UHGV virus genome: UHGV-0247568 | Origin: a virus | Direction: 5' to 3' (one strand) | DNA length: 64,000 nucleotides | Shown: piece after piece, positions 1 through 64,000 of the stretch | Layout of the letters: each line of letters begins with the position of its first letter | How positions within the stretch are numbered: the first letter of the stretch is position 1 | The notes under the pieces: generated by a model | What the model was told of the DNA's origin: nothing | The model's input: only the letters and a program-made list of their open reading frames with translations | The model's database searches: none | Translations under genes and position numbers: made by a program

Positions 1-300
1 AATAAGATATTCATTTCTAAAGTTTGGATTAAAAATTCCATTGATTTGATATTCTTTTTTATTATAACGAACCAACATTGCTTTTGTAATTCCTTCACGA
101 TAATAAATTTTAAAAGTTACTCGTTCAACTGTTACTGTTTCTTTTCCATCATTAATTTCAACGGGTTCTTCTGAATTTTTGATTTGAGCCCAAGGTCTTG
201 CAAAAGGTACAAACACTTGTTGTTGAAAACCTTCGTCATCAGTTACCCACTTAATATTCCCAAGTTCGATCCTTCGATCTAATAATCCACTTTGTGTCAT
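1..300 (-). CDS. Head-tail joining (head closure) protein, 5'-partial: gene runs off the window start
   Basis: Open frame on minus strand from ATG at 298-300 to base 1 (100 codons, no stops; I translated it myself). Sequence 'MTQSGLLDRRIELGNIKWVTDDEGFQQQVFVPFARPWAQIKNSEEP...' fits the Phage_H_T_join pattern. ATGA start/stop overlap with upstream connector gene. Confidence 0.6.
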   Translation of the reverse strand, partial: MTQSGLLDRRIELGNIKWVTDDEGFQQQVFVPFARPWAQIKNSEEPVEINDGKETVTVERVTFKIYYREGITKAMLVRYNKKEYQINGIFNPNFRNEYLI

Positions 301-701
301 AAGTAATAACCTCCGCAACCTATATCGCTAAAACCAGAATCTGCTAGAGTTACTTGCCAATTACGATGCATATCTAAAATTCCTTCAAAAACATAAGGCA
401 ATTCTTGTTTTGAAATATCTTCAGTTAAAACTCCACGATTTTTATACCAATGTTCAGAAATTGCTAATGTTGCAATCGTAATTTCTGATGGAATATCTCC
501 ATCAACCCACTCATTGAACTTCCATCCAAGATAGGTTTGTACAAATGATTTTGCGGCAGCTAAAATTGTTCCAATAAATCGATCATTTTCTGGGTCTTCA
601 AAATCGATTCTCATATAATTTTTTAAGTCGTCGACTGTTAAATCTTGAGGCGATGTTGTAGCTACCAAAACTTCTAACTCATTTTTTTCACTATTTTCCA
701 T
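297..701 (-). CDS. Head-tail connector/adaptor protein (gp6-like)
   Basis: 134 aa. N-terminal 'LTVDDLKNYMRIDFEDPENDRFIGTILAAAKSFVQTY' matches gp6-like DNA-packaging/connector family pattern. Position between capsid module and head-closure gene. Confidence 0.55.
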   Translation of the reverse strand: MENSEKNELEVLVATTSPQDLTVDDLKNYMRIDFEDPENDRFIGTILAAAKSFVQTYLGWKFNEWVDGDIPSEITIATLAISEHWYKNRGVLTEDISKQELPYVFEGILDMHRNWQVTLADSGFSDIGCGGYYL

Positions 702-857
702 TTATTTACCACCTCCGCTAATATAAAAATATAATTTTATTCAATTATTATATGTTTATATTAGCGGATGAGATGACCAGTCTCATCGGCTAACGTTAAT
801 GGATATAAGGAAAAATCTCAGCCACAATAAAGTAAGCCTCGATTGTAAAATTTTGTA

Positions 858-1745
858 TTATTTTTTAACTTTTTTAATCGCTTGGATGTACTTATATGAG
901 CAAAAATCTTTAGAAATATGTGAAAAATCATCAAAAAATGGTGTATTTTTAACATATTTTCCTTTAAAAAATAGCTCTTTTCTGTCCTCAGTGACTCCTG
1001 CGTTGTGAAAAATCTTATATTTTTCCCAATTTTCAATTGGATCTGTTGCCCAATTGAAGATAAAATCATCAGAAGTTAGCGGTTTATAATTAAATAGAAC
1101 CATATTCCAGCACTGAGACCACATTTCTGCTGTCCAAATTTGTAAATTTGTATCAATTGTTGCAAAATAACGCCAGAGTTTATTAGAATCGTGATAAACT
1201 TTTTCCCAGAACTCTTTTTTTGGCTTATTTACTAAAACTTGTGCTCCTAGGTGCAGTCCTAGGTGCTCGTTCAGCTGATCTTCTGATATTCCTATAATGT
1301 CTAACATTTTATTTGCAATATGAGGACCATTTTCGCAACCTTTTATATAATCTAAAGAAAGATAACCAGAACAATCTGAACCGATCCATTCATTATCTTT
1401 TAATTGAGGAATATTTGGCATTTCTCTAAAGATAACATCAGAATCAATATAAAGAAATTGTTCTTTTTCCATTTCTGGATTCTCTTCTAAAAATTTCCAC
1501 CATAAATATGGTCGAATAGAAGAGATATATCCTTTATATTCTCTATTATCTTCATATCGATAAATAGAAATGTGAGGATATTTTTGTTTTAACCTTTCAG
1601 AAATTGAAGGGTCAAAACTAGCAAATAATACATAAATATCTTTAATATTATGCTCTAATAAATTTGTGATTGCAACTTCTAATTCCCATTCGAAACGAAC
1701 TATTTCTGGTTGGGCAAATAATACTTTCATTTTTCTAGTTCTCAC
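858..1745 (-). CDS. Hypothetical protein (moron between connector and capsid genes). Has a 'YIDSDVIF' DxD-like motif, so could be a GT-A-like glycosyltransferase.
   Basis: 295-aa ORF, no recognisable structural-protein features. Inserted in otherwise syntenic head module. DxD motif only weak evidence. Confidence 0.4.
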   Translation of the reverse strand: MRTRKMKVLFAQPEIVRFEWELEVAITNLLEHNIKDIYVLFASFDPSISERLKQKYPHISIYRYEDNREYKGYISSIRPYLWWKFLEENPEMEKEQFLYIDSDVIFREMPNIPQLKDNEWIGSDCSGYLSLDYIKGCENGPHIANKMLDIIGISEDQLNEHLGLHLGAQVLVNKPKKEFWEKVYHDSNKLWRYFATIDTNLQIWTAEMWSQCWNMVLFNYKPLTSDDFIFNWATDPIENWEKYKIFHNAGVTEDRKELFFKGKYVKNTPFFDDFSHISKDFCSYKYIQAIKKVKK

Positions 1746-1916
1746 CTTTCAATTTCTAATTTTAACAATAAAAGTGAGCAATATTCTAAATTAACGACCC
1801 GTTGCTCTCGGAGTCTACCATAAATATATATGTAAATTGAAGATGGACGAATTAGCATCCACCTTCAATAGTGAAAAATTATGTTTCATACTCAACCTAC
1901 CAGGACGCCAACACTA

Positions 1917-2053
1917 CCCACCGGGGGTGACGGTGGTAGTTGTTGTAGTCGTCGGTTTAACCGTTGTCGTCGTCGTAGTTGTTGAAGTCGACGTCGTTGT
2001 AGTGGTTGTTGGTTTGACAGTAGTTGTCGTTGTTGTAGTAGGCTGAGTTGTTA
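1917..2053 (-). other. Thr-rich open frame (-1 relative to capsid) directly downstream of capsid stop; candidate programmed -1 frameshift C-terminal extension
   Basis: 46 stop-free codons encoding '...KVTTQPTTTTTTTVKPTTTTTTSTSTTTTTTVKPTTTTTTTVTPGG*'. No start codon. Reached from capsid frame by a -1 slip at the final Lys codon (GCA AAG TAA -> A AAG); two ~30-nt DNA repeats. Confidence 0.4.
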
Positions 2054-3253
2054 CTTTGCTGTTGCCACTACTAAAGCGTTAGGATTGTAAACTTCTCCAT
2101 CCATGTAAGTGTCTAAGATAGATAATTGTCCACCAGCTAAAGCTTGTGTTGTATCTTGTGTTACGTTAATCAAGTTCATACCTTTTTTGATCAACATACC
2201 ATAACCAGCTTGGAAGTTACCAAATACAATTTTATCTGCATTTTCGCCAGTTAAAACATCAGATACGTGTACTGGGCATCCAAATAGAGAATATCCAGGT
2301 TTACCGTCAACTAATCCACGGAAGATTAAGAATGTTCCGTCACCGTCTTTTAATTGCATAACTTTGTTGAACATTGGACGGCTCATTACCCACATAGAAC
2401 CTTCTAAATATCCTGGGTTTAAAGTACCGTAAATGTTCAATAAGTCTGGCACATCGATAGCTTTAGCGACATCAAGAGCTAAAACATTTTTATCGCCAAT
2501 TACTGGACGGAATGCTTCGTCTTCGTTTTCGCCATCTTTAGGTCCAACTAAGATTCCACGTTCAATTGTTTTAGCAACAGAACGAGCTAAGCGACCTTGA
2601 GCATAACTAACAATATCAACACCAGAATCGTTGATCAATTGTTGAGTTAATTGAATTGCTGCACCAACACGTTTTTGGTTAAGTGTTACTGCTTTCAATT
2701 TAGGTTGTAATTTGTTTGCGTCTACAGTTTCACCGATAAAACCTTCGTCAAAGTTACCGTCTTCACGAGCGATTTTCAAATTACCAGTTACAGATGTGAA
2801 TTTACGAGCTGCTTCAAACACAGGTGAAGTTTCGCCTAATAATTCAACAATTTCATTGTGAATTTGTGTAGGTACTAAAAATTCTCCTAATGGATTTGCG
2901 TTGTTCGCAGTTGTATTTTCACTGTTAGAGTAAGCAATATCACGTAATTCTTCCCCTTCACGACGACGTAAGAATTGTTCCATGCCGCGTAATTCGACTT
3001 CTTTTGTAATTTCTTTTTCCATCTTTGTTTCTCCTCCGATTGTTTCGACATCTGCATCAGCTAATGAACGAACTTCTTTAATTTGTTTGATAGACGCATC
3101 TAAATCTGCGACTTCGCTTTTAATTTCTGAAATACGACTTAATTCACTTTCATCAAAAGCACGAGTTTCTGCTTCAACTTTATCAGCAACTTCGCTCATT
3201 TCTTGAACTAATGCGTTGCGTTTTTCCAACATTGCTTTTAAATTAATTTCCAT
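2051..3253 (-). CDS. Major capsid protein (HK97 fold) with N-terminal coiled-coil delta/scaffold-like domain
   Basis: 400 aa. N-terminal ~110 aa highly charged helical region followed by capsid-like body. Gene order protease-capsid. Confidence 0.75.
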   Translation of the reverse strand: MEINLKAMLEKRNALVQEMSEVADKVEAETRAFDESELSRISEIKSEVADLDASIKQIKEVRSLADADVETIGGETKMEKEITKEVELRGMEQFLRRREGEELRDIAYSNSENTTANNANPLGEFLVPTQIHNEIVELLGETSPVFEAARKFTSVTGNLKIAREDGNFDEGFIGETVDANKLQPKLKAVTLNQKRVGAAIQLTQQLINDSGVDIVSYAQGRLARSVAKTIERGILVGPKDGENEDEAFRPVIGDKNVLALDVAKAIDVPDLLNIYGTLNPGYLEGSMWVMSRPMFNKVMQLKDGDGTFLIFRGLVDGKPGYSLFGCPVHVSDVLTGENADKIVFGNFQAGYGMLIKKGMNLINVTQDTTQALAGGQLSILDTYMDGEVYNPNALVVATAK

Positions 3254-4421
3254 TCTCTGGAACCTCCATAATTTTATTATTTTCTAACCAAGCTCTAACT
3301 TCTGCTTGTACATCAGGCTTTTTCGTGGTTGTTGTCGTTGTTTCTGGCTCAGCTGCTGTTTCCGCTTTACCTTCTTCAACTTTCGTTTCGTCAACTGGTG
3401 TTTCTTCCGCTTTTTGTTCAGTTTCGTCAACACGAGTTTCTTCACTCGGTTCTTCAACTTTAGCCTCAGCTTTAGGCTCACCATTTTCGTCCTCAACAAC
3501 GGCTTTTGTACCGTCTTCAGTTTTTTCAACTTTAGCTTTTTCTTCAGTAACAGGTTCTTCAACCTTTTCTTCAGTTACTTTTTCTTCAACAGTTGGTGTT
3601 GGTTCAGTTGGTTGGGCTGGTGCTGCAGCAGCTGCTGTGGGGTCCATTGGTGGAACTTGTGCGCTTGCAACTTGTGAAACTTGTTCCATTACCTGTTTCG
3701 CCATTTCCAATCCATCAAATGCGGACTTATCTACAATTTCTTGTAATAATTTATTTGTGTCAGCTTGATTCATTGCTAAAGTTGAAATAGCATCATACAA
3801 CATTTTTGGTGTTACTTCCATATTGTCTGTATTCAAACCATTTCCTCCTATAAGAGCTCTAAACTCCAAATCATTCGGAATTTCAACGTCAGCTACTTCC
3901 ATACCACGTGCCTCCAATAAAGTAGTTGGATATGCGGGAGTTTTTAGTGCTGAAACTTCAAATAGTTCAATTTCACTAATAGTTCGAAGTGGCATTCCGT
4001 CTGCAGCTAAAGACCAATCTTCATTTAATACTTTCATACCAAAAGAAAGACCTTTAATAATTCCGTCTTTTACTAATACATATAAGTCTCGTCCGTAACT
4101 TGTTGGAGACACAGTTGCTTCAAAATAGAGGCCAACTTCGTCTTCTTCCAATTTTAACGAGCCATTTGCAGTAGATGCTAAAATCTTTTTAGTATCATGA
4201 TCGGCAAGTAAATCGATACTTTCTTTTAAGCGTTTTGCTTTTGCAATTGCATTTCTGAAAGTTCCTGGAGCAATTACTTCTCTCCATTTTTTCTTACCTT
4301 CTTTACCAAGGATGTGACTAGATGCGTCAGTTGCTACATATCCTTGCAATTTCATTTCTTTCGACTCTTCATCAACATCATTGATGTTCAAATCAAGAGC
4401 ACGAACTTCAATTCCATCCAC
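3243..4421 (-). CDS. Prohead maturation protease (HK97 S78 family) with long Glu/Lys/Thr-rich C-terminal (scaffold-like) extension
   Basis: Motifs 'LLADHDTKKILAS' and 'IKGLSFGMKV' match catalytic His/Ser regions of HK97-type prohead proteases. Located between portal and capsid. Confidence 0.7.
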   Translation of the reverse strand: MDGIEVRALDLNINDVDEESKEMKLQGYVATDASSHILGKEGKKKWREVIAPGTFRNAIAKAKRLKESIDLLADHDTKKILASTANGSLKLEEDEVGLYFEATVSPTSYGRDLYVLVKDGIIKGLSFGMKVLNEDWSLAADGMPLRTISEIELFEVSALKTPAYPTTLLEARGMEVADVEIPNDLEFRALIGGNGLNTDNMEVTPKMLYDAISTLAMNQADTNKLLQEIVDKSAFDGLEMAKQVMEQVSQVASAQVPPMDPTAAAAAPAQPTEPTPTVEEKVTEEKVEEPVTEEKAKVEKTEDGTKAVVEDENGEPKAEAKVEEPSEETRVDETEQKAEETPVDETKVEEGKAETAAEPETTTTTTKKPDVQAEVRAWLENNKIMEVPENGN

Positions 4422-4448
4422 TATTTATCACTCTCCTCTGTATTATAT

Positions 4449-5732
4449 TTATTCCAATTGTTGTTGTTGTTCTTGTTCAGCTTTTTGTGTTGCTTTACTC
4501 TGCATTGTATTCGGAATAATGAACTCATCATTTTCAGGACGATATAGAACAGAACCAAGTGACATCTTGAAGAAGTCAGGCTGTTTTGTTTTGTTACGGT
4601 CAATTTCTGCACGAGCTTCGTAGAAACTAATTAAATTTCCATCAAATGCTGCAGCAACCGCTTCAGTTTTTTCTTTCATTGTTAGTTGCACTAACTTAGA
4701 AGTATCCATTTTAAATTGTAGTCCGTCAGATTTTTCTGATTCCAATAACAATTCTTTGTTAACTGCATTTTCAATAGCTGACACAATTGGGTTTATACAT
4801 TGTTGTAAGAAAGCGATATTTCCCTGTTCACCAGAGCCGTACTTATTAGCTTCGGTATTAATCAAAAATTCCGGAATATTTAACATTTGTGCAATAGCTT
4901 TGTTTAAATATTGGCGTAATTCTTTCATTTGCAACTTTTGCGGATCAAGTGAAACAGGATTATATTGCAATCCTTCTTCTAAGATAATTGTTTTACCCGC
5001 ATTTTCAGAACCGGCATATAAGTTTGAGAAAGAATTTTTTAAGTTAGCGAAAGCTTTTTCACTCAGTTTTTTCTCAGTTTGTAAGACTGCAATTGGTGCA
5101 GCACCATTTTTCATTACCGCTTTTGAAAATTGTTGTTCCGCTAAAGCTAGCCGAAGTAAATCTTCATACTGTCTTAAAATACCTTTACCAGTAAGACCAT
5201 CTTTAGAATCACGTAAAATAGTTAGTAATTGATAACCATCAAATTCTTTTGTTCCACCAAAGTCGTTATAAATCGTTTTTGCAAACTTTTTATAAACGTC
5301 AATTGAATAAACTTGAACTGTAATTTTCTTACTCTCCAAGAGATAAAGAGCTTTAATTGTATTTAAATTTCTTTCAATCACAGAATTTGAAACGCCATAT
5401 AATAAGTAGTCTCTCGCCATAGCTCTTTTATAAGTATAAGCATCCATCATATCATTTGGCTGTTTGTTTAACAATACTAATCTAGGATCGTCGTCTTTTC
5501 TTATAACGTCTCCTGACTCGGGATCTTTTTTGACTAGTGAAAATGGAAGTTGACCAATTGAAGATGCAATCATATCTACTGCTGCCGCGATAGCCGGAAT
5601 AGATAAAGCGTCTTCTTCTGAGATAGATGTTGATCCACCAAAAAAAGATTCTAATGCCGTTTGGCCATATGTTACCGAGCCATTAGATACTGGCATGTTA
5701 TTATCTTTTTTGAAAAAATCAAATAGTCCCAT
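4449..5732 (-). CDS. Portal protein
   Basis: 427 aa, immediately downstream of terminase large subunit and upstream of protease; HK97-family portal size and composition. Confidence 0.7.
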   Translation of the reverse strand: MGLFDFFKKDNNMPVSNGSVTYGQTALESFFGGSTSISEEDALSIPAIAAAVDMIASSIGQLPFSLVKKDPESGDVIRKDDDPRLVLLNKQPNDMMDAYTYKRAMARDYLLYGVSNSVIERNLNTIKALYLLESKKITVQVYSIDVYKKFAKTIYNDFGGTKEFDGYQLLTILRDSKDGLTGKGILRQYEDLLRLALAEQQFSKAVMKNGAAPIAVLQTEKKLSEKAFANLKNSFSNLYAGSENAGKTIILEEGLQYNPVSLDPQKLQMKELRQYLNKAIAQMLNIPEFLINTEANKYGSGEQGNIAFLQQCINPIVSAIENAVNKELLLESEKSDGLQFKMDTSKLVQLTMKEKTEAVAAAFDGNLISFYEARAEIDRNKTKQPDFFKMSLGSVLYRPENDEFIIPNTMQSKATQKAEQEQQQQLE

Positions 5733-5748
5733 CTTTTAATCTCCTTCC

Positions 5749-7455
5749 TTATAAAATATAAACACCTCTAGATTCGTAAGAAGATGATCCTTCTTCGATT
5801 TCGGTGTTCCATAATGCGATTGCATCAATTGTTGCTGCTAACATATCGATCTTACCAGTCGATTTTTTCTTGTTTACATAACTATTTAAGTTATTATCGA
5901 AAACTTCTCTAGCGTTTGCAACATTTCGTTCAAAAAGAATATTAGGTTCGTATCCAACTTTTTGTTGAAGAACATATTCTTTTAATAATTTTGTCGGTGC
6001 ATGTAAGGTGTTTGAATGTTGTTTCACTTCAATAACGTCATATCCACCTTCTTCATTCCATCTATTTACAGACGAAATTGCATTCCATTTATCATATCCG
6101 ATACCAAGAATGTTAACTCCATATTCCTTTTCCAATTTTAAAACAAAATCTTCAACGAATCTATAAGAGATAATTCGATCACCACAAGCAAAAGCATATC
6201 CATTTTCAATCATCATTTGATAATCGATTTTTTCTATTTTGCTTTTTTGATCAACACCCCAGGCTGGAATAAATGCCCAACTTTTTAGAATGAACTTATC
6301 TTCATAATGATCATAATGGACCATTGCAACAGAAGTATTATCTCCACTTTGAGCTAAATCGACTCCAATATAAACGTCTTTTCCATACCAATCATACGCA
6401 CCATCGAGTTTGTTTTTACGCAAATCTTCAGTTCTAATATATACTTCACTATCGTCTCCATCGACGAAAATGTTCATATGTTTAGTCTTGAAGTTCTTTT
6501 GTGCGGATGGCATTTCAATAGCTTTTTTCCTTTGTTGGAAAAGATATTCTTTATTGTCTTCAATATCGATCGCTAAAGGATTAGCTTTTAAAAGTTCATC
6601 ATCGTCAGTCCATTTTTTACTATCATCTGGACGATAAAGCATAGCGAATAATTTTTCGTCTTCAATATCTCCGTGGATAACTTTAGTAGCATAATCTACT
6701 TCTTCAGTCATCGGATTATTTAAAGATTCGTAAGCAGTTGAAATTAAAATACCTGTACGATTCACCATGTTCATTTGTGAAGACTTCATTGCATCAATAG
6801 GATAACGAGTCCTTAATGCTCCAACTTCATCGGCAACGAACACATTCGCTTTACGACCATCCATACGGTTTTCTGACGTCGCTAATGGAACAAATTTACT
6901 TTTAGTTAATTTACACCGCACTTCACCACGAACAATTTGGAAATGTTTATTGATTAGTGGGCTTTTTTCAATTTGTTGTTCCATTTCTTTTTTAACGATT
7001 GATGATAATTCTCTATCCGGAGCAACAGAATAAAATTCAGAATATTCTGGCTCTATCAAAAGAAGCAAGATAAACAGAAGAGCTACTAAAAATGTTTTAC
7101 CACTTTTACGTCCAATCAACAATACTGATTGTTCATATCTTCGTTTTTCAGGCTCATCCTTATATTTCCAACATAAAACATTCATAATAAAGAACCACTG
7201 GAAAGGCGCTAATGAATCTCTAACAGGTTGTCCTTGTCTGATTCCTGAAGCCATATTAATTAGTCCAGTTAACATTGTGATTTTTTTAGCAAGATTATAA
7301 TCAAAGAAGAATTTAAAATCTTCATCCTCTTCTTTTGTCAAATCGTTTAAAAATGTTTCACAAATTATTTTAATATCTTTATTAGTTGGAAATTTGTTTT
7401 CCGTAACATCGATGGCATACTTATATGATGGATGGTCTTTAAATGATTCATCCAT
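5749..7455 (-). CDS. Terminase large subunit
   Basis: 568 aa. Walker A 'LLIGRKSGKTF' near the N-terminus and C-terminal nuclease-like region. Synteny with portal. Confidence 0.8.
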   Translation of the reverse strand: MDESFKDHPSYKYAIDVTENKFPTNKDIKIICETFLNDLTKEEDEDFKFFFDYNLAKKITMLTGLINMASGIRQGQPVRDSLAPFQWFFIMNVLCWKYKDEPEKRRYEQSVLLIGRKSGKTFLVALLFILLLLIEPEYSEFYSVAPDRELSSIVKKEMEQQIEKSPLINKHFQIVRGEVRCKLTKSKFVPLATSENRMDGRKANVFVADEVGALRTRYPIDAMKSSQMNMVNRTGILISTAYESLNNPMTEEVDYATKVIHGDIEDEKLFAMLYRPDDSKKWTDDDELLKANPLAIDIEDNKEYLFQQRKKAIEMPSAQKNFKTKHMNIFVDGDDSEVYIRTEDLRKNKLDGAYDWYGKDVYIGVDLAQSGDNTSVAMVHYDHYEDKFILKSWAFIPAWGVDQKSKIEKIDYQMMIENGYAFACGDRIISYRFVEDFVLKLEKEYGVNILGIGYDKWNAISSVNRWNEEGGYDVIEVKQHSNTLHAPTKLLKEYVLQQKVGYEPNILFERNVANAREVFDNNLNSYVNKKKSTGKIDMLAATIDAIALWNTEIEEGSSSYESRGVYIL

Positions 7456-7493
7456 AAGTAAACCTCCAATTAGATAGCTTTTATTAAGCTAAA

Positions 7494-7565
7494 CAGGTCG
7501 TAGAAGATTCGAACTCCTATCACTTGGGTTGGAGCCAAGTATGTTGCCAATTACACCAACAACCT
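7494..7565 (-). tRNA. tRNA-Trp (anticodon CCA)
   Basis: Minus-strand sequence AGGTTGT-TG-GTGT...ACAT-A-CTTGG-CTCCAAC-CCAAG-TGAT-AGGAG-TTCGAAT-CTTCT-ACGACCT folds as a cloverleaf. 7-bp acceptor stem (one GU), anticodon loop CU-CCA-AC, canonical TTCGAAT T-loop. No encoded CCA. Confidence 0.6.
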
Positions 7566-7815
7566 ATGTGAAACTAAAAAGTTTCACTAAAAAAAGAAAA
7601 AAAGGAAGTTATGACTAGAAAAGTAGAAAGTAGAAAGGTGTTCAGAGAACACAATGATAGCCAATCGGAATCGCACCGATTCAAAAAGGCTTGTCAACCT
7701 TAATGTCTACTAAGAAGCTACCGCATTTAATGTTCCACCTTTAAAGGCAGTGGGACACCTATTTTAAAGTTCCACATTTATGGTAGTGGGTTACCATATG
7801 TCTCAATTGCTGATA

Positions 7816-8112
7816 TTATTTATTGGCGCTTGGTTTGTAACCAATTAATTTGCGCAGAGTTTTGCCTTCATCATTCAATAGCCAAACAGCTACAATTTTA
7901 AAGTCTTCATAATAAGCATTGTCTAGCAATTTTATATTCAAACCATTTTCATCATGAGTGAATACCATTGGATGAGATGATTTATTTGAAACAACTGTTT
8001 TGTTAATGTCAGTTCCAGTTGCGGTGATACCTGCAATATAATCAACTCGTAATGTTGCTGCTTTCTTATTATTAATTTCCTCTTTACTGAACTTGTCAAT
8101 TTGTAATAACAT
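7816..8112 (-). CDS. Hypothetical protein
   Basis: 98-aa ORF between terS and the tRNA/terL. Confidence 0.4.
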   Translation of the reverse strand: MLLQIDKFSKEEINNKKAATLRVDYIAGITATGTDINKTVVSNKSSHPMVFTHDENGLNIKLLDNAYYEDFKIVAVWLLNDEGKTLRKLIGYKPSANK

Positions 8113-8255
8113 ATAAAATCTCTCCTATCTTTCTGTCTAATTAATAATATGTTATATATTATGTAGGCAGACTAACAAAAAACCTAAAACATTAGTCTGA
8201 GTTTTTTAAAGGTATCCAGTTTTAAAATCGAAATATAATGCGACCGTTTCGGTCT

Positions 8256-8657
8256 CTATGATTTCAATGCGGCTAACAGCGGATCTTCTTCCTCTTCTTT
8301 TGCCTCGACTTTAAGTTGGCTTAAACTAGCCCTTGCTGAAGGAGATAATCCAAGTTGTCCACACAAAGCTCTATATTGTGTTAAATATGCTAATTTCGTT
8401 TTTACCATTGGATGTTCTTTTGGAATTGTATTTCCAAACTTATCATAAGAATCATATTTGATTCCTTCACGAGCTAAAATTTCATCAGCTTGTTTCATTT
8501 TTGAAAGACAATCAGCTGTTTGTGATAATAACGGTACGTCTAAATTAGACAAAAATCCTGATTCGCTGAATTCATTAATTAGAAATTGATAATATTCTTG
8601 GGCATAATCGTCTATATCGTCTGGAACAATCCACACTAAATCGTCATTTCCTGCCAT
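8256..8657 (-). CDS. Terminase small subunit (P27-like)
   Basis: 133 aa. '...KEHPMVKTKLAYLTQYRALCGQLGLSPSARASL' matches the conserved P27-family terS C-terminal motif. Confidence 0.65.
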   Translation of the reverse strand: MAGNDDLVWIVPDDIDDYAQEYYQFLINEFSESGFLSNLDVPLLSQTADCLSKMKQADEILAREGIKYDSYDKFGNTIPKEHPMVKTKLAYLTQYRALCGQLGLSPSARASLSQLKVEAKEEEEDPLLAALKS

Positions 8658-8747
8658 TTCTTTTTCAACTTCTGCTCGTTCGTTTAAATCTTCTTTTGTT
8701 TCACTTTTACCAGCTTTAACTGTTGCTGGTTTTCTAGGGTCGTGCCA

Positions 8748-9485
8748 TTACAGCATCACCACCTTGCTTAAATATTCTTCTTTTGTAATTGTTTCAAAAA
8801 TCATATCTTTATAAAACTTTTTAGATAGTCCATATTTTACATTTATGTCGCTATATTTCTTTTTAAAATCATTTCTAGAGCTAAAGTATTCGACTCTTCC
8901 ATCTTTAAAAGATACTTTAAGCGGAATTTTACATTTGTTTTTTAAATATAACTCGGTGTTATCTATGATAGTTTCTTTCTTCATTCCTTTATTCCAAGGA
9001 ATATTACCTTTCAAACTATCACTTATTTTGGATCGAGTTTCTTCTGAATGATTTTTACCAAGCATTGGGTGTATTCCTTTTTCTCCAGATTTATACATAG
9101 GATTATTCGGACCAACACCAATGTTCTTTTCTTTTCGTGTTTTAATCATTCTATTATAAATGTCTTTCTTTTCAGAATCTGGAAGGAACTTAATTAAATA
9201 TCCACCTTCTCCTCCTGCAGCTACATTATAAGAATTTTCTCTATATTTATTTATAAAGAAAATTTCTTGAGCGTTTAATTCTTCTTCAGAGAAGCACCAA
9301 CATATAATTTCATTTTTAAAGTTGTTTATTCCATATTTTTTAATAGCGTGTTTTAAGATCTTTCCGCTACCAAAATATTTTTCATCAATATTTTTAGTTT
9401 CTCTTTTGTGTTTTCCAATATATACTTTATTATTAATTAAGTTGGTGGTTTTATAGATATAACCAAATGGATTTGCCATATTCAT
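8748..9485 (-). CDS. GIY-YIG homing endonuclease
   Basis: 'GYIYKTTNLINNKVYIGK' GIY...YIG motif at N-terminus, Arg/Glu catalytic region, C-terminal DNA-binding repeats. Free-standing between terS and HNH genes. Confidence 0.85.
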   Translation of the reverse strand: MNMANPFGYIYKTTNLINNKVYIGKHKRETKNIDEKYFGSGKILKHAIKKYGINNFKNEIICWCFSEEELNAQEIFFINKYRENSYNVAAGGEGGYLIKFLPDSEKKDIYNRMIKTRKEKNIGVGPNNPMYKSGEKGIHPMLGKNHSEETRSKISDSLKGNIPWNKGMKKETIIDNTELYLKNKCKIPLKVSFKDGRVEYFSSRNDFKKKYSDINVKYGLSKKFYKDMIFETITKEEYLSKVVML

Positions 9486-9491
9486 TCCTCC

Positions 9492-9908
9492 TTATAAATT
9501 AAACGAATCGTCAACTGGTGGCTCCCAATCAAAATCGATACCATTTAATCCTAGTTGAATATTGCAAGTCTTACATAAAGTTATAATATTATCTTCTTCA
9601 AATGTTAATTCCGGATAATAAATACGTGGCTTAATGTGGTGAACTTGTAATTGATCACCATTAATAATGTTGTATTTAATATAGCAACGTTGGCAAATAT
9701 GATTATCTCTTGCAATAATTCTTAATCTTAATTTTCTCCATCTTCGAGATTCTAATGGTTTTAAAGTTTCAATATTTTTTCTTCTATATTCTCGACGTCG
9801 AGCATTTGACTCTTGTCTTGCTTTTTCTTTTCCAGGACAATTATGTTTAGAATCTGCTATTTTGCCGCAATATCGACAGATCGTTTTTCTCTCCGGCATT
9901 TTCAGCAA
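9492..9908 (-). CDS. HNH endonuclease (terminase-associated type)
   Basis: Two CxxC pairs flanking 'HHIKP' and 'N' (HNH core). Location upstream of terS typical of HK97-like packaging modules. Confidence 0.75.
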   Translation of the reverse strand: MLKMPERKTICRYCGKIADSKHNCPGKEKARQESNARRREYRRKNIETLKPLESRRWRKLRLRIIARDNHICQRCYIKYNIINGDQLQVHHIKPRIYYPELTFEEDNIITLCKTCNIQLGLNGIDFDWEPPVDDSFNL

Positions 9909-10035
9909 TCAACTCCCATTCTAAATCTAAACTGTCGTCATGGATGTTAATTTCAAATCCGCAATTTGGACATTCACTAACATTAAAATAATCTATTTTA
10001 GACCAACAATTTGGACATTCAATTAAATTTTCCAT
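9847..10035 (-). CDS. Small Zn-ribbon protein (hypothetical)
   Basis: 62 aa with CPNC...CPNC; GGAG RBS upstream of ATG at 10035. Confidence 0.4.
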   Translation of the reverse strand: MENLIECPNCWSKIDYFNVSECPNCGFEINIHDDSLDLEWELIAENAGEKNDLSILRQNSRF

Positions 10036-10117
10036 AGCTAACTCCTAAAGTTAACTCTTTATCTCTTATATTATATATAAGTATTACACATGTTTTTTAT
10101 ATATTTTTTCAAAAAAT

Positions 10118-10160
10118 GTTTACTTTTTTCATGAAACATGATATAATTTAATTATACTAA
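10118..10160 (+). promoter_or_regulatory. First rightward early promoter (TTTACT -35, TATAAT -10) with TCATGAAACATGA palindrome in spacer
   Basis: 'gtttacttttttcatgaaacatgatataat' in divergent intergenic region ahead of first plus-strand ORFs. Confidence 0.5.
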
Positions 10161-10179
10161 AAGAAGTGAGGTTGTTTAG

Positions 10180-10335
10180 ATGGAAGAAAAGATTTTTATC
10201 GTATATGTAAAAACAATTAATGGTAATGATAATTTAATGCCAATATCAGCGATATCAGAAGAAGAAGCAACACAAAAAGCTCTTAAAAGTAGTTTAGTTT
10301 CTGAAGTAATTGGAGTTGATAAAAATGGTAAGTAG
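10180..10335 (+). CDS. Small hypothetical protein (51 aa)
   Basis: ATG at 10180 preceded by GTGAGG RBS; not in ORF track (<60 aa). Confidence 0.4.
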   Translation: MEEKIFIVYVKTINGNDNLMPISAISEEEATQKALKSSLVSEVIGVDKNGK

Positions 10336-11188
10336 AATGGGTAAAAATAAAGTGAAAATTACGACAAGACGAGTCGCAATTACGGAAGATGTTCCACTTG
10401 GAAGATATGTTAAAATCAAAGGCAACGGTTATATTTTTGTTAATAGTTTAAACAAAGCAACTATTTTTGATAATATCGATCGAGCAAAACAAGCTATGGA
10501 AAAATATAATATTGAAGATTTTGGTTTAAATTTTGCTCCAATCGTTGTAGATAATTCTAAACATGGAAAAGGAATTAAAACTGCTTCAAGAAATATTATG
10601 AAAAATATTAGAGAAATTGCTGTTGTAGATGATCTTACAAAAGAATATGTTGAATCACTTATTTTTGGAAAAAGTTTTTCATATTTTTCACTTGATTCAA
10701 AATATATTTTATCTCACCAAAAAGAATTGAAAGATGAAGTGCTAAATAAAATTGGTAAGTTAATTGAGTTCCATAATCATTGCGATAAATATTATGTTGT
10801 ATCAATTCTTCCAAATAAAACTTCAAAAGAAATGATCGCAAAAGAATGTAAAGGCTGCGCAATTTGTGATGTGATTCAAGATTTAGCTTCATTTTTAGAT
10901 GTTCCTGAAATGAGCAAAATTTATAAAGTTTCGACAATGCAAGATACGGATCGTCATAAAAAATATGATATGAATAATTTAGAAGATTTGGCTGAAATGT
11001 ATTTCGATTTTGTCACTCTTCGAAATAGTGGATATTCACCGAAAAATATCGCAAAAATGTATGGCATTTCTTACGAACAACATTGCGAAAATTATGATCG
11101 ACTTCTTGAAAGTGAGTTCCATGAAATTGTTGGTCGCAAAAATCGAGGCATTGAAAAAGTCGAACGACGAACAAGGATAGATATTTAA
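10325..11188 (+). CDS. Hypothetical protein with C-terminal helix-turn-helix (sigma region-4-like); possible early regulator
   Basis: ORF-track frame starts at alternative start 10310. ATG 10325 has GGAG RBS. C-terminal 'NSGYSPKNIAKMYGISYEQ' HTH. Confidence 0.4.
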   Translation: MVSRMGKNKVKITTRRVAITEDVPLGRYVKIKGNGYIFVNSLNKATIFDNIDRAKQAMEKYNIEDFGLNFAPIVVDNSKHGKGIKTASRNIMKNIREIAVVDDLTKEYVESLIFGKSFSYFSLDSKYILSHQKELKDEVLNKIGKLIEFHNHCDKYYVVSILPNKTSKEMIAKECKGCAICDVIQDLASFLDVPEMSKIYKVSTMQDTDRHKKYDMNNLEDLAEMYFDFVTLRNSGYSPKNIAKMYGISYEQHCENYDRLLESEFHEIVGRKNRGIEKVERRTRIDI

Positions 11189-11214
11189 TTTTTTATTAAA
11201 TTTTTAATTTTTAT

Positions 11215-11390
11215 ATTATATAACGCCACACACTGGTTACCCCTAAGAAACGTTTTGGTACCTGGTGTGTGGCGAAAACTCAATAACGTATTACCAGGAA
11301 TTTCGCCTTTTTTCCTGAGGACAGTGCGGGCTATTTCGTCGACCGATGCGGATGGGTTGGTAGCCATTTCACACCCTCAGGACAAAAATA
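11215..11390. other. GC-rich, highly structured non-coding element (long inverted repeats); candidate structured RNA or protein-binding site
   Basis: Inverted repeats gccacacac...gtgtgtggc (11225-11275) and cctgagg...cctcagg (11315-11380). GC content far above flanks. Overlapping 60-aa minus ORF has no RBS. Confidence 0.35.
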
Positions 11391-11399
11391 ATGAATGAC

Positions 11400-12350
11400 T
11401 GAACACACTTTAATGCATTAATGATTGATGTGATGACACAGCACATACGTTGCACACATAAAGTTGAAGCAAGAAGTAAAAGTGTTTCACTGTCAGTCAC
11501 TCTCAAGCTGTCTATACTCACTATAGTAGATATATCCTACACACCCTCAAGACGTCCCTCAGACATACCTCAGACACTACCCCTGTCTACTATAATCTAT
11601 ATAATACACTACTATGATATAATATAACAATAATATGTACTATTATGCTGTATATGTACACTATATAATGTACGTATAATGTACACCCTGAGTACACATA
11701 TAATATATATTATATATTTTGTGGTGCATATATGCTGTTATTATGTAGCTGATATGCAATATATATAAATAATGTGTACACACTATGTACATTATAGTGA
11801 TGCAATATTATAGTGCAACAATATACTGACTTTATATATAATATATAATCTATATACGTGCTATATGGTATAATGGTATACTGTACCATATTTTACCTGA
11901 TATATATGGCATGTTATATACGGCTATCTATATACGGGTATATACATGGGTATATAGGTACTCCATGGTGTATATGTGCCTATCCTTATAGACGATATAT
12001 GGTATATATAATAAAAGGATTATGACCAACTCCATGGAGTAGATAACAGATATTTATTGCATACATTTTTGCGAAGCAAAATGTATGCTCCTTACGTTTT
12101 GCGAAGCAAAAACGTAAGGATTGGTAACTGCTTACTATTCCTCTTAAATATACAAATTCCTCTTATTCTAATATAAAATATCAAATAGTCTAATATATAA
12201 TAATATCTCCCTCTTTGATGTTTACACCTCCATGGTGTATAGTGTAAAATATCAAATATACTAATCTATATATATAGGATTCGGTGTTTTTGTGATTTTA
12301 CAGTTTACAGTTGACAGTTAGTATGATATAATATAATTATCTTAAATATG
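11400..12350. repeat. AT-rich non-coding region with short iterated motifs (GGTATATA, ATGTACAC), the direct repeat TTTTGCGAAGCAAAA x2 and a perfect 11-bp-stem hairpin (12090-12119); candidate origin/regulatory region
   Basis: No credible ORF in ~950 bp; located at the switch between the leftward and rightward gene blocks. Contains 3 CTCCATGG(T/A)G sites. Confidence 0.45.
12286..12335 (+). promoter_or_regulatory. Early promoter with three tandem -35-like boxes (TTTACAG TTTACAG TTGACAG) and extended -10 TGATATAAT
   Basis: 'gtgattttacagtttacagttgacagttagtatgatataatataa'. Confidence 0.5.
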
Positions 12351-12359
12351 AGGAGATGA

Positions 12360-12572
12360 GCTGAATTTGAATTAGTTAAAGGACGTTTTAAAGTTGGAGA
12401 CAGATTTAGACACATTCGTTATGGAAACTTGAATGTATTAAAAATTATAGAAGTCAGAGAATATGAGAGACATTTGCCAAACTATAGAGTGATTAGTGAA
12501 AATAATGGCTATAAATATTTGATTAGTGAAGATGAGTTAGTGAAATATCCAATTATTAGAAATGAGGAATAA
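12360..12572 (+). CDS. Small SH3/KOW-like protein (start codon uncertain), member of a small paralog family
   Basis: 70 stop-free codons '...KVGDRFRHIRYGNLNVLKIIEVREYERHLPNYRVISENNGYKYLISEDELVKYP...'. Similar to N-terminus of 22058 ORF and to 42268 ORF. No in-frame ATG; a TTG at 12429 possible. Confidence 0.35.
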   Translation, partial: AEFELVKGRFKVGDRFRHIRYGNLNVLKIIEVREYERHLPNYRVISENNGYKYLISEDELVKYPIIRNEE

Positions 12573-12575
12573 ATT

Positions 12576-14174
12576 GTGAAAAAGAATACAAAGGGAGAAA
12601 TTGACTTACATTTAATTTTAGGTCAAGCTGGAAGTGGAAAGAGTAGTAAACTATTTAATATGATTGAAACTGAAATGAACGAAGGTAAAATGAGACCGAT
12701 TATCTTATGTAACAAATGGTTATTAGTTCGTTCGACTGAAAAGAAAGTTAGTAAGTTAAATGTCAATCATAATGTTCGTGTGCAAACAGTTCAATCAATT
12801 ACTGAACGAACGATTAATGTGCAGAATCAATTAGCTGGAATTGATACAATTATTTTAGATGAATTTAGTCAAATCGATTATAACACGTTGCTTTCATTAA
12901 CAGATGCTTGTAAAAAAGTTGGAATTACAAGAATCGTTGCAGCAGGTGACTTCTTACAAAATGAACCGATTAAAGGTGGAAGTTATAGTCCAATGCGATT
13001 AATTATTCGTCAATTCTTATTAGGAATTACATCAAACTTCTTCGCTTCATTGAACTTTTATCCGATTTACGAGTGGCTAAAAGATCAATCACAATATAAC
13101 CATGGAGTGTTGGAAGTTCCTAAGGATTTGCGCACTATGCTAAAATCAATTACTTATGAAGCGCTTTTGGACAATTGGAGACAAAATGGTAAAGTAACTA
13201 TTCGTAATAGTCAAGATATGCGACAATTGTTAGCTGATAATTTATATCTATTTCAATATGATGGTGAATATAAAGATAAATTGAAAAAAGCTATTATGCG
13301 AAAAGATTGGCAGATTATAGTTGCAGATTGGAAGCAAATGGCTGTTGTTAATAAATTTGCGTATGATAATGGTTTAAATGGATGTCAAACTGATTATTAT
13401 ATCGACATCCGTGGTTATCAAGATGAAAATTATCGCAACTATTATAAATTGACACAAAAAGGATATAGATTAATTAATGGTCGTGATGATTCAATTAAAG
13501 ACGATTTTGAATTGATGCAATGTATTCGTCCGACATTTGCAATTATTGCTGATAGTGCGCAAGGATTAGAATTTGATAACGTTATGCTTGTTTCATTATT
13601 AGATGAAAGTGTAAATAAAGGAAGCAAATACAAAAGTTGGTCAAATTTTTCATTCAACTCATTATACATGGCAATGACTAGACACAAGATTGAAGTTGAC
13701 TTATGTGTTGATGAACATGGATGGAAAGATATGAATAGAACATTAGACATTGTGCCTTATGCAAAAAAAGATATGATTGAAGAAGAGTGGTTACATTATT
13801 GTGCTCGTGTAAATATGCCAGCATTTGAAGCGTTAGAAATGTATAAGAACAAAAGTCACTATTTTGTAAACAATGGATATTTTGTTTCAAATATCGGTAA
13901 CACTGTTGTTCGGTTCGCAAAAGGTACCAAAACATTTGATATTGGATTAAAACCAGATTATACTCTTTTAAAATTATGGAAACAATATCACCCAAATATT
14001 ATTGATGAAAATGTTGAAAAAACATTGAAAAAAAGTAAAACAAACAATAGTAATACTGTTATTTTAGATTGGATTAATGAAATTGGTAAAGAAAATATTG
14101 ATATGAGTTTATCAGTTCGTAAATTCAAAGCAAAATATGGAAAAACAAAAAGTCAAGTTGAAAAATATTTATAA
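12576..14174 (+). CDS. SF1 DNA helicase (Dda/RecD/Pif1-like)
   Basis: Walker A 'GQAGSGKS', Walker B 'IILDEFSQ', motif III-like 'AAGDFLQNEP'. Confidence 0.6.
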   Translation: MKKNTKGEIDLHLILGQAGSGKSSKLFNMIETEMNEGKMRPIILCNKWLLVRSTEKKVSKLNVNHNVRVQTVQSITERTINVQNQLAGIDTIILDEFSQIDYNTLLSLTDACKKVGITRIVAAGDFLQNEPIKGGSYSPMRLIIRQFLLGITSNFFASLNFYPIYEWLKDQSQYNHGVLEVPKDLRTMLKSITYEALLDNWRQNGKVTIRNSQDMRQLLADNLYLFQYDGEYKDKLKKAIMRKDWQIIVADWKQMAVVNKFAYDNGLNGCQTDYYIDIRGYQDENYRNYYKLTQKGYRLINGRDDSIKDDFELMQCIRPTFAIIADSAQGLEFDNVMLVSLLDESVNKGSKYKSWSNFSFNSLYMAMTRHKIEVDLCVDEHGWKDMNRTLDIVPYAKKDMIEEEWLHYCARVNMPAFEALEMYKNKSHYFVNNGYFVSNIGNTVVRFAKGTKTFDIGLKPDYTLLKLWKQYHPNIIDENVEKTLKKSKTNNSNTVILDWINEIGKENIDMSLSVRKFKAKYGKTKSQVEKYL

Positions 14175-14259
14175 AAAATATAGGAGGAAAGTGTTTACTT
14201 TCTTCCTTTTTCATGATATAATATAAATATAAAATAATAAAAGAAAAAGAGGTAAGAAA

Positions 14260-16224
14260 ATGGACTTTAAAAGATATAATGAAAGAGAGGCAAAGCAGTA
14301 TACAGCTCATTTGTGTTATCAATTAGGAATTGTTTATAATATTGCTAAATTGATTGCAGAAGATGAACCAACGTTTGTGGCTTTAAATAAAGCTTACAAA
14401 AACAAAGATGATGAATCATATGACAAAGCTTTTAATTTATTAAAGCAAATTAATGGAGTTGGACCAAAACGTGCAGCTTTATATTTAGAAAAATATTTTG
14501 AAAACCCATATCGTTCTATTAATTGGGAAATGTTTAATATTTTACAAAAATATCAAAAAGTGACTGGTTGGTCAGATAATCGATTATATGATTTAGCTCG
14601 CCGTATTGATGACCCTTCAAAAATTTGGGACACATTTTTATATGATAGTTCTATCACATTACCAATTGCTGTTGAAATTTATAAAATGACAACTGAAGAT
14701 GATGTGTATTTACAAAACCAAACAATTGAATATTTTTCAAATTTCGTTAAATTGCGCGAAATTCAAAATGGACAAAATCGTCTTACAGTTCCTAAATTCA
14801 ATATTAACAAAGAATTAAATGAGAAGTATGACGTTTTCTTAGAGGTAAAAGATGTTGTTATGTTGAAAAATACCGCCATGGACTATGTTACAATTCTCAA
14901 ATATTTCAATGAAAATAAAGATAGTGAACTAATCTTTGAGTTAAATGAGGATATTGATGTTTCAGATTTTGGATCAGATCAGTTGGTTGCATTTGAGAAA
15001 TTAAGATGTAAAAAGACAATGATGTTGACTGGTTTTGCTGGAACGGGTAAAACTTACATGTTAGACAAATATATCAAAAATTTAATGGGTGCGAAGGTTT
15101 ACGCTTGTGCACTCGCTGGTAAAGCTGTTAAAAACTTTGTAAATGCAATGAGTCCAGATAGTATGAGAAAAGTTACACAATCCACGGTGGCTGGACTTCG
15201 ATATGTTCCAAAGTATCAAAGTGAATTACACGATTCGACTATTGTAATTGTTGATGAAGTCTCCATGGTGTCTATGTCTGATTTAGCATTTATTATTAGA
15301 AACTTAGACGACGAACAAAAGCTCATTTTAATTGGAGATATTAATCAATTACCAGCTATTGAATTGGATGTTATGAATTGGTTAGTAAATGATGGAGAAA
15401 TTGAATTAGTTACTTTAGACATTCCAAAACGTCAAAGTGCAGATTCCGGAATTTTTAAAGACAGTATGTCTATTATTCGTAAAGAAGTTCCTGATTTTAG
15501 CACGGAAGATAGTCAAGTTAGAATTGGTGCTACAACAGTTCAAAAAATTATTTATGAAAATCGTGATGCAGACATTTTTCTAACAACAACGAATCAAGTG
15601 AAGGATATTATTAATGAAGTCAAATCCAATGAGATTCGTCAAATTCCAAATCATGCAGTATTTAAAAATAAATTATACAAGCAAGAAGTCGAATTCCACG
15701 AAGGTTATCAAATTATGATTGGTAAAAATAATGTTGATACTGGTTTAATGAATGGTGATATTTTTGTTATTAATTACGAAGGACATTTAACTGATCCTTA
15801 TACAGGAGAAATCGCAAGAGATTTAGACGGAAAACCTCTTAAAATAGGAGAAAATCGTGATTATGTTGATGCTGGCTTTGGTGGAAAGAGCAATATTATC
15901 GACACCACGGCACATAACGTTCAAATGGCATTTGCTATTACGACACACAAAAGTCAAGGTTCGACTATGATGAAAGGTGTCACTGTTATGGGTAAAGGTC
16001 CATTAGCTAATCGTAATTTATTATATACAGCTTTAACACGTTTTAAAGAAAAACATGTGTTATACTTACCAGATGAAACTTTATTAGATACAATTTTAAA
16101 TACTGATGTAAAATATGAAAAATTATCTAAAGAAGACCAACAATTTTTAACTGAAATTGTTGAATTAGAAAAAAAGAAAGAGGTAGGTACTAATGATGCA
16201 AATGATGCAGCAGAAATTTTTTAA
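14260..16224 (+). CDS. SF1 DNA helicase (RecD/Dda-like), second copy
   Basis: 'GFAGTGKTY', 'IVIVDEVSMVS', 'ILIGDINQLPAI' (GDxxQLPP motif). Confidence 0.7.
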   Translation: MDFKRYNEREAKQYTAHLCYQLGIVYNIAKLIAEDEPTFVALNKAYKNKDDESYDKAFNLLKQINGVGPKRAALYLEKYFENPYRSINWEMFNILQKYQKVTGWSDNRLYDLARRIDDPSKIWDTFLYDSSITLPIAVEIYKMTTEDDVYLQNQTIEYFSNFVKLREIQNGQNRLTVPKFNINKELNEKYDVFLEVKDVVMLKNTAMDYVTILKYFNENKDSELIFELNEDIDVSDFGSDQLVAFEKLRCKKTMMLTGFAGTGKTYMLDKYIKNLMGAKVYACALAGKAVKNFVNAMSPDSMRKVTQSTVAGLRYVPKYQSELHDSTIVIVDEVSMVSMSDLAFIIRNLDDEQKLILIGDINQLPAIELDVMNWLVNDGEIELVTLDIPKRQSADSGIFKDSMSIIRKEVPDFSTEDSQVRIGATTVQKIIYENRDADIFLTTTNQVKDIINEVKSNEIRQIPNHAVFKNKLYKQEVEFHEGYQIMIGKNNVDTGLMNGDIFVINYEGHLTDPYTGEIARDLDGKPLKIGENRDYVDAGFGGKSNIIDTTAHNVQMAFAITTHKSQGSTMMKGVTVMGKGPLANRNLLYTALTRFKEKHVLYLPDETLLDTILNTDVKYEKLSKEDQQFLTEIVELEKKKEVGTNDANDAAEIF

Positions 16225-16729
16225 AGGTCAGACCATGGAGGTAGTTGGTGCTCTCAATGACGAAAATTATAACATTTATCTTTTACACATGGGAGATTTT
16301 TGTCAAATTGTAGAAGAATTAGAATATGATAAATATTTAGTGCAATTTGAAAATGGTAAAAAATATGTTTTACGTGGAAAATGTTTATCACCAAGTTCAT
16401 TTCCTTTTATTGATAAATCAACAATTATCGTAGCTAATAATATAGGAGTTTTTAACAACGTTAAATATGATGCAGATAAAAAAGCTTTCTGTTTTGAATT
16501 AAAACATTTAGTGGATATTGTTTACTCCACGAAGGATATTCAGAAATTACGTTCAGTCGGATATACTAATTTTTCTACAGTGATCAATGAGAAAATATTT
16601 GAAATTTGTAGACAGCATGGATTAGAAAATGCCACCATGGAGGAAGCAGCAGAACTCTTTAGTTATTTTATGAAAAAAGATTATGATCGTGCTATTGAGA
16701 AATATGGTGAACTCCATGGAATTCGATAA
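16193..16729 (+). CDS. Hypothetical protein
   Basis: 178-aa ORF in early array. Confidence 0.4.
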   Translation: MMQMMQQKFFKGQTMEVVGALNDENYNIYLLHMGDFCQIVEELEYDKYLVQFENGKKYVLRGKCLSPSSFPFIDKSTIIVANNIGVFNNVKYDADKKAFCFELKHLVDIVYSTKDIQKLRSVGYTNFSTVINEKIFEICRQHGLENATMEEAAELFSYFMKKDYDRAIEKYGELHGIR

Positions 16730-17009
16730 TAAACTCTTATTGGAAAAATATTTTTTAGATATGTGTGATTATGAGTGGCAGAAACAAATAATTAAGAGAA
16801 TTTTAGTCGACAAAAAGATAAACTCTTTTGTTATTAAAACTCCACGAAATCGTGGAAAAACCTTGTATTTTAATACATTACAACACATTTGCTTGCAAAC
16901 TCAATATAATCTACAAAATCGAAAGGTGGAATATAAGTGGGTACCATTATCACAGACATTATTGCTTCAATACAAATCGACTCGTTTATGGCCACAATTT
17001 CAACAATAG
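16683..17009 (+). CDS. Hypothetical protein (start uncertain, overlaps previous ORF)
   Basis: ORF track; alternative ATGs at 16704/16716. Confidence 0.3.
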   Translation: MIVLLRNMVNSMEFDNKLLLEKYFLDMCDYEWQKQIIKRILVDKKINSFVIKTPRNRGKTLYFNTLQHICLQTQYNLQNRKVEYKWVPLSQTLLLQYKSTRLWPQFQQ

Positions 17010-17166
17010 GTTTTATAGTGCTATTTCTAATATTAGCATATAACGATAAAAAAGATTAAAAAATAGGAATTTTTTCCTATTTTTTTTATTATTATTGAAA
17101 AACTGTTTACAATTGCACCAGTTTATTATATAATATAAATATAAAATAAAGAACGGAGAGAAGTAA

Positions 17167-17478
17167 ATGTACGAAAAATTAATTAAACATGATGATATTG
17201 GAAAATATTATCTAGTGGATAGTGACAAATTTATTTTTAAATTAAATGGAGTTAATAGACTTCAAGCTTATCAATTTTTAATTGATATTGGAGTTGTAAA
17301 TGAATTACAAGCGTGGAGATGTGGAATTGAAAATTATGTCCAAACAATTGATAAAATTTTAGATGGAACAATACGTTTGGGTCGTTTTAAATTTTACAGA
17401 GTTTCACAATATACAGAAAAATTAGATGAGCAATTAGAAATTGAAAGAAGAAGATCATGGGAGGTAAGAGCAAAATGA
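17167..17478 (+). CDS. Hypothetical protein
   Basis: 103 aa, own promoter cassette at 17106-17134, RBS GGAGAG. Confidence 0.45.
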   Translation: MYEKLIKHDDIGKYYLVDSDKFIFKLNGVNRLQAYQFLIDIGVVNELQAWRCGIENYVQTIDKILDGTIRLGRFKFYRVSQYTEKLDEQLEIERRRSWEVRAK

Positions 17479-17912
17479 ATATTATGAAAGTTGCAAATCA
17501 AAAAATACATGTATCTGACCATTGTATTGAGCGTTATAGAGAACGTATTATGGCTCATAGACATTGGAATGAACCAGAAACAAAAAATGAAACAATTAAA
17601 AAAATTAAGCGTGAAATTGACCCACGTAATATTTTGAAAGTTGTTTATTATGGAGATGATTATAAATTTGTATTCACTAAAAAACACACTGAATTTCGCT
17701 TTGAAAAAAGCAATGATAGAAAATTTTGGGTATTAGTAACATGCGTAAGATATACACGTTTATTAGCTAGTGAAGAACCATGTGATATTGAACAAATTCG
17801 TGAAGGACATGTTTATGGAATTAGAACAGCAGTAAAAATTCGTGAGAAAAAGAAAAAAATGTATGAAGAACATAAATTAAAAGAAAAAGACATGAAGGAG
17901 ATTATGGACTAA
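17457..17912 (+). CDS. Hypothetical protein
   Basis: 151-aa ORF. Confidence 0.4.
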   Translation: MGGKSKMNIMKVANQKIHVSDHCIERYRERIMAHRHWNEPETKNETIKKIKREIDPRNILKVVYYGDDYKFVFTKKHTEFRFEKSNDRKFWVLVTCVRYTRLLASEEPCDIEQIREGHVYGIRTAVKIREKKKKMYEEHKLKEKDMKEIMD

Positions 17913-18166
17913 TGAAAAATATTAAAGCAGGAGATATGGTTCGTGTTACAAAAATAACAGATTTTGATATTAAAAGAGGAATTGAATTAGGTATGTTATT
18001 AGTTGTTGAAGATAATTCAACAAAAGATTTAAAAGGACTTTTTGTTCAAAATCCGTTTGACCCACGGTTTAAAGGTGTTCCAACAATTAACTACATGTTT
18101 GGTGACCAAATTGAGTTAGCAATTTCAAAAAGAGATGAAAAAGATTTTAAAGAAGGAGTTAAATAA
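17912..18166 (+). CDS. Hypothetical small protein (SH3-like paralog family?)
   Basis: 84 aa 'AGDMVRVTKI...'. Confidence 0.4.
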   Translation: MKNIKAGDMVRVTKITDFDIKRGIELGMLLVVEDNSTKDLKGLFVQNPFDPRFKGVPTINYMFGDQIELAISKRDEKDFKEGVK

Positions 18167-18168
18167 AT

Positions 18169-18405
18169 ATGCAAGATTTTATGACAGAAAAATTAGAAAA
18201 AGATGCTAAAAAATATGAAGAACAATGCTTTATGAGTGAAGACCAGCGCCTCATAGAAATATATCTAGAAACTGTTAAAATTAGAGCTGAGCGAAAAGTA
18301 AAAATTGCAAAATTGGAAAAAGAAATTAGTGTTGAAAATCGTAAATTAGATGTGCTTAATAATAAAGCAAAAGAAGCATTTAGACAAGTTAAAGATAAAT
18401 TATAA
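18169..18405 (+). CDS. Hypothetical coiled-coil protein
   Basis: 78 aa, Lys/Glu-rich helical. Confidence 0.4.
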   Translation: MQDFMTEKLEKDAKKYEEQCFMSEDQRLIEIYLETVKIRAERKVKIAKLEKEISVENRKLDVLNNKAKEAFRQVKDKL

Positions 18406-18434
18406 AAATATTATAAAATGAAAAGAGGAAATTA

Positions 18435-19724
18435 TTGATGAAATGGTTTGAAATTTTAGAAGAAGTTAGTTTTGCAAAAGGTAAAGAAAAAGTTGAAGTA
18501 TTGAAAAAACATAAAGATGCAGCATTATTACCAGAGATTTTAAATTTTTTATATAATCCACGAATTGTTACTGGAATTAGTAAAAAGAAAATGGGTAAAG
18601 AATTAGAAATTTCAAAAACAGTTGAAATTCCTGATGAGAACCATAGAGTAGCTTCAATAATGGAATATTTACATGAAAATAATACTGGAAAAGATCAAGA
18701 TTTAATTTTTGTAAAATCTATTATTGAATCAACTGACGATATGAAGGAACGTCAATTTTTGGAATCTTTAGTTGTAAAAGATATGCCAATTGGAATTAGT
18801 GCGAATTCAGTTAATAAAGTATGGCCAAAATTAATTCCAGTTTTTAAATTACAAAAAGGACAATTATTTGAAGGCTCATTTGAAGGACCACAAATTGTAT
18901 CATTAAAAATTGATGGCAATAGTGCAACAGTTTTTAATTTAGAAGAGAAAACTTATATGCTTTCAAGAAGTGGCGCTATTATGGAAGGTTTTGACCATAT
19001 TCTCAATTATTATCGTCATATTCTACCTTTTGGATATGTTTATCAAGGTGAATTAATTGCGAAAAATTATAATAATTTAGACCATGGAGAATTATTCCGT
19101 TATTCAAATGGTATTACAAACAGTAAGAAAAACGATGAAAAGACAATGTTACAACACGTAGTATTTGACGTAATTCCCATTGAGGATTTTGAAAAAGGAA
19201 AGAGTGACATGGTTTATATTGATAGAATCTCAATTGCGCAGTCTTGCGTTGAGGAATATCAACCATACGGAGAAACGTATAAAAACGTCTGTGTTGTGCC
19301 TTTCTATTCTCATACGACAAAAATTGAAAATATTATGAATTTAGCAAATGAAGTGATTAAAGATGGATTAGAAGGTTTGATGATTTGTACGTCAGATTCC
19401 AAATATAAAGTTGGTAAACAAAAGTGGCTGCAAAAAGTTAAAGAGTTTAACGCAATGGACTTAGAAGTTATTGACATAAAAGAGCACGTTCGTGGTGGGA
19501 AAGTTGGAGCTCTTATTGTAAATTATAAAAATAATGAAATCGGTGTTGGCGGAATTACTGATGAATTAAGAGAAAAATGGTGGAATAATCCGAATGAAAT
19601 CATTGGTAAGATTATTGAAGTAAAATATTTCCGCTCCACGGCGGATAAAAATGGAAAAGAATCACTCCGTTTTCCTACTTTCGTCCGTGTACGTGATGAT
19701 AAATTTGAAGAAAGTTTTGATTAA
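18435..19724 (+). CDS. ATP-dependent DNA ligase
   Basis: Nucleotidyltransferase motif I 'SLKIDGNSA' (KxDG). Downstream 'EGLMIC' and 'KYKVGKQK' motifs. 429 aa. Confidence 0.7.
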   Translation: MMKWFEILEEVSFAKGKEKVEVLKKHKDAALLPEILNFLYNPRIVTGISKKKMGKELEISKTVEIPDENHRVASIMEYLHENNTGKDQDLIFVKSIIESTDDMKERQFLESLVVKDMPIGISANSVNKVWPKLIPVFKLQKGQLFEGSFEGPQIVSLKIDGNSATVFNLEEKTYMLSRSGAIMEGFDHILNYYRHILPFGYVYQGELIAKNYNNLDHGELFRYSNGITNSKKNDEKTMLQHVVFDVIPIEDFEKGKSDMVYIDRISIAQSCVEEYQPYGETYKNVCVVPFYSHTTKIENIMNLANEVIKDGLEGLMICTSDSKYKVGKQKWLQKVKEFNAMDLEVIDIKEHVRGGKVGALIVNYKNNEIGVGGITDELREKWWNNPNEIIGKIIEVKYFRSTADKNGKESLRFPTFVRVRDDKFEESFD

Positions 19725-19738
19725 GAAAGGAGATTCTT

Positions 19739-19930
19739 ATGCTTAATTGTGATTATGAAATGATCATGAAAAGGGAATTTGATTATTTATTAAAAAATGG
19801 AAAATTAAGTGATTGGGCATTAAAAAATTTACCTCCAAGTAAAAAAGAAACATTATTTAATGCACTTGAAGCAAAAATTGATGGTGAAGCGACTGCAAGT
19901 GGACTATCTGAAATAATTGAACACAAATAA
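19739..19930 (+). CDS. Hypothetical protein
   Basis: 63 aa, RBS AGGAG. Confidence 0.4.
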   Translation: MLNCDYEMIMKREFDYLLKNGKLSDWALKNLPPSKKETLFNALEAKIDGEATASGLSEIIEHK

Positions 19931-19939
19931 TTTTTTAGT

Positions 19940-20085
19940 GTTTTCGAAAGGTTGACCTTATAACCTTTCGGAAGCACTATTTTAAAATAAAAAATAAATT
20001 TTATTCAAAAAGTTGGAAAAACTGTTTACAAATTGGCATTTCTAATGTATAATAAATATATAATAAATAAACAAAAGAAAGTAGG
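19940..20085 (+). repeat. ~145-bp regulatory cassette (hairpin cgaaaggtt...aacctttcg + TTTACA/TGTATAAT promoter + conserved leader), copy 1 of 2
   Basis: Near-identical to 58275-58415; both precede small helical-protein genes. Confidence 0.6.
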
Positions 20086-20087
20086 AA

Positions 20088-20309
20088 ATGACAATGGAAA
20101 ACAAAAAACAAATGATGGAAAACAAAATCAATGAATTAAGAAAAGAAGCTGGTAAATTATATGAAGATTTAGACAAAGCTTTTGCAGCAAATAACATTGA
20201 ATTATATGATGAAATTGGAGATGTTATGAGCGCTAAATATGAAGAATCTCGTAAATTAATCGTTGAATTTAATGCCACATTTGGTGAACCACCACATTTA
20301 AACTGGTAA
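20088..20309 (+). CDS. Hypothetical small protein
   Basis: 73 aa. Confidence 0.4.
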   Translation: MTMENKKQMMENKINELRKEAGKLYEDLDKAFAANNIELYDEIGDVMSAKYEESRKLIVEFNATFGEPPHLNW

Positions 20310-20396
20310 AAAAATGGAACCAACGGTTTACAAATTAGTAAATCGTTGGTATAATATAAATATAAACAATAATAAAAAAAGAAAGAAGAGATAAAA

Positions 20397-20600
20397 ATGT
20401 TTACACTCATTGTAATTTTAACAATTATTTTAAATTTTGTCCAACGTAATAATATTAAAAAATTAATTGAAAAAGATGACGCAGCTGCAAAAATGGAATT
20501 AGTTAAATTAGGTCGTCGTGGATGTTTTATCACTAAAAAGAACAAAAACATGGTATTCAATTATTTAGCAGAAAAAAATTTAGAAGTTAATAATTTTTAA
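20397..20600 (+). CDS. Hypothetical small membrane protein
   Basis: 67 aa, hydrophobic N-terminus; promoter cassette at ~20327-20365. Confidence 0.4.
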   Translation: MFTLIVILTIILNFVQRNNIKKLIEKDDAAAKMELVKLGRRGCFITKKNKNMVFNYLAEKNLEVNNF

Positions 20601-20620
20601 TTATAAGAAAGGAAATAAAT

Positions 20621-20833
20621 ATGACAGAAAAAATGATTGATTGTGAATATGGTGACAAATTTTTCATTGATAAAAGTACGAACTTAGATGGAGAGAATAT
20701 TGTACAATTTCAAATGACGGAAAGTGATGAAATTTGTTACGTAGATAAAGTTAGTTTAAATAAGGAAGCGTGTATTGATTTAATTAAAATTTTAAAAAAG
20801 GATATGGATATAAAAGATGAAGAATTGGTATGA
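20621..20833 (+). CDS. Hypothetical protein
   Basis: 70 aa. Confidence 0.35.
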   Translation: MTEKMIDCEYGDKFFIDKSTNLDGENIVQFQMTESDEICYVDKVSLNKEACIDLIKILKKDMDIKDEELV

Positions 20834-21227
20834 AGAAAATGATATTTTGATGTCTATTGAAAATAGTCAGAAATACATTGTTTCAAAAGCTCCAAATGAT
20901 GATAATACTTTTTATAAGTTAATTCCTTTTAATAATCGATCAGAATTAAATAATAAAGAGGTTATGAACGCAAAATTAAAAATCATTGCTTTGCCTAAAG
21001 TAGTCCATGGCGAAATGATTATGATTGGTAAAAACGACGATTATTGCCGTATTGTTCCGGATCCTCTTAAAGTAATTAACGAAAATGGGAAATTCATTCA
21101 GTTGTCGGTAGATAACGAAGTCCATGGAAAAATCGAAATTAAAATTGGAAAAGAACGTATCCATTTAGATGAAAAAGAACTCAATGATTTAATTGATGAA
21201 ATTGAGGAAATAAAAAAATATCTATAA
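20817..21227 (+). CDS. Hypothetical protein
   Basis: 136 aa. Confidence 0.4.
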   Translation: MKNWYEENDILMSIENSQKYIVSKAPNDDNTFYKLIPFNNRSELNNKEVMNAKLKIIALPKVVHGEMIMIGKNDDYCRIVPDPLKVINENGKFIQLSVDNEVHGKIEIKIGKERIHLDEKELNDLIDEIEEIKKYL

Positions 21228-21256
21228 AAAGTATTTTAATAAAATGGTCCATGGAG

Positions 21257-21285
21257 TTTACAAATATCCTCAAATTTGATATAAT
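21257..21285 (+). promoter_or_regulatory. Sigma-A-type promoter TTTACA-N17-TGATATAAT immediately preceded by CCATGGAG
   Basis: 'ccatggagtttacaaatatcctcaaatttgatataatataa'. Confidence 0.55.
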
Positions 21286-21311
21286 ATAAAAATAAACAAT
21301 AGAAAGAAGAG

Positions 21312-21872
21312 ATGTGTAAAATAATGAATGTAGCAGTTTTTATGGGTTCAAGATTTGGAAAAAATAAAATGCACAAAACTAATGCTAAAAAGTTAGGTAA
21401 AACATTAGCATTAAATGATCATATGTTAATTTATGGTGGTTCTGTTTCAGGATTAATGGGAACAGTTGCAAAATCTGTTAAAAAATATGGTGGAAAAGTA
21501 ACTGGTGTTTATCCAAAGGGACATTTTGAAGATGAGAAACCACTTTACGATATTGACTTTTTTATTGAAGTTGACAATATGGATGATCGTAAGAGAAAAT
21601 TAATTGATTTGGCGGATGCATATGTAATCTTACCTGGCGGCACAGGTACTCTTGAGGAATTCGCACAATTACTTTGTGAAATGATGATTAATATCACTCC
21701 ATGGAGACCAATTTTTATCCTTAATGAAGATGGTTTCTACAATGGATTAGCTTCACAATTATACACTTTCATTCATGAAGGCTTTAGTTATGAAAATAAA
21801 AAATTAGCAAAACATATTTATATTTGTGATACAATTGATATTTTACAAGAGAAAATCGAGGGATTATCATGA
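21312..21872 (+). CDS. LOG-family (TIGR00730) Rossmann-fold nucleotide N-glycosidase-like protein
   Basis: Signature 'IYGGSVSGLMG' and 'LPGGTGTLEE' (PGGxGTxxE). Confidence 0.65.
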   Translation: MCKIMNVAVFMGSRFGKNKMHKTNAKKLGKTLALNDHMLIYGGSVSGLMGTVAKSVKKYGGKVTGVYPKGHFEDEKPLYDIDFFIEVDNMDDRKRKLIDLADAYVILPGGTGTLEEFAQLLCEMMINITPWRPIFILNEDGFYNGLASQLYTFIHEGFSYENKKLAKHIYICDTIDILQEKIEGLS

Positions 21873-22057
21873 AACAAATTTTAAATGATAGAAAAATGCA
21901 CGTTGAAAGATCATTGTCATTTTTAACTAATATCATACAAATTTATAAAAATAAAAATGATGATGAATCTAAAGAAAAATTTAAAATTGTAAAATCTTTA
22001 ATTAAATCATATCAAAAAGAATTAAAAGAAATTGATAGAAAGTTGGAGGATATTTAA
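21869..22057 (+). CDS. Hypothetical protein
   Basis: 62 aa. Confidence 0.35.
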   Translation: MKQILNDRKMHVERSLSFLTNIIQIYKNKNDDESKEKFKIVKSLIKSYQKELKEIDRKLEDI

Positions 22058-22684
22058 ATGGAATTCTTAAAAGAAGGACAGAAAGTAGTAGTAAAATACA
22101 ATGAAAATGAAACAAAAATTGGTCAAATTATCGAAGTTGATGATTTAGATTCAGAAATGCCATATCGTGTACAATATAAAGACGGTAGTAAAATTTGGGT
22201 ATATGCAACAGATGTCAAGCCATATAATCCACGGCGGAAAGTATATTTAGCTGGCCCATTCTTTAGTGATAAACAAATTGAGATTGTTAATGAACTCCAT
22301 GGCGCGTTAAATGAAAACAAATCAATTGAAAGTGTATTCGTTCCAATGGAACACCAAATGAACGATGGAGATTTAGAAGAGTTTACAGCTCCATGGGCTT
22401 ACGCTGTAGCTATGAATGATTATAAAAATGTTCGTGAAGCAGATATTGTGGTCGCAATTGTTGATTTTGATGGTCAAGATATGGATAGTGGAACAGCAGC
22501 AGAAATTGGATATGCATATGCCATTGGAAAACCAGTTTTCTTGTTCCATAAAGAAAACCATGAAATTATGGTTAATTTAATGGTAACAGAAGTTGCTCAA
22601 GCATATTTTACTGATTTACAACAAGTAAAAGATTATAATTTTACTACTCAGGAAAAAATTCCTTTCTCAGGAAATTATCGTTAA
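22058..22684 (+). CDS. Nucleoside 2-deoxyribosyltransferase with N-terminal ~55-aa SH3/KOW-like domain fusion
   Basis: 'KVYLAGPFF' and 'DMDSGTAAEIGYAYAIGKPV' (catalytic Glu region) match the NDT family. N-terminal domain resembles small ORFs at 12360 and 42268. Confidence 0.65.
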   Translation: MEFLKEGQKVVVKYNENETKIGQIIEVDDLDSEMPYRVQYKDGSKIWVYATDVKPYNPRRKVYLAGPFFSDKQIEIVNELHGALNENKSIESVFVPMEHQMNDGDLEEFTAPWAYAVAMNDYKNVREADIVVAIVDFDGQDMDSGTAAEIGYAYAIGKPVFLFHKENHEIMVNLMVTEVAQAYFTDLQQVKDYNFTTQEKIPFSGNYR

Positions 22685-22712
22685 AAATTAAAAAATATTT
22701 GCTCCATGGAGT

Positions 22713-22740
22713 TTACAAAATTCCATGGAGTTGATATAAT
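22713..22740 (+). promoter_or_regulatory. Promoter TTTACA / TGATATAAT with CCATGGAG copies immediately upstream and inside the spacer
   Basis: 'gctccatggagtttacaaaattccatggagttgatataat'. Confidence 0.55.
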
Positions 22741-22756
22741 ATAATTAAATAAATGA

Positions 22757-23611
22757 TTGAAAGAGAGGAAACTAATGTTGATTACAGCAGCTGGGAAAAT
22801 TGGAGCTGGAAAAAGTACAATCACTAAATTATTATCAGATGTACTTGAAACAAAAGCAGTATATGAACCAATTGAAGAAAATCCATTATTAGAAAAATTT
22901 TATGAAGACCGTGGAAAATATGGTTTTGTATTTCAAATCGATATGATTAGTCGCCGATTTGAATTAATTCAACAAGCATTAATGAAAGATAATTCTGTAT
23001 TAGATCGCTCCATTTTAGAAGATTCAATTTTTCTTGACCAATTACATTATGAAGGATATGTAAATGATTTTGAGCATGAAGCATATCATAAATTATTAGA
23101 TAGAATGATGAAAGAATTAGCATGTTTACCTAAAAAATTACCAGATTTATTAGTGTACATTGATGTTGATTTTGAAACAGAAATTGAACATATTAACAAA
23201 AGAGCACGTGAATTTGAAAAAGTAAATAAAGGCGACGAATTGTATGAATATTTCAAATTACATTCCCAGTTTTATGATAAGTGGATTGAAAATTTTGATT
23301 TAACGCCAGTTATTAAAATTGATGCTAAACAATATGATTTTGCTAATAATAAAGAAGATCAACAAGAAGTTTTATCACAAATTGTAGCAAAATTAGTTGA
23401 AATTCGTGCATTAACATTTAATGAAGCAGTTTTAGCATATTGTAATATTTATAAAGCACAACCAAAAGATGTAGCAATTAAATTATATAATAAAGTGCAA
23501 ACCCTAATGAATGGTATGTTAGAATATCATAATTTAGCTTTATTATATGATGAAAAATTAGATACAGTTGAAAAACTGAAAAAACGCATTAAAAACCAAA
23601 ATAAAAAATAG
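22757..23611 (+). CDS. Deoxynucleoside kinase (dCK/dGK/dNK family)
   Basis: P-loop 'AAGKIGAGKST', 'LDRSILEDSIFL' (ERS/DRS-like motif). Likely true start ATG 22775. Confidence 0.6.
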   Translation: MKERKLMLITAAGKIGAGKSTITKLLSDVLETKAVYEPIEENPLLEKFYEDRGKYGFVFQIDMISRRFELIQQALMKDNSVLDRSILEDSIFLDQLHYEGYVNDFEHEAYHKLLDRMMKELACLPKKLPDLLVYIDVDFETEIEHINKRAREFEKVNKGDELYEYFKLHSQFYDKWIENFDLTPVIKIDAKQYDFANNKEDQQEVLSQIVAKLVEIRALTFNEAVLAYCNIYKAQPKDVAIKLYNKVQTLMNGMLEYHNLALLYDEKLDTVEKLKKRIKNQNKK

Positions 23612-23632
23612 AAGAAAGTAGGAAATTATTTT

Positions 23633-24388
23633 ATGTTTGCAGCTTTAAAAGGAATTACGAAAAAAGAAGTTTTAGGAAATATTAAAGAATTATTCACATT
23701 ACAATATTATAAAGAAGGTTTAACTGGTTGGATGCCAATTACAAAAATTGCATGGTTAATTGGTTTTGCGATTATTGTTGGAACAGGTATTCCGCATGGT
23801 TTTGCAATTACAAATATTATTTCAATTGTGTCTGGATTAATTGGATACACATGTGTATTAGCAATTACAAATGGTAAGCGTATTAATGGGTTGCTTGGTT
23901 TTATTTCTGCTGTTGGTATTGGTGGTATGGCAATTCATGCTGGTAACCCAGCCGATGCAGTTATGCAATTAGCATATTTATTAGCATTAGATATTCCAGT
24001 AATTATCTTTGGTCACCGTTGGACAGCAGCAAAAATTAAAACATTTGACTTCAATGCTTTAAAAATTATTTTAGTAATTGGAATCATTGGTTTTGGATTA
24101 ATGTACTCAATGGACGCATTTTGGTTACACACTCCACGGCCTATGTTAGATGCTTTCGGAGCAACAATTGGTTTCATTGGTTCTGGATTAATGCTAGCAA
24201 AATACTCAACTCAATACTTTTTCTGGAATTTCCAAGGTATTATGAGCTTATTATTATGGGGTGTTACTGCATACCATGGAGATGCTAACTGGGTATTATT
24301 TGCAACTTATGCAATGTATTTAATGAATTCAATGATTGGAGCATTCCATTCTCCATGGGCTGAAGCTCGTAAAAATAAACATAAATAA
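23633..24388 (+). CDS. PnuC-family nucleoside/nicotinamide-riboside transporter
   Basis: 251 aa, ~7 TM helices. C-terminal pattern 'LAKY...FFWNFQG...LLLWGVTAY...NWVLF...HSPWAEARKN' resembles PnuC. Confidence 0.55.
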   Translation: MFAALKGITKKEVLGNIKELFTLQYYKEGLTGWMPITKIAWLIGFAIIVGTGIPHGFAITNIISIVSGLIGYTCVLAITNGKRINGLLGFISAVGIGGMAIHAGNPADAVMQLAYLLALDIPVIIFGHRWTAAKIKTFDFNALKIILVIGIIGFGLMYSMDAFWLHTPRPMLDAFGATIGFIGSGLMLAKYSTQYFFWNFQGIMSLLLWGVTAYHGDANWVLFATYAMYLMNSMIGAFHSPWAEARKNKHK

Positions 24389-24413
24389 AAAATATAATAA
24401 TAAGAGAAAATGT

Positions 24414-24443
24414 AAAACTCCACGTAATTGTGGAGTTTTTATT
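24414..24443 (+). terminator. Rho-independent terminator
   Basis: aaaactccac-gtaatt-gtggagttttt then T-run. Confidence 0.6.
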
Positions 24444-24461
24444 GAAAGGAAAATAAAAAAA

Positions 24462-24743
24462 ATGAATTTAAGTGAGGAATTAAGAGATCAAATTATACTT
24501 TTTCTAGAAAGTCACTATTTTATTGAGGTAGTTGACTTAAACAAAACGAGAGCTAAAGAAAGTGCGATGGAAATATTAAATTTCATTAAAGATTTAGGTG
24601 GAGAATATGAATTAGAAGAAATGGAAACAAATGGTTGGGAACATGATATTTTAATCCCATTTGAATATAAAACTAAAAAATATACATTAAATTTTGGTGC
24701 AATGTATAATAATATGTTAATTTATAGAGAGGGCGCTGAATAA
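24462..24743 (+). CDS. Hypothetical protein
   Basis: ATG 24462 with GAAAGGAAA RBS (track ORF begins upstream at 24336 inside the terminator). Confidence 0.4.
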   Translation: MNLSEELRDQIILFLESHYFIEVVDLNKTRAKESAMEILNFIKDLGGEYELEEMETNGWEHDILIPFEYKTKKYTLNFGAMYNNMLIYREGAE

Positions 24744-24992
24744 ATGAATATTAATAGAATCGTGGTTTATGGACGCACTAATTGTCCTCAATGTAAAATG
24801 ACTTGTAAAGTGTTAGAAAAAGAAGGTATTGAATATCGATATATTAACATTGACGAAAATCAACCAGAAAGATTAAGATTAACACTTTTAGGCTTTCAAA
24901 CAGTTCCAGTGACACGCGTTGTTTTTGAAAATGGCGAAAATGATCAATATATCACTGGTTTTAGACCGAATGAATTGAAAAAATTAAAATAA
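24744..24992 (+). CDS. NrdH-like glutaredoxin
   Basis: 82 aa, 'CPQC' redox motif, glutaredoxin-like layout. Confidence 0.65.
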   Translation: MNINRIVVYGRTNCPQCKMTCKVLEKEGIEYRYINIDENQPERLRLTLLGFQTVPVTRVVFENGENDQYITGFRPNELKKLK

Positions 24993-24997
24993 ATAAT

Positions 24998-25035
24998 GTG
25001 AGACGTTTACATAACGTCTCTTTTTTGATATAATA
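24998..25035 (+). promoter_or_regulatory. Terminator-promoter cassette: hairpin gagacgTTTACAtaacgtctc + T6 + TGATATAAT
   Basis: -35 hexamer lies in the terminator loop; T-tract serves as spacer. Confidence 0.6.
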
Positions 25036-25075
25036 TAAACATATATAAGAGAAAGAAAACGTAGGAGAGATTATA

Positions 25076-26107
25076 ATGGCAGGATACGCAGAAAACACAA
25101 TGTTTTTTGGTCAAATTGATGGAAAAACATTGAATAGTTTGGGTAAATTAGATAGAAGTGTAAAAACATTAAAAGACAGATCAAAACAAGTAAACGATAT
25201 TATTGATTCAACTAATTATTTTGTTGAATATTTATCAAAATATTATAAAGTAAGTATTAATGCAAATGAAGCAACAAGTGAAGACGTTGATATTTTTAAA
25301 TACTTAGAAAGAATGGCAACATATTTATTAAATAGTGATGAATCTATTGCTTTAGATAAAGCAGAACAAAAAACATATATTTTCCATAATCAAACAATGC
25401 AAAAATATTTAGATCGTGAAAAAATTAATGTAAATAATAGCAATGGACAAGAAAATATTGTTGATTCTGAAAATGTTGTCCACGCTTTATTAGCTAAAAA
25501 ACAAAACAGTCGAAAATTAAAAGTTCAAACAATTACAGTTGAGGATTTAAAACGCAATGACAAAGTTGGCGAAATTTTAAGAGAATATCAACTAATGCTC
25601 AATGCCATTGACAAAAAGCTTAGTGAACCGCAAGATAAAAAATGGGCAATATACACAAGACAAAAATATTTAGTAAAACAAGATATGGTTGATGCAAAAG
25701 ATATGTTGCTCGGTGTATGGGGCTACAACACTAATTTTAAAGAATCACATATTCCAGATTTAGACATTTTTGATTTTACAGACTTTAAAACAGTTAAATA
25801 TTTACTAACATTTAGTAAGCCAAATGTGTCAGAGAATGAAGATATGTGGTGTGTTTGGCAAGACTTTATTGAAACAGTTAAAAAAGCTAATTTAACTCAA
25901 GAGGAATTGGAAATTTTTAAGTGTTTACAAGATGGGTGGAAATTACAAGAAATTAGTGATGAGTTTGGTATTAAATACCATGGACTTTACCAAACAACAA
26001 TCCCAAGAATCGCTAAAAAGATCATGAAGGTTGGTAACAAATATGATTGTACTGATCCTAAAATAAAAGAGAAAATTAATAACCGAAAAGAAAAAGCCAA
26101 ATCATAA
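25076..26107 (+). CDS. Hypothetical protein with C-terminal sigma-70 region-4/LuxR-type HTH; candidate transcription factor
   Basis: C-terminus 'LTQEELEIFKCLQDGWKLQEISDEFGIKYHGLYQTTIPRIAKKI'. Confidence 0.4.
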   Translation: MAGYAENTMFFGQIDGKTLNSLGKLDRSVKTLKDRSKQVNDIIDSTNYFVEYLSKYYKVSINANEATSEDVDIFKYLERMATYLLNSDESIALDKAEQKTYIFHNQTMQKYLDREKINVNNSNGQENIVDSENVVHALLAKKQNSRKLKVQTITVEDLKRNDKVGEILREYQLMLNAIDKKLSEPQDKKWAIYTRQKYLVKQDMVDAKDMLLGVWGYNTNFKESHIPDLDIFDFTDFKTVKYLLTFSKPNVSENEDMWCVWQDFIETVKKANLTQEELEIFKCLQDGWKLQEISDEFGIKYHGLYQTTIPRIAKKIMKVGNKYDCTDPKIKEKINNRKEKAKS

Positions 26108-26154
26108 GAGTAGTTTACAAAACTACTCTTTTTTGATATAATATAATTATAAAA

Positions 26155-27027
26155 TTGAAAGGAAATGGTTTCATGAAATATAATGAATATATTAACGGTT
26201 CCGAATGGTTAGAAAAGAGTTCTAGATATTTAGAAATGTATCCAATTTGTGAATTATGTCACAAATTTCCGTCAACACAAGTTCACCATACTAGTTATGC
26301 AAGAATTGGGGAAGAATTACGTAAAGATTTAATGGGAGTTTGTGATCGTTGCCACACTCATTTACATTTGTTGCCGCCAATGATTAAAGATGAAGCACGT
26401 TTGAAAAAAGCAAATAAATTAATTCGTGATTTTATCAAATATCCTGAAATTAAAACAATCGCACTAAATGAATTAATGTTAAAATATTATCCGGGTAAAA
26501 TTTACATGAAAGAATTAGCAGAAGAAGCTTGTCCAGAAACAGCATTTTTCATGCAAAACGTTATGGAAATTTTAGATGCAGATAGTAAAAATCTTAAAGT
26601 CGATTTAATTGAAGAATTAACACGTATTGTTTATATGTTAAAAGTTCAAGCAGCAAAAAATGCTAAAAAGAAAAAAGAAGATGAAAAAATTCGAAAAGAA
26701 AAATTTGAAAATGGTGAATTTGATTATCTTTATGATATTGCTGAACAAAGCAAAGCCGAAAAAATTAAAGAAAGTACATTGGATGAAATTTTAGAAAATC
26801 GACGTAAAAATTTCTGCTTAAATGAATTAAAATCGAAACCAATTTTAGGTGAAGCAATGCGCTGGGCTAATATTGAATATTTTAATGGTCAAATGTTTTT
26901 TAAACGTTCTGGAATTGATACTCCAGCTAAATTTTATTTATGCTTATATGAAAAAGGCGCTACAGAAGAATTATTTACACATTTAGGTGGTAAGCCAAAA
27001 GATTTAGTAGGTGAATTCAATGTTTAA
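26155..27027 (+). CDS. Hypothetical protein with N-terminal HNH-like Zn-binding motif (CxxCH...HH...CxxCH)
   Basis: 'CELCH...HHTSY...CDRCH'. Confidence 0.35.
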   Translation: MKGNGFMKYNEYINGSEWLEKSSRYLEMYPICELCHKFPSTQVHHTSYARIGEELRKDLMGVCDRCHTHLHLLPPMIKDEARLKKANKLIRDFIKYPEIKTIALNELMLKYYPGKIYMKELAEEACPETAFFMQNVMEILDADSKNLKVDLIEELTRIVYMLKVQAAKNAKKKKEDEKIRKEKFENGEFDYLYDIAEQSKAEKIKESTLDEILENRRKNFCLNELKSKPILGEAMRWANIEYFNGQMFFKRSGIDTPAKFYLCLYEKGATEELFTHLGGKPKDLVGEFNV

Positions 27028-27664
27028 ATCAATTATTGATTTTTTTGAAAAAATTAGGCCAAAGAATAATGCAGAGTTAATCATGGAAGCGGAAGTGACC
27101 ATGATTAACAATAAAATAAGAGAATTAAAAAACGAGATTCAATCAGCCCGTTTTGACTCTAAAGAACTCAAAAAATCACTTATCGAATTAAAAAACGATA
27201 TTGAAGGTTTTTCAGAAAAAACCTTAAATAGCGATGCAAATCAAGAGAAAAACGATGATGAAGAACAATGTGAAAGTTTTCCTTCGTTTGAAAGAGGATT
27301 TTTGAAAATCTCAATGAGTTTGGACTTCGAATTTATTGAATGCATTAAAAGTGGTCTAAACAATTTAAACGGTAAAACCATTTTATATAGTGGAGATATT
27401 ACTGAAGCAATTTTAAAAAATATTGTACCAAAAGTTGAAGGCTATGATTTATTTGACATAGAATTTGTAGACGATATTTTTGAAGGCTCCATGGTGAAAA
27501 AAGTTAATTTTTATCTAATTAAAGTATTGGATGAATCAGTAATTTATGGTGGAGACGTTGAGTTACAAAGGTATAAAAATTATTATGGTGGAGTAACTAC
27601 AGAAGATATTAAAAAAAATATGCAAAAATTTTCGGAGGCATTCAAAGATGATAAAAACAGGTAA
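27011..27664 (+). CDS. Hypothetical protein
   Basis: 217 aa. Confidence 0.4.
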   Translation: MNSMFKSIIDFFEKIRPKNNAELIMEAEVTMINNKIRELKNEIQSARFDSKELKKSLIELKNDIEGFSEKTLNSDANQEKNDDEEQCESFPSFERGFLKISMSLDFEFIECIKSGLNNLNGKTILYSGDITEAILKNIVPKVEGYDLFDIEFVDDIFEGSMVKKVNFYLIKVLDESVIYGGDVELQRYKNYYGGVTTEDIKKNMQKFSEAFKDDKNR

Positions 27665-27815
27665 AATTGAAAAAGAAAAGTTGAATTTTTCATTGCATAA
27701 AAATGATAAAGGCGAAATTATTCGAGTGCCTTTAAAAAATAAAAAAGTTGTGAGTCGTCAAGAGCGTGTAAAAAATAATAAAATTAAAAAAGCTTTGAAA
27801 AAACGCAAAAAATAA
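27648..27815 (+). CDS. Small basic protein (55 aa), hypothetical
   Basis: ATG 27648 overlapping previous stop; Lys/Arg-rich; not in ORF track. Confidence 0.3.
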   Translation: MIKTGKIEKEKLNFSLHKNDKGEIIRVPLKNKKVVSRQERVKNNKIKKALKKRKK

Positions 27816-27915
27816 GTTTACAAAAATTAAAATAGTTGATATAATATAAATATAAATAATGATTAATGAAAATCATTAAAAATAATATAAAAGAAAAGAA
27901 AGTAGGAATTTAATT

Positions 27916-28884
27916 ATGGCAGCAAATTCATTGCGTGAAGCAGCAAATGCAATCGAGGTAGTAGGAACAGTTAAAAAAGTTGAGCTTGAAGAAAAAACAA
28001 GTCAAAAAACAGGTAAAGAAATGATTATGGGTCACATTTTAGTTGAAGTTAAAGAAAGTGCTGAACGTATTCATAATATTAAAGTGAAAGTATTTTCAAT
28101 GAAACTTAATAAAAAAGGTGAAGTATCAGGACTTTATAAAGGTTATAAAACTGTTAAAGATGAATGGAAATCTGGCGATCGTGTAAAAATTACAGGTTCA
28201 ATCGGGTTGCAAGAATATTACTCACGTTCTGGAAATTTAGTTTCATTTAATGAAATGAAAGCTCTATTTTGTAATCGATTGGATGAAGGTGATCAAACAC
28301 CAGATAAAGCAATTGCAACAGTTGAAATGGTTGTTAAAGGTATGACACCAGAAATTGATGCGGAACAAATTCCAACAGGAAATTTAATTGTTGATGCATT
28401 CACAGTTGGATATAATTCAACAATTATTCCATTACAAAACTTAATTATTAATGGTGAATTAGGTCAACAATTCCAAACTATGTATGCGCCGAATAGTACT
28501 GGTAAAATCACAATGAAAATTAATAATTATTCTACAGTAAGTAAAGAAGAAACACCACAAGTTAGCCATGGTTTTGGTTCAACTGAAGTTGTTGAAGATA
28601 CTATTGTAAAAGATTATACAAATAATTTAGAAATTATCGGTGGCGATTTACCATATCAAGATGGTGTTAATAATTACTCAATGGAAGATATTGCACAAGC
28701 TGATAAAAATCGTGAACTTGTATTACAAGAATTGCAACAAAATGCTTCTGCAGCTCCACAACCAACAGCTTCTGGTTTTGGAACAACAGGTACACAGACA
28801 AGTGACCCAATGGCAAGCGCATTTACAAATGCACCGGTAAATAATGAAGACCCATTTGCAAATGGTGGAACACCAGCATTTTAA
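27916..28884 (+). CDS. Putative single-stranded DNA-binding protein
   Basis: Position ahead of recombination/replication genes; acidic/Gly-rich C-terminal tail ending '...DPFANGGTPAF'. Weak. Confidence 0.35.
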   Translation: MAANSLREAANAIEVVGTVKKVELEEKTSQKTGKEMIMGHILVEVKESAERIHNIKVKVFSMKLNKKGEVSGLYKGYKTVKDEWKSGDRVKITGSIGLQEYYSRSGNLVSFNEMKALFCNRLDEGDQTPDKAIATVEMVVKGMTPEIDAEQIPTGNLIVDAFTVGYNSTIIPLQNLIINGELGQQFQTMYAPNSTGKITMKINNYSTVSKEETPQVSHGFGSTEVVEDTIVKDYTNNLEIIGGDLPYQDGVNNYSMEDIAQADKNRELVLQELQQNASAAPQPTASGFGTTGTQTSDPMASAFTNAPVNNEDPFANGGTPAF

Positions 28885-28916
28885 TAAAATAGACAACACT
28901 TCGGTGCTCATGTCGA

Positions 28917-28952
28917 TCTAGAGGAGATGAGTCTCCTCTAGAATTTTTTAAA
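28917..28952 (+). terminator. Rho-independent terminator
   Basis: Perfect hairpin tctagaggagatgagtctcctctaga followed by ATTTTTT. Confidence 0.7.
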
Positions 28953-28966
28953 AAGGAGAAATATGT

Positions 28967-29449
28967 ATGGAAGAAGAAAAAAAATTAACATTAGAAGAAT
29001 CTTTAAAAAAATTTATTAAAGAATCAAAAATGTCAATTATTGATAAAGTTGAAGATGCACAAACTGATTTAGAAAAAGTTATTATTTTAGAACAAACATA
29101 TAATGTGATGATTGAGCAAGCTGAAGCATTTATGAAAATTTGTGATTTTACTCAAACATTACGTAGTGATATTAATAATAAAAATAAAGCATTAGGTGAA
29201 AGAAACAATTTAATGGGAATGGTTGAAGTTGGGCTATTTACAAAAATGGATGAAAATAATAATATTATTGCTGATCCTGATTCACCTTGTTTTGAACAAA
29301 TTGATTGGGACGCTTTAGAAATTCCTTTTGTAAAACGATTAGCTAATAAATTAATTGAAAAATTACAAGATAAAATTGATAGCGAACAATTATTAAATCG
29401 TGAAATTACAAGTGATGATATTAATTTAATTGATTGGAGCAAATTCTAA
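28967..29449 (+). CDS. Hypothetical protein
   Basis: 160 aa. Confidence 0.4.
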   Translation: MEEEKKLTLEESLKKFIKESKMSIIDKVEDAQTDLEKVIILEQTYNVMIEQAEAFMKICDFTQTLRSDINNKNKALGERNNLMGMVEVGLFTKMDENNNIIADPDSPCFEQIDWDALEIPFVKRLANKLIEKLQDKIDSEQLLNREITSDDINLIDWSKF

Positions 29450-29877
29450 TGGAAAAAAGATTTATTGATAGTTATAAAGCAGGTTTTGAACTATTTCAAA
29501 GCGCAAGTAAAAAAATTGCAATTTTTGAAAAATATTTAAATGAAGAAAAAAATAAAGATTTATTGAAATTATTAAAAAATAATTTCACAGACTATAAAAA
29601 TGATTATTCAAAAATATTGGAATTAGGTTCAGCAGCATATAGTCGTATGGAATTATCTCGAAAATTAAGCGAAGCATATCACCAACAAGCTATCGCGTTA
29701 AAAATGATCATGTATCCCATTGACGAAATGATGGAAATCCATGGTGATAATGATTTAATCCGTTTCCGCGAAACTTTATGTGAGTCCATTGTGGATGAAT
29801 TGCAACTCCATGGAGACGTGTCAGAAACTCGTTTTATGGAATTAGTCGCAGAAGCAATGCGAAAAAATCTGATATAA
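29434..29877 (+). CDS. Hypothetical protein (likely start ATG 29452)
   Basis: ORF track. Confidence 0.4.
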   Translation: MEQILMEKRFIDSYKAGFELFQSASKKIAIFEKYLNEEKNKDLLKLLKNNFTDYKNDYSKILELGSAAYSRMELSRKLSEAYHQQAIALKMIMYPIDEMMEIHGDNDLIRFRETLCESIVDELQLHGDVSETRFMELVAEAMRKNLI

Positions 29878-29948
29878 TAGTTTACAAAATATACTTTAAT
29901 TGATATAATATAAAAGTAAAAAGAAAAAAAGAAAGTAGGAATTTAATT

Positions 29949-31019
29949 ATGATTGATATTTTTAATGTGGAACCTGTAAAAGTGAGTGTTAACCCAGCGG
30001 ATTATTCAACATTTATCTATGGTGTTCCAAAAATTGGTAAAACAACATTGGCGTATGATTTATACAAAGAACGTGGTTTATTTTTAGCAACTGAAGATCG
30101 TCACAAAACTTTAGCTGGTGCTAATGTAATTCGAATTACTTCATGGGTTGATTATTTACAAGTTATGGGACAATTAAAACAACCAAAAGCGAAAGAATTA
30201 TATGATGTTATCATTGTCGACACTGTTGAAAATTTATATAATATGCTAGAAAAATTTGTTGCAGCAAAATATAAAGAAAGTACAGTTGGAGAACGAAATG
30301 ATTTATGGGGTAAAGACTGGACAGATTTGAAAAACATGTGGAAATCTGGTTTAAATATGATTGGTGAAGCGGGTTTCGTTCCATGTTTTATCGCACATGC
30401 TACAGAACAAATGGTACAAATTCCAGCGTCTGGTGTTTTAAAATCAGATTTGGAAGGTGCACAAGTTGAATTAAAAACTGTAAAAGGTGAAGATGGAAAT
30501 ACTTTAGAAGTTTATGAATTCCAAAAATATATGCCAGATTTAAAAGATAAAGTTTTTGCTCCAATTAATCGAATGGTTGATAATATTTTATTTGCAAATA
30601 CAACATTAGATGTTACAACTGGTGAAGAACAACGCGTACTTTATTTACGTGATACATTACAATGGATGGCTGGTTCAACATTTAAAAATATTGTACCAAT
30701 TGTAAAATTAAGTGCTGACAGTTATATGAAAGCAGTCGAAGCAGCTTTAGGAACAGTAGATAAAAAAGATACTAAAAAATCTGAAGAACGTAAAGTTAAA
30801 CAAGAATTAGATTTTAATTCAATTCGAGCAGAAGTGATGAAATATGGTGCAGCATTTAATGAAGCTAAAAAACTAGAAGTATTAAACAAAATTAGTGCAG
30901 ATATTTTCGGTATCGGAAATAAAATTACAGATGCTGATGAAAGTCAGGTTGAATTATTAGCAGCAGCACTTGAGGAAATCAAGAAAAAAGCAAAACAATT
31001 AAATATTACAATTAAATAA
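29949..31019 (+). CDS. Sak4-like / RecA-superfamily AAA ATPase (recombination)
   Basis: Walker A 'GVPKIGKTT' at residues ~25-33, Walker B 'VIIVDTVE'. Size/location typical of phage Sak4. Confidence 0.5.
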   Translation: MIDIFNVEPVKVSVNPADYSTFIYGVPKIGKTTLAYDLYKERGLFLATEDRHKTLAGANVIRITSWVDYLQVMGQLKQPKAKELYDVIIVDTVENLYNMLEKFVAAKYKESTVGERNDLWGKDWTDLKNMWKSGLNMIGEAGFVPCFIAHATEQMVQIPASGVLKSDLEGAQVELKTVKGEDGNTLEVYEFQKYMPDLKDKVFAPINRMVDNILFANTTLDVTTGEEQRVLYLRDTLQWMAGSTFKNIVPIVKLSADSYMKAVEAALGTVDKKDTKKSEERKVKQELDFNSIRAEVMKYGAAFNEAKKLEVLNKISADIFGIGNKITDADESQVELLAAALEEIKKKAKQLNITIK

Positions 31020-31129
31020 ATTCATAAAGATAGATTAATTTCTCTCTTTTTGTTTACAAATTAAAAAGAATTTGATATAATATAAATATAATTAAAAGAA
31101 AAAAAATAAAACGAAAAGAGGAAATTATT

Positions 31130-31792
31130 ATGTTAAGTTTTAATCGAGATGTAGATATTTTATTAGTAAAGGAAATGGCTTTAAAATATTTAAAAGAGTG
31201 CAAAGACTCAACTGAAGAAGCGCGAGTTGTTAAAATTATCCAGGAGGCAAATGGTCAATTAAGGCCATTCGTGCATTTGCATATTGTTGAAAATATTCAG
31301 CTGGCTGAACTTAAGCGCCGCGAATTACTTGAAAAATTAGAAACTTGTGATTATCGGAAGATTGTATCAAACCTAAAAGCAAGTAGGACAATTATTCACC
31401 ACCCCAATTTTGAATACCAAGGCTGTGTACATGAAAATAATTGGCGAACAATTGAAGAAAAATTTGTTTCAATTGACCAAATGCTCGATGGTTTAGTTGC
31501 TGATAAAGTAACAATTGAATTAGAAACATTTAACGGAACAAGCCCACATGGTATCGAACGCTTGCAAAAAGCCTTAGCTTTAAAAGCTGAATTGGATGTT
31601 CGCATCGATCATAAAAAATGTGATGAGTCAAGTCCTGAGCCCGTAAAAGCTGCTGACTTAAAAATGACTGTTAAGGTTGATGGTGAAACATTAATCAAAC
31701 AAATGTTAAAAATCAACGAAGCTTGGGGCAAAAATTTACAACAACAATTGGAAGATATCCAGGAAGCACATTATCGAGGGGAAGGTAAATAA
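31130..31792 (+). CDS. Hypothetical protein
   Basis: 220 aa. Confidence 0.4.
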   Translation: MLSFNRDVDILLVKEMALKYLKECKDSTEEARVVKIIQEANGQLRPFVHLHIVENIQLAELKRRELLEKLETCDYRKIVSNLKASRTIIHHPNFEYQGCVHENNWRTIEEKFVSIDQMLDGLVADKVTIELETFNGTSPHGIERLQKALALKAELDVRIDHKKCDESSPEPVKAADLKMTVKVDGETLIKQMLKINEAWGKNLQQQLEDIQEAHYRGEGK

Positions 31793-31793
31793 T

Positions 31794-32048
31794 ATGGGAC
31801 CAATTGCAGGTGCGTTTTTAACAATTTGTGTATATTTAGGGTTTATTGTATTTTTCTTTTTTGCGTCATATTTATTTGCGGCAATGATTGCCTCAATGTT
31901 TTTCGAATATGATTATAAAATAAATGTACATTTATATATCTGTTTATCTTTTATTGCAATCGCGATTTGTTTAACAATGATTGCATATGTTTTAGGAGGA
32001 GTCGATTGGTTAATTGACTTACGAAATATTGGAGTTGAGAATCTATGA
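31794..32048 (+). CDS. Small membrane protein
   Basis: 84 aa, 2-3 TM segments. Confidence 0.4.
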   Translation: MGPIAGAFLTICVYLGFIVFFFFASYLFAAMIASMFFEYDYKINVHLYICLSFIAIAICLTMIAYVLGGVDWLIDLRNIGVENL

Positions 32049-32254
32049 AAGATTTTTTAATTAGTTTGTTTTTTGTAATTTTACTTTTAGGATATAGGGT
32101 TTTTGTTATGTGGATCGTTGCTGCTGTTTTTGCTTATGGATTCTCATTGGTGTTTGGAGTTTATCTTAATGTTCAAGGACTATTCTTGATCATTTTATCA
32201 TTATATGTTTTGTTAAATACTTTATTAGGAAAAGTAAAAAAGTATGTTGATTAA
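32045..32254 (+). CDS. Small membrane protein
   Basis: 69 aa, 2 TM segments. Confidence 0.4.
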   Translation: MKDFLISLFFVILLLGYRVFVMWIVAAVFAYGFSLVFGVYLNVQGLFLIILSLYVLLNTLLGKVKKYVD

Positions 32255-32984
32255 TGATTATAATTTAAAAAAGTTTAAAGAGAATTTTAATAACAAAAAG
32301 CGCACTAATGCTACGCCACAAGAAAAATTCAAAACAATTAAGAAAGAATTGATTGAATGGTGTCAGTTCGATTCCAATGAGAATTTAAGAGTTTTCAGAG
32401 ATTTAAGTTTCTATATCGAGGGTTATTCTTTAGTAATGGAATTCAGAGAAACTACAAACACACAAATGAAAATTCGATTCACATGGAATTTGTCTGAAAT
32501 TACGCCGTTAGAAGTACAAAACTATGTCACCCATTTTTGTAAAGAAATTCTCAATGTGAAAGAGCCCCGATTGACAATTACAGAACAATTCATGTATGAA
32601 AATTTAGGACTTTATTATCCTGAAGATGAAAATTTAGTTATCTCACTCCACTTAATTTATCAATTAAAAAGGGAGATAGTTTTAGCTATTTTACGCCATG
32701 AATTAATTCACCATTATTGTTCAGTTAATGGATTAGGAGCTAGAGACGTAGACAATGACTTTATTTCATTAATTATCAAATATGATGCATATGTCTCAAT
32801 GGCTCCTAATGCGCAATATGCATATAAGAAATTCGTGGCGAATCTCGTGAAAAATGGCTCTGGTTTTGCCTCAGAGGAATTCTCTGAAGACCGTATGGAA
32901 GTTTTGTATAAAAAATGGTTATTAAAAACCAGGATTGACGAGGACACATATGGCACAACACCACATTTATACAGCTTATTTTAA
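32244..32984 (+). CDS. Putative Zn metalloprotease (HExxH, SprT-like)
   Basis: 'AILRHELIHHYCSVNG' HExxH motif. Confidence 0.4.
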   Translation: MLINDYNLKKFKENFNNKKRTNATPQEKFKTIKKELIEWCQFDSNENLRVFRDLSFYIEGYSLVMEFRETTNTQMKIRFTWNLSEITPLEVQNYVTHFCKEILNVKEPRLTITEQFMYENLGLYYPEDENLVISLHLIYQLKREIVLAILRHELIHHYCSVNGLGARDVDNDFISLIIKYDAYVSMAPNAQYAYKKFVANLVKNGSGFASEEFSEDRMEVLYKKWLLKTRIDEDTYGTTPHLYSLF

Positions 32985-33023
32985 TGTTTAAAATATGAAT
33001 TTTATTTAATAGGAGGACACCTT

Positions 33024-33251
33024 ATGTTAGAAAAAGCAAGAGAATTATTAGATGAATTAAATGGAAATATGTATTATCCAGCTTTCGAAGAACTAAAAGA
33101 TTTAGCTGATAAAGACATGGGAGAAACTTTCGCACTTACCTGGTCATTAGCTTATGATAGTCACGACTGCGATGTTTACACTATATCTTTAGCTTATATC
33201 GGTGAAGATGGTAAAATAGAATTAGAAACGGCAGTTAGTTATTCAGTATAG
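33024..33251 (+). CDS. Hypothetical protein
   Basis: 75 aa, RBS AGGAGGA. Confidence 0.4.
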   Translation: MLEKARELLDELNGNMYYPAFEELKDLADKDMGETFALTWSLAYDSHDCDVYTISLAYIGEDGKIELETAVSYSV

Positions 33252-33262
33252 GAGGAATTTAT

Positions 33263-33505
33263 ATGAAACATGAAACATTTATGATTCGTGCAATTGATAA
33301 AGTAGCAAAAATGATTGGTTGTAGTGAGGATGACGTTTTTGTTGTTTGGTCTGCTAAGACATTGAAAAATAGTAAAGCAATTATGTCCGCTAAAGTAAAG
33401 GGTGCGCCACTAATTGAGGTGACTATGGATGGAACAAATGGCGTAATTTACTTTGATGTTTATAAAAAGATTGAGCAACAAAAAGTGTTTTTCGTTCCTA
33501 AATAG
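33263..33505 (+). CDS. Hypothetical protein
   Basis: 80 aa, RBS AGGAGGA. Confidence 0.4.
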   Translation: MKHETFMIRAIDKVAKMIGCSEDDVFVVWSAKTLKNSKAIMSAKVKGAPLIEVTMDGTNGVIYFDVYKKIEQQKVFFVPK

Positions 33506-33517
33506 GAGATAATAAAT

Positions 33518-33745
33518 ATGAAATATAATGGAAAAGAACAATATTATAGTAATAATATGTTTATTGTATTAATTGTTCTACTTTTCATTTTTCTTGGAGT
33601 AAATATTTTCTTTGGTTCAAGAATGATGTATTATAGAGACGAATATAATAATCAAAAAAATTATAATGATATGAGAGAAAGAGTTTGGAACGAAAAAAAT
33701 CATGAGAAGAATGATATTGAAAATGTTCCAAAAAGTGCAGTTTAA
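33518..33745 (+). CDS. Small membrane protein
   Basis: 75 aa, one TM. Confidence 0.4.
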   Translation: MKYNGKEQYYSNNMFIVLIVLLFIFLGVNIFFGSRMMYYRDEYNNQKNYNDMRERVWNEKNHEKNDIENVPKSAV

Positions 33746-33839
33746 AATAAATGGGTATTTTGTAAAAAAAACTGTTTACAAATACCCATTTTTGGTATAT
33801 AATAAATATATAAATAAATAAAAGAAAGTAGGAATTACA

Positions 33840-34052
33840 ATGAAAAAATTTGAAGATAATCCATTTAACTTTATCGAAGATGGAATTTTTATTGAGCCAA
33901 TTAAAAATCCATTTTCATGTGAAGCAGCATATGAAGAAGCTTGCTCTCACGTATTAGGTATTATTAAAGTAAATGAAGAAGTTGGTAATGATGTGACAGT
34001 TGAAAAACAAATGATGTCATGGTTAGACAAATTATCATATGAATATATTTAA
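33840..34052 (+). CDS. Hypothetical protein
   Basis: 70 aa; promoter cassette 33775-33803 upstream. Confidence 0.4.
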   Translation: MKKFEDNPFNFIEDGIFIEPIKNPFSCEAAYEEACSHVLGIIKVNEEVGNDVTVEKQMMSWLDKLSYEYI

Positions 34053-34066
34053 AGGAGGAAATTATA

Positions 34067-34441
34067 ATGGAATTTATTGGTGGAGAAGAAGTAACACAAG
34101 AGCAGCTTGAAGTATTTTTTAATAAACACAATATTGGAGAACCGGGTGATAGAGCGATTTATTGGAGAGCAAAATCACAAATTAAAGATTTTGATGAACG
34201 AATTGCTGATTATTTATATCAAATTAGTTTTTTAGAAAAGAAATATAGTGAAATGAAACAACGAAAAATTGAACAAGAAAATGATGATAAAATGGCTAAA
34301 ATGAATTGTGAAGATGAGTGTAAACGATTAAATAAACAAATTTATGCTTATAAAAAATTAGTATATGTCACTTCTATGCTTAAAGACACTTATAAAAAAG
34401 ATTTAGACATTAGTTTACATTTAGACGATATAGTGATATAA
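34067..34441 (+). CDS. Hypothetical protein
   Basis: 124 aa. Confidence 0.4.
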   Translation: MEFIGGEEVTQEQLEVFFNKHNIGEPGDRAIYWRAKSQIKDFDERIADYLYQISFLEKKYSEMKQRKIEQENDDKMAKMNCEDECKRLNKQIYAYKKLVYVTSMLKDTYKKDLDISLHLDDIVI

Positions 34442-34474
34442 TATAATTATAAAATTTTATAAGGAGTTGAGTGA

Positions 34475-34978
34475 ATGGCAAGATTAGTCAAATGTTATGG
34501 CGAAGCATGTGAGAGTATTGGAAAAAAATGGGAAAAAGATATGTTAGTAAAATATAAAAATAAAAATTATTGTCCACAATGTGCAGAAATTGAAAAGAAA
34601 AATGATGACGATCGTCAATTGTTATATAGTTTAATTTCTGAATTATATCAAATTCCATTTCCAAATGGTTTGATGCTTCGTCAAATTAAACAATTCAAAG
34701 AACAGAGAAAATATTCATATGAAAATATTCGTAAAGCATTATTATATGCAAACTATGTTCAACATGTAAAATTTAGTCCAAAATATGGATTAGGATTAGT
34801 TCCATATGTTATTGATGAAGCAATTCGTTATCATGATGACCAAGTGAAAAAAGCCAAAGAAATGGAAGGTAAACAAGTGGTCACAACGAAGACAACGGTT
34901 CGTAAAAATTTTAACTCTTATGATAGAGATGAAAAAATGAAAAAGAAAATGATTGATTTGGAGGATATTAAATTATGA
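34475..34978 (+). CDS. Hypothetical Zn-finger protein
   Basis: 167 aa, 'CYGEAC...CPQC'. Confidence 0.4.
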   Translation: MARLVKCYGEACESIGKKWEKDMLVKYKNKNYCPQCAEIEKKNDDDRQLLYSLISELYQIPFPNGLMLRQIKQFKEQRKYSYENIRKALLYANYVQHVKFSPKYGLGLVPYVIDEAIRYHDDQVKKAKEMEGKQVVTTKTTVRKNFNSYDRDEKMKKKMIDLEDIKL

Positions 34979-36555
34979 GCACCATGGAGTTAACATTAAA
35001 TCCGACAAGAGCGATTTACAATTTTTTTGGCTCTGTAATGAAATCACCTGATATTTTGAAAGCGCCTGAAATTATTTTAGGTGATCGTGATTTTGTTCAA
35101 TCATTTCATAAAATTGTATATGCAGCATTAAATAACATTATTTTTAGTAATAGAGATAATATTAGTGATATTAGTCCAATTGATGTAGATAATTATCTTG
35201 CAAAATATCCAAATTATTATCGAGTTTGGGAAGAGAATAATGGTGTTGAATATTTAAATAATGCGAAACAAGTTTCAAACACTCAAATTGCAAATAAAGA
35301 TTATGAAACAATTAAAAAATTTAGTTTATTGAGAAATTATGTTGAAAATGGTATTGATGTTTCAGATATTTATGAATATGATAGCAATGACTTAGGTGCA
35401 TTAACAGAAAGTAATAAAGTATTAGAAAATACAAGCATTAATGAAATTATTGAACATTTTACACAAAAAGCAATTGAAATTCGCAACGAGTGGAATGTTG
35501 ACGATGGAAAAGTTAAAGACTTTAAAGCCGGTGATGATTTAGATGGACTTTTAGATCGTTTAGTTGAGAATCCAGATTTAGGTTTTCCATTTCAAAATTT
35601 AATGTATAATACACTTTTTCGTGGAATGCGTAAAGAGAAGTTTATGTTGAGATCGGGTGCAACGGGAACTGGTAAAACTCGTCAAGCTATAAGAGATATG
35701 GTATCAATTGCTTGTGATAAAATTTGGGTCACAGGATTAGGTTGGAAAAGTCTGGGTCCTTCGTTTCCAGCATTGTTTATATCAACCGAAATTGAACAAG
35801 AAGAATTACAAACAATTATGTTGGCATATTTAACCGGAATTCCGGACTCTGATATTAAAAATGGTAACTATGATTCGGCAACACGTAAGAGATTAGAAGA
35901 GGCAATTGAGATTTTGAAGAAAGCGCCTTTATTCATGACTTACATTGAGGACTTCTCAATCAGCGATATTGAAATGAAAATTGAAGAGTATATTGTTAAA
36001 GAAAACGTACAATATGTTGCATTTGACTACGTTCAAATGACACCAAAATTGAGTAAAACAATGAACGATAATTTTGGAACAACTTTACGTGAAGATCAAA
36101 TTTTAGTTCATTTTTCGTCAGCATTAAAAGGTATTGCTGGTCGTTATGGAATTTTTCTTGAAAGTAGTACACAATTAAATAGAGGTAGTAAAGAAATCGA
36201 AAATCGTGATGCGTCTTCACTTCGTGGAGGTTTAGCGACAGCTGATAAGGTCGATTATGGTATTTTAACATTTAAAGTTTCTCAGAAAGAAAAAGATGGA
36301 TTAAAACATATTTTGCAGCAAGGTTTTGGTGGAGATATTCAAAAAACACCGGATTTTTCACATTGGGTTTATAAAAATCGTGCTGGTTTGGACCATGTTG
36401 TAATTTGGACAAAAATGAATTTGGGAACAATGCGTGAAGAAGTATTATTTGTAACTGATTATGATTTTAATTTAATTGAGATAAATGGAACTGAAATTGA
36501 ATTTGAAAGTGTTGATACAATGCCAGAAGAAATTGAAAATGTTCCAGTGTTTTAG
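34975..36555 (+). CDS. Replicative DNA helicase (DnaB-like)
   Basis: 'RSGATGTGKT' Walker A, 'LFISTEIEQEEL', 'VAFDYVQM', 'ESSTQLNRG' correspond to DnaB H1-H4 motifs. Confidence 0.65.
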   Translation: MSTMELTLNPTRAIYNFFGSVMKSPDILKAPEIILGDRDFVQSFHKIVYAALNNIIFSNRDNISDISPIDVDNYLAKYPNYYRVWEENNGVEYLNNAKQVSNTQIANKDYETIKKFSLLRNYVENGIDVSDIYEYDSNDLGALTESNKVLENTSINEIIEHFTQKAIEIRNEWNVDDGKVKDFKAGDDLDGLLDRLVENPDLGFPFQNLMYNTLFRGMRKEKFMLRSGATGTGKTRQAIRDMVSIACDKIWVTGLGWKSLGPSFPALFISTEIEQEELQTIMLAYLTGIPDSDIKNGNYDSATRKRLEEAIEILKKAPLFMTYIEDFSISDIEMKIEEYIVKENVQYVAFDYVQMTPKLSKTMNDNFGTTLREDQILVHFSSALKGIAGRYGIFLESSTQLNRGSKEIENRDASSLRGGLATADKVDYGILTFKVSQKEKDGLKHILQQGFGGDIQKTPDFSHWVYKNRAGLDHVVIWTKMNLGTMREEVLFVTDYDFNLIEINGTEIEFESVDTMPEEIENVPVF

Positions 36556-36567
36556 AGGTGAAATAAT

Positions 36568-37173
36568 GTGAAATTGAAACAAAATAAATTTTACGTATAT
36601 GAGCACTGGTATAATGGTCAATGTTTTTATGTAGGAAGTGGTAAATATAGAAGAGCATATGATTGGCGAAGAGAAGGAAGAAGAAGCAAGGAATGGTATG
36701 ATTTTTGTAAAAAAGATTATGATAATTTAGTGGTTAAAATAATTGGTGAATTTGACACAAGCGCTGAAGCCATTGAATTTGAAAAAGCTTTAACTATTTA
36801 CAATGATTATATTTTAAAAATGCCACTTGTTAATTTGGGAACTGGAAATTCTTTTTATGGAAAAGCAAATTCAATGTATGGAAAAAATGTAAAAAACTAT
36901 ATGGATTATGATAAATGGTTATTAAAAAATAAAAAACAAGGAGAAAAAATTTCTGGAGAAAAACACCCAAAAGCTAAAAAGATCATTGCAACAAATATTA
37001 TATCAGGCGAAAAAATATGCTTTAACACTAAGAAAAATTGTGCCGAATATTTTAAAGGACAATTTTCATGGCTAAGTATAGAAAAACATGTTCGTGGTGA
37101 AAAAGTGATAAAAATAGATAATAGTGAATGGAGATTCAGTGAAATGGCAGGTGAAAAACACTGTGAATGCTAA
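36568..37173 (+). CDS. GIY-YIG homing endonuclease (GTG start)
   Basis: 'FYVYEHWYNGQCFYVGSGK' GIY-YIG variant; free-standing between helicase and primase genes. Confidence 0.55.
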   Translation: MKLKQNKFYVYEHWYNGQCFYVGSGKYRRAYDWRREGRRSKEWYDFCKKDYDNLVVKIIGEFDTSAEAIEFEKALTIYNDYILKMPLVNLGTGNSFYGKANSMYGKNVKNYMDYDKWLLKNKKQGEKISGEKHPKAKKIIATNIISGEKICFNTKKNCAEYFKGQFSWLSIEKHVRGEKVIKIDNSEWRFSEMAGEKHCEC

Positions 37174-37186
37174 AAAAGTTGTTGAA

Positions 37187-37294
37187 ATGTTAAATGACCG
37201 AGACGTATTTGATTTGTTAGAAGAATTAGAAGCGCAACCAATTGATAGAGGAAATACAATCGATGCATTAACGGTGTGTCATCGGTGGACATAA
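37187..37294 (+). pseudogene. Primase N-terminal zinc-binding-domain segment, encoded out of frame (frame +2) relative to primase body
   Basis: 'MLNDRDVFDLLEELEAQPIDRGNTIDALTVCHRWT*' aligns by pattern with DnaG N-terminus up to the first Cys/His of the Zn ribbon. The remaining Cys residues ('QCWTNCGH') are in frame 0 just upstream of primase ATG. Stop TAA at 37292. Confidence 0.45.
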
Positions 37295-37355
37295 ACATAA
37301 ACTGACTTATTACAAAGAAAGTAAATCATTTCAATGTTGGACAAATTGCGGCCAT

Positions 37356-38213
37356 ATGTCGATATTCGATATGGTCGCAAAAGTTATTGATGGTGAATTT
37401 ATAGATGCTTTAAAATTTATAGTAAAAAAATATAATTTACAAGATAATAATTATCAAGTTGGTTTTACATTTGAAAAAGTAGAAGATCCGGGTAAAAAAT
37501 TATTAGAAAAAATGAAAGGAGTAGAAATGCCAACTTTCATAAAGTTAAACTCGGATATTTTAAAAGACTTTTATCCATTTTATCACCAACTTTGGATAAA
37601 TGATGGAATTTCTATAGAATCAATGAAAAAATATAGAATTAAATATTCCATTGAGAATAATCAAATAATTATTCCGCACTTTGATAAAAATGGAAATTTA
37701 ATTGGAGTTCGTGCTCGTAATTTAAACAAAAAAGAAGTGGATGAAGGTAAAAAATATATGCCAATATTCCATGGTGGTAAAGTTTTAAAACATATGACTG
37801 GAGCAAATTTATACGGTCTTTATGAAAACAGAGAAAATATTGAAAAAGATAAAAAATTAATATTGTTTGAATCAGAAAAAAGTGTTTTACAATTAAACAG
37901 TATGTTACCAGATCATTCAATTGGTGTATGTGTTTCAGGCTCTTCATTAACACAATATCAACTTGAATTAATCAAGGAACTTAATATAGATGAAGTAATT
38001 ATTGGTGTTGATAAAGAATTCAGTGAAGTTGGAACAGAAAAAGAGAAAATATATGCTGAAAAAATATTAAGAGTTTTTAAGAGAAAATTAGCACCATATG
38101 TAAGAGTGTCAGTTTTATGGGATTTGGAAAACGACATTGAGGAAAAAGATAGTCCCACTGATAAAGGAAAAGAAATATTTTTAAAATTATTTAAAAATAG
38201 AATATATATTTAG
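37356..38213 (+). CDS. DNA primase (DnaG-type, TOPRIM domain), body
   Basis: TOPRIM 'ILFESEKSVLQL...VIIGVDKEF'. In-frame upstream codons back to 37272 encode the rest of the Zn ribbon. Confidence 0.65.
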   Translation: MSIFDMVAKVIDGEFIDALKFIVKKYNLQDNNYQVGFTFEKVEDPGKKLLEKMKGVEMPTFIKLNSDILKDFYPFYHQLWINDGISIESMKKYRIKYSIENNQIIIPHFDKNGNLIGVRARNLNKKEVDEGKKYMPIFHGGKVLKHMTGANLYGLYENRENIEKDKKLILFESEKSVLQLNSMLPDHSIGVCVSGSSLTQYQLELIKELNIDEVIIGVDKEFSEVGTEKEKIYAEKILRVFKRKLAPYVRVSVLWDLENDIEEKDSPTDKGKEIFLKLFKNRIYI

Positions 38214-38223
38214 GAGAGATTTG

Positions 38224-40050
38224 ATGGAATTCACAGAGAAAAATTTGTTTAACCCAGGAAAAAATTCGTTCGTTGAGGATGTGTTAGCACTCCATGGAGT
38301 TAATCCAGAAATGTTTTTAAATGGAAAAGACCACGAAGATGAAATTACTTCAAAACCGAGTTTATATTTCAATATGTTTAAAGCTGCTAATCTGGTGCGA
38401 AAACATATTGGAACAAATTCGTCAATTGGAATTTTAGTGGATGATGATGCTGATGGAATGACTTCTGCCGCGGCAATGGCACGTGTGTTATTTAAGAGGG
38501 GACACCATGGAGCGAAATTTATTTTTCATGATGAGAAAGGACATGGACTCCATGGAGAAGTTGAAAAAATCATTGAGCAAAAAATTGACTTCTTAATTGT
38601 GCCCGATGCAGGCTCTAATGATTTTAAAGAACAAGAAGAAATATTAGAAGCTGGGATTGACTTATTAATTTTAGACCACCATGGAGTAGATAATGAAAAA
38701 CCAATTTTAGAATTGGAAGCATTATACAATGGTTATGCATTAGTAAATAATCAATTATCTTATAACACAAAAGGTGTTAATAAACAGCTTGTTGGAGCAG
38801 GAATGGTTTATAAATTTGCTCAAACTTTAGATGCTGAATTTGGAACTGATGAATTTTCAAAAGATATTATTGATTTAGTAGCAGTTGGACAAATTGGTGA
38901 TGCAAGTGATGTATCAGATTTAGAAATTCAATTAATTATTCGTGAAGGATTAGATAATTTAAAAAATCCACTGTTAGTAGAAGCATTAAGAAACCGTATT
39001 GTAAAAGGTCAAAAAATTGCACCTATCAATATGTCGTTTGATATTATTCCATATATTAATGCTGTTACACGTGTTGGAAAAATGGATGAAAAAATCGAAT
39101 TAATGAAAGGACTAATTGGTTTTTGGCCAGCTGATGAAACGGTTATCATTCAAAAGAGAAGAAAAAACAAACTAACAAACAAATTTGAAATTCGTGAAGA
39201 ACCATGGACTCACTATGGAATCTTAATGGATAATTTATCAAAAATTAAAAATAGACAAAACAAAGAAATTGATAAAGTTCTCAAAAAAATTGAGGATCCT
39301 TATAATGAAAATATTGTTATCGCGGCCCTCAATGAAGATGAGATCGAATATCGATCAATCACTGGGTTAATTGCTAATAAATTGGTTTCTCAATATAATA
39401 AACCAGCACTTGTATTAATTTCTGAAGAAAAAGGAACAAAATTTAGTGGTTCAGCTCGTGGACATGAAAAAACTGTTTCTTCATTCAGACAATGGTGTTT
39501 AAGCACTGAACTATTTGAATTGGCGCAAGGACATGATAATGCATTTGGTGTTATTATTGATGAACTAAAATTAGAAGAATTAATGCAAAATGGAACTTTA
39601 GAAACAGAAGTAAATCAAGTGACATATGAAGTTAACAAAATCTATGAAAATGAAACAAACATTGAGGAAATCAAAATGATTAACGACAATGCGTGGATTT
39701 TCGGTGGCTCCATGGCGGCACCGAAATTTGGTTATAAAAACTTAGTGATTGGTCGCAATTGTGTATCACAAAGAGGTTCTGTGGTTACGTTTTTCGACCA
39801 TGGTTTAGAGTTTATTATGTATAAACAACCAGCTGGTTTAGTTGATTCATTTTTAGAAAAAATGGGCTTTGAACAAAAATTAGTAGTAAATTTAGTTGGG
39901 CACGCTAGTAGAAATGAATGGAATGGAAGAGTAAAAGAACAAGTGGTTTTAGATGATTTTGAAATGATGACATTAGCAGAAAGTGGAATTGAAGATAAGG
40001 CACCAACTTTCGATCCTAACTTTGATGATGATGGAAATTTAGTTTTTTAA
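38224..40050 (+). CDS. DHH-family phosphoesterase (RecJ-like exonuclease)
   Basis: DHH motifs 'VDDDADGMTSAA' and 'LILDHHGVD'. GGAG RBS before ATG 38224. Confidence 0.65.
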   Translation: MEFTEKNLFNPGKNSFVEDVLALHGVNPEMFLNGKDHEDEITSKPSLYFNMFKAANLVRKHIGTNSSIGILVDDDADGMTSAAAMARVLFKRGHHGAKFIFHDEKGHGLHGEVEKIIEQKIDFLIVPDAGSNDFKEQEEILEAGIDLLILDHHGVDNEKPILELEALYNGYALVNNQLSYNTKGVNKQLVGAGMVYKFAQTLDAEFGTDEFSKDIIDLVAVGQIGDASDVSDLEIQLIIREGLDNLKNPLLVEALRNRIVKGQKIAPINMSFDIIPYINAVTRVGKMDEKIELMKGLIGFWPADETVIIQKRRKNKLTNKFEIREEPWTHYGILMDNLSKIKNRQNKEIDKVLKKIEDPYNENIVIAALNEDEIEYRSITGLIANKLVSQYNKPALVLISEEKGTKFSGSARGHEKTVSSFRQWCLSTELFELAQGHDNAFGVIIDELKLEELMQNGTLETEVNQVTYEVNKIYENETNIEEIKMINDNAWIFGGSMAAPKFGYKNLVIGRNCVSQRGSVVTFFDHGLEFIMYKQPAGLVDSFLEKMGFEQKLVVNLVGHASRNEWNGRVKEQVVLDDFEMMTLAESGIEDKAPTFDPNFDDDGNLVF

Positions 40051-40137
40051 TAAAAAATGTGGAGAATGTTGTTTACATTCTCCATTTTTATGATATAATA
40101 TAAATATAAATAAAAAAAAAGAAAGTAGGAAATTATT

Positions 40138-40740
40138 ATGGCAAAAGTAAAATATTCAAAATACGATGTGTATGACTTTTTGGATTCTAAGAAAGCAGAA
40201 ATTTTAGAGAAAAAATTGGCTCCACTGTACAAAATTAGAGATGAAATTAAGTATGAAGGAATTAAAACTAAATATTCAAAAATTAATATTGAAAAATTAA
40301 ATGAAAAAATTAGCGAATTAAATGGAATGTTGTCCGATATTGATTTTGAATATTCAGCATATTCTTCAAAATTATATGGCTTATATGTAACAACAGGCAA
40401 TATGAAGGATAAAATTCTCAAAAAAGGATTAGAGAAAGCAGTTGCAGATGATGTATCATGCACAGTACTATTACATGAACTTCCAGATTATAACCAAGCA
40501 GAAGATAATATTCACCAAACTAGAGGTGAAATTGTAGAAGAATTTCAAAAATTAGATAGAATGGTTAAAAGCTGTAAAGATGGAGCTCAAGCTGTTTTAC
40601 AATTAAATAAATTAGGCTTCGACACTTCAACAATTAAACCTTCAAGTGGAAGTAATGAACTATTAGTTTTAAATATTAATAATGATTTATTGGGCTTACC
40701 AGAAGAAAGCTCCGACGTTGCAGAAAACTCAGAGTTCTAA
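40138..40740 (+). CDS. Hypothetical protein
   Basis: 200 aa; promoter cassette 40072-40099. Confidence 0.4.
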   Translation: MAKVKYSKYDVYDFLDSKKAEILEKKLAPLYKIRDEIKYEGIKTKYSKINIEKLNEKISELNGMLSDIDFEYSAYSSKLYGLYVTTGNMKDKILKKGLEKAVADDVSCTVLLHELPDYNQAEDNIHQTRGEIVEEFQKLDRMVKSCKDGAQAVLQLNKLGFDTSTIKPSSGSNELLVLNINNDLLGLPEESSDVAENSEF

Positions 40741-40754
40741 TGGAGGTATCTTAA

Positions 40755-41138
40755 ATGGATAATAATAAAATTGAAGATAGTAAAGTGGAGAAAATAATTG
40801 ATTTAATTGAATCGTTATTAATTGTTAGTGAAATTAATGAAGAAACAGAAGTGTGGATTGAAACACTAACTCCTTCGCATGGGCAGTGCCACTTACCAGT
40901 TACTGGTCTCTCCATGGACGGCGAAAATGATCTCTTTTTACTATTAGATATTGATAAAGACCATGGTGTTAAAGTTCCACAATTACTTGAATATTTACAA
41001 AAATATACTGATGAGAATGAAGTAGAAGAATTATGGTATTGGAGTGGAATTAACGAACCTTTTACAGTTGATTCATATTATATTATGGAAGATAACACTT
41101 TAGTTTTTAGTGATTATAATGGTGAACGCGATGAATAG
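40755..41138 (+). CDS. Hypothetical protein
   Basis: 127 aa. Confidence 0.4.
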   Translation: MDNNKIEDSKVEKIIDLIESLLIVSEINEETEVWIETLTPSHGQCHLPVTGLSMDGENDLFLLLDIDKDHGVKVPQLLEYLQKYTDENEVEELWYWSGINEPFTVDSYYIMEDNTLVFSDYNGERDE

Positions 41139-41601
41139 AAGAATTGAAGGTCCATTAAAACATATTATTGATGATAAAAATAGGTATCTTGCACGAGATG
41201 TAAATTTTGTTCCAAAATTAAAAGATGAATTAACTAAGACATTTAGGTTGCTTTGTGATGGTGATGATAATGTTAGATTAGTTTATGATACTCATTTTAA
41301 ACAATCATATATTTTTCATGCTCGAAAAGATGGGAATTTAATTTTTCCAATATTAGGTTTTTCTTTACAACCAAAGGAAGACGAAGTGTTCCAAACTGTT
41401 TTTGCCCCATATAAAATAAAAGATAATTATAATATATATATCGTTGTCCATATTTTTGGAGAAGAAATATATAATCTATCCATTAATCAAATATCAGTTT
41501 ACTGTAATGAGAAAAATGAAGAAATACCACAAGAAATTACATTCTTAAATGGTAAAACAAGAAAATTTAATCAATATCATAGACTATTAGATTTATTTTA
41601 A
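41110..41601 (+). CDS. Hypothetical protein
   Basis: 163 aa (start probably 41119 or 41137). Confidence 0.35.
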   Translation: MIIMVNAMNRRIEGPLKHIIDDKNRYLARDVNFVPKLKDELTKTFRLLCDGDDNVRLVYDTHFKQSYIFHARKDGNLIFPILGFSLQPKEDEVFQTVFAPYKIKDNYNIYIVVHIFGEEIYNLSINQISVYCNEKNEEIPQEITFLNGKTRKFNQYHRLLDLF

Positions 41602-41697
41602 AAAAATGAGATTTTGTGCAATTTTTTATGTACAAAGTCTCATTTTTTATGTATAATAAATATATAATAAATAAACAAATAGAAAAGAGGTAAGAAA

Positions 41698-41826
41698 ATG
41701 CTGAACGAGCAACAACCTTTAACTATAGAAGAAGAAATTGAATTACAAATTCAATCCGTTGAATTGATAATGGAAATTGAAGAAATAATTGATAAAAATG
41801 GAAAAATTTATGGAAAAACTTTATAA
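41698..41826 (+). CDS. Small acidic protein (42 aa), hypothetical
   Basis: Own promoter cassette and GAGGTAAG RBS; not in ORF track. Confidence 0.3.
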   Translation: MLNEQQPLTIEEEIELQIQSVELIMEIEEIIDKNGKIYGKTL

Positions 41827-41909
41827 AAACTGTTTACAAAATAGAAAAGTTAATGTATAATAAATATATAATAAATAAACAAAACAAAAACAGAAAGTAG
41901 GAAATAACA

Positions 41910-42098
41910 ATGATGAAAAATTTAGAAAAATTCAATTTAAACGCAGGAGATAAAGTATTAATGGACGGCGATGTATATTTAATCTTAGATAGAAATATTA
42001 CGCCGTACAACATTGGAATGTATCAATTACAAAATTCAGAAAATCATAAATTTTGGCAAGCTGCTCAGATTACGGAACAAATTTCAACAAAATTATAA
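41910..42098 (+). CDS. Small SH3-like protein (paralog family)
   Basis: 62 aa 'AGDKVLMDGDVYLILDRN...'. Confidence 0.4.
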   Translation: MMKNLEKFNLNAGDKVLMDGDVYLILDRNITPYNIGMYQLQNSENHKFWQAAQITEQISTKL

Positions 42099-42119
42099 AA
42101 AAGAAAGAGGTAAATAAAA

Positions 42120-42266
42120 ATGAAAAAACAATATCAATCTAAAGAACAAGAAATTTTAAACCAAGCTAAAACAGTATCAAAATTAGAAAGCTTGAGCGAA
42201 AAAGAAAAAATTGCAGTATTAAAATTTTTAGAAAAGAAACATGTAAATATGGGAGGAAATTGGTAA
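42120..42266 (+). CDS. Small hypothetical protein (48 aa)
   Basis: RBS AGAGGTAA + ATG; not in ORF track. Confidence 0.3.
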   Translation: MKKQYQSKEQEILNQAKTVSKLESLSEKEKIAVLKFLEKKHVNMGGNW

Positions 42267-42267
42267 C

Positions 42268-42468
42268 ATGAAAGAAAAATTAGAATCAGGAATGGCAGTA
42301 ATGGTTAATGTGGACGATGGTCAAACTTTAATCAAGGATAAAATTGGAATTATTACAGAAGTTTTTCCTCAAAAATATACAGCGTTAACTGGTTTTCATT
42401 ATGAAGTTTCGCTTTTAAATAGTGGAACAGTCGTTAGATGCAATAAAAAAGAAATTAAGAAAATGTAG
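42268..42468 (+). CDS. Small SH3/KOW-like protein (paralog family)
   Basis: 'GMAVMVNVDDGQTLIKDKIGIITEV...YEVSLLNSGTVVRCNKKEIKK'. Confidence 0.4.
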   Translation: MKEKLESGMAVMVNVDDGQTLIKDKIGIITEVFPQKYTALTGFHYEVSLLNSGTVVRCNKKEIKKM

Positions 42469-42541
42469 GCCTTAAAGGTTTACATTTTCACTATTTATTG
42501 ATATAATATATTTATAAAAATAAATTAAATTGGAGGTATTT

Positions 42542-43057
42542 ATGAATTTAGTTATTGAGGGTCCTAAAGCAAGTGGAAAAAGCACAATTTCTCATTATTT
42601 TATTGAAAAATATTTAACGACATATGATCATATGAGCTCCGATAGTGATAACTCATTAAAAGGACACTTAGATTTATTAAAAGGTAAAAAAGGTGAATCA
42701 TTAAATCATGTTATAGATCGTTTTTCAGTAGGAGAAATGATTTATCCTAATTTATATGGTCGTGAAGGAAAATTAAATTTAGATGAATTTAATGTCACAA
42801 TGAGTTCAGAAAACACATTATACGTTATTCTTTATTCGTCGTCTGATCAATTATTATTTGATCGAATTGAATGGAGAGGAAGAAACACTGATGATGAAGA
42901 TCATGATTTAGTGTCGAAATCAAATTTTGCATTTAAAATGATTGGTGAATCATTGAAATATCGTGAAAATGTATTATTATTTGATGTTGCAAAAGTAGGA
43001 TTAAAAGAAATTATTAAAATAATTGAAGATAAATTGGAGGAGTTAAACAGATGTTAA
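42542..43057 (+). CDS. dNMP kinase (P-loop; thymidylate-kinase-like, T4 gp1 analogue?)
   Basis: 'VIEGPKASGKSTI' Walker A, small size, immediately upstream of and overlapping the dCMP hydroxymethylase gene. Confidence 0.5.
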   Translation: MNLVIEGPKASGKSTISHYFIEKYLTTYDHMSSDSDNSLKGHLDLLKGKKGESLNHVIDRFSVGEMIYPNLYGREGKLNLDEFNVTMSSENTLYVILYSSSDQLLFDRIEWRGRNTDDEDHDLVSKSNFAFKMIGESLKYRENVLLFDVAKVGLKEIIKIIEDKLEELNRC

Positions 43058-43896
43058 AATTTAAAAATGTAAATGATGCATGGATTCATTTGGCAAAAAA
43101 TGTCGTTTATAAAGGTGATGTTGTTGGAAATACAAAAGAATTAACAAATGTATCATTCCAAATTGAAAATCCATTAGATAATATTGTAAAAAGTCGTCAC
43201 AATTTTTCATTAACATATTATTTAGGTGAAACCGTATGGTATGGTGCTGGTAAAGACGATGTTGAATTTATTAGTAAATTTGGTCGTATTTGGAATCATT
43301 TAACGGATAATGGAATTTATAACAATAGTGCTTATGGTTATATCTTAAAAAATAAACATGGTTTTGACCAAATCGAAAAAGCAATTGAATTATTACGTGG
43401 AGATCAATATAGCCGACGAGCAGTGTTAAATATTAATATTCCACGGCGTGATGTTATTGAAACAAAAGATGAAATGTGCACAATTGCATTACAATTTTTA
43501 ATTCGTGATGGAAAATTAGATATGACTGGAATTATGCGTTCAAATGATTTATGGACCGGTACTCCATATGATATTTTTTATTTCACAACATTACAACAAT
43601 ATGTTGCATATATGTTAAATATTGACACTGGAACATATACACATTTTGCAACTTCTTTACACTGCTATTTACGCGATGAAGAAAAATTAATTAAATCTTT
43701 TGAAAATGACGCAAACAATGTTTATGCTGGCGTAGATATTAATGGAATGCGTTTATTATTACAAGCAGAAGATTTATATTATACAACTCGTAAAGAAGAA
43801 AACGCAAAATTAGAATTAGTTAAATTATGCAAAGAACGCAATATTATTAAAGGAAAAGAAGTTGAAAAAACTATTGAAAAACTATCTGCTATTTAG
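43051..43896 (+). CDS. dCMP hydroxymethylase (thymidylate-synthase-fold, T4 gp42-like)
   Basis: 'EMCTIALQFLIRDGKLDMTGIMRSNDLWTGTPYD' parallels T4 gp42 'FMCTNTVQYLIRDKKINAVVNMRSNDVVFGFRND' as I recall it. Catalytic Cys in MCT (not ThyA PCH). Asp at the E. coli ThyA Asn177-equivalent position (R+11), the residue that switches dUMP to dCMP specificity. Confidence 0.6.
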   Translation: MLKFKNVNDAWIHLAKNVVYKGDVVGNTKELTNVSFQIENPLDNIVKSRHNFSLTYYLGETVWYGAGKDDVEFISKFGRIWNHLTDNGIYNNSAYGYILKNKHGFDQIEKAIELLRGDQYSRRAVLNINIPRRDVIETKDEMCTIALQFLIRDGKLDMTGIMRSNDLWTGTPYDIFYFTTLQQYVAYMLNIDTGTYTHFATSLHCYLRDEEKLIKSFENDANNVYAGVDINGMRLLLQAEDLYYTTRKEENAKLELVKLCKERNIIKGKEVEKTIEKLSAI

Positions 43897-43924
43897 CAGA
43901 TAGTTTGTATAAAGGAGAAGAGTT

Positions 43925-44341
43925 ATGAAAATTAAAATTAATATGTTTAGTGATGAAGAAATTTACCAACCAAAAAGAGCACATTATAATGACGCAGGAG
44001 CTGATGTTCGCTCAACTGAAGAAATGTTAATTTGGCCAGGAGAAACTAGAAAAATTCCATTAGGTTTTGGATTAGAATTACCAGATGGATATATGGGAGT
44101 TATGATGAGTCGTTCAGGATTAGCTTCAAAAGGATTAGTTTCACAAAATGCACCGGTTGATTCTGGATATAAAGGTCAAGTTCACGCAATTATGACAAAT
44201 GTATCGGATGAAGTTATTAAAATTGAAAAATATGATAGAATCGCACAATTAGTAATTATTCCAGTTATGGTTGCAGATTTTGTCACAGAAACAGGTAGTG
44301 AAAGAACTAGTGATGGTTTTGGAAGTACAGGTTTAAAATAG
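43925..44341 (+). CDS. dUTPase (trimeric, all five motifs)
   Basis: 'AGADVRS', 'SRSGLASKG', 'VDSGYKGQV', 'RIAQLVI', 'RTSDGFGSTG'. Confidence 0.8.
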   Translation: MKIKINMFSDEEIYQPKRAHYNDAGADVRSTEEMLIWPGETRKIPLGFGLELPDGYMGVMMSRSGLASKGLVSQNAPVDSGYKGQVHAIMTNVSDEVIKIEKYDRIAQLVIIPVMVADFVTETGSERTSDGFGSTGLK

Positions 44342-44350
44342 GAGGATTAT

Positions 44351-45409
44351 ATGGAAATTTTATTATTGAATGTCGCAAATAACATTACGGATTTTCGAAC
44401 AGTGTCAAGTGGGGAAACAGTTTATCTAAAACAAATGTTAGAACAGTTAGGCCATGGAGTTACAATTGCTTCAAATAAAAACGGTGAATATGCAGTTGCA
44501 TTTGAGGAAATTGAGGATATTAACAATTTTGACAAAGTGGTTGTTTTACCTGCTTCACTGAATTTTTTCGGTGGTGTAGAAAACCCAACAATTATTAAAA
44601 ATTATAAATTATTAGCAAAATATAATGGAACTATTAATATTTTGCAAACTGACGCACGTTTGCCATTCAAGCAGTTGTGGCCAGCAATTGAGAAGCGTGG
44701 ATGGGGATATAAAAAAGAAGAAGTTTGGATTAATGCCCCAATTAAAGTAATTGCACAATCAAAAAATTTAGATGAAGTTAAAACACAATATGAAAAAGAA
44801 ATTTTCAATGATATTGAGTTTACACATTTTCCAATTGAGCGCTATGCTGGCATTGTGGCGTTAATGAATCCAATCGATGAAGTCGAAGAAAAAGAACACG
44901 ATTTAGTTTATTATGGTTCATTCCGTGGAGGCAATCGTGCTGCTAAAATGGCAGAATTTTTATGTGGAAACATTGTAGAAAAATTAGATGTCCACGTATT
45001 TGGAACAATTCGAGAAAAACAATTAGCTAAAAGTAGTGAAGGTCCATTTCCTTCGTTTGGTAAAAAGATGAAAATGAATGAAATTAGACAAGAGGTTAGC
45101 AAAAGTTTCTCAACTTTAATTATTGGTGAAAAATTTTATAATAATGCAATGTTGACAGTGAGGGTTTGGGAAACATTAAGTAGCGATGCGGTAGTTCTCA
45201 TTGACAACGATTTTGACTCTTACCATAATTTATTTCCTAATTCGCCATGGCGGTATGTTGAAAAAGAAGAAGATCTTATCGAAGTAGTAAAATCTCTTAA
45301 AGATGACGAAAATAAGAGAAAATTAGCGATTCAAGAGCAAAAAGAAGTGTTAGAAAAAATGATTGATTCTTCTCAATGGTTAAGAGATTTTGAAAATATT
45401 TTAGCTTAA
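44351..45409 (+). CDS. DNA beta-glucosyltransferase (T4 BGT-like)
   Basis: 352 aa; T4 BGT is 351 aa. N-terminus 'LLLNVANNITDFRTVSSGETVYL', 'NFFGG', 'DARLPFKQLWP', 'GSFRGGNRAAKMAEFL', 'LTVRVWETLSSDAVVLIDNDFD' parallel T4 BGT 'AIINMGNNVINFKTVPSSETIYL', 'NFFGG', 'DIRLPFSQSWP', 'LRVWETMASDAVMLIDEEFD'; T4 sequence from memory. Confidence 0.6.
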   Translation: MEILLLNVANNITDFRTVSSGETVYLKQMLEQLGHGVTIASNKNGEYAVAFEEIEDINNFDKVVVLPASLNFFGGVENPTIIKNYKLLAKYNGTINILQTDARLPFKQLWPAIEKRGWGYKKEEVWINAPIKVIAQSKNLDEVKTQYEKEIFNDIEFTHFPIERYAGIVALMNPIDEVEEKEHDLVYYGSFRGGNRAAKMAEFLCGNIVEKLDVHVFGTIREKQLAKSSEGPFPSFGKKMKMNEIRQEVSKSFSTLIIGEKFYNNAMLTVRVWETLSSDAVVLIDNDFDSYHNLFPNSPWRYVEKEEDLIEVVKSLKDDENKRKLAIQEQKEVLEKMIDSSQWLRDFENILA

Positions 45410-45480
45410 CGGTTTACGTTAAGCTTTTTTTATGATATAATATAACTATAAATAAATTAGAAAGAAATGGAGAGAAATTT

Positions 45481-46005
45481 ATGACAGTTCAGTTTAAAGC
45501 GAAAGGACATGAAGATAACATTATTCACTTATATTCAGATGGTGGTTGTCGGTCAACTGCTAAAAAAGGTGAAACTATAAAAGAAACAGATAAAAGTGCT
45601 TATGCATTCTTCTTAAAACAAGGTGGAAATGAAAAATTAGATGGGAAAGCAAGCTATGGAAAAACAAATAACAATCAAGAAATTATGGGATTATTAATGG
45701 GTTTACGTGCTATTAAACGCCCAGAATTTCCAGTTGTTGCATATTTAGATTCGGCTTATGTTGTTAATTGTTTACAAGCTGGTTGGTGGAAGAAGTGGAA
45801 AGCTAATGGATGGACGAAAAAAGGTGGATTAGCAAATGCTAAAGAATGGAAAGAATTAATTGAAGAATTAGAACGTTTTCCATTTTTTAGAATTGAAAAA
45901 GTTAAAGGACACAGTGGTTTCGCAGATTATAACGATTTAGTTGATAAACACTTAAATAAATTAATGGATGAATTACCTGAAATTGGAAAGGGAAATGTTT
46001 TATGA
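45481..46005 (+). CDS. Ribonuclease H (type 1)
   Basis: 'LYSDGGCR', 'NNQEIMGLLMGL', 'AYLDSAYVVN', 'KVKGHSG...YNDLVD' RNase HI catalytic motifs. Confidence 0.75.
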   Translation: MTVQFKAKGHEDNIIHLYSDGGCRSTAKKGETIKETDKSAYAFFLKQGGNEKLDGKASYGKTNNNQEIMGLLMGLRAIKRPEFPVVAYLDSAYVVNCLQAGWWKKWKANGWTKKGGLANAKEWKELIEELERFPFFRIEKVKGHSGFADYNDLVDKHLNKLMDELPEIGKGNVL

Positions 46006-46964
46006 TATATTATGGAGAGCCATATTTTGAATTATTTTCATATGAGGCGACTGATAAAGCAAGAAATGACACTTGTAAAATATTAAACTCCATGGGGTAT
46101 TCACCTTTAAAATTATCTTGTTTTTCAGGCGTGAACATTGAGAAAGCTGATGAAGAATTAGCCAACATTGAGGAAAATGACATAATTCTCTTACAATATC
46201 CAACTTACAGTGGAGCAGATTATGAAAAGAGATTAATTGAAATTTCTCATAAGAAAAAAGCAAAAATTGGCGCAATTGTTCACGATCTAGAATCTATAAG
46301 ATTCTATGGAAATGATAGTGACATTGAGATTTTAAATGGCTTTGATATTATTTCACTTCCCTCCATGGAGATGTATAAAAAACTCTTAAAACAAGGACTA
46401 AAAACAAAAGTAAAGATACAATTGATTTGGGATTTTCTCGCCATGGATAATCAACAGTGGTATGACACAAATTCGGACATTGTCTTTGCAGGTAATTTAA
46501 CAATGGAAAAGAGTAAATGGATAATGGATGTAGATTTTCCTATGTTAGTATATGGAGACAATATCAATAATTTAACTTTTAATGATGGTGTAAAATATTG
46601 TGGTAAAAAACATGACTCAGATTTAGTGAAAGAAATTGGTGGACAAATTGGATTATTATGGGAAGAAGGATTATATAAAAATTATTTAAAATATAATTTA
46701 TCATTTAAGCCTTCTTTATATCTTGCGGCAAATTGTCCAATTATTGTTCCAGCTAAAACACATATCGGAAATATTGTTGAAACATATAAAATAGGTGTAA
46801 CTGTTAAAAATATTGAAAGACAAACAATGTTAGATGCTGTTATTAAATTAAAAGATAATTTGAATTTTTATCAAGAGCGCGTCTCAACATTTGGAGAAAC
46901 AATTAGAAATGGGCAAAATATGAAAACGTTAGTTGAAAGCATGGTGAGAGAAATTGAAAATTGA
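46002..46964 (+). CDS. Hypothetical protein; possible second (GT-B-like) glycosyltransferase in the DNA-modification block
   Basis: 320 aa, no clear motif match; inference from context only. Confidence 0.3.
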   Translation: MIYYGEPYFELFSYEATDKARNDTCKILNSMGYSPLKLSCFSGVNIEKADEELANIEENDIILLQYPTYSGADYEKRLIEISHKKKAKIGAIVHDLESIRFYGNDSDIEILNGFDIISLPSMEMYKKLLKQGLKTKVKIQLIWDFLAMDNQQWYDTNSDIVFAGNLTMEKSKWIMDVDFPMLVYGDNINNLTFNDGVKYCGKKHDSDLVKEIGGQIGLLWEEGLYKNYLKYNLSFKPSLYLAANCPIIVPAKTHIGNIVETYKIGVTVKNIERQTMLDAVIKLKDNLNFYQERVSTFGETIRNGQNMKTLVESMVREIEN

Positions 46965-47211
46965 AATGTATGTTTTTGATAAAGTTGAGGTCGATTATGA
47001 AAATTTCACTAATACTGAATATGGAGAACAATGTAAGATTTATCGATTCTCCCAAGTTGGCTTAAACTCGGAAATAAAATCAAAAATTTATTCAATTAAA
47101 TTTAGAAAATTATTAAAATATCAATGGTATGTTGATTTACAAATTTGGATTATGAAAATGAGAAAGAAAACATTTGTGCAAAATGTATTAGGAAGGGAAT
47201 ACCATGGATGA
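46954..47211 (+). CDS. Hypothetical protein
   Basis: 85 aa. Confidence 0.35.
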   Translation: MKIEMYVFDKVEVDYENFTNTEYGEQCKIYRFSQVGLNSEIKSKIYSIKFRKLLKYQWYVDLQIWIMKMRKKTFVQNVLGREYHG

Positions 47212-47395
47212 AAAAACTAGACTAATTAATAGGCAAGAAGAATTATCAGCACGATTAGAAGGTTTAAAATTTGCGGAAAAATGGATAAAAATTTTTGGGC
47301 CTCTAAATGAAGATAATGTTCAAAAAGAAATTAAAACAACTATGGAGTTAATGGATGATAATTTAGCTAAATTGGAGGAAATTATATATGGTTGA
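47204..47395 (+). CDS. Hypothetical protein
   Basis: 63 aa. Confidence 0.35.
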   Translation: MDEKTRLINRQEELSARLEGLKFAEKWIKIFGPLNEDNVQKEIKTTMELMDDNLAKLEEIIYG

Positions 47396-47483
47396 AATAT
47401 TAATTGATTTTTTATTGGTTTTTCCCGCGATAATTCTTATTATTTTATTTGCGGCTATCTTAGCAATTATTAGTGAAATTTAA
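47388..47483 (+). CDS. 31-aa hydrophobic peptide (putative small membrane protein)
   Basis: GGAGG RBS 9 nt upstream of ATG 47388; single TM helix; not in ORF track. Confidence 0.3.
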   Translation: MVEILIDFLLVFPAIILIILFAAILAIISEI

Positions 47484-47496
47484 AGGAGAATGAAAA

Positions 47497-48105
47497 ATGG
47501 CAAAATTTACATTTATGTATGGAACTATGAAAAGCGGAAAAAGTATGGAGTTAATTAAAACTTATACAAATTATTTAGTAAAAGATCAAAAACCATTGGT
47601 GTTAAAAAGTGCAATTGATACACGTGACTCCAATACAGTTGCTACGCGACTAGGCTCTGCAATTACGTGTCAGTTATTAGGACAAAATCAAAATATTGCG
47701 GATTTTTTACAACAAGATAGCCGTAATAATCCTCCTGTTATTTTGATTGATGAAGCACAATTTTTAACAAAATCACAAGTTATCGAATGTGGTGTTCTAG
47801 TTGATACGCAAAATATTGATGTAATATGCTTTGGTTTGAAAACTGATTTTACTAATCATTTATTCGAAGGAAGTAAAGCTTTAATTGAAGAAGCTGATAA
47901 ATTGGTGGAAATTAAAACATTATGTGCTTTTTGTAATAAAAAAGCAACCCATAATTTATTAACTGAATTAAGAGAAGATGGTTATCGTTATGCTGTTGAT
48001 TCAGAAAATGTTGATGGAAATATTGTGATTGGTGATGAAGACTTTTTCCAATGCTGTAGAAAACATTATTATTTTTATGGAACTCAAACAAGGAAAGTGC
48101 AATAA
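47497..48105 (+). CDS. Thymidine kinase (TK1 family)
   Basis: 'GTMKSGKSMELI' P-loop, 'VILIDEAQF', C-terminal CxxC...CxxC zinc lasso. Confidence 0.8.
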   Translation: MAKFTFMYGTMKSGKSMELIKTYTNYLVKDQKPLVLKSAIDTRDSNTVATRLGSAITCQLLGQNQNIADFLQQDSRNNPPVILIDEAQFLTKSQVIECGVLVDTQNIDVICFGLKTDFTNHLFEGSKALIEEADKLVEIKTLCAFCNKKATHNLLTELREDGYRYAVDSENVDGNIVIGDEDFFQCCRKHYYFYGTQTRKVQ

Positions 48106-48106
48106 T

Positions 48107-48349
48107 ATGAAAATAGAAAAAGAGAAATTACAAAATATTGTTAAAAAATTAGAATATGAAGTTGAGTTTAATTCTCCAATTCCAGGAATAATCAATAATG
48201 AAAATATTATTATTGATTGGGAAGATATAATGGAAGATAACGAAGAAGATTTATGTGAAATTTGTGGTTGTGAACATATTGATTTGTGGGAAGCAGGTGC
48301 TTGTTGGTCTTCACATAATGACCCTGATTATGACCCATTCGACATTTAG
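48107..48349 (+). CDS. Hypothetical Cys-rich acidic protein (80 aa)
   Basis: ATG 48107 overlapping tk stop; 'CEICGCEH...ACW'. Confidence 0.35.
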   Translation: MKIEKEKLQNIVKKLEYEVEFNSPIPGIINNENIIIDWEDIMEDNEEDLCEICGCEHIDLWEAGACWSSHNDPDYDPFDI

Positions 48350-48359
48350 GAGGAATATT

Positions 48360-48575
48360 ATGAAAGCATTAGTAATGCAAGTGCTAGGATTATTAGAAAG
48401 AATTGATGAAGATAATAAATATGTAATTTTTGATGAAATTGGTAGAATTGTTTCAGGAAATGAAAAATATCTATCTTTTAAAGTCGATTATCATATTAAT
48501 TTTCCTGATTATTATTCATTTGTATATGTAGATGATGATGGTAACTTGAAACAAGAAACCGGAATAGTTTATTAA
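48360..48575 (+). CDS. Hypothetical protein (72 aa)
   Basis: AGGAGGAATATT RBS before ATG 48360. Confidence 0.4.
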   Translation: MKALVMQVLGLLERIDEDNKYVIFDEIGRIVSGNEKYLSFKVDYHINFPDYYSFVYVDDDGNLKQETGIVY

Positions 48576-48676
48576 AAAAATGTAAAAAAACTGTTTACAA
48601 ACAGATCTGCTTAGTGTATAATATATTTATAGTTAATAAACAAACTAAAATATTTTAACAAGAAAGAGGTAGTATT

Positions 48677-48865
48677 ATGTTAGAAACAGTTGAAGAGATC
48701 GTAGAATATTTATGGAAAAAGGTTGATCAATACGAAAAAGAAATTGAAGTTATTAAAAAGAAAATTTCTGTTTCGGGTGAAAACGAAAAAGATTTAGCAA
48801 ATCTAAAAGGTTATCAATGGATTTTAGTTGACACGATGGAATTAATTTCGTCAATTAAAAAATAA
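48677..48865 (+). CDS. Hypothetical protein
   Basis: 62 aa; promoter cassette 48586-48625. Confidence 0.4.
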   Translation: MLETVEEIVEYLWKKVDQYEKEIEVIKKKISVSGENEKDLANLKGYQWILVDTMELISSIKK

Positions 48866-48879
48866 TATTTTTAGAAAAA

Positions 48880-48915
48880 AGACTGTTTACAAAACAGTCT
48901 TTTTTTGATATAATA
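48880..48915 (+). promoter_or_regulatory. Terminator-promoter cassette: hairpin agactgTTTACAaaacagtct + T7 + TGATATAAT (DNA polymerase promoter)
   Basis: Perfect 8-bp stem enclosing the -35 hexamer. Confidence 0.65.
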
Positions 48916-48947
48916 TAAATATAAATTAATAGAAAAGAGGTAGATTA

Positions 48948-51900
48948 ATGAGCTGGCACAATGGTTGGTTTAGTATCCATAATCATTCACATTTTAGCAA
49001 TTTTCGTTTAAGAGATGCGACAAACTCACCACAGGATATTTTAAAAGTCGCTAATAACAAAGGGTTGAAAGGAATTGTATTATCAGACCACGAAACGATA
49101 GCTGGTGCACCAGTATTTCTAGACGCTGCGAAAAAAATGAAAGAAAAAGGCGAATTACCAGAAGATTTTGTAGCGGCAATTGGAAATGAAGCATATTTAA
49201 TTGATCGTAAATATGAGGAACCAATGAAAAATCAAGAAAAAGTTAAATATTTTCATTTTTTAATGGTTGCAAAAAATCAACGTGGTTTTGAATTTTTGAA
49301 AAAACAAACAGCTAAAGCGTGGGAAAACAGCACGTATTCAAGAGGTATGGAACGTGTTCCAACGTTTAAAGATGAATTAGCTGAACTAATGAAAGAATAT
49401 AAAGGCGATGTAATTGCGTCAACTGCATGTATTGGTGGAGAATTGCCACAATTAGTTCTTAAATTAGAAAAAGCAGAACAAGAAGCAGATGCAATGCGAA
49501 TTGGAGTAATAAAAATAGAGATTCATTATTTTATTGAATTTTTAGTTAATACTTTTGGACATGATAATGTATTTTTTGAATTACAACCGTCAAAACAAGA
49601 TGAACAATTGATTGTTAATAAATGGTTACCAAAAATTGCAGAAGAATATAACATTAAATGTATTGTTACAACAGATGCGCATTATCTTACATTAGAGCAG
49701 CAAGAATTTCATAAACAATATTTACAAGCTTCAGAAGGTGAACGTGAAGTAGAATCTTTTTATGCAACAACATATATTTTCTCATATGATGAACTGTTAG
49801 AATATTTTGATGAAGAATTATTAAATGAATTGTGTAAAAACACATTGATTATTAGAGATATGGTTAATAACGAATTAAAATATAAACATGAAACAGTTAT
49901 TCCACGATCTCATATTCCACATTTCGAACAAGATGAAAGTGTTATGCAAAAAATTGATGAAGCAAAATATCCGAATATTTATAAAATGATGAGATCTTCA
50001 GTTATTGAAGATAGATATTATCATTTTAAAGTTATGAAAGGATTCGTTGAAAAGGAACAAGAATTTAATGAAGAAAATTTAAGTAGGATTGATTTAGAAT
50101 ATGGTGAGCTTCAAGCAATTAGTGAACAATTAAATCAACCAATGACTTCATATTTCTTAGCAATGACAGAATTTGTTGATATTATGTGGGAATATTCATT
50201 AGTTGGTGTTGGCCGTGGTTCTGCAGTATGTTATTATACAAATTATTTATTAGATATTGTTCAATTAAATCCAATTAAATATGATTTACCATATTGGAGA
50301 TTTTTATCTCGTGAATATGTTGGAGAATTTCCAGATATTGACGTTGATGCTCAAGGTAGTGAACGTGCAAATATTATTGAAGGTGTAAAAGAAAAATTTG
50401 GACATGAAAATGTGTTAAATATTGGAACTTACACAACTGAGGGACCTCGAGCAGCATCATTAACCGCATGTCGTGCATTCGGTTTAGATCCGGATACAGC
50501 ACAAAATATCACAAATGCAATTCCGAGTGACAAGGGGTTCGCTTGGCCATTACAAGACGCATTTTTCGGAAATGAAAAAGAACACAGAAAACCAGATAAG
50601 CAATTTATTTATATGGTAAATGAATATCCAGGACTGCAGGAGTTAATGTTACAATCTCAAGGTTTAGTAAGTGGACGTGGACAACATGCTTCAGGTGTTG
50701 TTGTTTTTCCAGACGGATATACTTCTTTAAACACAATGATGAAGACAAGTAAAGGGTTGCCAATCACTCAGTGGGATGCACATACAACTGAGGTCGCTGG
50801 TGGAATTAAATATGACTTTTTATCAATTAATGCACTAGATAGAATTAGAGCCGCAATTGATATGTTGTTAAAAGATGGTAAAATTGAATGGCAAGGATCA
50901 TTACAAAAAACTTTCAATAAATATTTTCACCCAGACGTTTTAGATATGGAAAGTCAAGAAATGTTTGATATGCTATTTAATGGAGAAATTATTTCAGCTT
51001 TTCAGTTTGAAGCAAAAACAGGTAGACAAGCATTAGAAAAAATTAATGCGCGTACGTTCGATCAATTAGTTGCTGCAAATTCATTAATGCGTTTATCTTC
51101 AGATGGAGAACAGCCAATTGATAAATACATTCGTTATAAAAATGATTTAAACGAATGGGAAAAAGATATGGACGAATATAATTTAACTGAAGATGAAAAA
51201 GCAGTTATGCACGAATTATTAGATAAAAAATTTGGTGTGTGTGAAGTTCAAGAATCAATTATGAAAATTGCAATGCATGAAAAAGTAGCAAAATATAATT
51301 TGAGAGAAGCAAAGGGATTACGTAAAGCTTCAGCGAAAAAAGACCCAACAATTCAAGTTAAACAAAAAGAATTATTCTTTAAAAAAGGTAGAGAAAATGG
51401 AACTAGTGATAATTTATTAAATTATATTTGGAATGAATGTTATGTTCCAACATTTGGTTATTCATTTTCAGAACCTCACGTAGCAGCATATACAATGATT
51501 TTAATGATTGAAATGAATATTGCTTATAGATATGGGGTTCATTATTGGAAAGCAGCATGTTTGAATGTTGATGCGGGAATTATCGGAGAACTTGAAGCGG
51601 GGACAAAATACGGTAAAGTCGCAAAAGCATTATCAAATTTCCGAGAAGATGTTATTCCACCGTCAGTTAATAAAAGCGATATTGGTTTTACACCGGATCA
51701 AAATACAGGCAAAATTATGTATGGATTAAAACCAATTGTTGGTATGAATAGTAAATTAGCAAAACAAATTATTGAAGGTCGTCCATATAAAAATATGCAA
51801 CATTTTATTGATCATAATGTTATAAATGGTGATTTAACAAATACAAAAATGGTAACATTAATTAAAAGTGGATTATTTGATGAATTATATCCAAATAGGA

Positions 51901-52814
51901 AACAATTAATGGTAAATTTTGTTATGTATGCAGAACCATTTAAACAAAAATTGTCAACTTCAGTGATTCCAAAAATTGCACATTTAATTCCAGATAAATA
52001 TAAAGATGCAAAAGAAGCATATTTCTTTTTGAAAGAAATTAAAAGTAAAAAAGTTCATGATGAATATACGGAATATTTCTTTAATAATTTTAAAGAAGAT
52101 TGTGATAAAAAAGTAACTAAAAAATATCCAGAATCATATACCTATAATGATAATGGGAATTTTATAATTGAAATTAAAGTTTTAGAAAAAGTTGTAAAAG
52201 ATAGAATGGAAAAATTAAAAGAATGGTTACAAACAGAAGACGCACTAAAAGCTGAAGCTTCACTAAGAAGAAGTGTATATTGGCAAAAATATTGTTTAGG
52301 AACAATATCTCACTGGGAAATGGAATCAATCACATTCTATATTTCACAACATGAATTAGAAGAATATCCAATTCATTCATTTTTCGAATTATCTAATTTC
52401 AATGAATTACCGAGAGAGCCAGAAGTTGATGGTTGGAATAATGGACGTGGTGGTAAAAAATGGCCAAAATATAAAAGTCATGTAATTGCGGGAACGGTAA
52501 TTGACACACTTCCACAAAAAGGTATAGTTACTTTAATCACCAAAGACGGTGTTGTTGATGTTCGTGTTGGAAAAGGAAAATATCAATATTATAATAAAAA
52601 GATCATGATTGGACAAGGTAAAGAACGTGTTAATATTGATGATACATGGTGGAAACGCGGAAATATGGTAGTTGTTGTTGGTTACCGTAGAGAAAATGAT
52701 TTTTATGCTAATGCAAAAAATAGTGCATATCAACATTCAGTTATGTTAATTAAAGGACATGATGGAGAAAAAATATTTTTACAACAAGAAAAGAAAAAAG
52801 TTGAAGAAGATTAA
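48948..52814 (+). CDS. DNA polymerase III alpha-type (family C, PHP domain) replicative polymerase
   Basis: 1288 aa. N-terminal PHP 'SIHNHSHFSNFRLRDA...IVLSDHETIAG'. Size and layout of DnaE/PolC catalytic subunit. Confidence 0.65.
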   Translation: MSWHNGWFSIHNHSHFSNFRLRDATNSPQDILKVANNKGLKGIVLSDHETIAGAPVFLDAAKKMKEKGELPEDFVAAIGNEAYLIDRKYEEPMKNQEKVKYFHFLMVAKNQRGFEFLKKQTAKAWENSTYSRGMERVPTFKDELAELMKEYKGDVIASTACIGGELPQLVLKLEKAEQEADAMRIGVIKIEIHYFIEFLVNTFGHDNVFFELQPSKQDEQLIVNKWLPKIAEEYNIKCIVTTDAHYLTLEQQEFHKQYLQASEGEREVESFYATTYIFSYDELLEYFDEELLNELCKNTLIIRDMVNNELKYKHETVIPRSHIPHFEQDESVMQKIDEAKYPNIYKMMRSSVIEDRYYHFKVMKGFVEKEQEFNEENLSRIDLEYGELQAISEQLNQPMTSYFLAMTEFVDIMWEYSLVGVGRGSAVCYYTNYLLDIVQLNPIKYDLPYWRFLSREYVGEFPDIDVDAQGSERANIIEGVKEKFGHENVLNIGTYTTEGPRAASLTACRAFGLDPDTAQNITNAIPSDKGFAWPLQDAFFGNEKEHRKPDKQFIYMVNEYPGLQELMLQSQGLVSGRGQHASGVVVFPDGYTSLNTMMKTSKGLPITQWDAHTTEVAGGIKYDFLSINALDRIRAAIDMLLKDGKIEWQGSLQKTFNKYFHPDVLDMESQEMFDMLFNGEIISAFQFEAKTGRQALEKINARTFDQLVAANSLMRLSSDGEQPIDKYIRYKNDLNEWEKDMDEYNLTEDEKAVMHELLDKKFGVCEVQESIMKIAMHEKVAKYNLREAKGLRKASAKKDPTIQVKQKELFFKKGRENGTSDNLLNYIWNECYVPTFGYSFSEPHVAAYTMILMIEMNIAYRYGVHYWKAACLNVDAGIIGELEAGTKYGKVAKALSNFREDVIPPSVNKSDIGFTPDQNTGKIMYGLKPIVGMNSKLAKQIIEGRPYKNMQHFIDHNVINGDLTNTKMVTLIKSGLFDELYPNRKQLMVNFVMYAEPFKQKLSTSVIPKIAHLIPDKYKDAKEAYFFLKEIKSKKVHDEYTEYFFNNFKEDCDKKVTKKYPESYTYNDNGNFIIEIKVLEKVVKDRMEKLKEWLQTEDALKAEASLRRSVYWQKYCLGTISHWEMESITFYISQHELEEYPIHSFFELSNFNELPREPEVDGWNNGRGGKKWPKYKSHVIAGTVIDTLPQKGIVTLITKDGVVDVRVGKGKYQYYNKKIMIGQGKERVNIDDTWWKRGNMVVVVGYRRENDFYANAKNSAYQHSVMLIKGHDGEKIFLQQEKKKVEED

Positions 52815-52851
52815 GAGAAGTGTTTACACTTCTCTTTCTTTTTGATATAAT
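52814..52851 (+). promoter_or_regulatory. Terminator-promoter cassette (agagaagtgTTTACActtctct + T-tract + TGATATAAT)
   Basis: Same architecture as other cassettes. Confidence 0.6.
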
Positions 52852-52883
52852 ATAAATATAAAATTAAAGAAAGAGGTTATGAA

Positions 52884-53138
52884 ATGGATAAATCATTAAA
52901 TGAGCAAGTGTGTAAAGCTAAAGAAGCATATGAGCACGCTTTAAATAATGTTGTCACAAAAGAAAGATTGATTGCTGATATGGAGTTAGAAATGAATAAA
53001 CTAGCGGCACATATGCAGAAGTTAACAATTGAAAAAAGAAAAGAAGAACAATTGTTATTATTGGACTCAGCTGATAGCGAACGTTATAGAAATAAATTAG
53101 AAGAATTAAAAGATAAAATTTTTGAGGAGATGTTTTAA
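52884..53138 (+). CDS. Hypothetical coiled-coil protein
   Basis: 84 aa. Confidence 0.4.
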   Translation: MDKSLNEQVCKAKEAYEHALNNVVTKERLIADMELEMNKLAAHMQKLTIEKRKEEQLLLLDSADSERYRNKLEELKDKIFEEMF

Positions 53139-53410
53139 TGGACAATAAAAAAGTTGCATTAATCTTATTCAAAGCTAAAAATAATTTATCAAAAGATGAA
53201 TTATTTGCTTTAGGATATTTATTAGGACATGTTGATGGCGCTGTTGGAGCCGCAAAATCTATTAATAATTTATCAACAGAAGATGCTCAAGAATTAGCAG
53301 ACGATATTTTTGATTTAGAACGCTTAGAGCGCGATTGGAATACGCTAGTTGAAAAATTAAATATTAAAGCTCGTGGTTTTGATGAAATTGTTATGACATT
53401 TAAACAATAA
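53138..53410 (+). CDS. Hypothetical protein (paralog of 54521..54799)
   Basis: 90 aa; shared pattern 'LS.DELFALGYLLG...S...LSTEDAQEL...W..L'. Confidence 0.4.
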   Translation: MDNKKVALILFKAKNNLSKDELFALGYLLGHVDGAVGAAKSINNLSTEDAQELADDIFDLERLERDWNTLVEKLNIKARGFDEIVMTFKQ

Positions 53411-53411
53411 A

Positions 53412-53439
53412 GAGGTGATTCGTTCACCTTTTTATTTTC
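53412..53439 (+). terminator. Rho-independent terminator
   Basis: aggtgattcgttcacct + TTTTATTTT. Confidence 0.65.
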
Positions 53440-53715
53440 TCAATTAAAAGTAAAAATTTGATAAAAAATGGGAATGATGGTTTACAAACACTTTTTCTCT
53501 TGATATAATATAAATACCCGCGATAAAGAATATAAAAAGAAAATGAACAACTCGGAAACTTCCATGAAGTTTACGAAGGTGCAACGTTCCGTTGCAACCT
53601 TACTTAGCGAAAATTATGCAAACTTTTTGCATTTTACTGTTTACATATTTCTCAATATAGTATATAATAAATATATAATAAATAAACAAAACAAAAACAG
53701 AAAAGAGGAATTTAA

Positions 53716-53907
53716 ATGATTAAAGTAGAAAATTGGACATATGAACGTGGTATGCAACGTATTAAATGGTGGAAAGAAGAAGGACATGAAGTAAAAACAG
53801 TTGTTCACTCGGATCGAATCCACATTTATCGTAATGAAAAATACGTTGGTACGATGGATAAGAAAAATGGCTCACATAGTTATCAACTAAAACAAACATT
53901 GAACTAG
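53716..53907 (+). CDS. Hypothetical protein
   Basis: 63 aa. Confidence 0.4.
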   Translation: MIKVENWTYERGMQRIKWWKEEGHEVKTVVHSDRIHIYRNEKYVGTMDKKNGSHSYQLKQTLN

Positions 53908-53918
53908 GAGGAACTTAG

Positions 53919-54215
53919 ATGTCATATTATGATTATATATATAAACAGAAGGAGATAGACAGAATAGTCGATCAACTACAATTATTAGATTTAACACTTA
54001 GTTGGTCGACTGATAATAAAGATTTAGGTTATGCGACATTAATTATTGAGACAAATGATTTTAGAATGTGCGTGAATGTTGATTATTTTACTTATATTGG
54101 TAAAGATCTTAAAAGCCGTGAAGTAAGAAATAAGATCATTGATTACAGTATTAATAAATTTAAGAAAGCATATGTAAAATATAAATATAATTTAAAAGAA
54201 CTAGGAGGACTATAA
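53919..54215 (+). CDS. Hypothetical protein
   Basis: 98 aa, RBS AGGAGGAA. Confidence 0.4.
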   Translation: MSYYDYIYKQKEIDRIVDQLQLLDLTLSWSTDNKDLGYATLIIETNDFRMCVNVDYFTYIGKDLKSREVRNKIIDYSINKFKKAYVKYKYNLKELGGL

Positions 54216-54216
54216 T

Positions 54217-54504
54217 ATGAAATTTGAAAAAGGTAAGTTATATATTGTTCGTGAAGACGAAAATAATTATATTTTCAAAGTAAAAAATGAACCAAATCCT
54301 GGTCACATTATCGCTGAAAATGCAGTGCGTATTGATAAAGTTTTTGGACAAGAGCAAATTTTAGTGTTTTTACATGATAATGAAATGCTAATGCAGCTTT
54401 TTAACAATAGCGCAGAAGAAGTTACTGATGATTATGAAAAAGAAAAATATTATGATTTAATCAATATGCATACACAAATGTATAATACAAATTTAGGAAG
54501 ATAA
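54217..54504 (+). CDS. Hypothetical protein
   Basis: 95 aa. Confidence 0.4.
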   Translation: MKFEKGKLYIVREDENNYIFKVKNEPNPGHIIAENAVRIDKVFGQEQILVFLHDNEMLMQLFNNSAEEVTDDYEKEKYYDLINMHTQMYNTNLGR

Positions 54505-54520
54505 TATAGGAGGAATTAAA

Positions 54521-54799
54521 ATGGAGCAAAATAATAAAGAAGTAATAGAAGAATTACAGAAAATTATTAATAAATTATATAGTGAAGAAATTTATGCTAT
54601 AGCTTTTTTACAAGGAGCGATTAGTGGATCATTACAATCAATTAAAATATTAGAAAATTTAACAGATGAACAATTAGAAATTACAAGAAATAATATTTTT
54701 ACTGATGAATATTTAGAAAACAAATGGAAAGAACTTAATGATAAATATCAACTTGAATTACGTCCTTTTTCTAAAATAGCTGAAATTATTGGTGAATAA
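54521..54799 (+). CDS. Hypothetical protein (paralog of 53138..53410)
   Basis: 92 aa. Confidence 0.4.
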   Translation: MEQNNKEVIEELQKIINKLYSEEIYAIAFLQGAISGSLQSIKILENLTDEQLEITRNNIFTDEYLENKWKELNDKYQLELRPFSKIAEIIGE

Positions 54800-54862
54800 C
54801 TATTTACAGTTATATAAGTTTATGATATAATATAAACATAAATAAAGAAAGAGAGTGATTAT

Positions 54863-55084
54863 ATGAGATTTGATGAAGCATTTGCAACAGTATCAAAACA
54901 TAAAAATGTTTACATGGCTTTACCAATGTGGAGTGACGACGTAAAAGTATTTTGTCAATTTCCAGATGAAAAAAGTAAAATGTCACATAAATATTTATAT
55001 GTTGAATCGCGTTTTGGCCGCGTGCCTTGGATGCCAACGCAAGTTGAATTATTTAGTAATGATTGGAAAGTGAGAGGTATTTAG
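54863..55084 (+). CDS. Hypothetical protein
   Basis: 73 aa. Confidence 0.4.
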   Translation: MRFDEAFATVSKHKNVYMALPMWSDDVKVFCQFPDEKSKMSHKYLYVESRFGRVPWMPTQVELFSNDWKVRGI

Positions 55085-55780
55085 ATGGAAAGAAAATTTG
55101 AAAAAGTAAGTGGATATGAAGATGTAAATATCCCATTAAGAGCAACACGTTTTTCAGCTGGTTACGATTTTGAAGCGGCTGAAGATATTACAATTCCTTC
55201 GTTAGTGATTGGAATTGATCAATACGCAGAAAATATTAAACGAAAAATTGATGCGACAGATGATGTGCCTATCACTGAAGATCAATATGAAAAACTTAAT
55301 AATATTAATAGTAAATTTGAAGATAATTCAATTTACACTCAAGCTGATGAAAAAAATTATTTAGACGTATTAACAATTATGAATGATATTTTAGATGAAG
55401 ACGTAGATACGGTTTTAGACCATTTGAATCAATTTAAAAATACATTCAAACCAACTTTAGTTCCAACTGGTATTAAAGCAAAAATGCCAAGTGATGAAAT
55501 GTTGTTATTATATAATCGTTCTTCAAATCCATTAAAACGTTTCTTGTTTTTAGCAAATGGTGTTGGAGTTATTGATAGTGATTATTATAATAATGAAGGA
55601 AATGAAGGACATATTATGTTCCAATTTATTAATTTAGGCCCCACACCGATCACTATTAAAAAAGGTGAACGAATTGGCCAAGGAATTTTCCAAAAATTCT
55701 TATTAACGACAGATGTTGAAATTACACAAGATGTTGAACGAACTGGTGGTTTTGGCTCAACTAATAAGGAGGAACAATAA
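55085..55780 (+). CDS. dUTPase-family enzyme with ~80-aa insertion between motifs (candidate dCTPase/dUTPase)
   Basis: 'SAGYDFEA', 'IDSDYYNNEGNEG', 'GERIGQGIF', 'RTGGFGSTN' dUTPase motifs I, III-V; long inserted helical segment. Confidence 0.6.
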   Translation: MERKFEKVSGYEDVNIPLRATRFSAGYDFEAAEDITIPSLVIGIDQYAENIKRKIDATDDVPITEDQYEKLNNINSKFEDNSIYTQADEKNYLDVLTIMNDILDEDVDTVLDHLNQFKNTFKPTLVPTGIKAKMPSDEMLLLYNRSSNPLKRFLFLANGVGVIDSDYYNNEGNEGHIMFQFINLGPTPITIKKGERIGQGIFQKFLLTTDVEITQDVERTGGFGSTNKEEQ

Positions 55781-56073
55781 TGGAACGTAAAGTTATTCAT
55801 GTGTTTTATGATAAAAATCATACGACAGACTTAGCTGTTTTGAATGTTATTGAAGAAATTGAAAGCAAATTTGATTCAAAATTAAATTTAATTATTCAAC
55901 CATTAGAAGTTGAGCAAGATATTGTTATGACGAACGCATATGGTATTCCTTTATCTTTTGAAGGTGTTTATATTATTGTTTTAGATAAAGATAATAATCA
56001 AGAACAATGTATTCATGCAAAAACAAAAATTCAGGCTTTATCAAAATTGAAAGGAACGAGCGTTTATAAATGA
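55780..56073 (+). CDS. Hypothetical protein
   Basis: 97 aa. Confidence 0.35.
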   Translation: MERKVIHVFYDKNHTTDLAVLNVIEEIESKFDSKLNLIIQPLEVEQDIVMTNAYGIPLSFEGVYIIVLDKDNNQEQCIHAKTKIQALSKLKGTSVYK

Positions 56074-56693
56074 AATTAACTAAACCAATATTTGTTCTTG
56101 CTGGAAAAACACTTTCTGGCAAGACAACATTATTAAATTATTTACTTGACTATTGTCGTAAAACCGACCATAATAGAGTTCATAAAGTTGTCACTATCAC
56201 AACTCGCCCTAAGCGACCTGGTGAAATTGATGGTCAAGATTATTTTTTCATCACTAATGAACAATTTGACCAAATGAAAAAAGATGGTAAAATTATTGCT
56301 CCACGAGAATATAATGTTGCAACTGGAGAAGTATGGAAATATGGAATTGAAAAAGGTTTTGAAAATGAATATGAAATTCCAATTGTTGTAACAGATGTTC
56401 AAGGAATTAAAGATTTGAAAAAAGAATTTGGAGCACATAATGTAATTGTATTCTATAAAGAAATTCCACCAATTTTACAATTATCACGAATGATGAGACG
56501 AGAAGAAAATGATTTTCGTGAACAAGTGCGCCGTGTAATTGCAGATGAAAAAGATTTTGAAACAATTTGGGATTGGGCAGATTATATTTTAGACGACAAC
56601 GATAGTTTACAAAACGATGCAGAATTTATGATCGGCCAAATTGACTATGAAATTGACCAATTCAACAGTCCTTATCGAGGCTATTATATTTAA
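56070..56693 (+). CDS. Guanylate-kinase-family nucleoside monophosphate kinase
   Basis: 'LAGKTLSGKTT', 'ITTRPKRPGEIDGQDYFFI' guanylate kinase signature. Confidence 0.65.
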   Translation: MKLTKPIFVLAGKTLSGKTTLLNYLLDYCRKTDHNRVHKVVTITTRPKRPGEIDGQDYFFITNEQFDQMKKDGKIIAPREYNVATGEVWKYGIEKGFENEYEIPIVVTDVQGIKDLKKEFGAHNVIVFYKEIPPILQLSRMMRREENDFREQVRRVIADEKDFETIWDWADYILDDNDSLQNDAEFMIGQIDYEIDQFNSPYRGYYI

Positions 56694-57268
56694 TGACCAA
56701 ATCAATTAAGGTAGTTCTGCCAATTCCACCATCAGTTAATGGATATTTATATGCGAAAATGATTCGTGTTGGAGGAAGAATGATTGGTAGATTGGCAGAA
56801 ACTATCGAGTCTAAAGAATATAAGGCTCATGTGATTAACATTATTAAGAAAAGAATGAAAGAAGAAAATTGGGAAGCTCCAAAATCAGGTAAATTTTTAA
56901 ATGTTAAAGTGGATTATTTTTTCCCACGGAAAAGAATGGACCCTTCAAATTATGTTAAAATTCCATATGATGCATTTACAGCAGCTGGATTATGGAACGA
57001 TGATGATATGGCCAAGCCTCAAACTGGTATGGTTATAATTGATAAATTTGATCCTCGAATGGAATTTACAATTTATGAAAGTGAACAGATTGGTATTTTT
57101 CATTCAGAAAAAGATCGAAATAGATTTATTAATAAATATAGTGAACGAATGCCTAAAAGATCATTTGACGCACTAATGAAAAAATTAGATGAGGGACGCT
57201 TGACAGAAAAAGTTTATCTAAATAAAAATATGAAAGTAGAGATTAAAGATGAATTTCTTAAAAAATAA
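56693..57268 (+). CDS. RusA-like Holliday junction resolvase (N-terminal domain) with C-terminal extension
   Basis: 'PPSVNGYLY', 'MDPSNYVKIPYDAFTAAGLWNDDDM' match RusA catalytic Asp cluster. Confidence 0.55.
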   Translation: MTKSIKVVLPIPPSVNGYLYAKMIRVGGRMIGRLAETIESKEYKAHVINIIKKRMKEENWEAPKSGKFLNVKVDYFFPRKRMDPSNYVKIPYDAFTAAGLWNDDDMAKPQTGMVIIDKFDPRMEFTIYESEQIGIFHSEKDRNRFINKYSERMPKRSFDALMKKLDEGRLTEKVYLNKNMKVEIKDEFLKK

Positions 57269-57578
57269 TTTTAGAGAAGTAATATTAGTCGCTCTTTTAG
57301 CAATGTCTGCTTCTTTAATTATTAAAAATAATGATTTGGAAATGTCTGTTAAAACTTTAAAAGACAAAAATGAAACATATCAAAATGTTATTAAAACGGT
57401 GAATGAAAATAAACGTTTTGTTTCAGATTCAAAATATGGTAACCCAAATTGGCAAATAATTGGGCACGATTATTTTGATAAAAAATCAATGACAATTATA
57501 AAAGATAGTAAGAATAACACTGAATATATTGTTGTTGAAAATGATAAAGGATTGGGTATCACACAACGTATCAAATAG
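57249..57578 (+). CDS. Hypothetical membrane-anchored protein
   Basis: 109 aa, N-terminal TM. Confidence 0.4.
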   Translation: MNFLKNNFREVILVALLAMSASLIIKNNDLEMSVKTLKDKNETYQNVIKTVNENKRFVSDSKYGNPNWQIIGHDYFDKKSMTIIKDSKNNTEYIVVENDKGLGITQRIK

Positions 57579-57658
57579 TATTGTTTTACTATTTGATATA
57601 TCTGTGATATAATATAATTATAGAAGAGTTAGAAATTTATAGAAAGAAGGAAACTATA

Positions 57659-58066
57659 TTGAAAAAATTTTTATTAGGAATTTTATTAGTTTCAGGTTTA
57701 GTTATGGTTGGTTGTCAAAATAAAGATGAAAATAAAAATGATAAATCTTCAGAATCAACTGTTGTTTCAACTACAAAAGAGACATCAAGTGAAACTGAAG
57801 AAACAACTACAGTTGAAAATAGCGCTGAGCCTTCAGTAACAAAAACTTCTAAACAATTGGAAGAAAAACGAAAAGATGAAGCTAAACCAGATTATGAAGG
57901 AAAAATTGATAAAGAAACATATGATCAATTATATCAGTTAAATCAATATTTAACATCATTTAAAGTTTATGTATCTGGTGGAGATATGGATTCATTAATT
58001 GCGGAAGCTGGAGTTTGGAATGATCAATTTTTAAAAGATCCCAAATTGAAAGATATTTATGCATAA
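57659..58066 (+). CDS. Putative lipoprotein (TTG start)
   Basis: Signal peptide with lipobox 'LVMVGC'; Thr/Ser-rich linker. Confidence 0.5.
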   Translation: MKKFLLGILLVSGLVMVGCQNKDENKNDKSSESTVVSTTKETSSETEETTTVENSAEPSVTKTSKQLEEKRKDEAKPDYEGKIDKETYDQLYQLNQYLTSFKVYVSGGDMDSLIAEAGVWNDQFLKDPKLKDIYA

Positions 58067-58274
58067 TTAGTCACTTTAACAGATGAAACAAATGAATTAT
58101 ATTTGAACAAACAATTAACACCAGAAAAACAAAAAGAAGCTTTAGATAAAGTAGATAAAATGATTGAACAAGTTGCGATATGTCGAATGGTTCAATGTAA
58201 AAAAAATAAAAAAATATAGAAAAGGCTGTTTACAAGCAGCCTTTTTTGGTGTATAATATATTTATAGTTAATTA

Positions 58275-58415
58275 ATACATTTGAAAAGGTTAATCTGATA
58301 ACGTTTCGGAGCAACATTTTTAAAATAAAAATTAGATTTTATTTAAAAAACTGTTTACAGATTACAGTTTCTAATGTATAATAAATATATAATAAATAAA
58401 CAAATTAAAGAAAAG
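58275..58415 (+). repeat. ~145-bp regulatory cassette, copy 2 of 2 (paralog of 19940-20085)
   Basis: Hairpin gaaaaggtt...aacgtttcgg + TTTACA/TGTATAAT + conserved AAATAAACAAA leader. Confidence 0.6.
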
Positions 58416-58426
58416 AGGAAATTAAA

Positions 58427-58576
58427 ATGACTAAAGAACAACAAATCAAAATGACAGAAGAAATGTTAAAAACTTTGAGAGACCAATTATTATCAGCAAC
58501 AGATGAAGCAACTAAAACTGGTATTAAAAACATGATTGATATGGCAGTAAAAAATATCGAAGAATTAAAAAAATAA
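58427..58576 (+). CDS. Small helical protein (50 aa); paralog-like to 20088..20309
   Basis: Downstream of cassette copy 2 with AAGAGGAAA RBS; not in ORF track. Confidence 0.35.
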   Translation: MTKEQQIKMTEEMLKTLRDQLLSATDEATKTGIKNMIDMAVKNIEELKK

Positions 58577-58678
58577 TTTTTAAAAAATTTCATAAAGGCT
58601 GTTTACATTTCAGCCTTTATGTATTATAATAAATATATAATAAATAAACAAAACAAAAACAGAAAGTAGGAATTTAAA

Positions 58679-59026
58679 ATGACAAACTTATTAAATGCAA
58701 GCGAAACGAAAGCAGTAAAAATCTTGAAAGATAATTTAATCTATGATTATCAAGGATTAGTAAATGGAATTAATGATGGTGAAATTGAAATGCAAGAATG
58801 GTTAGATAATTTCGACTATGAAATTTTAATTCAGTCAGCAGAACAAGAATTTAATAAAGCATATAAAAATAGATATTTAACAAACAATATGAATGGCACC
58901 ACACTTGAAATCAAACACATTAATTTCTCTGGTAAAGATAAGAAAAAATTAATTTTTGAAACAGCGGCTGCATTAGCATTTGTAAAACTTGATAATGATT
59001 GGAAAACTGGAAATTTATTTTTCTAA
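58679..59026 (+). CDS. Hypothetical protein
   Basis: 115 aa. Confidence 0.4.
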   Translation: MTNLLNASETKAVKILKDNLIYDYQGLVNGINDGEIEMQEWLDNFDYEILIQSAEQEFNKAYKNRYLTNNMNGTTLEIKHINFSGKDKKKLIFETAAALAFVKLDNDWKTGNLFF

Positions 59027-59030
59027 AATG

Positions 59031-59072
59031 TTTACAATCTACTGTGGATATGATATAATATATCCACAGTAG
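59031..59072 (+). promoter_or_regulatory. Promoter of sigma-factor gene with a 12-bp inverted repeat (CTACTGTGGATA / TATCCACAGTAG) bracketing the -10 element: candidate operator
   Basis: 'tttacaatctactgtggatatgatataatatatccacagtag'. Confidence 0.5.
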
Positions 59073-59106
59073 TAATTAATTTAAATGAAATGGAGAGTAT
59101 ATATCA

Positions 59107-59742
59107 ATGAACAAATTATTTTTATTAAACACAGAAAATGGAATTAAAAAAGTTAGCATGTCTTATAACGATCTTTATGATCATTTTTTCAATATGATTC
59201 AAAACGAAACTTGGAAAATCACTAGAGTTTATTCTAACAGTATTGATAGAGATGAAGTAGAGCAACAATTTACAATTGAATTATGGTATGCATTTGAAAA
59301 TTATGATATTGCAACGGGGAACTGTATTTCAACATATATTTTCCATAGATTTAAAAAAGCAAAACGTGATTTATTATATCCTATTCTTCAATCTAAACGC
59401 AATAAATGGAATAATACTAATGTATCTTCATTAAATGCAAAATTGAGTGAAGACGATAAATATGATTCTTCAAATAAAAAATTTGAAAATGATGAAACAT
59501 ATCAGCAAATGGAAAATAGTGGAGCTGAAGTGTTGCTAAAAGATGAAGCATTAGTTGATTTAATTTTATCACATTTTAAATCTGAAGCAGAATTAGATTT
59601 AATTCGAATTTTAATCGATAAGAAAAGTTTCAGTGTTGTGAATTATGCAGAAAAATGGTCAATCTCACGTGTTGCTGCAAATAATCGAGTTAAAAAAATG
59701 AAAGAAAAAATGGCAGAAATTTTAATAAATGAATGGCTATAA
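59107..59742 (+). CDS. Phage-encoded alternative sigma factor (sigma-70 family, regions 2 and 4)
   Basis: 'DEVEQQFTIELWYAFENYD...CISTYIFHRFKKAKRDLL' (region 2) and C-terminal 'SFSVVNYAEKWSISRVAANNRVKKMKEKM' (region 4 HTH). Confidence 0.55.
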   Translation: MNKLFLLNTENGIKKVSMSYNDLYDHFFNMIQNETWKITRVYSNSIDRDEVEQQFTIELWYAFENYDIATGNCISTYIFHRFKKAKRDLLYPILQSKRNKWNNTNVSSLNAKLSEDDKYDSSNKKFENDETYQQMENSGAEVLLKDEALVDLILSHFKSEAELDLIRILIDKKSFSVVNYAEKWSISRVAANNRVKKMKEKMAEILINEWL

Positions 59743-59756
59743 TTGGAGGAATCAAA

Positions 59757-59954
59757 ATGACTGTAGATGAATTATATAAAAAATTAGGTGAAATTTTAAA
59801 AGAAGGTGAAGTAAGGGAAAGTTCTCCAGTTTGGTTTATTGATGGCGATGATGAATTAATAGCTGTCCAAAACTTAGAAATTGACCCTGATGGAGATATA
59901 ATTTTAACAATGTGGGATGAAAATGGATTATATAAAAGTAAACACATATTATAA
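59757..59954 (+). CDS. Hypothetical protein (65 aa)
   Basis: GGAGGAA RBS before ATG 59757 (track ORF starts upstream at an alternative start). Confidence 0.4.
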   Translation: MTVDELYKKLGEILKEGEVRESSPVWFIDGDDELIAVQNLEIDPDGDIILTMWDENGLYKSKHIL

Positions 59955-59967
59955 GGAGGAAAAATAG

Positions 59968-60174
59968 ATGGCCTTAAGTTTTTTAATGACAATTGGTATA
60001 TTTTTATTTGCTGGATTAATTGTTTGTTTTGTGGAAGGATACGACAGATTGGAAAGATATATCAAATGGCGTTGGAATTTTGATATTGGGCCGTGGTTTT
60101 TATTTTTAATACTTTTCTTGGTGCTTTGGCTTTTAATGTATGGAATTGTTAAAAGCGGAGGGTTTACACTTTAA
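59968..60174 (+). CDS. Small membrane protein
   Basis: 68 aa, 2 TM. Confidence 0.4.
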   Translation: MALSFLMTIGIFLFAGLIVCFVEGYDRLERYIKWRWNFDIGPWFLFLILFLVLWLLMYGIVKSGGFTL

Positions 60175-60222
60175 TCATTATATGATATAATATAAAAAAG
60201 ATATAAAGAAAGAGGAATATTA

Positions 60223-62163
60223 ATGACAGATAAAATTAAAAAATTAGACGACCGTGCACAAGCTAGGGAAAAACTGAGCATATGGTATGGGTCACGAGAT
60301 AATTTCTACCACGGTGTAAAAGAGCTAATTGCAAACGCGGCAGATGAATTAAGAAATCACGCTAGTGAGCCTGGTAAAATTGAAGTCACTTTATCAAATG
60401 ATAATAAAAGAATTATGGTTAGTGACAACGGTAGAGGCATTCGAATTGGTGGTGAAACAGATGGTGAAAAAAATTATGATTTATTATTCCGCACTTTATT
60501 TGCTGGGACAAAATATGATGTAACTGAAAATGTAACCACGGGCACAAATGGAGTTGGTACAACCGTATTAAATTACACTTCAAAACTATTTGCAGTTATG
60601 TCTCACTATGATAATAAAGTACATAAAGTACGATTTATCAATGGTGGGGAATTAGATGGCGAATACATGGAAAAAGATTTAAATGAAATTAAAGATGCGC
60701 ATGGTTCAACATTTGTGGTTGAATTAGATGAAGCTATTTATACACATACACAGTTCGATCCTAATCATATTGAAGAAATCGTAAAACATTTTGCTGTAGC
60801 TTCACCTGGAATTGAATATAATTTTTTCCATGACACAGGTGAAGAAACAAGTTTAGTATCATTTAAATATGAAGGAATTCGTGATCGTTTTGATGAATTA
60901 GTTGGTTCCACCACAACATCAGGTATTTTCACACTAGGTGAAGTAGAAAATGTGAGCGATGTGTCTCAGATTGACGGCCAGGTGGTAACTGAGAAAAACA
61001 AATATAATATTATATTAACGACTTCTCCAGATACACACCAGGAATCATATTTAAATATGACTTGGTTAGAAGAAGGCGGAGCGATTAATGATGGTGTACT
61101 AGATGGTGTTCGATTATATATGAATAAATATTGTCGAGCTAAAAAATTATTTCCTAAAAAAGTAACTGCATTTAATAAAGAAGATATTGAAAATTCACTA
61201 TCATTTATCGCTGTAGTTGAATCAAATATTGTTGAATTTAGTAACCAAACTAAATTAAGTACAAATAAGAAAAAATATAAAGATGAAGTAAAAAATTATG
61301 TTGAAAATTTATTAACTGCAATGGAAGCTCAACAACCAAAAGAGTTCAATAAATTTGTTGACCATTTATTAACAGTGCAAAAAGCAAATGGAGCAAATGA
61401 TCGAGCTCGTCAAAAATTGAAAAAGCAATTAACTGAAAAGGTAACAGGTATCGGAAACAAGATTGAAAAATTAATTGATTGTGAAATTCATGGATTAGAT
61501 GCTGAACTATTTTTAACAGAAGGTGATTCAGCAAATGGATCGATTGTGGACAGCCGTGATGATCATTTTCAAGCAGCATTTCCATTACGTGGTAAAGTGT
61601 TAAACGTTTTACGTGCATCACCTGAAGATATTTTCAAAAATAAAGAAATTGTAAATATGATCAAAATTATTGGAACAGGTATTCAATTTGGTAAAAAAGA
61701 TGATTTTGATATTGATAATTTACGATTTGGAAAAATTATTATTACAACAGATGCTGATGCAGATGGTGGACATATCATGTCACTATTAGTTGCTTTTATT
61801 TATCGGTTTATGAAACCATTATTAGAAAAAGGACATGTGTATGTTGCACAAACGCCTTTGTATGAATTGAAATTTAGTGATGATTCTGTAGTTTACTTTT
61901 TAACTGAAGATGAAAAAAATAAAAATATTGGTAAATATGAAGGTCAAAAATATACGATTAATCGCTTAAAAGGATTAGGTGAAGTCGATGCGGAAACAAT
62001 GGAAGCAACGACTATGAATCCAGAAACACGTAATCTTATTCAATTAACAACAGAAAAAGCAGAAGATTTTCTAATGATAGATAAATGGATGAACGATGAT
62101 GTTGAACCAAGAAAAGAAATGATTAACGATCAGCTTGCAAATTATGTGCATGACATTGATTAG
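60223..62163 (+). CDS. Type II DNA topoisomerase ATPase/TOPRIM subunit (GyrB/ParE/T4 gp39-like)
   Basis: GHKL 'ELIANAADE', 'SDNGRGI', TOPRIM 'ELFLTEGDSANGS', 'IITTDADADGGHI'. Confidence 0.8.
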   Translation: MTDKIKKLDDRAQAREKLSIWYGSRDNFYHGVKELIANAADELRNHASEPGKIEVTLSNDNKRIMVSDNGRGIRIGGETDGEKNYDLLFRTLFAGTKYDVTENVTTGTNGVGTTVLNYTSKLFAVMSHYDNKVHKVRFINGGELDGEYMEKDLNEIKDAHGSTFVVELDEAIYTHTQFDPNHIEEIVKHFAVASPGIEYNFFHDTGEETSLVSFKYEGIRDRFDELVGSTTTSGIFTLGEVENVSDVSQIDGQVVTEKNKYNIILTTSPDTHQESYLNMTWLEEGGAINDGVLDGVRLYMNKYCRAKKLFPKKVTAFNKEDIENSLSFIAVVESNIVEFSNQTKLSTNKKKYKDEVKNYVENLLTAMEAQQPKEFNKFVDHLLTVQKANGANDRARQKLKKQLTEKVTGIGNKIEKLIDCEIHGLDAELFLTEGDSANGSIVDSRDDHFQAAFPLRGKVLNVLRASPEDIFKNKEIVNMIKIIGTGIQFGKKDDFDIDNLRFGKIIITTDADADGGHIMSLLVAFIYRFMKPLLEKGHVYVAQTPLYELKFSDDSVVYFLTEDEKNKNIGKYEGQKYTINRLKGLGEVDAETMEATTMNPETRNLIQLTTEKAEDFLMIDKWMNDDVEPRKEMINDQLANYVHDID

Positions 62164-62245
62164 AATTTTGGGAAAAGTAGTTTACTTTTCCCCATTTTCT
62201 TGATATAATATAAACATAGATTAATGGAAATGAGGAATAGGAATT

Positions 62246-62455
62246 ATGTTAGATGTTTTAAATTATCAATCTAGATTAGCAATGATTAAACAACAAATGA
62301 ACGCTAATATGGATATTATTATTTTTTTAAGCTGTAAACAAACATTGGAAAAAGAAGAAATTGATGAGTTACAAAGTAGATTAAAAGCGCATTATAGCTT
62401 AGCTCATAAATTTCAAGCTATTGTTGAAAAACGTATTAAAATGGAGGAAGAATAG
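62246..62455 (+). CDS. Small hypothetical protein between topoisomerase subunit genes
   Basis: 69 aa. Confidence 0.35.
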   Translation: MLDVLNYQSRLAMIKQQMNANMDIIIFLSCKQTLEKEEIDELQSRLKAHYSLAHKFQAIVEKRIKMEEE

Positions 62456-64000
62456 ATGATTAATAAAGTTGGTTTAGGCGAACAATTAAACGATGCAATG
62501 ATGGGTATGAGTGCATACACTATTTTGCAACGTGCAATTCCTGATTTTCGTGATGGTTTTAAACCAGTAAATAGACGTATTATTACTTCAATGCTTTTAA
62601 ATAAGACTTTCAATTTTACTAAAAGCGCAACTGTTGAAGGACGTGTAATGCAACTTCATCCACATGGAGGATCATATGGCTCAATCGTTGGATTAGTTCA
62701 AAAAGATCGAAATAGTCTTCCATTTTTAACTGGAAAAGGAAGTTGGGGACAATATACGTCAAGTGATCAACAACCAGCAGCAGCACGATATACTGAAGTG
62801 AAATTAGGTAAAAATGCATTAGAAGTAACAAAAGAATTAAAAGAAAAAAGCGTTGATTATGTACCAAATTACGACGGAACAATCAGTGTTCCAGAAGTTC
62901 TACCTGTGACATATCCATCAATTTTAACTCAATCACAAAGTGGTATTGCAAATGGTTTTGCAACTTCTATTTTATCATATAATATTCATGAGTTATATGA
63001 TATGATTGATGATATTTTAATGTTGCGTGGGCGAACAAAACCAATTTATCCAGATTTTCCAACTGGAGCAACAATTATAAAAGATGATGAAGAAGCACTT
63101 AATGTAATTAGAACTGGACGTGGTTCATTTACAATGAGAGCGAAAATTGAAATTGATAATAATAAATTGATTGTAACTGAAATTCCGTATGGTGTAAAAC
63201 GTGAACAAATTATTAAAAAAATTATTGAATTAAATAAACGTGGAACACTGAAAGAAGTAACAGATGTTCGTGATGGTACTTCATTTAAAGGTATGAAAAT
63301 CGTAATTACAGCTAAGAAAAATACAGATATGAAAGAATTAATTGTAAAACTATATAAGCTTACTCCACTTCAATCAAAAGTTAGTGCAAATATGAACGTA
63401 TTAATTGATGGAAGATTAGAAGTTTTAGGTGTAGAAGAATTATTATTAAATTGGATTAAATGGCGCGTATCTGTGATTAAACGTGGGCTTAATAATAAAT
63501 TAACAAATATGAAAAAAGAATTGCATATTTTAGAAGGCTTACGTAAAATAGCTTCTGTTGATGAAGTTATTCGTATTGTTCGTTTTGAAGATGATGATAA
63601 AGTCGATCAATTATTAATGGAAGCATTTAATTTAACAAAAGAACAAGCTGAATATATTGGTAAAATGACATTGCGTTCATTGAATGAAAAACGTATCCAA
63701 AACAGATTAAAAGATATTGAAGATTTGGAAAATAGAATTAAAGATTTAGAAGAAACAATTGATAATGATGGACTATTAAAAGTTATTTTACAACGTCGTA
63801 TGATGGAAACAATGAAAGAAATTGATGCTCCAAAACGTAAAACTGAAATTATCACAATTGATGAAGAAAAAGAAAAAGAAGTTCATAAGATTGTGAAAGT
63901 AAAAGAAGTAGATAATGCAAAATATTTTGTGTGCTTCACTAAAAATGGATGGCTATTAAAAGGTAAAAATAAAAATGATATGGAATCACAATTGATTTTA
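62456..64000 (+). CDS. Type II DNA topoisomerase breakage-reunion subunit (GyrA/ParC/T4 gp52-like), 3'-partial
   Basis: I translated from ATG 62456 (GGAGG RBS): '...FRDGFKPVNRRIITSM...HPHGGSYGSIVG...AAARYTEVKL' (active-site Tyr region). Open to window end. Confidence 0.8.
   Translation, partial: MINKVGLGEQLNDAMMGMSAYTILQRAIPDFRDGFKPVNRRIITSMLLNKTFNFTKSATVEGRVMQLHPHGGSYGSIVGLVQKDRNSLPFLTGKGSWGQYTSSDQQPAAARYTEVKLGKNALEVTKELKEKSVDYVPNYDGTISVPEVLPVTYPSILTQSQSGIANGFATSILSYNIHELYDMIDDILMLRGRTKPIYPDFPTGATIIKDDEEALNVIRTGRGSFTMRAKIEIDNNKLIVTEIPYGVKREQIIKKIIELNKRGTLKEVTDVRDGTSFKGMKIVITAKKNTDMKELIVKLYKLTPLQSKVSANMNVLIDGRLEVLGVEELLLNWIKWRVSVIKRGLNNKLTNMKKELHILEGLRKIASVDEVIRIVRFEDDDKVDQLLMEAFNLTKEQAEYIGKMTLRSLNEKRIQNRLKDIEDLENRIKDLEETIDNDGLLKVILQRRMMETMKEIDAPKRKTEIITIDEEKEKEVHKIVKVKEVDNAKYFVCFTKNGWLLKGKNKNDMESQLIL

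Follow-up and report, generated by a model that had tools for sequence, protein, structure and literature searches.

The window (the whole stretch of 64,000 nucleotides analysed) is from a lytic Enterococcus phage (Andrewesvirinae, genus Vipetofemvirus; nattely/VPE25 group). The major capsid protein gene (positions 2051-3253, minus strand; 400 aa, HK97 fold) matched Pfam PF05065 (Phage_capsid) at E 5.6e-42 and TIGR01554 at E 9e-60, and its product shares 98-100% identity with its counterparts in Enterococcus phages nattely, vB_EfaS_140, VPE25 and vipetofem. The 3' end of the gene reads ...GCA ACA GCA AAG TAA on the minus strand, with AAG at 2056-2054 and the 0-frame stop TAA at 2053-2051, as given in the initial annotation.

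Read in the -1 frame, the sequence past this point runs AAA GTA ACA ACT CAG CCT... and encodes VTTQPTTTTTTTVKPTTTTTTSTSTTTTTTTVKPTTTTTTTVTPGG*. By translation and comparison, this extension (1914-2054, minus strand) comprises 46 codons and a TAG at 1916-1914; the codon count and the stop had been reported correctly, while the peptide quoted earlier was one Thr short in its third run. The 46 codons include 31 Thr and 2 Ser (4.6 kDa unmodified) and are laid out as VTTQP, then VKP(T)n repeats, then PGG. The predicted transframe tryptic peptides are ...VVATAK then VTTQPTTTTTTTVK for the window phage, and VTPQPTTTTTTTVK for VPE25. No ATG, GTG, TTG, CTG or ATH lies between the upstream stop of this frame (2081-2079) and the TAG, in line with the earlier report of a frame lacking a start codon, and the GC content of 0.45-0.56, against 0.26-0.39 in the flanks, bears out the description of the stretch as GC-richer. 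Two DNA repeats of about 30 nt, also described there, were not recovered: Tandem Repeats Finder called no array, a repeat search returned nothing beyond an (ACN)n family with a 3-nt period and 60-72% identity, and the repetition is at the level of the peptide, as two VKP(T)6-7 units. All frames are open here because ACN runs contain few stops; in the window, 56 codons past TAA are free of stops in the 0 frame (QQLSLLQQRQ...) and about 34 in the +1 frame. Openness of the -1 frame is by itself no proof, and it is the comparative evidence that counts. One RefSeq record has a spurious opposite-strand gene laid over the tail.

Since the -1 frame has no start and is preceded by the stop at 2081-2079, entry must fall within the last 8 capsid codons (2078-2054). 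The proposed -1 shift site is A_GCA_AAG (2054-2060, minus strand), at which tRNA-Lys would move from AAG (2056-2054) to AAA (2057-2055), with the 0-frame stop adjoining. This is not a canonical X_XXY_YYZ heptamer: only the A-site half (A_AAG) can re-pair and GCA cannot do so on AGC, so that efficiency may be low. A_AAG does conform to the minimal Z_ZZN pattern and has been documented as a -1 site, in Bacillus among others (PMC5009743). The same site was found in 7 of 7 Vipetofemvirus genomes and in the related locus L101. Vipetofemvirus and L102 have GCA AAG followed by TAA (TAG in L102), Denvervirus (9183, Planchet, L012), L104 and L105 have C_CCA_AAA G(C/G)G TAG, L106 has A_AAA_AAA GCG TAG, L112 and L113 have A_AAA_AAC, and L108 has A_AAA_AAA TAG, with the stop directly after the heptamer. 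One codon separates heptamer and stop in most relatives, so adjacency of the stop is not required; a 0-frame stop right after AAG may add a pause ('shifty stop'), its share being inseparable here from that of the RNA helix described below. The window's A_GCA_AAG looks like a 3-nt-deleted derivative of the C_CCA_AAA GCG UAG cassette of its relatives and of phage A2. No Shine-Dalgarno-like stimulator was seen by eye in the 20 nt upstream of the slip site. Transcriptional slippage was ruled out, the longest homopolymer at the site being AAA in the window and CCCC or AAAA in Denvervirus.

Conservation of the -1 frame in related phages, which had been put forward as a check, was examined next to the pattern of substitution. 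Diversity among relatives (the loci numbered with L) was obtained by protein search and then from the contigs encoding the matches; a capsid-alignment scan of metagenome contigs gave one near-identical locus only, and an IMG/VR search gave 4 loci. Across 7 Vipetofemvirus genomes, which are close relatives and so offer few independent changes, 19 of 22 variable alignment columns are third codon positions in the -1 frame (binomial P 4e-7), which correspond to second positions in the 0 frame; read in the -1 frame, 19 changes are synonymous and 3 nonsynonymous. The indels within the Vipetofemvirus extension are of 9 and 3 nt, i.e. multiples of 3. All poly-Thr lineages within the capsid family retain the -1-frame V-x-P-(T)n tail, even where capsid identity has fallen to 59-60%, with homologous tails in 9183, Planchet, L012, L104, L105, L106, L112 and L113 and with a slippery sequence exactly at the junction in each poly-Thr lineage examined; neither -1-frame stops nor indels other than multiples of 3 were found in the 19 loci examined. 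L102, whose capsid is 85% identical, has the same A_AAG plus stop arrangement as the window and a -1 ORF of 142 codons, in which residues 1-44 are poly-Thr and residues 45-124 form a complete Pfam Big_2 domain (E 2.7e-12) that is readable only in the -1 frame, the sole internal ATG being placed so that it would truncate the domain. What lies past the capsid stop is an overlapping, startless -1 ORF that is conserved and under coding selection. Selection, conservation, the heptamers of relatives and the Big_2 domain of L102 all support the slip from AAG to AAA, yielding an extended Thr-rich capsid protein, that the initial annotation had proposed.

That annotation also held open a decaying remnant, that is, an ancestral in-frame poly-Thr tail severed by a frameshift mutation and persisting as an untranslated leftover. 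A fused ancestor is plausible in that the tail is in frame with a structural gene in 68 of 79 loci in other phages (see below), ACN runs stay open without selection, and the slip site of the window is degenerate. The remnant is nevertheless rejected as very improbable, since substitutions concentrated at position 3 and frame-keeping indels are those of a translated -1 frame, the out-of-frame layout with its slippery junctions is retained across lineages, and Big_2 is intact in the -1 frame of L102. Expression by UAA readthrough into the 0 frame or by independent initiation of a small poly-Thr peptide is harder still to credit. Readthrough would make use of the 56 codons open past TAA in the window, but the 0 frame is shut after 10-22 codons in Planchet, L012 and L104, and the variable sites would then be second codon positions; moreover, we know of no efficient UAA readthrough in Firmicutes. 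Against independent initiation stands the lack of any canonical or near-cognate start in the -1 frame.

A long-range RNA helix is predicted in the MFE and centroid folds, with a 5' arm (ACUCAGCCUACUA; 2036-2048, minus strand) that starts 5 nt after the G of A_AAG and a 3' arm (UGGUAGGUUGAGU; 1890-1902, minus strand) that lies 12-26 nt past the stop of the extension; it comprises 13 bp, including 2 G-U pairs, and is neither a local hairpin nor a pseudoknot. The fold that contains the helix has z = -4.6 (MFE and centroid), the duplex reaches -27.6 kcal/mol with 0 of 300 shuffles as good, and among 1170 windows across 12 kb none is a better partner for the 5' arm, values to be read with the caveat that ACN-rich sequence pairs readily with any G/U-rich stretch. 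Outside L102, the MFE fold of each poly-Thr lineage contains the helix, which begins 1-7 nt past the slip site; in L102 the same arms pair in a duplex search, across a loop of about 400 nt. Most lineages have duplex energies between -16 and -29 kcal/mol, and no more than 4 of 300 shuffles do as well; in a locus-wide scan the partner was the best window in 6 of 9 lineages and within the top 1-2% in the other 3. In vB_EfKM29, a G-U is replaced by G-C at one helix pair. Among 12 sequences of 4 helix types, 79.5% of cells were paired versus 24-42% with the partner slid, 8 pairs were changed on both sides, and 0 of 500 shuffles reached the observed values; the arms in this test were chosen by complementarity, which inflates the paired fraction, whereas the locus-wide scan is unbiased.

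Downstream, positions 858-1730 (minus strand) encode a 290-aa protein, the candidate enzyme for the poly-Thr tail. Its only match was phrog_4417 (E 1e-112, 'unknown function'); Pfam and NCBIfam gave no match that would place it in a curated glycosyltransferase family, and a PDB sequence-profile search with the enzyme family was empty, the enzyme being identified by fold comparison alone. The AF2 model (pLDDT 96.1, pTM 0.92) has a GT-A Rossmann-like fold, and Foldseek of this model gave 232 PDB matches at E <= 0.001, the best at E 3e-10 to 1e-6 and with modest TM-scores of about 0.5 against solved GT-A enzymes. The top fold matches were WbbM, the UGGT catalytic domain, LgtC, GT6 (alpha-3GalT/GTA/GTB), glycogenin and Skp1 GalT. 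A DxD motif sits after a beta strand, in FYxDSDVIF, with D96 and D98 invariant and S97 at least 90% conserved among 43 homologs, down to 28% identity. The gene product models as a retaining GT-A glycosyltransferase (GT8/GT24/GT6-like). The initial annotation describes neither this gene nor the helix downstream of the slip site, and the records of VPE25-type phages annotate neither the extended capsid form nor the 290-aa enzyme.

The association between this enzyme and poly-Thr extends well past the window. In 79 of 79 viral contigs a poly-Thr tract ends within 500 nt upstream of a homolog of the enzyme, whereas the background rate of such tracts is 0.06 per 500 nt. These loci come from widely differing phages, temperate as well as lytic and both sipho- and myoviruses, and the 68 in-frame tails mentioned above are among them. 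Within the capsid family, as sampled by look-up, the enzyme gene accompanied the tail in all 6 lineages that have one and was absent from all 4 that lack it. Poly-Thr also forms the in-frame C-terminus of the major tail protein in the same phages, and in Staphylococcus Sextaecvirus, whose capsid gene is without an extension, the enzyme is located among tail-region genes that bear their own poly-Thr tails. A total of 369 IMG/VR stretches encode the enzyme, and hosts of the phages bearing it include Enterococcus, Lacticaseibacillus, Lactiplantibacillus, Lactococcus, Staphylococcus/Mammaliicoccus and Clostridium. The earlier suggestion of a glycosylated Thr-rich tail is strengthened because a GT-A gene adjoins the tail; from synteny only, the acceptor of the 290-aa enzyme would be the poly-Thr tail.

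The frameshift could be real and the tail unglycosylated, a bare flexible spacer or 'hair', with the enzyme acting on cell-wall polymers, phage DNA or another protein. Poly-Thr or Ser/Pro linkers without glycans exist, the poly-Thr of L102 is itself a linker to an Ig-like domain, and gene neighbourhood is what designates the acceptor. A bare tail is nonetheless unlikely given the 79/79 adjacency across such different phages, the way the enzyme gene tracks the presence of poly-Thr inside one capsid family, and nearest structural relatives that include protein-directed GT-A enzymes (glycogenin, UGGT, Skp1 GalT). As to DNA as the substrate, modified DNA is not known to us from phiFL1A or bIL285, temperate carriers of the enzyme gene. 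Phages of the VPE25 group do glucosylate their own DNA (PMC4999554), but the DNA-modification glycosyltransferases form a module separate from the 290-aa gene. The helix, for its part, might control translation of the glycosyltransferase, mRNA stability or processing and not stimulate frameshifting at all: in L105, L112 and L113 its 3' arm includes the GGGAG Shine-Dalgarno of the glycosyltransferase gene, A/C-rich coding sequence and a G/U-rich UTR pair easily, and the usual kind of local hairpin is absent. We consider this doubtful, as the 5' arm always begins 1-7 nt after the slip site despite differing sites and arm sequences, the 3' arm of the window and of Denvervirus is 100-170 nt away from the ribosome-binding site of the enzyme, and pairing in L102 is kept over the 400-nt loop. 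The two roles are not exclusive.

The reading that we prefer, with a probability of roughly 0.75, is of a poly-Thr capsid tail added by frameshifting, with an accompanying helix and with glycosylation by the GT-A enzyme. Comparison of sequences makes it very probable that a fraction of the capsid protein is made with the 46-residue Thr-rich tail by programmed -1 frameshifting. Most ribosomes would end at UAA, giving the 400-aa capsid protein; a fraction would shift by -1 at A_GCA_AAG, with tRNA-Lys leaving AAG and re-pairing with the overlapping AAA, after which the next codon would be GUA and 46 residues would be appended. The position and covariation of the helix suggest, with reasonable likelihood, that it is what stimulates the shift, perhaps together with the stop codon. 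With the 5' arm 5 nt after the site and the 3' arm just past the stop of the extension, the whole extension ORF would form the loop, and when AAG occupies the A site the helix would stand at the mRNA entrance of the ribosome. As for function, the evidence tilts slightly towards O-glycosylation of the poly-Thr tail by the neighbouring GT-A enzyme. The tail would be displayed on the capsid exterior and modified by the enzyme encoded directly downstream, the poly-Thr of the capsid and of the tail protein would make head and tail both glycan-bearing, as in Che8, and frameshifting would fix the share of capsid subunits that bear the tail. A wider proposal, to which we give a little under even odds on genomic grounds, is that Firmicutes phages possess an undescribed two-part virion O-glycosylation module, consisting of the phrog_4417 GT-A enzyme and portable poly-Thr tails on capsid, tail-tube and Ig-like decoration proteins. 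In Andrewesvirinae the capsid tail would be rationed by a -1 frameshift with an ORF-enclosing helix, which in some lineages would mask the ribosome-binding site of the enzyme and so couple enzyme synthesis to capsid translation.

Frameshift-extended capsid (A2), A_AAG sites and phage virion glycosylation (Che8) are known already. The closest counterpart of the capsid arrangement is Lactobacillus phage A2 (gp5A/gp5B), for which -1 frameshifts in the capsid and tail genes are reported (Garcia 2004 and Rodriguez 2005, as cited in PMC5009743 and PMC7260188). A2 and the event proposed for the window have in common a -1 shift within the final codons of a capsid gene of HK97 type, a C-terminally extended subunit that is the minority form, and an extension that is a surface decoration module. 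In the A2 genome record, the capsid and tail genes end C_CCA_AAA GCG TAA/TAG and the -1 frame reads PKSV... plus Big_2; the cassette C_CCA_AAA GCG TAG and the junction peptide PKSV are common to A2 and Denvervirus, L104 and L105. The window differs in having A_GCA_AAG plus TAA, with no heptamer and with the stop adjoining, a 46-residue poly-Thr extension in place of an 86-residue Big_2 domain, and a proposed long-range helix as stimulator instead of a local stem-loop; A2 lacks a glycosyltransferase homolog at this position, and its capsid protein bears only a remote similarity to that of the window (24% over 148 aa). One-tRNA -1 sites of the A_AAG type are described for B. subtilis cdd (A_CGA_AAG) and IS1222 (G_CGA_AAG), along with the 'shifty stops' of Weiss et al. 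1987, in the account given in PMC5009743. These share with the window a Z_ZZN tetranucleotide A_AAG after a codon unable to re-pair, a low-GC Gram-positive host and a position near the end of the ORF. They differ in that the stop abuts AAG in the window, where an upstream Shine-Dalgarno-like stimulator was not seen by eye, and the cdd event is called incidental (PMC5009743), whereas the new frame of the window is conserved and selected.

Virion glycosylation has been demonstrated in the mycobacteriophage Che8 (Freeman et al. 2023, as summarised in PMC11256854), and is here only suggested by the genes, in phages of another host phylum. On the evidence of that summary, Che8 likewise links phage glycosyltransferases with abundant surface proteins, the candidate acceptor tails being carried here by capsid and tail proteins; different here are the one small GT-A gene within the structural module, right after its presumed substrate, and a dedicated poly-Thr acceptor that would be delivered to the capsid by frameshifting. 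The +1-shift systems of Firmicutes siphophages also recode the 3' end of a major structural gene beside its stop to give two co-assembling forms, but they use CCC plus a stop, shift by +1 and append folded Ig-like/FN3 domains. Long-distance frameshift stimulators are found in plant luteoviruses such as BYDV, in which an element beside the slip site likewise pairs with sequence well downstream; those are eukaryotic RNA viruses with kilobase spans, whereas the present helix spans 130-400 nt and encloses precisely the extension ORF. We know of no precedent in phages for a long-distance frameshift stimulator.

Phages of the VPE25 type serve as models and as therapeutic candidates against E. faecalis and E. 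faecium. If the tails are glycosylated, glycans would coat both the head and the tail of these virions, a kind of sugar coat so far undescribed for phages of Gram-positive bacteria. In mycobacteriophages a glycan coat alters antibody recognition, according to the summary in PMC11256854 (citing Freeman 2023), and such a coat, if present, could also affect behaviour in gut mucus. The rule that a GT-A gene follows a poly-Thr tail, which held at all 79 loci, offers a direct way in which virion glycosylation could be tested across phages of Gram-positive bacteria, and the tail and gene together are a candidate compact tag-plus-enzyme pair for glyco-engineering. The capsid family further constitutes a natural series in which one recoding event is served by four slip sites with a covarying long-range helix alongside, and it lends itself to work on the evolution of frameshift signals and on the extent to which a site can weaken. 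Our literature search returned nothing relevant on glycosylated virion proteins or poly-Thr tails in Gram-positive phages, and published work on VPE25 is silent on two capsid products.

An Rfam scan of positions 1700-2200 gave no meaningful match, only a chance snoRNA at E 0.74, and a terminator scan called nothing on the coding strand. After the extension, and not after the capsid stop, lies a conserved hairpin (UUGAAGGUGGA...UCCAUCUUCAA) followed by AUUUACAUAUA (1837-1868, minus strand). It was left uncalled by the terminator scan and is without a U-tract, and is therefore not termed a terminator here; possible roles are a weak terminator, a processing site or promoter context. A hairpin together with TTTACATAT occurs also in Denvervirus, L102 and L104.

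Megablast searches with window 800-3300 as query matched Enterococcus phages of the subfamily Andrewesvirinae, including nattely (98% identity), vB_EfaS_140 (96%), vipetofem, VFW, vB_EfKM29 and VPE25 (~93%), and, confined to the capsid gene, the Denvervirus phages 9183, TJE4 and Planchet (~77%). On the minus strand the structural module begins with terminase and portal, followed by the prohead protease (4421-3243), the major capsid protein (3253-2051; PF05065, TIGR01554), an 'intergenic' stretch of 320 nt, a 290-aa ORF (1730-858) and a head-tail adaptor (701-297). Public records hold no coding-strand annotation from the capsid stop to the 290-aa gene, and the hypothetical gene placed on the opposite strand in the vipetofem RefSeq record is a poly-Val mirror image of the poly-Thr extension described below. 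In the window this reverse complement holds an open 69-aa poly-Val ORF (1837-2046, plus strand), and its vipetofem counterpart, KNU92_gp130 (hypothetical protein; NC_055834 7896-8054), is almost certainly spurious. The phage encodes one tRNA, a tRNA-Trp (CCA), a short way upstream of the terminase gene (7493-7566, minus strand).

The capsid gene ends in GCA ACA GCA AAG TAA. A slip from AAG (2056-2054) to AAA (2057-2055), as proposed in the initial annotation, opens a -1 frame that reads GTA ACA ACT CAG CCT followed by (ACN)n and that runs, at the length predicted there, for 46 codons (peptide VTTQPTTTTTTTVKPTTTTTTSTSTTTTTTTVKPTTTTTTTVTPGG) to a TAG at 1916-1914. The extension (2054-1914) contains 31 Thr and 2 Ser, has a mass of 4.6 kDa and, as noted earlier, is higher in GC than its flanks. 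It was also correctly described as lacking a start codon, with neither canonical nor near-cognate starts present; since the upstream stop of this frame is at 2081-2079, ribosomes can enter it only out of the capsid frame, over the final 8 codons of the latter. The two ~30-nt DNA repeats claimed for it were absent, the repetition consisting of two VKP(T)6-7 peptide units. The other frames past the capsid stop are open as well (56 codons in the 0 frame, ~34 in the +1 frame), so the openness of the -1 frame is not evidence in itself. The sole other Thr run within the 64-kb window is a TTTTTT run in the prohead protease/scaffold ORF, 26 residues from its C-terminus (3324-3341, minus strand) and inside a long acidic Pro/Glu/Lys-rich low-complexity region.

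Selection was assessed in seven Vipetofemvirus sequences, which differ at 22 columns of the extension, with two alignment gaps of 9 and 3 nt. Third positions of the -1 frame account for 19 of the 22 variable columns (binomial P 4e-7), and all 19 changes are synonymous, in four-fold codons; the same columns are second positions in the 0 frame, where changes are always non-synonymous. Conservation of the -1 frame is of the coding type.

Relatives of the capsid gene (loci designated L102-L113) were drawn from a phage collection, IMG/VR and a protein search with contig look-up. All poly-Thr lineages carry the extension in the capsid -1 frame, and in each of them a slippery sequence coincides with the junction. 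Denvervirus 9183, Planchet and a further member, L012 (79% capsid identity), have GCC CCA AAA G(G/C)G TAG and the -1 product PK(R/S)VEPTTTT...AEG*; poly-Thr follows C_CCA_AAA GCG TAG in L104 (68%) and L105 (64%), A_AAA_AAA GCG TAG in L106 (60%), and A_AAA_AAC in L112 (60%) and L113 (59%). Judged by sequence, the window site is the positional homolog of these canonical slip sites. The L102 gene (85%) ends in GCT TCA GCA AAG TAG, the window's site type, and its -1 frame is open for 142 codons, with poly-Thr at 1-44 and a complete Big_2 Ig-like domain at 45-124 (E 2.7e-12, above the Pfam threshold). The gene caller's ORF in L102 begins at an internal Met near residue 58 and would truncate Big_2, so that ribosomes can reach this folded, selected domain in no other way than by shifting -1 at A_AAG plus stop. 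Among further relatives, L109 (53%) has an A_AAA_AAA site with a Big_2 domain in the -1 frame, L108 has A_AAA_AAA TAG and then a short non-Thr tail, and the capsid gene of L111 has no extension.

In the genome record of phage A2, the major head gene ends in ACC CCA AAA GCG TAA and the major tail gene in GCC CCA AAA GCG TAG, and both -1 frames encode PKSV... plus a Big_2 domain. These genes carry the two -1 frameshifts reported in Garcia 2004 and Rodriguez 2005 (as cited in PMC5009743 and PMC7260188); the slip site used here was taken from the gene ends in the genome record. The cassette of Denvervirus, L104 and L105 is base-for-base identical to that of A2, PKSV junction included. The window site looks like an A2-type cassette with a loss of 3 nt (CCAAA[AGC]GTAG to CCAAAGTAG) and a C-to-G change, which would leave A_AAG with an abutting stop. 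A_AAG is the classic minimal -1 site and is functional after a non-slippery codon, as in B. subtilis cdd (A_CGA_AAG) and IS1222 (G_CGA_AAG) (PMC5009743).

On these sequence comparisons, ribosomes very probably shift -1 at A_AAG in the window's capsid gene (probability about 0.85). Readthrough of the UAA, or an independent start, was rejected on the lack of a start codon in the -1 frame and on the codon-position pattern; the 0 frame, open in the window, shuts after 10-22 codons in Planchet, L012 and L104. The suggestion that the stretch is a decaying remnant, offered as an alternative in the initial annotation, was rejected on the -1 selection pattern, the conservation in relatives, the L102 domain and the link to the A2 cassette. 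The -1 shift would yield capsid subunits with a poly-Thr extension, and frameshifting would ration them. Frameshift-extended capsid proteins are already known from A2 and T7 (10B), and via +1 shifts from PSA and SPP1, so such an extension is not new as such.

MFE and centroid folds of the RNA between the slip site and a point beyond the extension stop both contain a predicted long-range helix (z = -4.6), which the first reading of the site, supported as to slip and extension, had overlooked. Its arms, ACUCAGCCUACUA (2048-2036) and UGGUAGGUUGAGU (1902-1890), form 13 bp with two G-U pairs; the spacer from A_AAG is 5 nt, and the loop is the entire extension ORF. Similar architecture is predicted in nearly every poly-Thr lineage despite differing sequences: GCCAAC(..)ACUAC with GUAGUU..GUUGGC in Denvervirus and L104, UAGUCCCGAC with GUCGGGAGUA in L105 and L112, and UCCCAAC with GUUGGGA in L113, the 5' arm lying 1-7 nt past the heptamer and the 3' arm 3-53 nt past the extension stop. 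L102 is the exception, the helix being absent from its MFE fold; there, a duplex CUCAGCC-UAC/GUA-AGGCUGAG closes a loop of ~400 nt, its 3' arm being the last codons of the longer ORF. When the 5' arm was scanned against all 60-nt windows of each locus in 9 lineages, no other window paired as well as the post-extension one in 6 (0 of 210-1170), and in the remaining 3 the post-extension window ranked in the top 1-2%. In a concatenated-arm alignment of 12 sequences, paired cells amounted to 79.5% versus 24-42% after the partner had been displaced by 1-3 columns, both sides had changed in eight pairs (e.g. U-A / A-U / G-C and G-C / C-G), the covariation score was 0.41 versus <=0.115 in the displaced controls, and the observed values were reached by 0 of 500 shuffles; because the arms were located by complementarity these values are biased upward, whereas the locus-wide scan is unbiased.

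With AAG in the A site, ~12 nt would separate the first base of the P-site codon from the first helix pair, placing that pair at the mRNA entrance, and the modelled helix, possibly with the abutting stop, probably stimulates the shift. It could also serve another role, and a dual role is compatible: in L105, L112 and L113 the 3' arm contains the Shine-Dalgarno of the downstream enzyme gene. This arm (GUCGGGAGUA or GUUGGGAGUC) carries GGGAG with an ATG 9-10 nt on (L105 ~3190-3225, L112 ~3105-3127, L113 ~3140-3161), so that pairing just past the capsid slip site would mask the enzyme's ribosome-binding site; the predicted overlap suggests that enzyme synthesis is translationally coupled to capsid translation in these three loci. 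The window has no such overlap, its corresponding ribosome-binding site lying ~150 nt farther on. A hairpin, UUGAAGGUGGA-N10-UCCAUCUUCAA, then AUUUACAUAUAUAUUUAUGG, is present at 1825-1868 (minus strand) and was not called in a terminator scan; a hairpin followed by (A)TTTACATAT recurs past the extension in Denvervirus, L102 and L104, with stems of differing sequence.

Pfam and NCBIfam gave no match to the 290-aa protein, which falls in phrog_4417 ('unknown function'). Across 43 aligned homologs, the most distant at 28% identity, D96-x-D98 (within FYxDSDVIF) is invariant. The AlphaFold2 model of the protein (pLDDT 96) shows a GT-A fold, with Foldseek matches in the PDB to retaining GT-A glycosyltransferases (E 3e-10 to 1e-6, TM about 0.5), including WbbM, the UGGT catalytic domain, LgtC, GT6 enzymes, glycogenin and Skp1 galactosyltransferase. 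Several of these enzymes have protein substrates. The gene was found by tblastn in 77 phage records (hosts Enterococcus, Lacticaseibacillus, L. plantarum (myoviruses), Lactococcus, Staphylococcus and Clostridium), and 369 IMG/VR stretches encode a relative. The vB_EfKM29 record lacks this CDS, and the DNA there is intact.

Synteny of the enzyme gene with poly-Thr tails is strict. The ORF immediately upstream ended in poly-Thr in 6 of 6 annotated loci inspected, and a tract ended <=500 nt upstream in 79 of 79 usable IMG/VR loci (background 0.06 per 500 nt). In 68 of these loci the tract closes, in frame, a capsid or tail-tube ORF of 200-340 aa; in 7 it is the end of a small decoration-type protein, and in 4, all Andrewesvirinae, it lies in the capsid gene's -1 frame. 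Within the capsid family (look-up sample), the enzyme gene was present in 6 of 6 lineages with poly-Thr and 0 of 4 without. In most loci the remaining major structural protein (capsid or tail tube) is likewise poly-Thr-tailed; a ~200-aa major tail protein with an in-frame TTTTTTKATTTTTTTT-type C-terminus, its gene outside the window, occurs in nattely, vipetofem and Denvervirus, and the poly-Thr of this protein lies ~3.2 kb beyond the glycosyltransferase start in the compared loci L019 (7224-7271), L020 (7217-7243), and L021 and L022 (both 7172-7189).

The balance tips slightly towards the adjacent enzyme O-glycosylating a poly-Thr extension exposed on the surface of the capsid, where candidate roles would be shielding from immunity or serum, adherence to mucus, stability or concealment from host defences; a bare, non-glycosylated linker is the less likely alternative. 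Within the literature searched, several elements appear to be new: recoding in Andrewesvirinae, which no public record annotates; a degenerate A_AAG-stop site kept by selection beside canonical sister sites; a predicted long-range helix enclosing the extension ORF; and, throughout Firmicutes phages, the tight pairing of poly-Thr extensions with an unrecognised, dedicated GT-A family.

In Lactobacillus phage iLp84 (L014, 1950-2500) the capsid protein ends in-frame in ...VPTTTTTTTSK* and a separate 126-aa protein annotated as 'major tail protein', whose gene abuts the glycosyltransferase gene on the upstream side, has a VKP(T)n tail of 60 residues, giving two acceptor-like tails in succession. 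The small proteins ahead of the enzyme in 7 of the 79 IMG/VR loci are of this type. In Lactococcus prophage bIL285 (L018, 2440-2500) a same-frame NDKTTTTTTRHD* follows the capsid stop just before the glycosyltransferase homolog, with a readthrough tail, a remnant, or a problem of sequencing or annotation as candidate explanations. The L110 capsid gene (57% identical) ends in ACT CCC TAA TGA (L110 3030-3290), is followed by no glycosyltransferase gene, and has in its +1 frame an ORF of ~80 codons (NDAGEEESG...KLLVSEIKAELDNRGIDYEG..., SAP/HeH-like by eye), making it a candidate for a +1 frameshift of the CCC-stop type (compare Listeria phage PSA).

DNA-glucosylation enzymes occur in these phages (PMC4999554), and their genes sit apart from the 290-aa gene, in the nucleotide-metabolism module. 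Two window ORFs (44351-45409 and 46002-46964, plus strand; 352 and 320 aa) have the lengths and gene order of the VPE25 T4-like beta-glucosyltransferase and 'nucleotide sugar synthetase-like' genes, whose neighbours are thymidylate-synthase, dUTPase and kinase genes, and on length and position are most likely their counterparts. With a DNA hypermodification module as described for VPE25, the number of sugar-transfer enzymes in the phage is likely three or more.

Follow-up and report, generated by a model that had tools for sequence, protein, structure and literature searches.

A dense array of CCATGG palindromes confined to one arm of Vipetofemvirus genomes

Background

Tens of near-identical short sites, the stoperators of the L5 gp71 repressor, are reportedly scattered over many kilobases in Cluster A mycobacteriophages, with one every 1-2 kb or so. 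Some of these, a small minority, are said to be true operators at promoters; the others lie inside transcription units and are thought to block elongation. Stoperators are reportedly asymmetric 13-mers, fixed in orientation relative to transcription, mostly intergenic, and present genome-wide in temperate phages whose repressor has been identified. In the matS/MatP, Noc-NBS, and SlmA-SBS systems, palindromes for a dimeric protein are restricted to, or excluded from, one chromosomal domain and so label it. These systems work at the megabase scale and at far lower density, with 12-16-bp sites and known readers; we know of no domain marking of this type in any phage genome. In Bacillus phage SPbeta, MrpR (YopR) binds SPBRE, a 15-bp motif present at about 10 promoter regions (PMC10516654).

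The window (the whole 64,000-nt stretch analysed here, from virus genome UHGV-0247568) resembles the stoperator phages in that 42 near-identical copies of CCATGG run through transcription units at a mean spacing of 0.84 kb, with a subset on promoter elements. Unlike stoperators, the sites are palindromic, are 86% intragenic (6 of 42 lie outside ORFs), and occupy a single arm of a phage that is lytic and hypermodified. Searches for a stoperator-type cognate repressor found no DNA-binding domain in the genus-specific ORFs. Confinement to one contiguous domain (42 of 42 sites within 11963-47207) is a matS-like feature. SPBRE is comparable as a repeated element for one phage regulator (PMC10516654), and the SPbeta replication module is related to that of the window (homologues of PolIII-alpha YorL, YorF, YorH, and YorJ). 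However, SPBRE is found only in promoter regions, whereas the hexamer CCATGG occurs 40 or more times inside genes. A related integrase-like gene is present both in Vipetofemvirus and in the CCATGG-free Denvervirus. No description of the CCATGG pattern was found in the searched literature.

The phage and its left arm

The window belongs to Vipetofemvirus, the VPE25/vipetofem-like Enterococcus phages. As the preliminary description's mention of hmC/glucosylation suggested, the phage DNA is hypermodified: that of VPE25 contains glucosyl-hmC and resists bisulfite and MspI (PMC4999554). The rightward gene block carries the sites over its first ~35 kb, the left 41% of this lytic phage genome. Genes in this interval encode RecD-like helicases, ligase, nucleotide salvage functions, a sigma-like factor, SSB, Sak4, DnaB, primase, RecJ, a ThyA-like protein, dUTPase, beta-glucosyltransferase, RNase H, and a Gtf3-like glycosyltransferase. 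All are on the + strand; thus, each intragenic copy is transcribed. To the left, ~0.63 kb from the first site, a terminator is followed by a G+C-rich block with a candidate genome end, tentatively taken as a cos because of an HNH and P27-type small-terminase arrangement. The two features (no strand assigned) are:

11282..11332: putative physical genome end (cos), start/stop point of three GenBank records (VPE25, nattely, vipetofem)
11963..47207: interval containing every CCATGG site (42; 0.84 kb apart on average)

Number and symmetry of the sites

An exact search of the whole window yields 42 copies of CCATGG. They begin at 11963 and end with the copy at 47202-47207, and none lie within 1-11900 or 47300-64000. 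The preliminary description, which counted about 40 sites between 12.0 and 47.2 kb and none in the flanks, is thus borne out, although its first two coordinates (12018 and 12043) should read 11963 and 12032 and its others were 0-8 nt off. Its claim of an excess beyond base composition also holds, with a count roughly tenfold above expectation. Shuffling the window with dinucleotides preserved yields 5.4 +/- 2.3 copies (maximum 12), and Markov models predict 2.9 (order 1), 4.7 (order 2), or 8.2 (order 3) inside the interval. Within interval ORFs, 38 copies are observed versus 6.1 +/- 2.0 after synonymous-codon shuffles. Among the 64 palindromic hexamers, CCATGG alone behaves in this way. The sites, with their flanks, are as follows (no strand assigned; 9183 is a phage used for comparison):

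11961..11970: CTCCATGGTG, left non-coding region; doubtful 55-aa ORF only
12030..12039: CTCCATGGAG, intergenic; two tandem hairpins just downstream
12228..12237: CTCCATGGTG, spacer of promoter-like TTTACA-N18-TAAAAT (12221-12250)
13098..13107: AACCATGGAG, ORF 12576-14174 (AAA_30 helicase-like), His-Gly phase
14874..14883: CGCCATGGAC, RecD-like helicase ORF 14260-16224, Ala-Met-Asp phase
15261..15270: CTCCATGGTG, ORF 14260-16224, Ser-Met-Val phase; AGT ATG ATT in 9183
16231..16240: GACCATGGAG, ORF 16193-16729
16633..16642: CACCATGGAG, ORF 16193-16729
16712..16721: CTCCATGGAA, ORF 16193-16729, 15 nt before its end
19080..19089: GACCATGGAG, DNA ligase ORF 18435-19724, His-Gly phase; GGT CAT GGT in 9183
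21003..21012: GTCCATGGCG, genus-specific ORF 20817-21227
21120..21129: GTCCATGGAA, ORF 20817-21227
21247..21256: GTCCATGGAG, adjoins -35 (TTTACA, 21257) of the LOG-family gene promoter
21697..21706: CTCCATGGAG, LOG-family ORF 21312-21872, Pro-Trp phase; ACT TGG in 9183
22295..22304: CTCCATGGCG, nucleoside deoxyribosyltransferase ORF 22058-22684; LHG, LRK in 9183
22389..22398: CTCCATGGGC, ORF 22058-22684, Pro-Trp phase; CCT TGG in 9183
22702..22711: CTCCATGGAG, adjoins -35 (TTTACA, 22712) of the deoxynucleoside-kinase promoter
22721..22730: TTCCATGGAG, 17-nt spacer of the deoxynucleoside-kinase promoter (-10 TATAAT at 22735)
24272..24281: TACCATGGAG, PnuC-like ORF 23633-24388; YHG, MQG in 9183
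24351..24360: CTCCATGGGC, ORF 23633-24388, Pro-Trp phase; CCT TGG in 9183
25976..25985: TACCATGGAC, sigma-like ORF 25076-26107; YHG, YAS in 9183
27487..27496: CTCCATGGTG, genus-specific ORF 27011-27664
28564..28573: AGCCATGGTT, SSB/YorF-like ORF 27916-28884; ACT CAT GGC in 9183
29737..29746: ATCCATGGTG, ORF 29434-29877
29806..29815: CTCCATGGAG, ORF 29434-29877
34980..34989: CACCATGGAG, DnaB ORF 34975-36555, codons 3-5
37767..37776: TTCCATGGTG, primase ORF; FHG, FYE in 9183
38290..38299: CTCCATGGAG, RecJ-like ORF 38221-40050, first of its 7
38503..38512: CACCATGGAG, RecJ-like ORF
38548..38557: CTCCATGGAG, RecJ-like ORF; LHG, LSG in 9183
38677..38686: CACCATGGAG, RecJ-like ORF; HHG, HHE in 9183
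39200..39209: AACCATGGAC, RecJ-like ORF, Pro-Trp phase; CTT TGG in 9183
39708..39717: CTCCATGGCG, RecJ-like ORF
39796..39805: GACCATGGTT, RecJ-like ORF; DHG, NQG in 9183
40910..40919: CTCCATGGAC, ORF 40755-41138
40959..40968: GACCATGGTG, ORF 40755-41138
44450..44459: GGCCATGGAG, beta-glucosyltransferase ORF 44351-45409 (genus-specific gene)
45243..45252: CGCCATGGCG, beta-glucosyltransferase ORF
46088..46097: CTCCATGGGG, Gtf3-like glycosyltransferase ORF 46002-46964
46361..46370: CTCCATGGAG, ORF 46002-46964; SME, SYK in 9183
46439..46448: CGCCATGGAT, ORF 46002-46964
47200..47209: TACCATGGAT, last site, end of ORF 46954-47211; its ATG starts ORF 47204-47395

The flanking bases have mirror-image preferences, C(-2)/G(+7), W(-1)/W(+6), and A(-3)/T(+8), with T/A at -1 and A/T at +6, and the sites have a symmetric 10-12-mer consensus, (A)CTCCATGGAG(T). 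C is present at -2 in 25 of the 42 sites, G at +7 in 30, and both in 19. CWCCATGGWG occurs 15 times versus 0.03 expected, and the full 10-mer CTCCATGGAG 7 times. Consequently, the earlier statement that most sites are extended is roughly correct for either flank singly, but not for the full 10-mer. Neither one-mismatch variants of the core nor half-sites alone are enriched; only the zero-spacing palindrome is. The variant TCCACGG, said to cluster in the same interval, is indeed over-represented (9 versus 1.2 expected, 7 of 9 inside the interval). However, its copies lie on both strands and share no flanks, and the hexamer CCACGG/CCGTGG, with counts of 2/10/5 across the three regions, is not confined to the interval.

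Selection at the DNA level

Copies inside ORFs (36 of 42, 86%) use all three codon phases: C-CAT-GG (His-Gly) in 20, xCC-ATG-Gxx in 11, and CCA-TGG (Pro-Trp) in 5, with 6 outside confident ORFs. Every one of the 28 His-Gly dipeptides in the interval has CAT, preceded in 21 by a codon ending in C (background 8%). For [STAP]-Met-G.., an NCC codon is used in 12 of 24 cases (background 4%), and all 5 Pro-Trp dipeptides are encoded as CCA-TGG. The His-Gly dipeptide itself is ~4-7x commoner in the interval than in flanking regions, and at orthologous positions phage 9183 either shares the residues but encodes them with different codons or has other residues. By these comparisons, the sites were created by synonymous and amino-acid-changing substitutions alike. 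Purifying selection also acts on them: nattely, whose DNA is 93% identical, retains 35 of the 42 sites intact, whereas the corresponding figures are 70% for hexamers in general and 54% for those rich in G+C. Codon phases, codon statistics, synonymous shuffles, and the orthologue comparison thus agree with the initial proposal that selection is on the DNA rather than the proteins. Since CCATGG is selected at the DNA level, even by protein changes, some factor presumably reads it.

Distribution among phages

The same arm contains 48 of 56 CCATGG copies in VPE25, 48 of 56 in vB_EfKM29, and 40 of 43 in nattely; when these three genomes and the window are compared, 34 site positions are common to all four, of 53 in the union. 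Phage 9183 has 1 copy in 86 kb, contigs of intermediate lineages and sister lineages have 0-1, and Staphylococcus phage 6ec has 0. The dense trait is specific to the genus Vipetofemvirus among the genomes compared. Two unrelated E. faecalis phages contain CCATGG at expectation and show no such density, a result that favours a phage reader over a general host reader.

Promoters and transcription units

Promoters of the sigma-A type, TTTACA-N17-TATAATATAAATAT, number ~20 inside the interval and ~13 in the 17 kb on its right, where CCATGG is absent. CCATGG touches a promoter at 4 of the 42 sites. As noted earlier, the copies at 21249 and 22704 adjoin a TTTACA -35 element and that at 22723 lies in a spacer; the site at 12230 also lies in a promoter-like spacer. 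The three promoters (12221, 21257, and 22712) keep this operator-like placement in the four genomes. The description of the interval as one transcriptional block is not upheld, since the same promoter class is present throughout and beyond it and published RNA-seq at 10, 20, and 40 min does not cleanly separate the site-rich part of the rightward block from the site-free part by expression (PMC7064774 Table S2A). Sites tend to lie late between promoters (mean fractional position in promoter-to-promoter intervals 0.69 vs 0.51 +/- 0.045) and close together (13 inter-site gaps <=130 bp vs 5.9 +/- 2.1 expected). Only 1-2 coincide with start codons.

Possible readers of the array

At a probability of roughly 40%, our main reading is that the CCATGG copies are dispersed binding sites for a symmetric, sequence-specific DNA-binding factor in the left/early arm. 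We infer that a protein binds the sites, that it is encoded by the phage, and what its binding does. CCATGG, with (A)CTCCATGGAG(T) as the optimum, would be a cis-acting element that a homodimeric factor of two-fold symmetry recognizes in duplex DNA. This factor may have emerged, or switched specificity, in the Vipetofemvirus lineage, and positive selection would have fixed ~40-48 sites in the rightward early-gene arm, across its left ~35 kb. Several of them would be classical operators, adjoining the -35 or occupying the spacer at the three sigma-A-type promoters; such placement implies that the nucleotide-salvage operons and the first early promoter are repressed. The intragenic copies, mostly distal in transcription units and often paired 45-130 bp apart, may act jointly as roadblocks/insulators or as an arm-specific nucleoprotein coat, which would give the arm a regulatory or architectural state unlike that of the rest of the genome.

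Searches of Pfam, PHROGs, NCBIfam, and PDB sequences gave no DNA-binding match for the genus-specific ORFs, and domain scans detected no RHH, ParB, or TetR domains. An HTH-like C-terminus is present in a single ORF, 10310-11188, whose structure model is unusable (pLDDT 46). With glucosyl-hmC in the virion, sugar would occupy the major groove at 4 of 6 core base pairs, so an ordinary helix-turn-helix reader would be hindered. Also counting against a binding factor are the intragenic position of 36 of 42 sites, the lack of an RNA-seq expression difference at 10/20/40 min between site-rich and site-free parts (PMC7064774), and an invariant hexamer, without one-mismatch enrichment, that resembles enzyme specificity more than a typical operator family. 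Among the four functions guessed at the outset, regulatory or architectural binding is still the best, modification has no gene support, packaging or entry is possible only indirectly, because the cluster starts beside the probable genome end, and a nickase is unlikely given the perfect palindrome.

The hexamer is identical to the NcoI site, and its all-or-none character is that of a Type II R-M site. It could be recognized by an R-M-type enzyme (a methyltransferase, other modification enzyme, or restriction-like endonuclease), encoded by phage or host and maybe coupled to glucosyl-hmC, with sites retained since the mark or cut functions, for example, in epigenetic timing or recombinogenic ends. 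The trait is found in the same lineage as an acquired T4-like beta-glucosyltransferase, a gene absent from 9183 and the intermediate lineages, and modifiable cytosines number four per full site and six per 10-mer. However, NcoI-type sites are normally lost by phages and here they are gained, in glucosyl-hmC DNA, and neither the annotations of the four Vipetofemvirus genomes nor the phage domain scans contain a methyltransferase or restriction-like gene. A dimeric nuclease acting on the palindrome would cut the phage's own genome ~40 times, a modification motif would leave confinement to 41% of the genome without reason, and it is unusual for a Type II enzyme to show flank preferences as far out as +/-6 bp. 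Furthermore, cytosine replacement seems to be global, given the resistance to bisulfite and MspI (PMC4999554), so a site-specific step would be needless. We consider such an enzyme unlikely. A polar DNA transaction from the left genome end, either staged/assisted entry or the last packaging phase, is somewhat more doubtful still, even though it would account for sites that fill one contiguous arm next to the end. The first site is ~0.63 kb from the start/stop of three independently deposited records (VPE25, nattely, and vipetofem), and the terminase module comprises HNH, a P27-family small subunit, and a large subunit, an arrangement that reportedly typifies phages with cos packaging. If the phage behaves like lambda, starting from the terminase-proximal end would mean that the CCATGG arm is packaged last and ejected first. 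The early genes are all directed away from the candidate end, and a density of ~1 per 0.84 kb resembles that of uptake/guide motifs. Yet polar guide motifs (Chi, KOPS, uptake sequences) are strand/orientation-biased and non-palindromic, whereas CCATGG is self-complementary, flanks included, and has no directionality. A ratchet on such sparse sites would generate negligible force, and sites of this type for sequence-specific entry or packaging are, to our knowledge, without precedent. The right boundary near 47.2 kb shows no special feature, a metagenomic scaffold (L021) is continuous across the junction, and the VPE25 genome was inferred by its authors to be circularly permuted and terminally redundant (PMC4999554).

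Action in mRNA, as CUCCAUGGAG, would make the element a nuclease/ribosome target (cf. T4 RegB GGAG sites) or allow pairing between copies. Transcription of every intragenic copy fits this idea, as do the GGAG and complementary CUCC within the motif and the two copies that flank the -35 of promoter 22712, arranged like the hairpin arms of terminator-promoter modules elsewhere. However, mirror-symmetric flanks indicate duplex DNA and a dimer, and several copies are upstream of or within promoters. Flanks of neighbouring copies pair at 2.0 vs 1.9 positions, with no compensation beyond consensus, and self-folding is impossible because the loop is only 2 nt. RegB GGAG-type targets, moreover, need no dyad symmetry and are tied to translation starts, unlike the sites here. 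Thus, a role in mRNA is very improbable. We give equally little credence to an array that has no function and is a by-product of shared ancestry or of biased mutation/repair, such as very-short-patch (VSP)-like correction to CCATGG. In E. coli, a rise in CCWGG has been attributed to VSP repair, and TCCACGG, one transition off the motif, is likewise in excess. Yet the 5- to 15-fold excess is far larger than the modest VSP-linked rise in E. coli, and the deamination-type neighbours CTATGG/CCATAG are not depleted. Many sites required several substitutions, amino-acid changes included, and they are conserved better than comparable hexamers; a repair bias also would not end at 47.2 kb.

Significance

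A more speculative and rather doubtful reading is that the left 41% of the genome is "addressed" by the palindrome array in its glucosyl-hmC form. A modification-dependent, sequence-specific reader would then have been acquired with the beta-glucosyltransferase, and the arm would have a separate physical or temporal state. If so, the first-entering DNA, for example, might be held or compacted, or silenced later, and the array-addressed arm would parallel chromosomal macrodomain marking at the scale of a virus.

An excess of one palindrome in one arm of the genome

An exact search of the window finds the palindrome CCATGG 42 times, and every copy lies between positions 11963 and 47207 (here called the arm); the 11.9 kb to the left of this interval and the 16.7 kb to its right contain none. 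Dinucleotide shuffles of the window give an expectation of 5.4 +/- 2.3 sites, and Markov models trained on the interval itself predict 2.9 (order 1), 4.7 (order 2) and 8.2 (order 3). An order-4 model, which is built from the motif's own pentamers, gives 25.6. When codons are resampled synonymously so that the proteins are kept, 6.1 +/- 2.0 sites are expected in ORFs versus the 38 observed. The same resampling predicts 1.8 sites in the right-hand region versus 0 observed, an avoidance that is not significant. None of the other 63 palindromic hexamers in the window behaves like CCATGG. Thus, the excess and the confinement claimed in the preliminary description, which was made by reading the sequence, are real, and the general rule that phages deplete short palindromes is not followed here, as that description had remarked. 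A second over-represented word of the arm, AGAAAGTAGGA, is present 7 times between 11900 and 47300 (0.04 expected under an order-3 model) and might be a variant of the ribosome-binding site.

Over a 10-kb piece, the window matches Enterococcus phages vB_EfKM29, vipetofem, VPE25 and VFW at 97.8% identity; nattely and vB_EfaS_140 are less similar (~91%). All of these are siphoviruses of 85-87 kb that belong to Vipetofemvirus, a genus in the subfamily Andrewesvirinae.

Gene layout of the window, with functions transferred from annotated relatives
1-10 kb, minus strand: head, portal and terminase genes
~10.3 kb to 64 kb, plus strand: a single long gene block
Block up to 47.2 kb, plus strand: two RecD-like helicases, ligase, nucleotide-salvage enzymes, sigma-like factor, SSB, Sak4, DnaB, primase, RecJ-like nuclease, ThyA-like enzyme, dUTPase, T4-like beta-glucosyltransferase, RNase H, second glycosyltransferase
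Beyond 47.2 kb, plus strand: thymidine kinase, PolIII-alpha, second dUTPase, guanylate kinase, RusA, second sigma-like protein, topoisomerase II

Other features of the window include a tRNA gene (7494-7565, minus strand) between the large and small terminase genes, which is annotated as tRNA-Trp in nattely and in the Denvervirus phage 9183. A 596-bp insertion with a GIY-YIG-type ORF (36568-37173), not present in VPE25 or nattely, separates dnaB from the primase gene; the latter has a 1-nt insertion relative to VPE25 (~37282) that splits its reading frame. Either an assembly error or a pseudogene could be responsible.

Anatomy of the site

The sequences flanking CCATGG are mirror-symmetric, with C at -2 in 25/42 copies and G at +7 in 30/42 (backgrounds 0.11 and 0.18), T/A at -1, A/T at +6, and weaker preferences for A at -3 and T at +8. 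Alignment of the sites therefore refines the motif to a symmetric, extended palindrome whose optimum is ACTCCATGGAGT, and the form CWCCATGGWG is found 15 times versus 0.03 expected. Single mismatches in the core bring weak enrichment at most, masking of the full sites leaves no excess of the half-sites CTCCA/TGGAG, and no enrichment of CTCC and GGAG was found at any other spacing. Degenerate variants and half-sites can thus be set aside as parts of the signal, and the unit is the contiguous palindrome with an invariant core. Such an invariant, symmetric site suggests recognition of duplex DNA by a factor with two-fold symmetry.

The related word TCCACGG, one transition away from TCCATGG, occurs 9 times versus 1.2 expected (2315, 6671, 15181, 19635, 22228, 22909, 24133, 43440 and 44923). 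It had been described as clustering in the interval. The excess stands and 7 of the 9 copies are inside the arm; two lie outside, and the copies, on both strands, share no common flanks. The word is found 7-8 times in VPE25 and nattely but once in 9183, and might represent a site in the making or one that has decayed.

Selection acts on the DNA

Intragenic copies are read as C-CAT-GG (20), xCC-ATG-Gxx (11) or CCA-TGG (5), and 6 copies lie outside confident ORFs. In the interval all 28 His-Gly dipeptides use CAT, and the preceding codon ends in C in 21 of the 28, although C occupies only 8% of third positions overall. Similarly, the first codon of [Ser/Thr/Ala/Pro]-Met triplets followed by a G-starting codon is NCC in 12/24 (background 4%), and the Pro codon of Pro-Trp pairs is CCA in 5/5. 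The interval has 2.6 His-Gly per 1000 codons; the two flanking regions have 0.67 and 0.35.

Comparison with orthologs in 9183, whose proteins are 50-87% identical, reveals that some positions carry identical residues in other codons (CCT TGG, ACT CAT GGC, AGT ATG ATT), while others carry Arg-Lys, Gln-Gly, Ala-Ser, Tyr-Glu or Ser-Gly in place of His-Gly. Thus, both silent and replacement substitutions have been recruited to build CCATGG sites. Codon bias, synonymous resampling and this comparison together bear out the earlier suggestion that selection is on the DNA and not on the protein. The sites are also maintained: in one alignment, nattely keeps 35/42 intact, whereas the figure is 70% for hexamers in general and 54% for those rich in G+C. 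The arm contains 53 distinct positions across four genomes, 34 of them common to all four; the others are lineage-specific, indicating that turnover is ongoing.

Promoters and placement of the sites

Inside the interval lie about 20 promoters of a single type (TTTACA, 17 nt, TATAAT, in most cases with ATAAATAT after it), and ~13 more of this type are present in the site-free right part. In a published time course every rightward gene behaves as an early one, and some later-rising sub-blocks are out of register with the CCATGG boundary (PMC7064774, Table S2A). Consequently, the proposal that the sites mark one transcriptional block fails, as does a separate promoter class. No special repeat or structure was found at the right boundary of the interval.

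Four copies occupy operator positions, which agrees with the earlier report of sites next to a -35 element and in a spacer.

CCATGG copies at promoters
Promoter 21257: one copy abutting the -35; drives LOG-family/deoxyribosyltransferase genes
Promoter 22712: two copies, one abutting the -35 and one in the spacer; drives deoxynucleoside kinase/PnuC-like genes
Promoter-like element 12221: one copy in the spacer

Promoters equivalent to 21257 and 22712 are present in 9183 without the palindrome. The remaining copies lie at a mean fractional position of 0.69 between successive promoters (random, 0.51 +/- 0.045), and 13 inter-site gaps are <=130 bp versus 5.9 +/- 2.1 expected; both statistics are exploratory, resting on a predicted promoter list, and are leads rather than proofs.

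Many of the early promoters have their -35 TTTACA in the loop of a G+C-rich hairpin whose T-run is the promoter spacer, so that one compact module ends one unit and starts the next. Such terminator-promoter fusions are found at 25006-25040, 26114-26148, 48886-48920, 52823-52857, 58229-58263, 58602-58636 and elsewhere. At 22702-22730 two CCATGG copies take the positions of the hairpin arms.

Distribution among phages

VPE25 and vB_EfKM29 each contain 56 CCATGG, 48 of them in the homologous arm, and nattely contains 43, with 40 in the arm; the excess is thus confirmed in related phages. Phage 9183 has one copy in 86 kb. Metagenomic contigs whose RecJ is 64-69% identical have 0-1 in 9-22 kb, versus 20 over the corresponding genes of the window. 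The more distant Staphylococcus phage 6ec, which shares the replication module, has no CCATGG and no other enriched palindrome. Two unrelated E. faecalis siphophages, Efquatrovirus Ef6.1 and Saphexavirus SAP6, contain 4 and 5 copies versus 4-10 expected, so that equal density in unrelated phages is not seen and general host-driven selection is rejected for now. Across this comparison set of five lineages, the pattern is therefore a derived character of Vipetofemvirus and not one of host range. An IMG/VR scan for CCATGGAGTTTACA returned only chance matches and vipetofem itself.

The beta-glucosyltransferase is the only annotated gene co-distributed with the trait, being missing from 9183 and the intermediate lineages; about two dozen small ORFs without known function share its distribution.

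Other palindromes were considered as equivalents in the relatives. In 9183, TTGATCAA is weakly in excess (22 versus 6.5 expected, 14 in the homologous arm). CGATCG is present 9 times in 15-22 kb of the metagenomic L015/L018 lineage (1-4 expected) and 5 times versus ~2 in right-hand region C (L019), an excess that is not strong and extends beyond the arm. Both fall well short of the CCATGG effect and, with 6ec having none, an equivalent palindrome is rejected.

A suspected genome end and the left non-coding region

Three GenBank records, those of VPE25, nattely and vipetofem, start or stop inside window positions 11282-11332, one of the three being in the opposite orientation and without 550 bp on the other side. 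This point, in a G+C-rich block that directly follows a terminator, precedes the first CCATGG by 0.63 kb. The packaging module consists of an HNH gene, a P27-family small terminase and a large terminase, an arrangement characteristic of cos phages. The record ends and the packaging module together lead us to suspect a defined genome end at 11282-11332. The arm would then be the left 41% of a linear genome and, by analogy with lambda, would enter the capsid last and leave it first. One metagenomic scaffold runs across the putative junction, and the VPE25 authors proposed circular permutation (PMC4999554).

The surrounding region, 11190-12350, is non-coding and structured, with four parts.

Parts of the left non-coding region
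After ORF 10310-11188: terminator hairpins
11250-11420: G+C-rich block, candidate cos site, where the three GenBank records start or end
11600-12030: AT-rich block of short repeats
12059-12125: two tandem hairpins sharing TTTTGCGAAGCAAAA (RNA fold -30.3 kcal/mol, z = -4.8)

Phage 9183 has a like layout with different hairpin sequences, and the region has no Rfam match. Its role could be that of an origin or a packaging site, or it could encode a small RNA.

What may read the site

Taken together, the sequence evidence supports a cis-acting site that would be recognized in its double-stranded form by a factor at once symmetric, highly specific and particular to the genus. Overlap with promoters makes a DNA-binding regulator the most economical reading, and the intragenic, distal and paired copies suggest collective action on the whole arm. 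The copies might serve as elongation roadblocks or as insulation between tightly packed units; alternatively, they might build an arm-specific nucleoprotein structure. We give this regulator reading a probability of roughly 0.4, because no reader was found, the all-or-none specificity for the hexamer is enzyme-like, and glucosylated cytosines are expected to be obstructive. VPE25 DNA resists bisulfite and MspI and is cut by PvuRts1I, from which its cytosines were deduced to be glucosyl-hydroxymethylated (PMC4999554). Such cytosines should obstruct ordinary reading of the major groove; with the co-occurring glucosyltransferase, this leaves room for a reader that recognizes the sugar pattern itself.

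The enzyme-like specificity would suit a restriction-modification-type enzyme or modification site, an explanation that is rather unlikely since no gene supports it and it leaves the restriction to one arm without a reason. A signal tied to the genome end is somewhat less probable still: the proposed circular permutation and the scaffold that crosses the junction both speak against it, and the right boundary shows nothing distinctive. An element acting in mRNA is very improbable given the symmetry of the site and the copies at promoters; hairpins between neighboring copies were considered and rejected, as these copies show no covariation. There is equally little to recommend a non-functional repair bias: the excess is too large, the replacements took several steps and the boundary is sharp.

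About 35 ORFs were compared with Pfam, PHROGs, NCBIfam and the sequences of the PDB, and no DNA-binding reader was found. ORF 57659-58066, which is genus-specific, was rejected as a candidate because NCBIfam and PHROG matches to lipoprotein signal regions identify a lipoprotein-type N-terminus; it is possibly a superinfection-exclusion protein. ORF 10310-11188, an early ORF beside the putative genome end with three homologues among 5.8 billion proteins, has a strongly conserved C-terminus that resembles a helix-turn-helix (…LRNSGYSPKNIAKMYGISYEQ…); its AlphaFold model (pLDDT 46) is too poor for a fold search.

The closest parallels in function are offered by L5-like mycobacteriophages with their stoperators; looser ones are SPBRE/MrpR of SPbeta and the domain-restricted palindromes of bacterial chromosomes (matS, NBS and SBS). 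However, stoperators are asymmetric, oriented and mostly intergenic, and SPBRE, 15 bp long, is found at about ten promoters, so that the SPBRE/MrpR analogy is rejected because the kind of element and its copy number differ. For the chromosomal systems, readers are known and the scales are very different. As it departs from each of these systems in defining features, the array is best classed with dispersed cis-acting protein sites but outside every named family. A full-text literature search (VPE25, Vipetofemvirus, the motif) found no description of it.

Significance

VPE25 is the main model of Enterococcus phage biology and a phage-therapy candidate, and about two thirds of its genes are without known function. 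A motif built more than 40 times by selection, at the cost of altering conserved replication proteins, suggests an important, undescribed DNA-protein or DNA-enzyme interaction. This interaction is easily approached: the exact bait sequence is in hand (CTCCATGGAG), the sites can be removed by recoding, and the presence of the trait in Vipetofemvirus but not in close relatives narrows the candidate genes. Analyses of restriction-site avoidance should note that a classical Type II site is enriched here rather than depleted. More widely, the array raises the questions of how proteins read heavily glycosylated DNA and whether phage genomes are divided into domains that receive different treatment; should the link to a genome end hold, the latter question would extend to staged genome entry in Gram-positive hosts.

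Follow-up and report, generated by a model that had tools for sequence, protein, structure and literature searches.

In the early region of one Enterococcus phage, almost every gap between genes carries what appears to be the same short element, a promoter often enclosed in a hairpin. Is this a family of mobile regulatory elements, as a sequence-only reading had proposed, or a fixed way of separating one gene group from the next? The window, a 64,000-nucleotide stretch of the viral genome UHGV-0247568, is 95-96% identical to phages VPE25 and VFW, and the source phage is a lytic, VPE25-like Enterococcus siphovirus of the genus Vipetofemvirus. The region holding the promoters corresponds to VPE25 genes classed as early by RNA-seq, in which replication and nucleotide-metabolism genes accumulate by 10 min (PMC7064774). 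The VPE25 RNA-seq table is row-normalised, and its noise is too high for steps at individual cassettes to show.

A near-invariant promoter array

In its strict form, T[TG]TAC[N]-N16-18-TATAAT, the promoter motif has 34 matches on the + strand and one on the - strand. The + strand match at 43962 was dropped as a probable chance occurrence because it is intragenic. Thus, 33 promoters of the form G-TTTACA, 17 nt, TATAAT lie on the + strand between 10119 and 62181, and one on the - strand. The array of about 30 copies described previously is therefore real but under-counted. All the cited sequences are present at their coordinates, and 31 of the 33 sites fall within the span then given; the array begins before its proposed start at 14183, since promoters are also found at 10119 and 12304. 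Allowing up to two mismatches, TGATATAATATAAA has 32 matches versus 7.6 expected, a number reached in none of 100 shuffles, and TGNTATAAT occurs 27 times on the + strand versus 5 on the - strand.

Class 1 (24 of 33 sites) reads TGATATAATATAAatATAAA and class 2 (9 of 33) reads TATAAT-N5-TATAAT-AAATAAACAAA. The spacer is 17 nt at all sites except one, TGn is present in 23 of the 24 class-1 sites, and the -35 is nowhere TTGACA, with G at -36 in 30 of 33. The consensus, G-TTTACA, 14 nt, TGA-TATAAT, is a near-perfect match for the housekeeping sigma factor with an extended -10; after it come a start region rich in A/T and a strong ribosome-binding site. Each short gene group has one such promoter in front of it, 30-60 nt upstream of a ribosome-binding site and start codon. 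Of about 32 genuine intergenic gaps on the + strand that span 45 nt or more, about 28 contain a promoter, in line with the claim that nearly every gap is occupied. Seventeen sites have no significant hairpin around the -35; orthologs in phage 9183, which belongs to a different genus, are given where they differ:

10119-10147, + strand: class-1-like promoter TTTACT-17-TATAAT with TGA; no hairpin; outside the earlier span
12304-12332, + strand: class-1 promoter, first after the non-coding region where the relatives' records begin
17106-17134, + strand: class-1 promoter TTATATAAT, no TG, no hairpin; AAAACTG, a class-2-like feature, on its upstream side
20025-20075, + strand: class-2 promoter with tandem -10, before a 71-aa lineage-specific gene
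21247-21285, + strand: class-1 promoter, no hairpin; CTCCATGGAG-like palindrome (GTCCATGGAG) adjoins the -35
27817-27845, + strand: class-1 promoter, no hairpin
29881-29909, + strand: class-1 promoter, no hairpin; additional TGATATAAT directly 5' of the -35, at 29870
31053-31103, + strand: class-1 promoter; VPE25/nattely/vipetofem homology stops in the leader at 31103
34414-34442, + strand: class-1 promoter overlapping the upstream gene's 3' end, no hairpin (phage 9183: hairpin of -21.3 kcal/mol)
41833-41909, + strand: class-2 promoter with shared ~50-nt leader, no hairpin
48594-48622, + strand: class-2b promoter TGTATAATATATTTATAGTTAAT; weak 5-6-bp hairpin only
53481-53509, + strand: class-1 promoter, no significant hairpin
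53640-53716, + strand: class-2 promoter with shared leader; nattely similarity stops in the leader at 53695
54803-54831, + strand: class-1 promoter; weak 6-bp AT-rich hairpin only (phage 9183: -10.3 kcal/mol)
58354-58426, + strand: class-2 promoter with tandem -10, before a 49-aa gene
59031-59072, + strand: class-1 promoter; 12-14-bp inverted repeat (CTACTGTGGATA...TATCCACAGTAG) brackets the -10
60163-60191, + strand: class-1 promoter before the topoisomerase/gyrase B gene, overlapping the upstream gene's end; no hairpin (phage 9183: -18.5 kcal/mol)

Hairpins enclosing the -35

At the other 16 promoters the -35 lies within a significant hairpin (-10.7 to -22.6 kcal/mol; Z-scores against shuffles of -3.4 to -9.1), rather than the eight counted before. 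One of the strongest is at 22713, previously listed as hairpin-free. When each native arm was folded with its spacer, 16-17 of the 33 sites lay at or below a level that 1.6% of controls (1056 arm-swapped chimeras) reach. In the following list, which includes the array's sole clear stand-alone intrinsic terminator as a contrast case, "coupled" denotes a predicted terminator-promoter unit:

14182-14222, + strand: coupled; hairpin 14182-14207 (11 pairs, loop GTTT, -13.7 kcal/mol), then TTTTTCA, then TGATATAAT
20323-20355, + strand: class-1 promoter TGGTATAAT; hairpin 20323-20346, -35 in the 5' arm, no T-tract
22701-22740, + strand: class-1 promoter; -35 between two CTCCATGGAG palindromes that can pair as a 14-pair hairpin (-18.9 kcal/mol), no T-tract
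25000-25034, + strand: coupled; GAGACGTT-TACAT-AACGTCTC, then TTTTTT, then GATATAAT
26106-26142, + strand: coupled; 11-pair hairpin, loop ACA, T6 tract
28917-28942, + strand: stand-alone intrinsic terminator, no promoter; 11 pairs and T-tract
33749-33803, + strand: class-2 coupled; 15-pair hairpin, -35 in the 3' arm, T5 tract
40055-40099, + strand: coupled, 16-nt spacer; GGAGAATG...CATTCTCC, then ATTTTTA
41601-41657, + strand: class-2 coupled, -35 TGTACA; 18-20-pair hairpin (-22.6 kcal/mol), T6 tract
42459-42507, + strand: class-1 promoter; 14-pair hairpin (-16.4 kcal/mol) around the -35, weak T-tract
45403-45441, + strand: coupled, -35 TTTACG; AGCTTAACG-GTTTA-CGTTAAGCT, then T7
48875-48914, + strand: coupled, before the DNA polymerase gene; AGACTGTTT-ACA-AAACAGTCT, then T7 (orthologous gap in phage 9183: unrelated stem)
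52813-52851, + strand: coupled, directly 3' of the polymerase stop codon; 10-pair core hairpin, loop TTTA, then TTCTTTTT
57568-57613, + strand: class-1 promoter TTTACT; 13-pair AT-rich hairpin (-14.2 kcal/mol), no T-tract; hairpin lost in nattely
58217-58257, + strand: class-2b coupled; GGCTG...CAGCC, then T6; orphan, the gene downstream being decayed here and intact in nattely (gp079)
58591-58678, + strand: class-2 promoter with shared leader; 11-pair hairpin (-14.6 kcal/mol), TTTACATTT in the loop
62170-62209, + strand: coupled, TTTACT; GGGAAAAGTA-GTT-TACTTTTCCC, then CATTTTCTT

The -35 had been placed in the hairpin loop. Usually, the hexamer does not lie wholly there but is shared between a loop of 3-5 nt and the stem. 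Similarly, the 3' arm runs into a T-tract as described in 11 of the 16 hairpins (a run of at least four T), where the tract doubles as promoter spacer. A good T-tract is missing in the other five (20327, 22712, 42479, 57585, and 58602), which may terminate inefficiently. In several AT-rich stems, G-C pairs number only 2-5. Spacer T content per 8 nt is 5.2 for hairpin promoters versus 3.2 (p = 0.0002), and hairpin start positions range from -11 to +16 nt relative to the stop codon of the preceding gene. Moreover, nearly all sites from a scan for terminator-like structures in + strand intergenic sequence overlap a -35, and this fused design accounts for about 12 of the roughly 13 predicted terminators in the early region. 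About 100 unrelated phage contigs carry the same promoter motif without the hairpin, which is therefore not a by-product of that motif.

Across four close relatives, 14 of 15 cassettes keep their hairpin. Stems changed at 13 of 428 sites versus 24 of 339 unpaired sites, and 8 of the 13 stem changes preserve pairing (wobble and compensatory). One stem pair of the 33749 hairpin passes from U-A through U.G to C-G across relatives, and the nattely ortholog of the 41601 hairpin carries the compensatory change GTGCA/TGTAC to GTAAA/TTTAC. What is conserved is the pairing and not the stem sequence, which differs in every copy. Phage 9183 carries about 26 promoters of this kind; in about 12 of them the -35 is enclosed by a stem of unrelated sequence, and the phage's GenBank record annotates terminators at those stems.

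We consider it likely that these are early promoters that sigma-A, the host's housekeeping sigma factor, recognises, and that they are fused to intrinsic terminators. The earlier proposal that each unit ends the upstream transcript and re-initiates within ~40 bp is supported by the near-perfect extended -10 promoters, the hairpins at stop codons, T-tracts that track the hairpins, co-varying stems, recurrence of the architecture in another genus, and the match to VPE25 early genes (PMC7064774). From these we infer initiation, termination, and their coupling at the cassettes. At about half of the sites, the preceding unit's intrinsic terminator would be laid over the promoter. The DNA containing the -35 would encode the RNA hairpin, and the U-tract would be the T-rich promoter spacer immediately 5' of the -10, so that the upstream transcript is predicted to end ~8-17 nt before the next start. 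Likely benefits would be saved space and insulation of the expression level of each gene group.

Class 2 and the question of mobility

The second promoter subfamily noted previously is real, with TGTATAATAAATATATAATAAAT at up to three mismatches giving 6 matches versus 0.02 expected. Class-2 copies share a near-identical stretch of 28-50 nt 3' of the -10, and the leaders that had been called nearly identical in three members (41833, 53640, and 58602) are 86-94% identical over 50 nt. The class stands before eight small, mutually unrelated proteins; none has a homolog in phage 9183, whereas in class 1 the figure is 17 of 23 (Fisher p = 0.0004).

Such traits would suit PeSL-type recombination modules, in which repeated promoter and leader homology drives gene insertion, deletion, and swapping, and genes move together with their regulation. 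The PeSLs of T4-type phages (Arbiol et al. 2010, PMC2839356; Comeau et al. 2014, PMC4122927) are likewise composite: a strong early promoter for the housekeeping sigma factor, with an A/T-rich region upstream, is combined with a terminator stem-loop and a ribosome-binding site in a unit repeated many times across early regions. Stem-loops overlapping the -35 are one of five PeSL subclasses (PMC2839356), and the likeness drawn in the sequence-only reading is fair as an analogy; class 2 resembles PeSLs also in preceding small homolog-less genes. Two gene replacements among close relatives have their left junction within a cassette leader. Past 31103, VPE25, nattely, and vipetofem carry a 36%-identity homolog instead, and past 53695 nattely carries different genes. 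In addition, nattely and vipetofem have a small ORF inserted at the ribosome-binding-site region past promoter 60163. However, of the 18 promoters that could be tested, 16 have a positional ortholog in phage 9183, and each copy has hairpin arms of its own; the terminator-promoter unit therefore did not spread as one sequence. No clean cassette-to-cassette indel leaving one chimeric cassette was found among five close relatives, and most gene gains and losses proceed without cassette use. Endonuclease-like insertions are among these (36570-37149, and at 48950 in EfKM29), the 54207 deletion runs between two ribosome-binding sites, and 58258-58353 reflects internal gene decay. In IMG/VR the class-2 28-mer is confined to nattely and vipetofem contigs, that is, to this phage lineage, and the presence of class-2-type promoters in phage 9183 indicates that the type is old and under selection rather than merely a recent copy. 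PeSLs also differ in lacking sequence homology to these cassettes, which belong to a siphovirus of a Gram-positive host, have stems that are not polyG/polyC, and mostly stand before conserved replication genes at conserved positions. The module reading is thus possible but doubtful. Recombination could be an added role, above all in class 2, to which PeSL-like traits, near-identical leaders before unrelated small lineage-specific genes, look to be limited. For the main class the label "mobile regulatory elements" is not supported, and overall the mobility claim is mostly unsupported.

Operators, phage factors, and known designs

The inverted repeats around the -35 might instead be operators at which dimeric DNA-binding proteins turn the promoters on or off, a reading that we regard as unlikely for the set. 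An over-represented palindrome, CTCCATGGAG, stands on both sides of the 22712 promoter, and 21257 adjoins one copy of it; neither promoter has a T-tract, and for this reason the palindromes at 22701-22740 are more likely an operator than a terminator. The inverted repeat around the 59031 -10 also looks like an operator, and the gene downstream has a weak helix-turn-helix match. That terminator palindromes can double as transcription-factor sites is stated in a section heading of a 2026 preprint (10.64898/2026.08.19.745784). However, the remaining 14 stems are unrelated in sequence, so no common protein could read them; conservation acts on pairing, and the hairpins come with T-tracts, right after stop codons. 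Reading by, or dependence on, a phage-encoded factor in place of plain sigma-A, either a sigma factor or a protein that modifies host polymerase, would account for why GTTTACA is invariant and the boxes downstream are conserved. Indeed, the invariant TTTACA, the G at -36, and the conservation of bases 3' of the -10 go beyond the needs of recognition by sigma-A alone. T4 early promoters have the consensus -35 GTTTAC at -36 to -31, which is linked in T4 to Alt-modified polymerase (PMC1524935, citing the T4 genome review). They share the off-consensus -35 (G at -36, T replacing G at -33), TATAAT, and strong early expression via host polymerase. The two phages also have in common a gene for a T4-type beta-glucosyltransferase, and the DNA of the present phage is probably glucosylated; hosts and phage lineages are unrelated, and the likeness may be convergence or coincidence. 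Two genes, one the 343-aa gene downstream of the 25000 cassette, are annotated as sigma factors in relatives' records, but Pfam gave no confirmation of these labels. Furthermore, the promoters fit sigma-A at 11 of 12 bases plus TGn with 17-nt spacing, they serve the first genes needed after injection, among others, and the same extended motif is found in many unrelated phage contigs. Dependence on a phage factor is therefore very improbable.

The preferred reading, sigma-A promoters fused to terminators, has a bacterial counterpart in the promoter-coupled terminators of Fletcher et al. (bioRxiv 10.64898/2026.08.19.745784, Aug 2026), with which the predicted phage units share the same geometry. 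In both, stem-loop DNA coincides with the -35, the T-tract lies immediately 5' of the -10, the RNA end falls shortly before the next start (~10 nt, at most 35, in bacteria), and the units sit between tandem genes and shorten intergenic regions. By analogy, the T-tract should aid the promoter, and promoter-bound polymerase should aid termination. In contrast to the bacterial cases, the design here is that of a phage, a setting that preprint leaves unmentioned; it is the default punctuation of the early region and is joined to one near-invariant strong promoter sequence. The array thus appears to be a dense case of a known design and not a new kind of mobile element.

Predicted promoters of the rightward gene block

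The window has a G+C content of 29%. Over 10 kb it shares 95-96% identity with Enterococcus phages VFW, VPE25, vipetofem, nattely and vB_EfKM29 (EfKM29); with phages 9183, Planchet and TJE4, identity in the DNA polymerase gene is about 77%. The genes up to ~10,000 are leftward and those from ~10,100 onward rightward, and the annotations of the relatives assign helicases, ligase, nucleotide-metabolism enzymes, DnaB, primase, RecJ, DNA polymerase and topoisomerase to the rightward block. RNA-seq of VPE25 is reported to give 78 early genes, those for nucleotide biosynthesis and replication among them, whose transcripts accumulate within 10 min; this is gene-level evidence that the rightward-block genes are early (PMC7064774). 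Table S2A of the VPE25 study, examined for expression steps at individual promoters and for class-specific timing, is row-normalised with replicates that disagree, and was too noisy. A scan of the window with Rfam placed no known RNA family in the intergenic gaps; the sole match, with Rfam and ARAGORN alike, was a tRNA-Trp gene (anticodon CCA; 7493-7566, - strand) in the leftward block. A 1.1-kb non-coding stretch at 11190-12300 has many TATATA-type repeats and a G+C-richer part with CACACCCTCAGGAC-type repeats. The VPE25, nattely and vipetofem records start or stop inside it (~11282-11332), and here the window probably runs across the physical ends of the genome, or across a packaging region or an origin.

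The pattern T[TG]TAC[N], 16-18 nt, TATAAT has 34 matches on the + strand and 1 on the - strand. One + strand match, at 43962, is intragenic, looks like chance and was set aside. The sequence TGATATAATATAAA, at up to two mismatches, was found 32 times versus 7.6 expected, and TGNTATAAT has 27 occurrences on the + strand and 5 on the - strand. Shuffled sequence gave far fewer matches, and the promoters are co-oriented with and upstream of genes, occupying ~28 of the ~32 intergenic gaps that are genuine and 45 nt or longer. A sequence-only reading had counted about 30 copies between 14183 and 62209. Its cited sites, re-read, do hold the sequences described, and its count was low, as we find 33 genuine + strand sites. 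Its span does contain sites, but the real range is 10119-62181, so that two lie upstream of its start. The sites fall into two classes, the second of which it had already recognised as a subfamily:

24 sites, + strand: class 1 promoters, G-TTTACA, 14 nt, TGATATAATATAAatATAAA
9 sites, + strand: class 2 promoters, aaaaCTG-TTTACA, 17 nt, TATAAT-AAATA-TATAAT-AAATAAACAAA
28917-28942, + strand: plain terminator without a promoter, in one of the gaps that lack one

All 33 sites score 10-11 of 12 against the housekeeping-sigma consensus TTGACA plus TATAAT, with a spacer of 17 nt in 32 and 16 nt in one; none uses the canonical TTGACA. A G precedes the -35 hexamer at 30 of the 33. The extended -10 (TGn) is in register at 23 of 24 class 1 sites, and the TG is displaced by one base in class 2, two of whose nine members (48594 and 58229) are variants. 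We considered whether the TATAAA of class 1 is a general second -10-like box; in phage 9183, of a different genus (Denvervirus), the position reads GTAAA and is unconserved, and the element is better read as a start region, R-TAAA. An extra TGATATAAT directly 5' of the -35 of promoter 29881 (29870-29878) may be the remnant of a duplicated or shifted promoter.

The T4 early-promoter consensus has an identical GTTTAC at -36 to -31 (PMC1524935). Separately, the window encodes, at 44351-45409 and 43051-43896, a clear homolog of T4 beta-glucosyltransferase (Pfam E = 8e-62) and a thymidylate-synthase-family enzyme, accompanied by several nucleotide-metabolism genes. The DNA of this phage probably carries glucose on a hydroxymethylated pyrimidine. 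T4 DNA is likewise glucosylated, and a link between glucosylation and the unusual GTTTAC -35, both common to T4 and this phage, is speculation.

Hairpins enclosing the -35 element

For each promoter, the 25 upstream nt, the -35 and the spacer were folded and compared with 1056 chimeras that joined the upstream arm of one promoter to the spacer of another. This arm-swap control replaced a common structure alignment because loop position and stem length vary among the copies. Mean folding energy was -8.8 kcal/mol for the native sequences versus -3.7 kcal/mol for the chimeras, and 16-17 of the 33 natives, versus at most 1.6% of the chimeras, reached -10.7 kcal/mol or lower. The 16 hairpins range from -10.7 to -22.6 kcal/mol, and 15 folded one by one had z-scores of -3.4 to -9.1 against shuffles. 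A terminator scan recovers most of them, and nearly all the intergenic + strand terminators detected overlap a -35. The hairpin with the -35, as claimed from the sequence, is thus borne out by the chimera test, but the list of examples had been too short by half. It had also counted site 22713 as lacking a hairpin; a 14-pair hairpin is present there, without a T-tract, formed from two CTCCATGGAG palindromes.

The placement of TTTACA in the loop holds only in part. In most hairpins the loop is only 3-5 nt within GTTTACA, so the hexamer is divided between loop and stem, and at 33775 and 41629 the -35 lies in the 3' arm. Measured from the upstream stop codon, hairpins begin at -11 to +16 nt, with the exception of the orphan promoter 58229, and they end 3-12 nt from the -10. 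The T-tract that was said to serve as spacer is there, as a run of at least four T directly 3' of the stem, at 11 of the 16 hairpin promoters, and a good tract is missing in the other five. In the 8 nt before TGn the mean T count is 5.2 with a hairpin versus 3.2 without (Mann-Whitney p = 0.0002). Since T-richness is tied to the presence of the hairpin, the tract is a terminator feature re-used as spacer and not a general promoter feature.

Could the promoter motif by itself give rise to the hairpin? GTTTACA-N14-TGATATAATATAA is found in at least 120 IMG/VR stretches (loci L006-L125), drawn from many unrelated viral contigs, versus a rough chance estimate of fewer than 10, and seems to be a widespread promoter type of A/T-rich phages. 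Among the IMG/VR matches listed, ~100 unrelated phage contigs showed no excess of hairpins. With no such excess outside the Enterococcus phage contigs, that explanation is rejected: the hairpin is not a by-product of the promoter sequence.

Other inverted repeats were noted in the same region. The 10-bp palindrome CTCCATGGAG, at up to one mismatch, has 22 sites versus 0.48 expected (11961-46370), mostly intragenic, for example at 12030, 21697, 22702, 29806, 38290, 38548 and 46361. The -35 of promoter 22712 lies between two copies, and that of promoter 21257 directly adjoins one. Counts of the palindrome's core, CCATGG, are 42 in the window versus ~4 estimated from base composition, 41-50 in each close relative, and just one in 50 kb of phage 9183. 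At 59039-59072 an inverted repeat of 12-14 bp (CTACTGTGGATA...TATCCACAGTAG), identical in four relatives, surrounds the -10 of promoter 59031. The 211-aa gene downstream (59107-59742) is labelled sigma-70 family in the relatives, and Pfam gives only a weak Mga helix-turn-helix match; the repeat looks like a candidate autoregulatory operator.

Conservation of the units and the question of mobility

Every stem differs from all the others. Nevertheless, the hairpin is kept in 14 of 15 comparable cassettes (promoter, with or without hairpin, plus leader) across VPE25, nattely, EfKM29 and vipetofem. These four relatives show 13 substitutions over 428 stem sites versus 24 over 339 unpaired sites, and 8 of the 13 preserve pairing. 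At 33775, for instance, a U-A pair in the window is U.G in VPE25 and nattely and C-G in EfKM29 and vipetofem; at 41629, GTGCA/TGTAC has become GTAAA/TTTAC in nattely. By this comparison it is pairing, rather than stem sequence, that is under selection. Phage 9183 has ~26 TTTACA-17-TATAAT promoters in 50 kb (24 matches versus 2.1 expected), ~12 of them with unrelated stems around the -35, and its GenBank record carries "terminator" features at the hairpin promoters. Of 18 window promoters whose downstream gene has a 9183 homolog, 16 have a promoter at the orthologous position; the hairpin is present there in both phages at 4, in the window only at 4 and in 9183 only at 4-5. Promoter positions are therefore old and stable, with terminators gained and lost on top of them.

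The units had been likened to the promoter-early stem-loops (PeSLs) of T4-type phages and called mobile. A PeSL joins a sigma-70 early promoter and an A/T-rich upstream region to a ribosome-binding site and a stem-loop, which takes one of five positions, among them over the -35 (PMC2839356). The array likewise combines early promoter, A/T-rich upstream region, stem-loop and ribosome-binding site, repeated in the genome, and the analogy is a fair one. Mobility of the main class is not supported. Besides the orthology of 16/18 promoters with 9183, none of ~10 gene-content differences from the four close relatives is a cassette-to-cassette indel leaving a chimeric cassette. In two or three, a single junction falls inside a cassette leader, among them gene replacements whose left junctions lie at 31103 (replacing homolog 36% identical) and 53695; the rest lie elsewhere. 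A 579-bp insert with a 201-aa ORF (36570-37149), between the DnaB-like helicase and primase genes, is missing from all four close relatives; the ORF has no Pfam match, and the insert is probably a free-standing insertion of homing-endonuclease type. In EfKM29 a different insertion, with the annotation GIY-YIG endonuclease, sits where the polymerase gene starts (window 48950); it looks like an endonuclease insertion. A 546-nt gene of all four relatives is missing from the window at ~54195-54231, and the junction (54207) falls between two similar ribosome-binding-site regions (AAAGAA-TAGGAG); short homology at such sites appears to mediate gene loss as well. At 58258-58353 a 63-aa gene, complete in nattely as gp079, is reduced to a remnant; in the window and VPE25 it has two internal deletions. 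Promoter 58229 is thus an orphan that drives no gene, with the next promoter 125 nt downstream.

Class 2, which may be mobile, does look like the PeSL-like part of the array. As the sequence-only reading had noticed, three of its leaders are nearly identical (86-94% over 50 nt after the -10). Eight class 2 promoters have an intact gene, and in all eight it encodes a small protein (42-115 aa) without a 9183 homolog, versus 6 of 23 in class 1, where 17 of 23 are conserved (Fisher p = 0.0004). Duplication of class 2 along with its genes was rejected, as the eight downstream proteins are mutually unrelated, and horizontal spread likewise, as a 28-mer of the cassette is confined in IMG/VR to nattely and vipetofem contigs. 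Moreover, tandem TATAAT-N5-TATAAT occurs twice in phage 9183, before small genes, so the class 2 type is old and presumably functional, not just recently copied.

A bolder proposal, which we consider unlikely, is that the nine class 2 elements form a module of their own, for regulation and recombination, in this phage subfamily. It draws on their hallmarks (AAAACTG-TTTACA upstream; a tandem -10 of TATAAT, 5 nt, TATAAT, then AATAAACAA), on genes that are always unrelated, small and lineage-specific, and on the conservation of the tandem -10 in another genus. The second -10-like box would lie at about -1 to +5 of the transcript, where it could, as at lambda PR', retain sigma and make polymerase pause close to the promoter; alternatively, it could bind a phage regulator. 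Either could give these accessory genes their own timing, and the long identical leader could provide homology for swapping in new small genes. If true, the module would be a Gram-positive counterpart of PeSLs.

Probable fused terminator-promoter units

The best reading of the array, and a likely one, is that host sigma-A early promoters are fused to the intrinsic terminator of the preceding unit; initiation, termination and their coupling are what we infer from these features. That such units terminate and re-initiate had been proposed at the outset, and as a reading it is supported. The upstream RNA end is predicted 8-17 nt before the next predicted start. In promoter-coupled terminators a start on the same strand follows the terminator end within 35 bp, most often after ~10 bp; the stem covers the -35 and the T-tract adjoins the -10. 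In these elements, mapped in A. baumannii, E. coli and B. subtilis, stem DNA works as the -35, the promoter is strengthened by a T-tract immediately before the -10, and polymerase bound to the promoter raises termination (Fletcher et al. 2026, bioRxiv 10.64898/2026.08.19.745784). The units of the window have the same geometry, in predicted positions only, with 8-17 nt from RNA end to start and 3-12 nt from stem end to -10; phages go unmentioned in that paper. The sigma-factor labels on the relatives' genes (window 25076-26107 and 59107-59742) are unconfirmed by Pfam, and therefore no switch from host to phage sigma is argued from them. Sequence evidence supports the promoter and terminator reading. 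The array is a genuine, statistically solid and evolutionarily conserved set of fused terminator-promoter units in a Gram-positive siphovirus, a further case of kinds already known from bacterial promoter-coupled terminators and T4-type PeSLs.

This phage group offers a natural and very regular array, a dozen fused units with one promoter sequence and differing stems, and its relatives supply natural stem variants as well as gains and losses of hairpins. It is a convenient test system for ideas so far studied mainly in bacterial chromosomes: that promoter-bound polymerase aids termination by the upstream polymerase, that the T-tract boosts the promoter, and that released polymerase re-initiates nearby. 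Among phages of Enterococcus faecalis, VPE25 is widely used as a model, and a promoter and terminator map would be useful for annotation, engineering and transcriptome interpretation of these candidate therapeutic phages.
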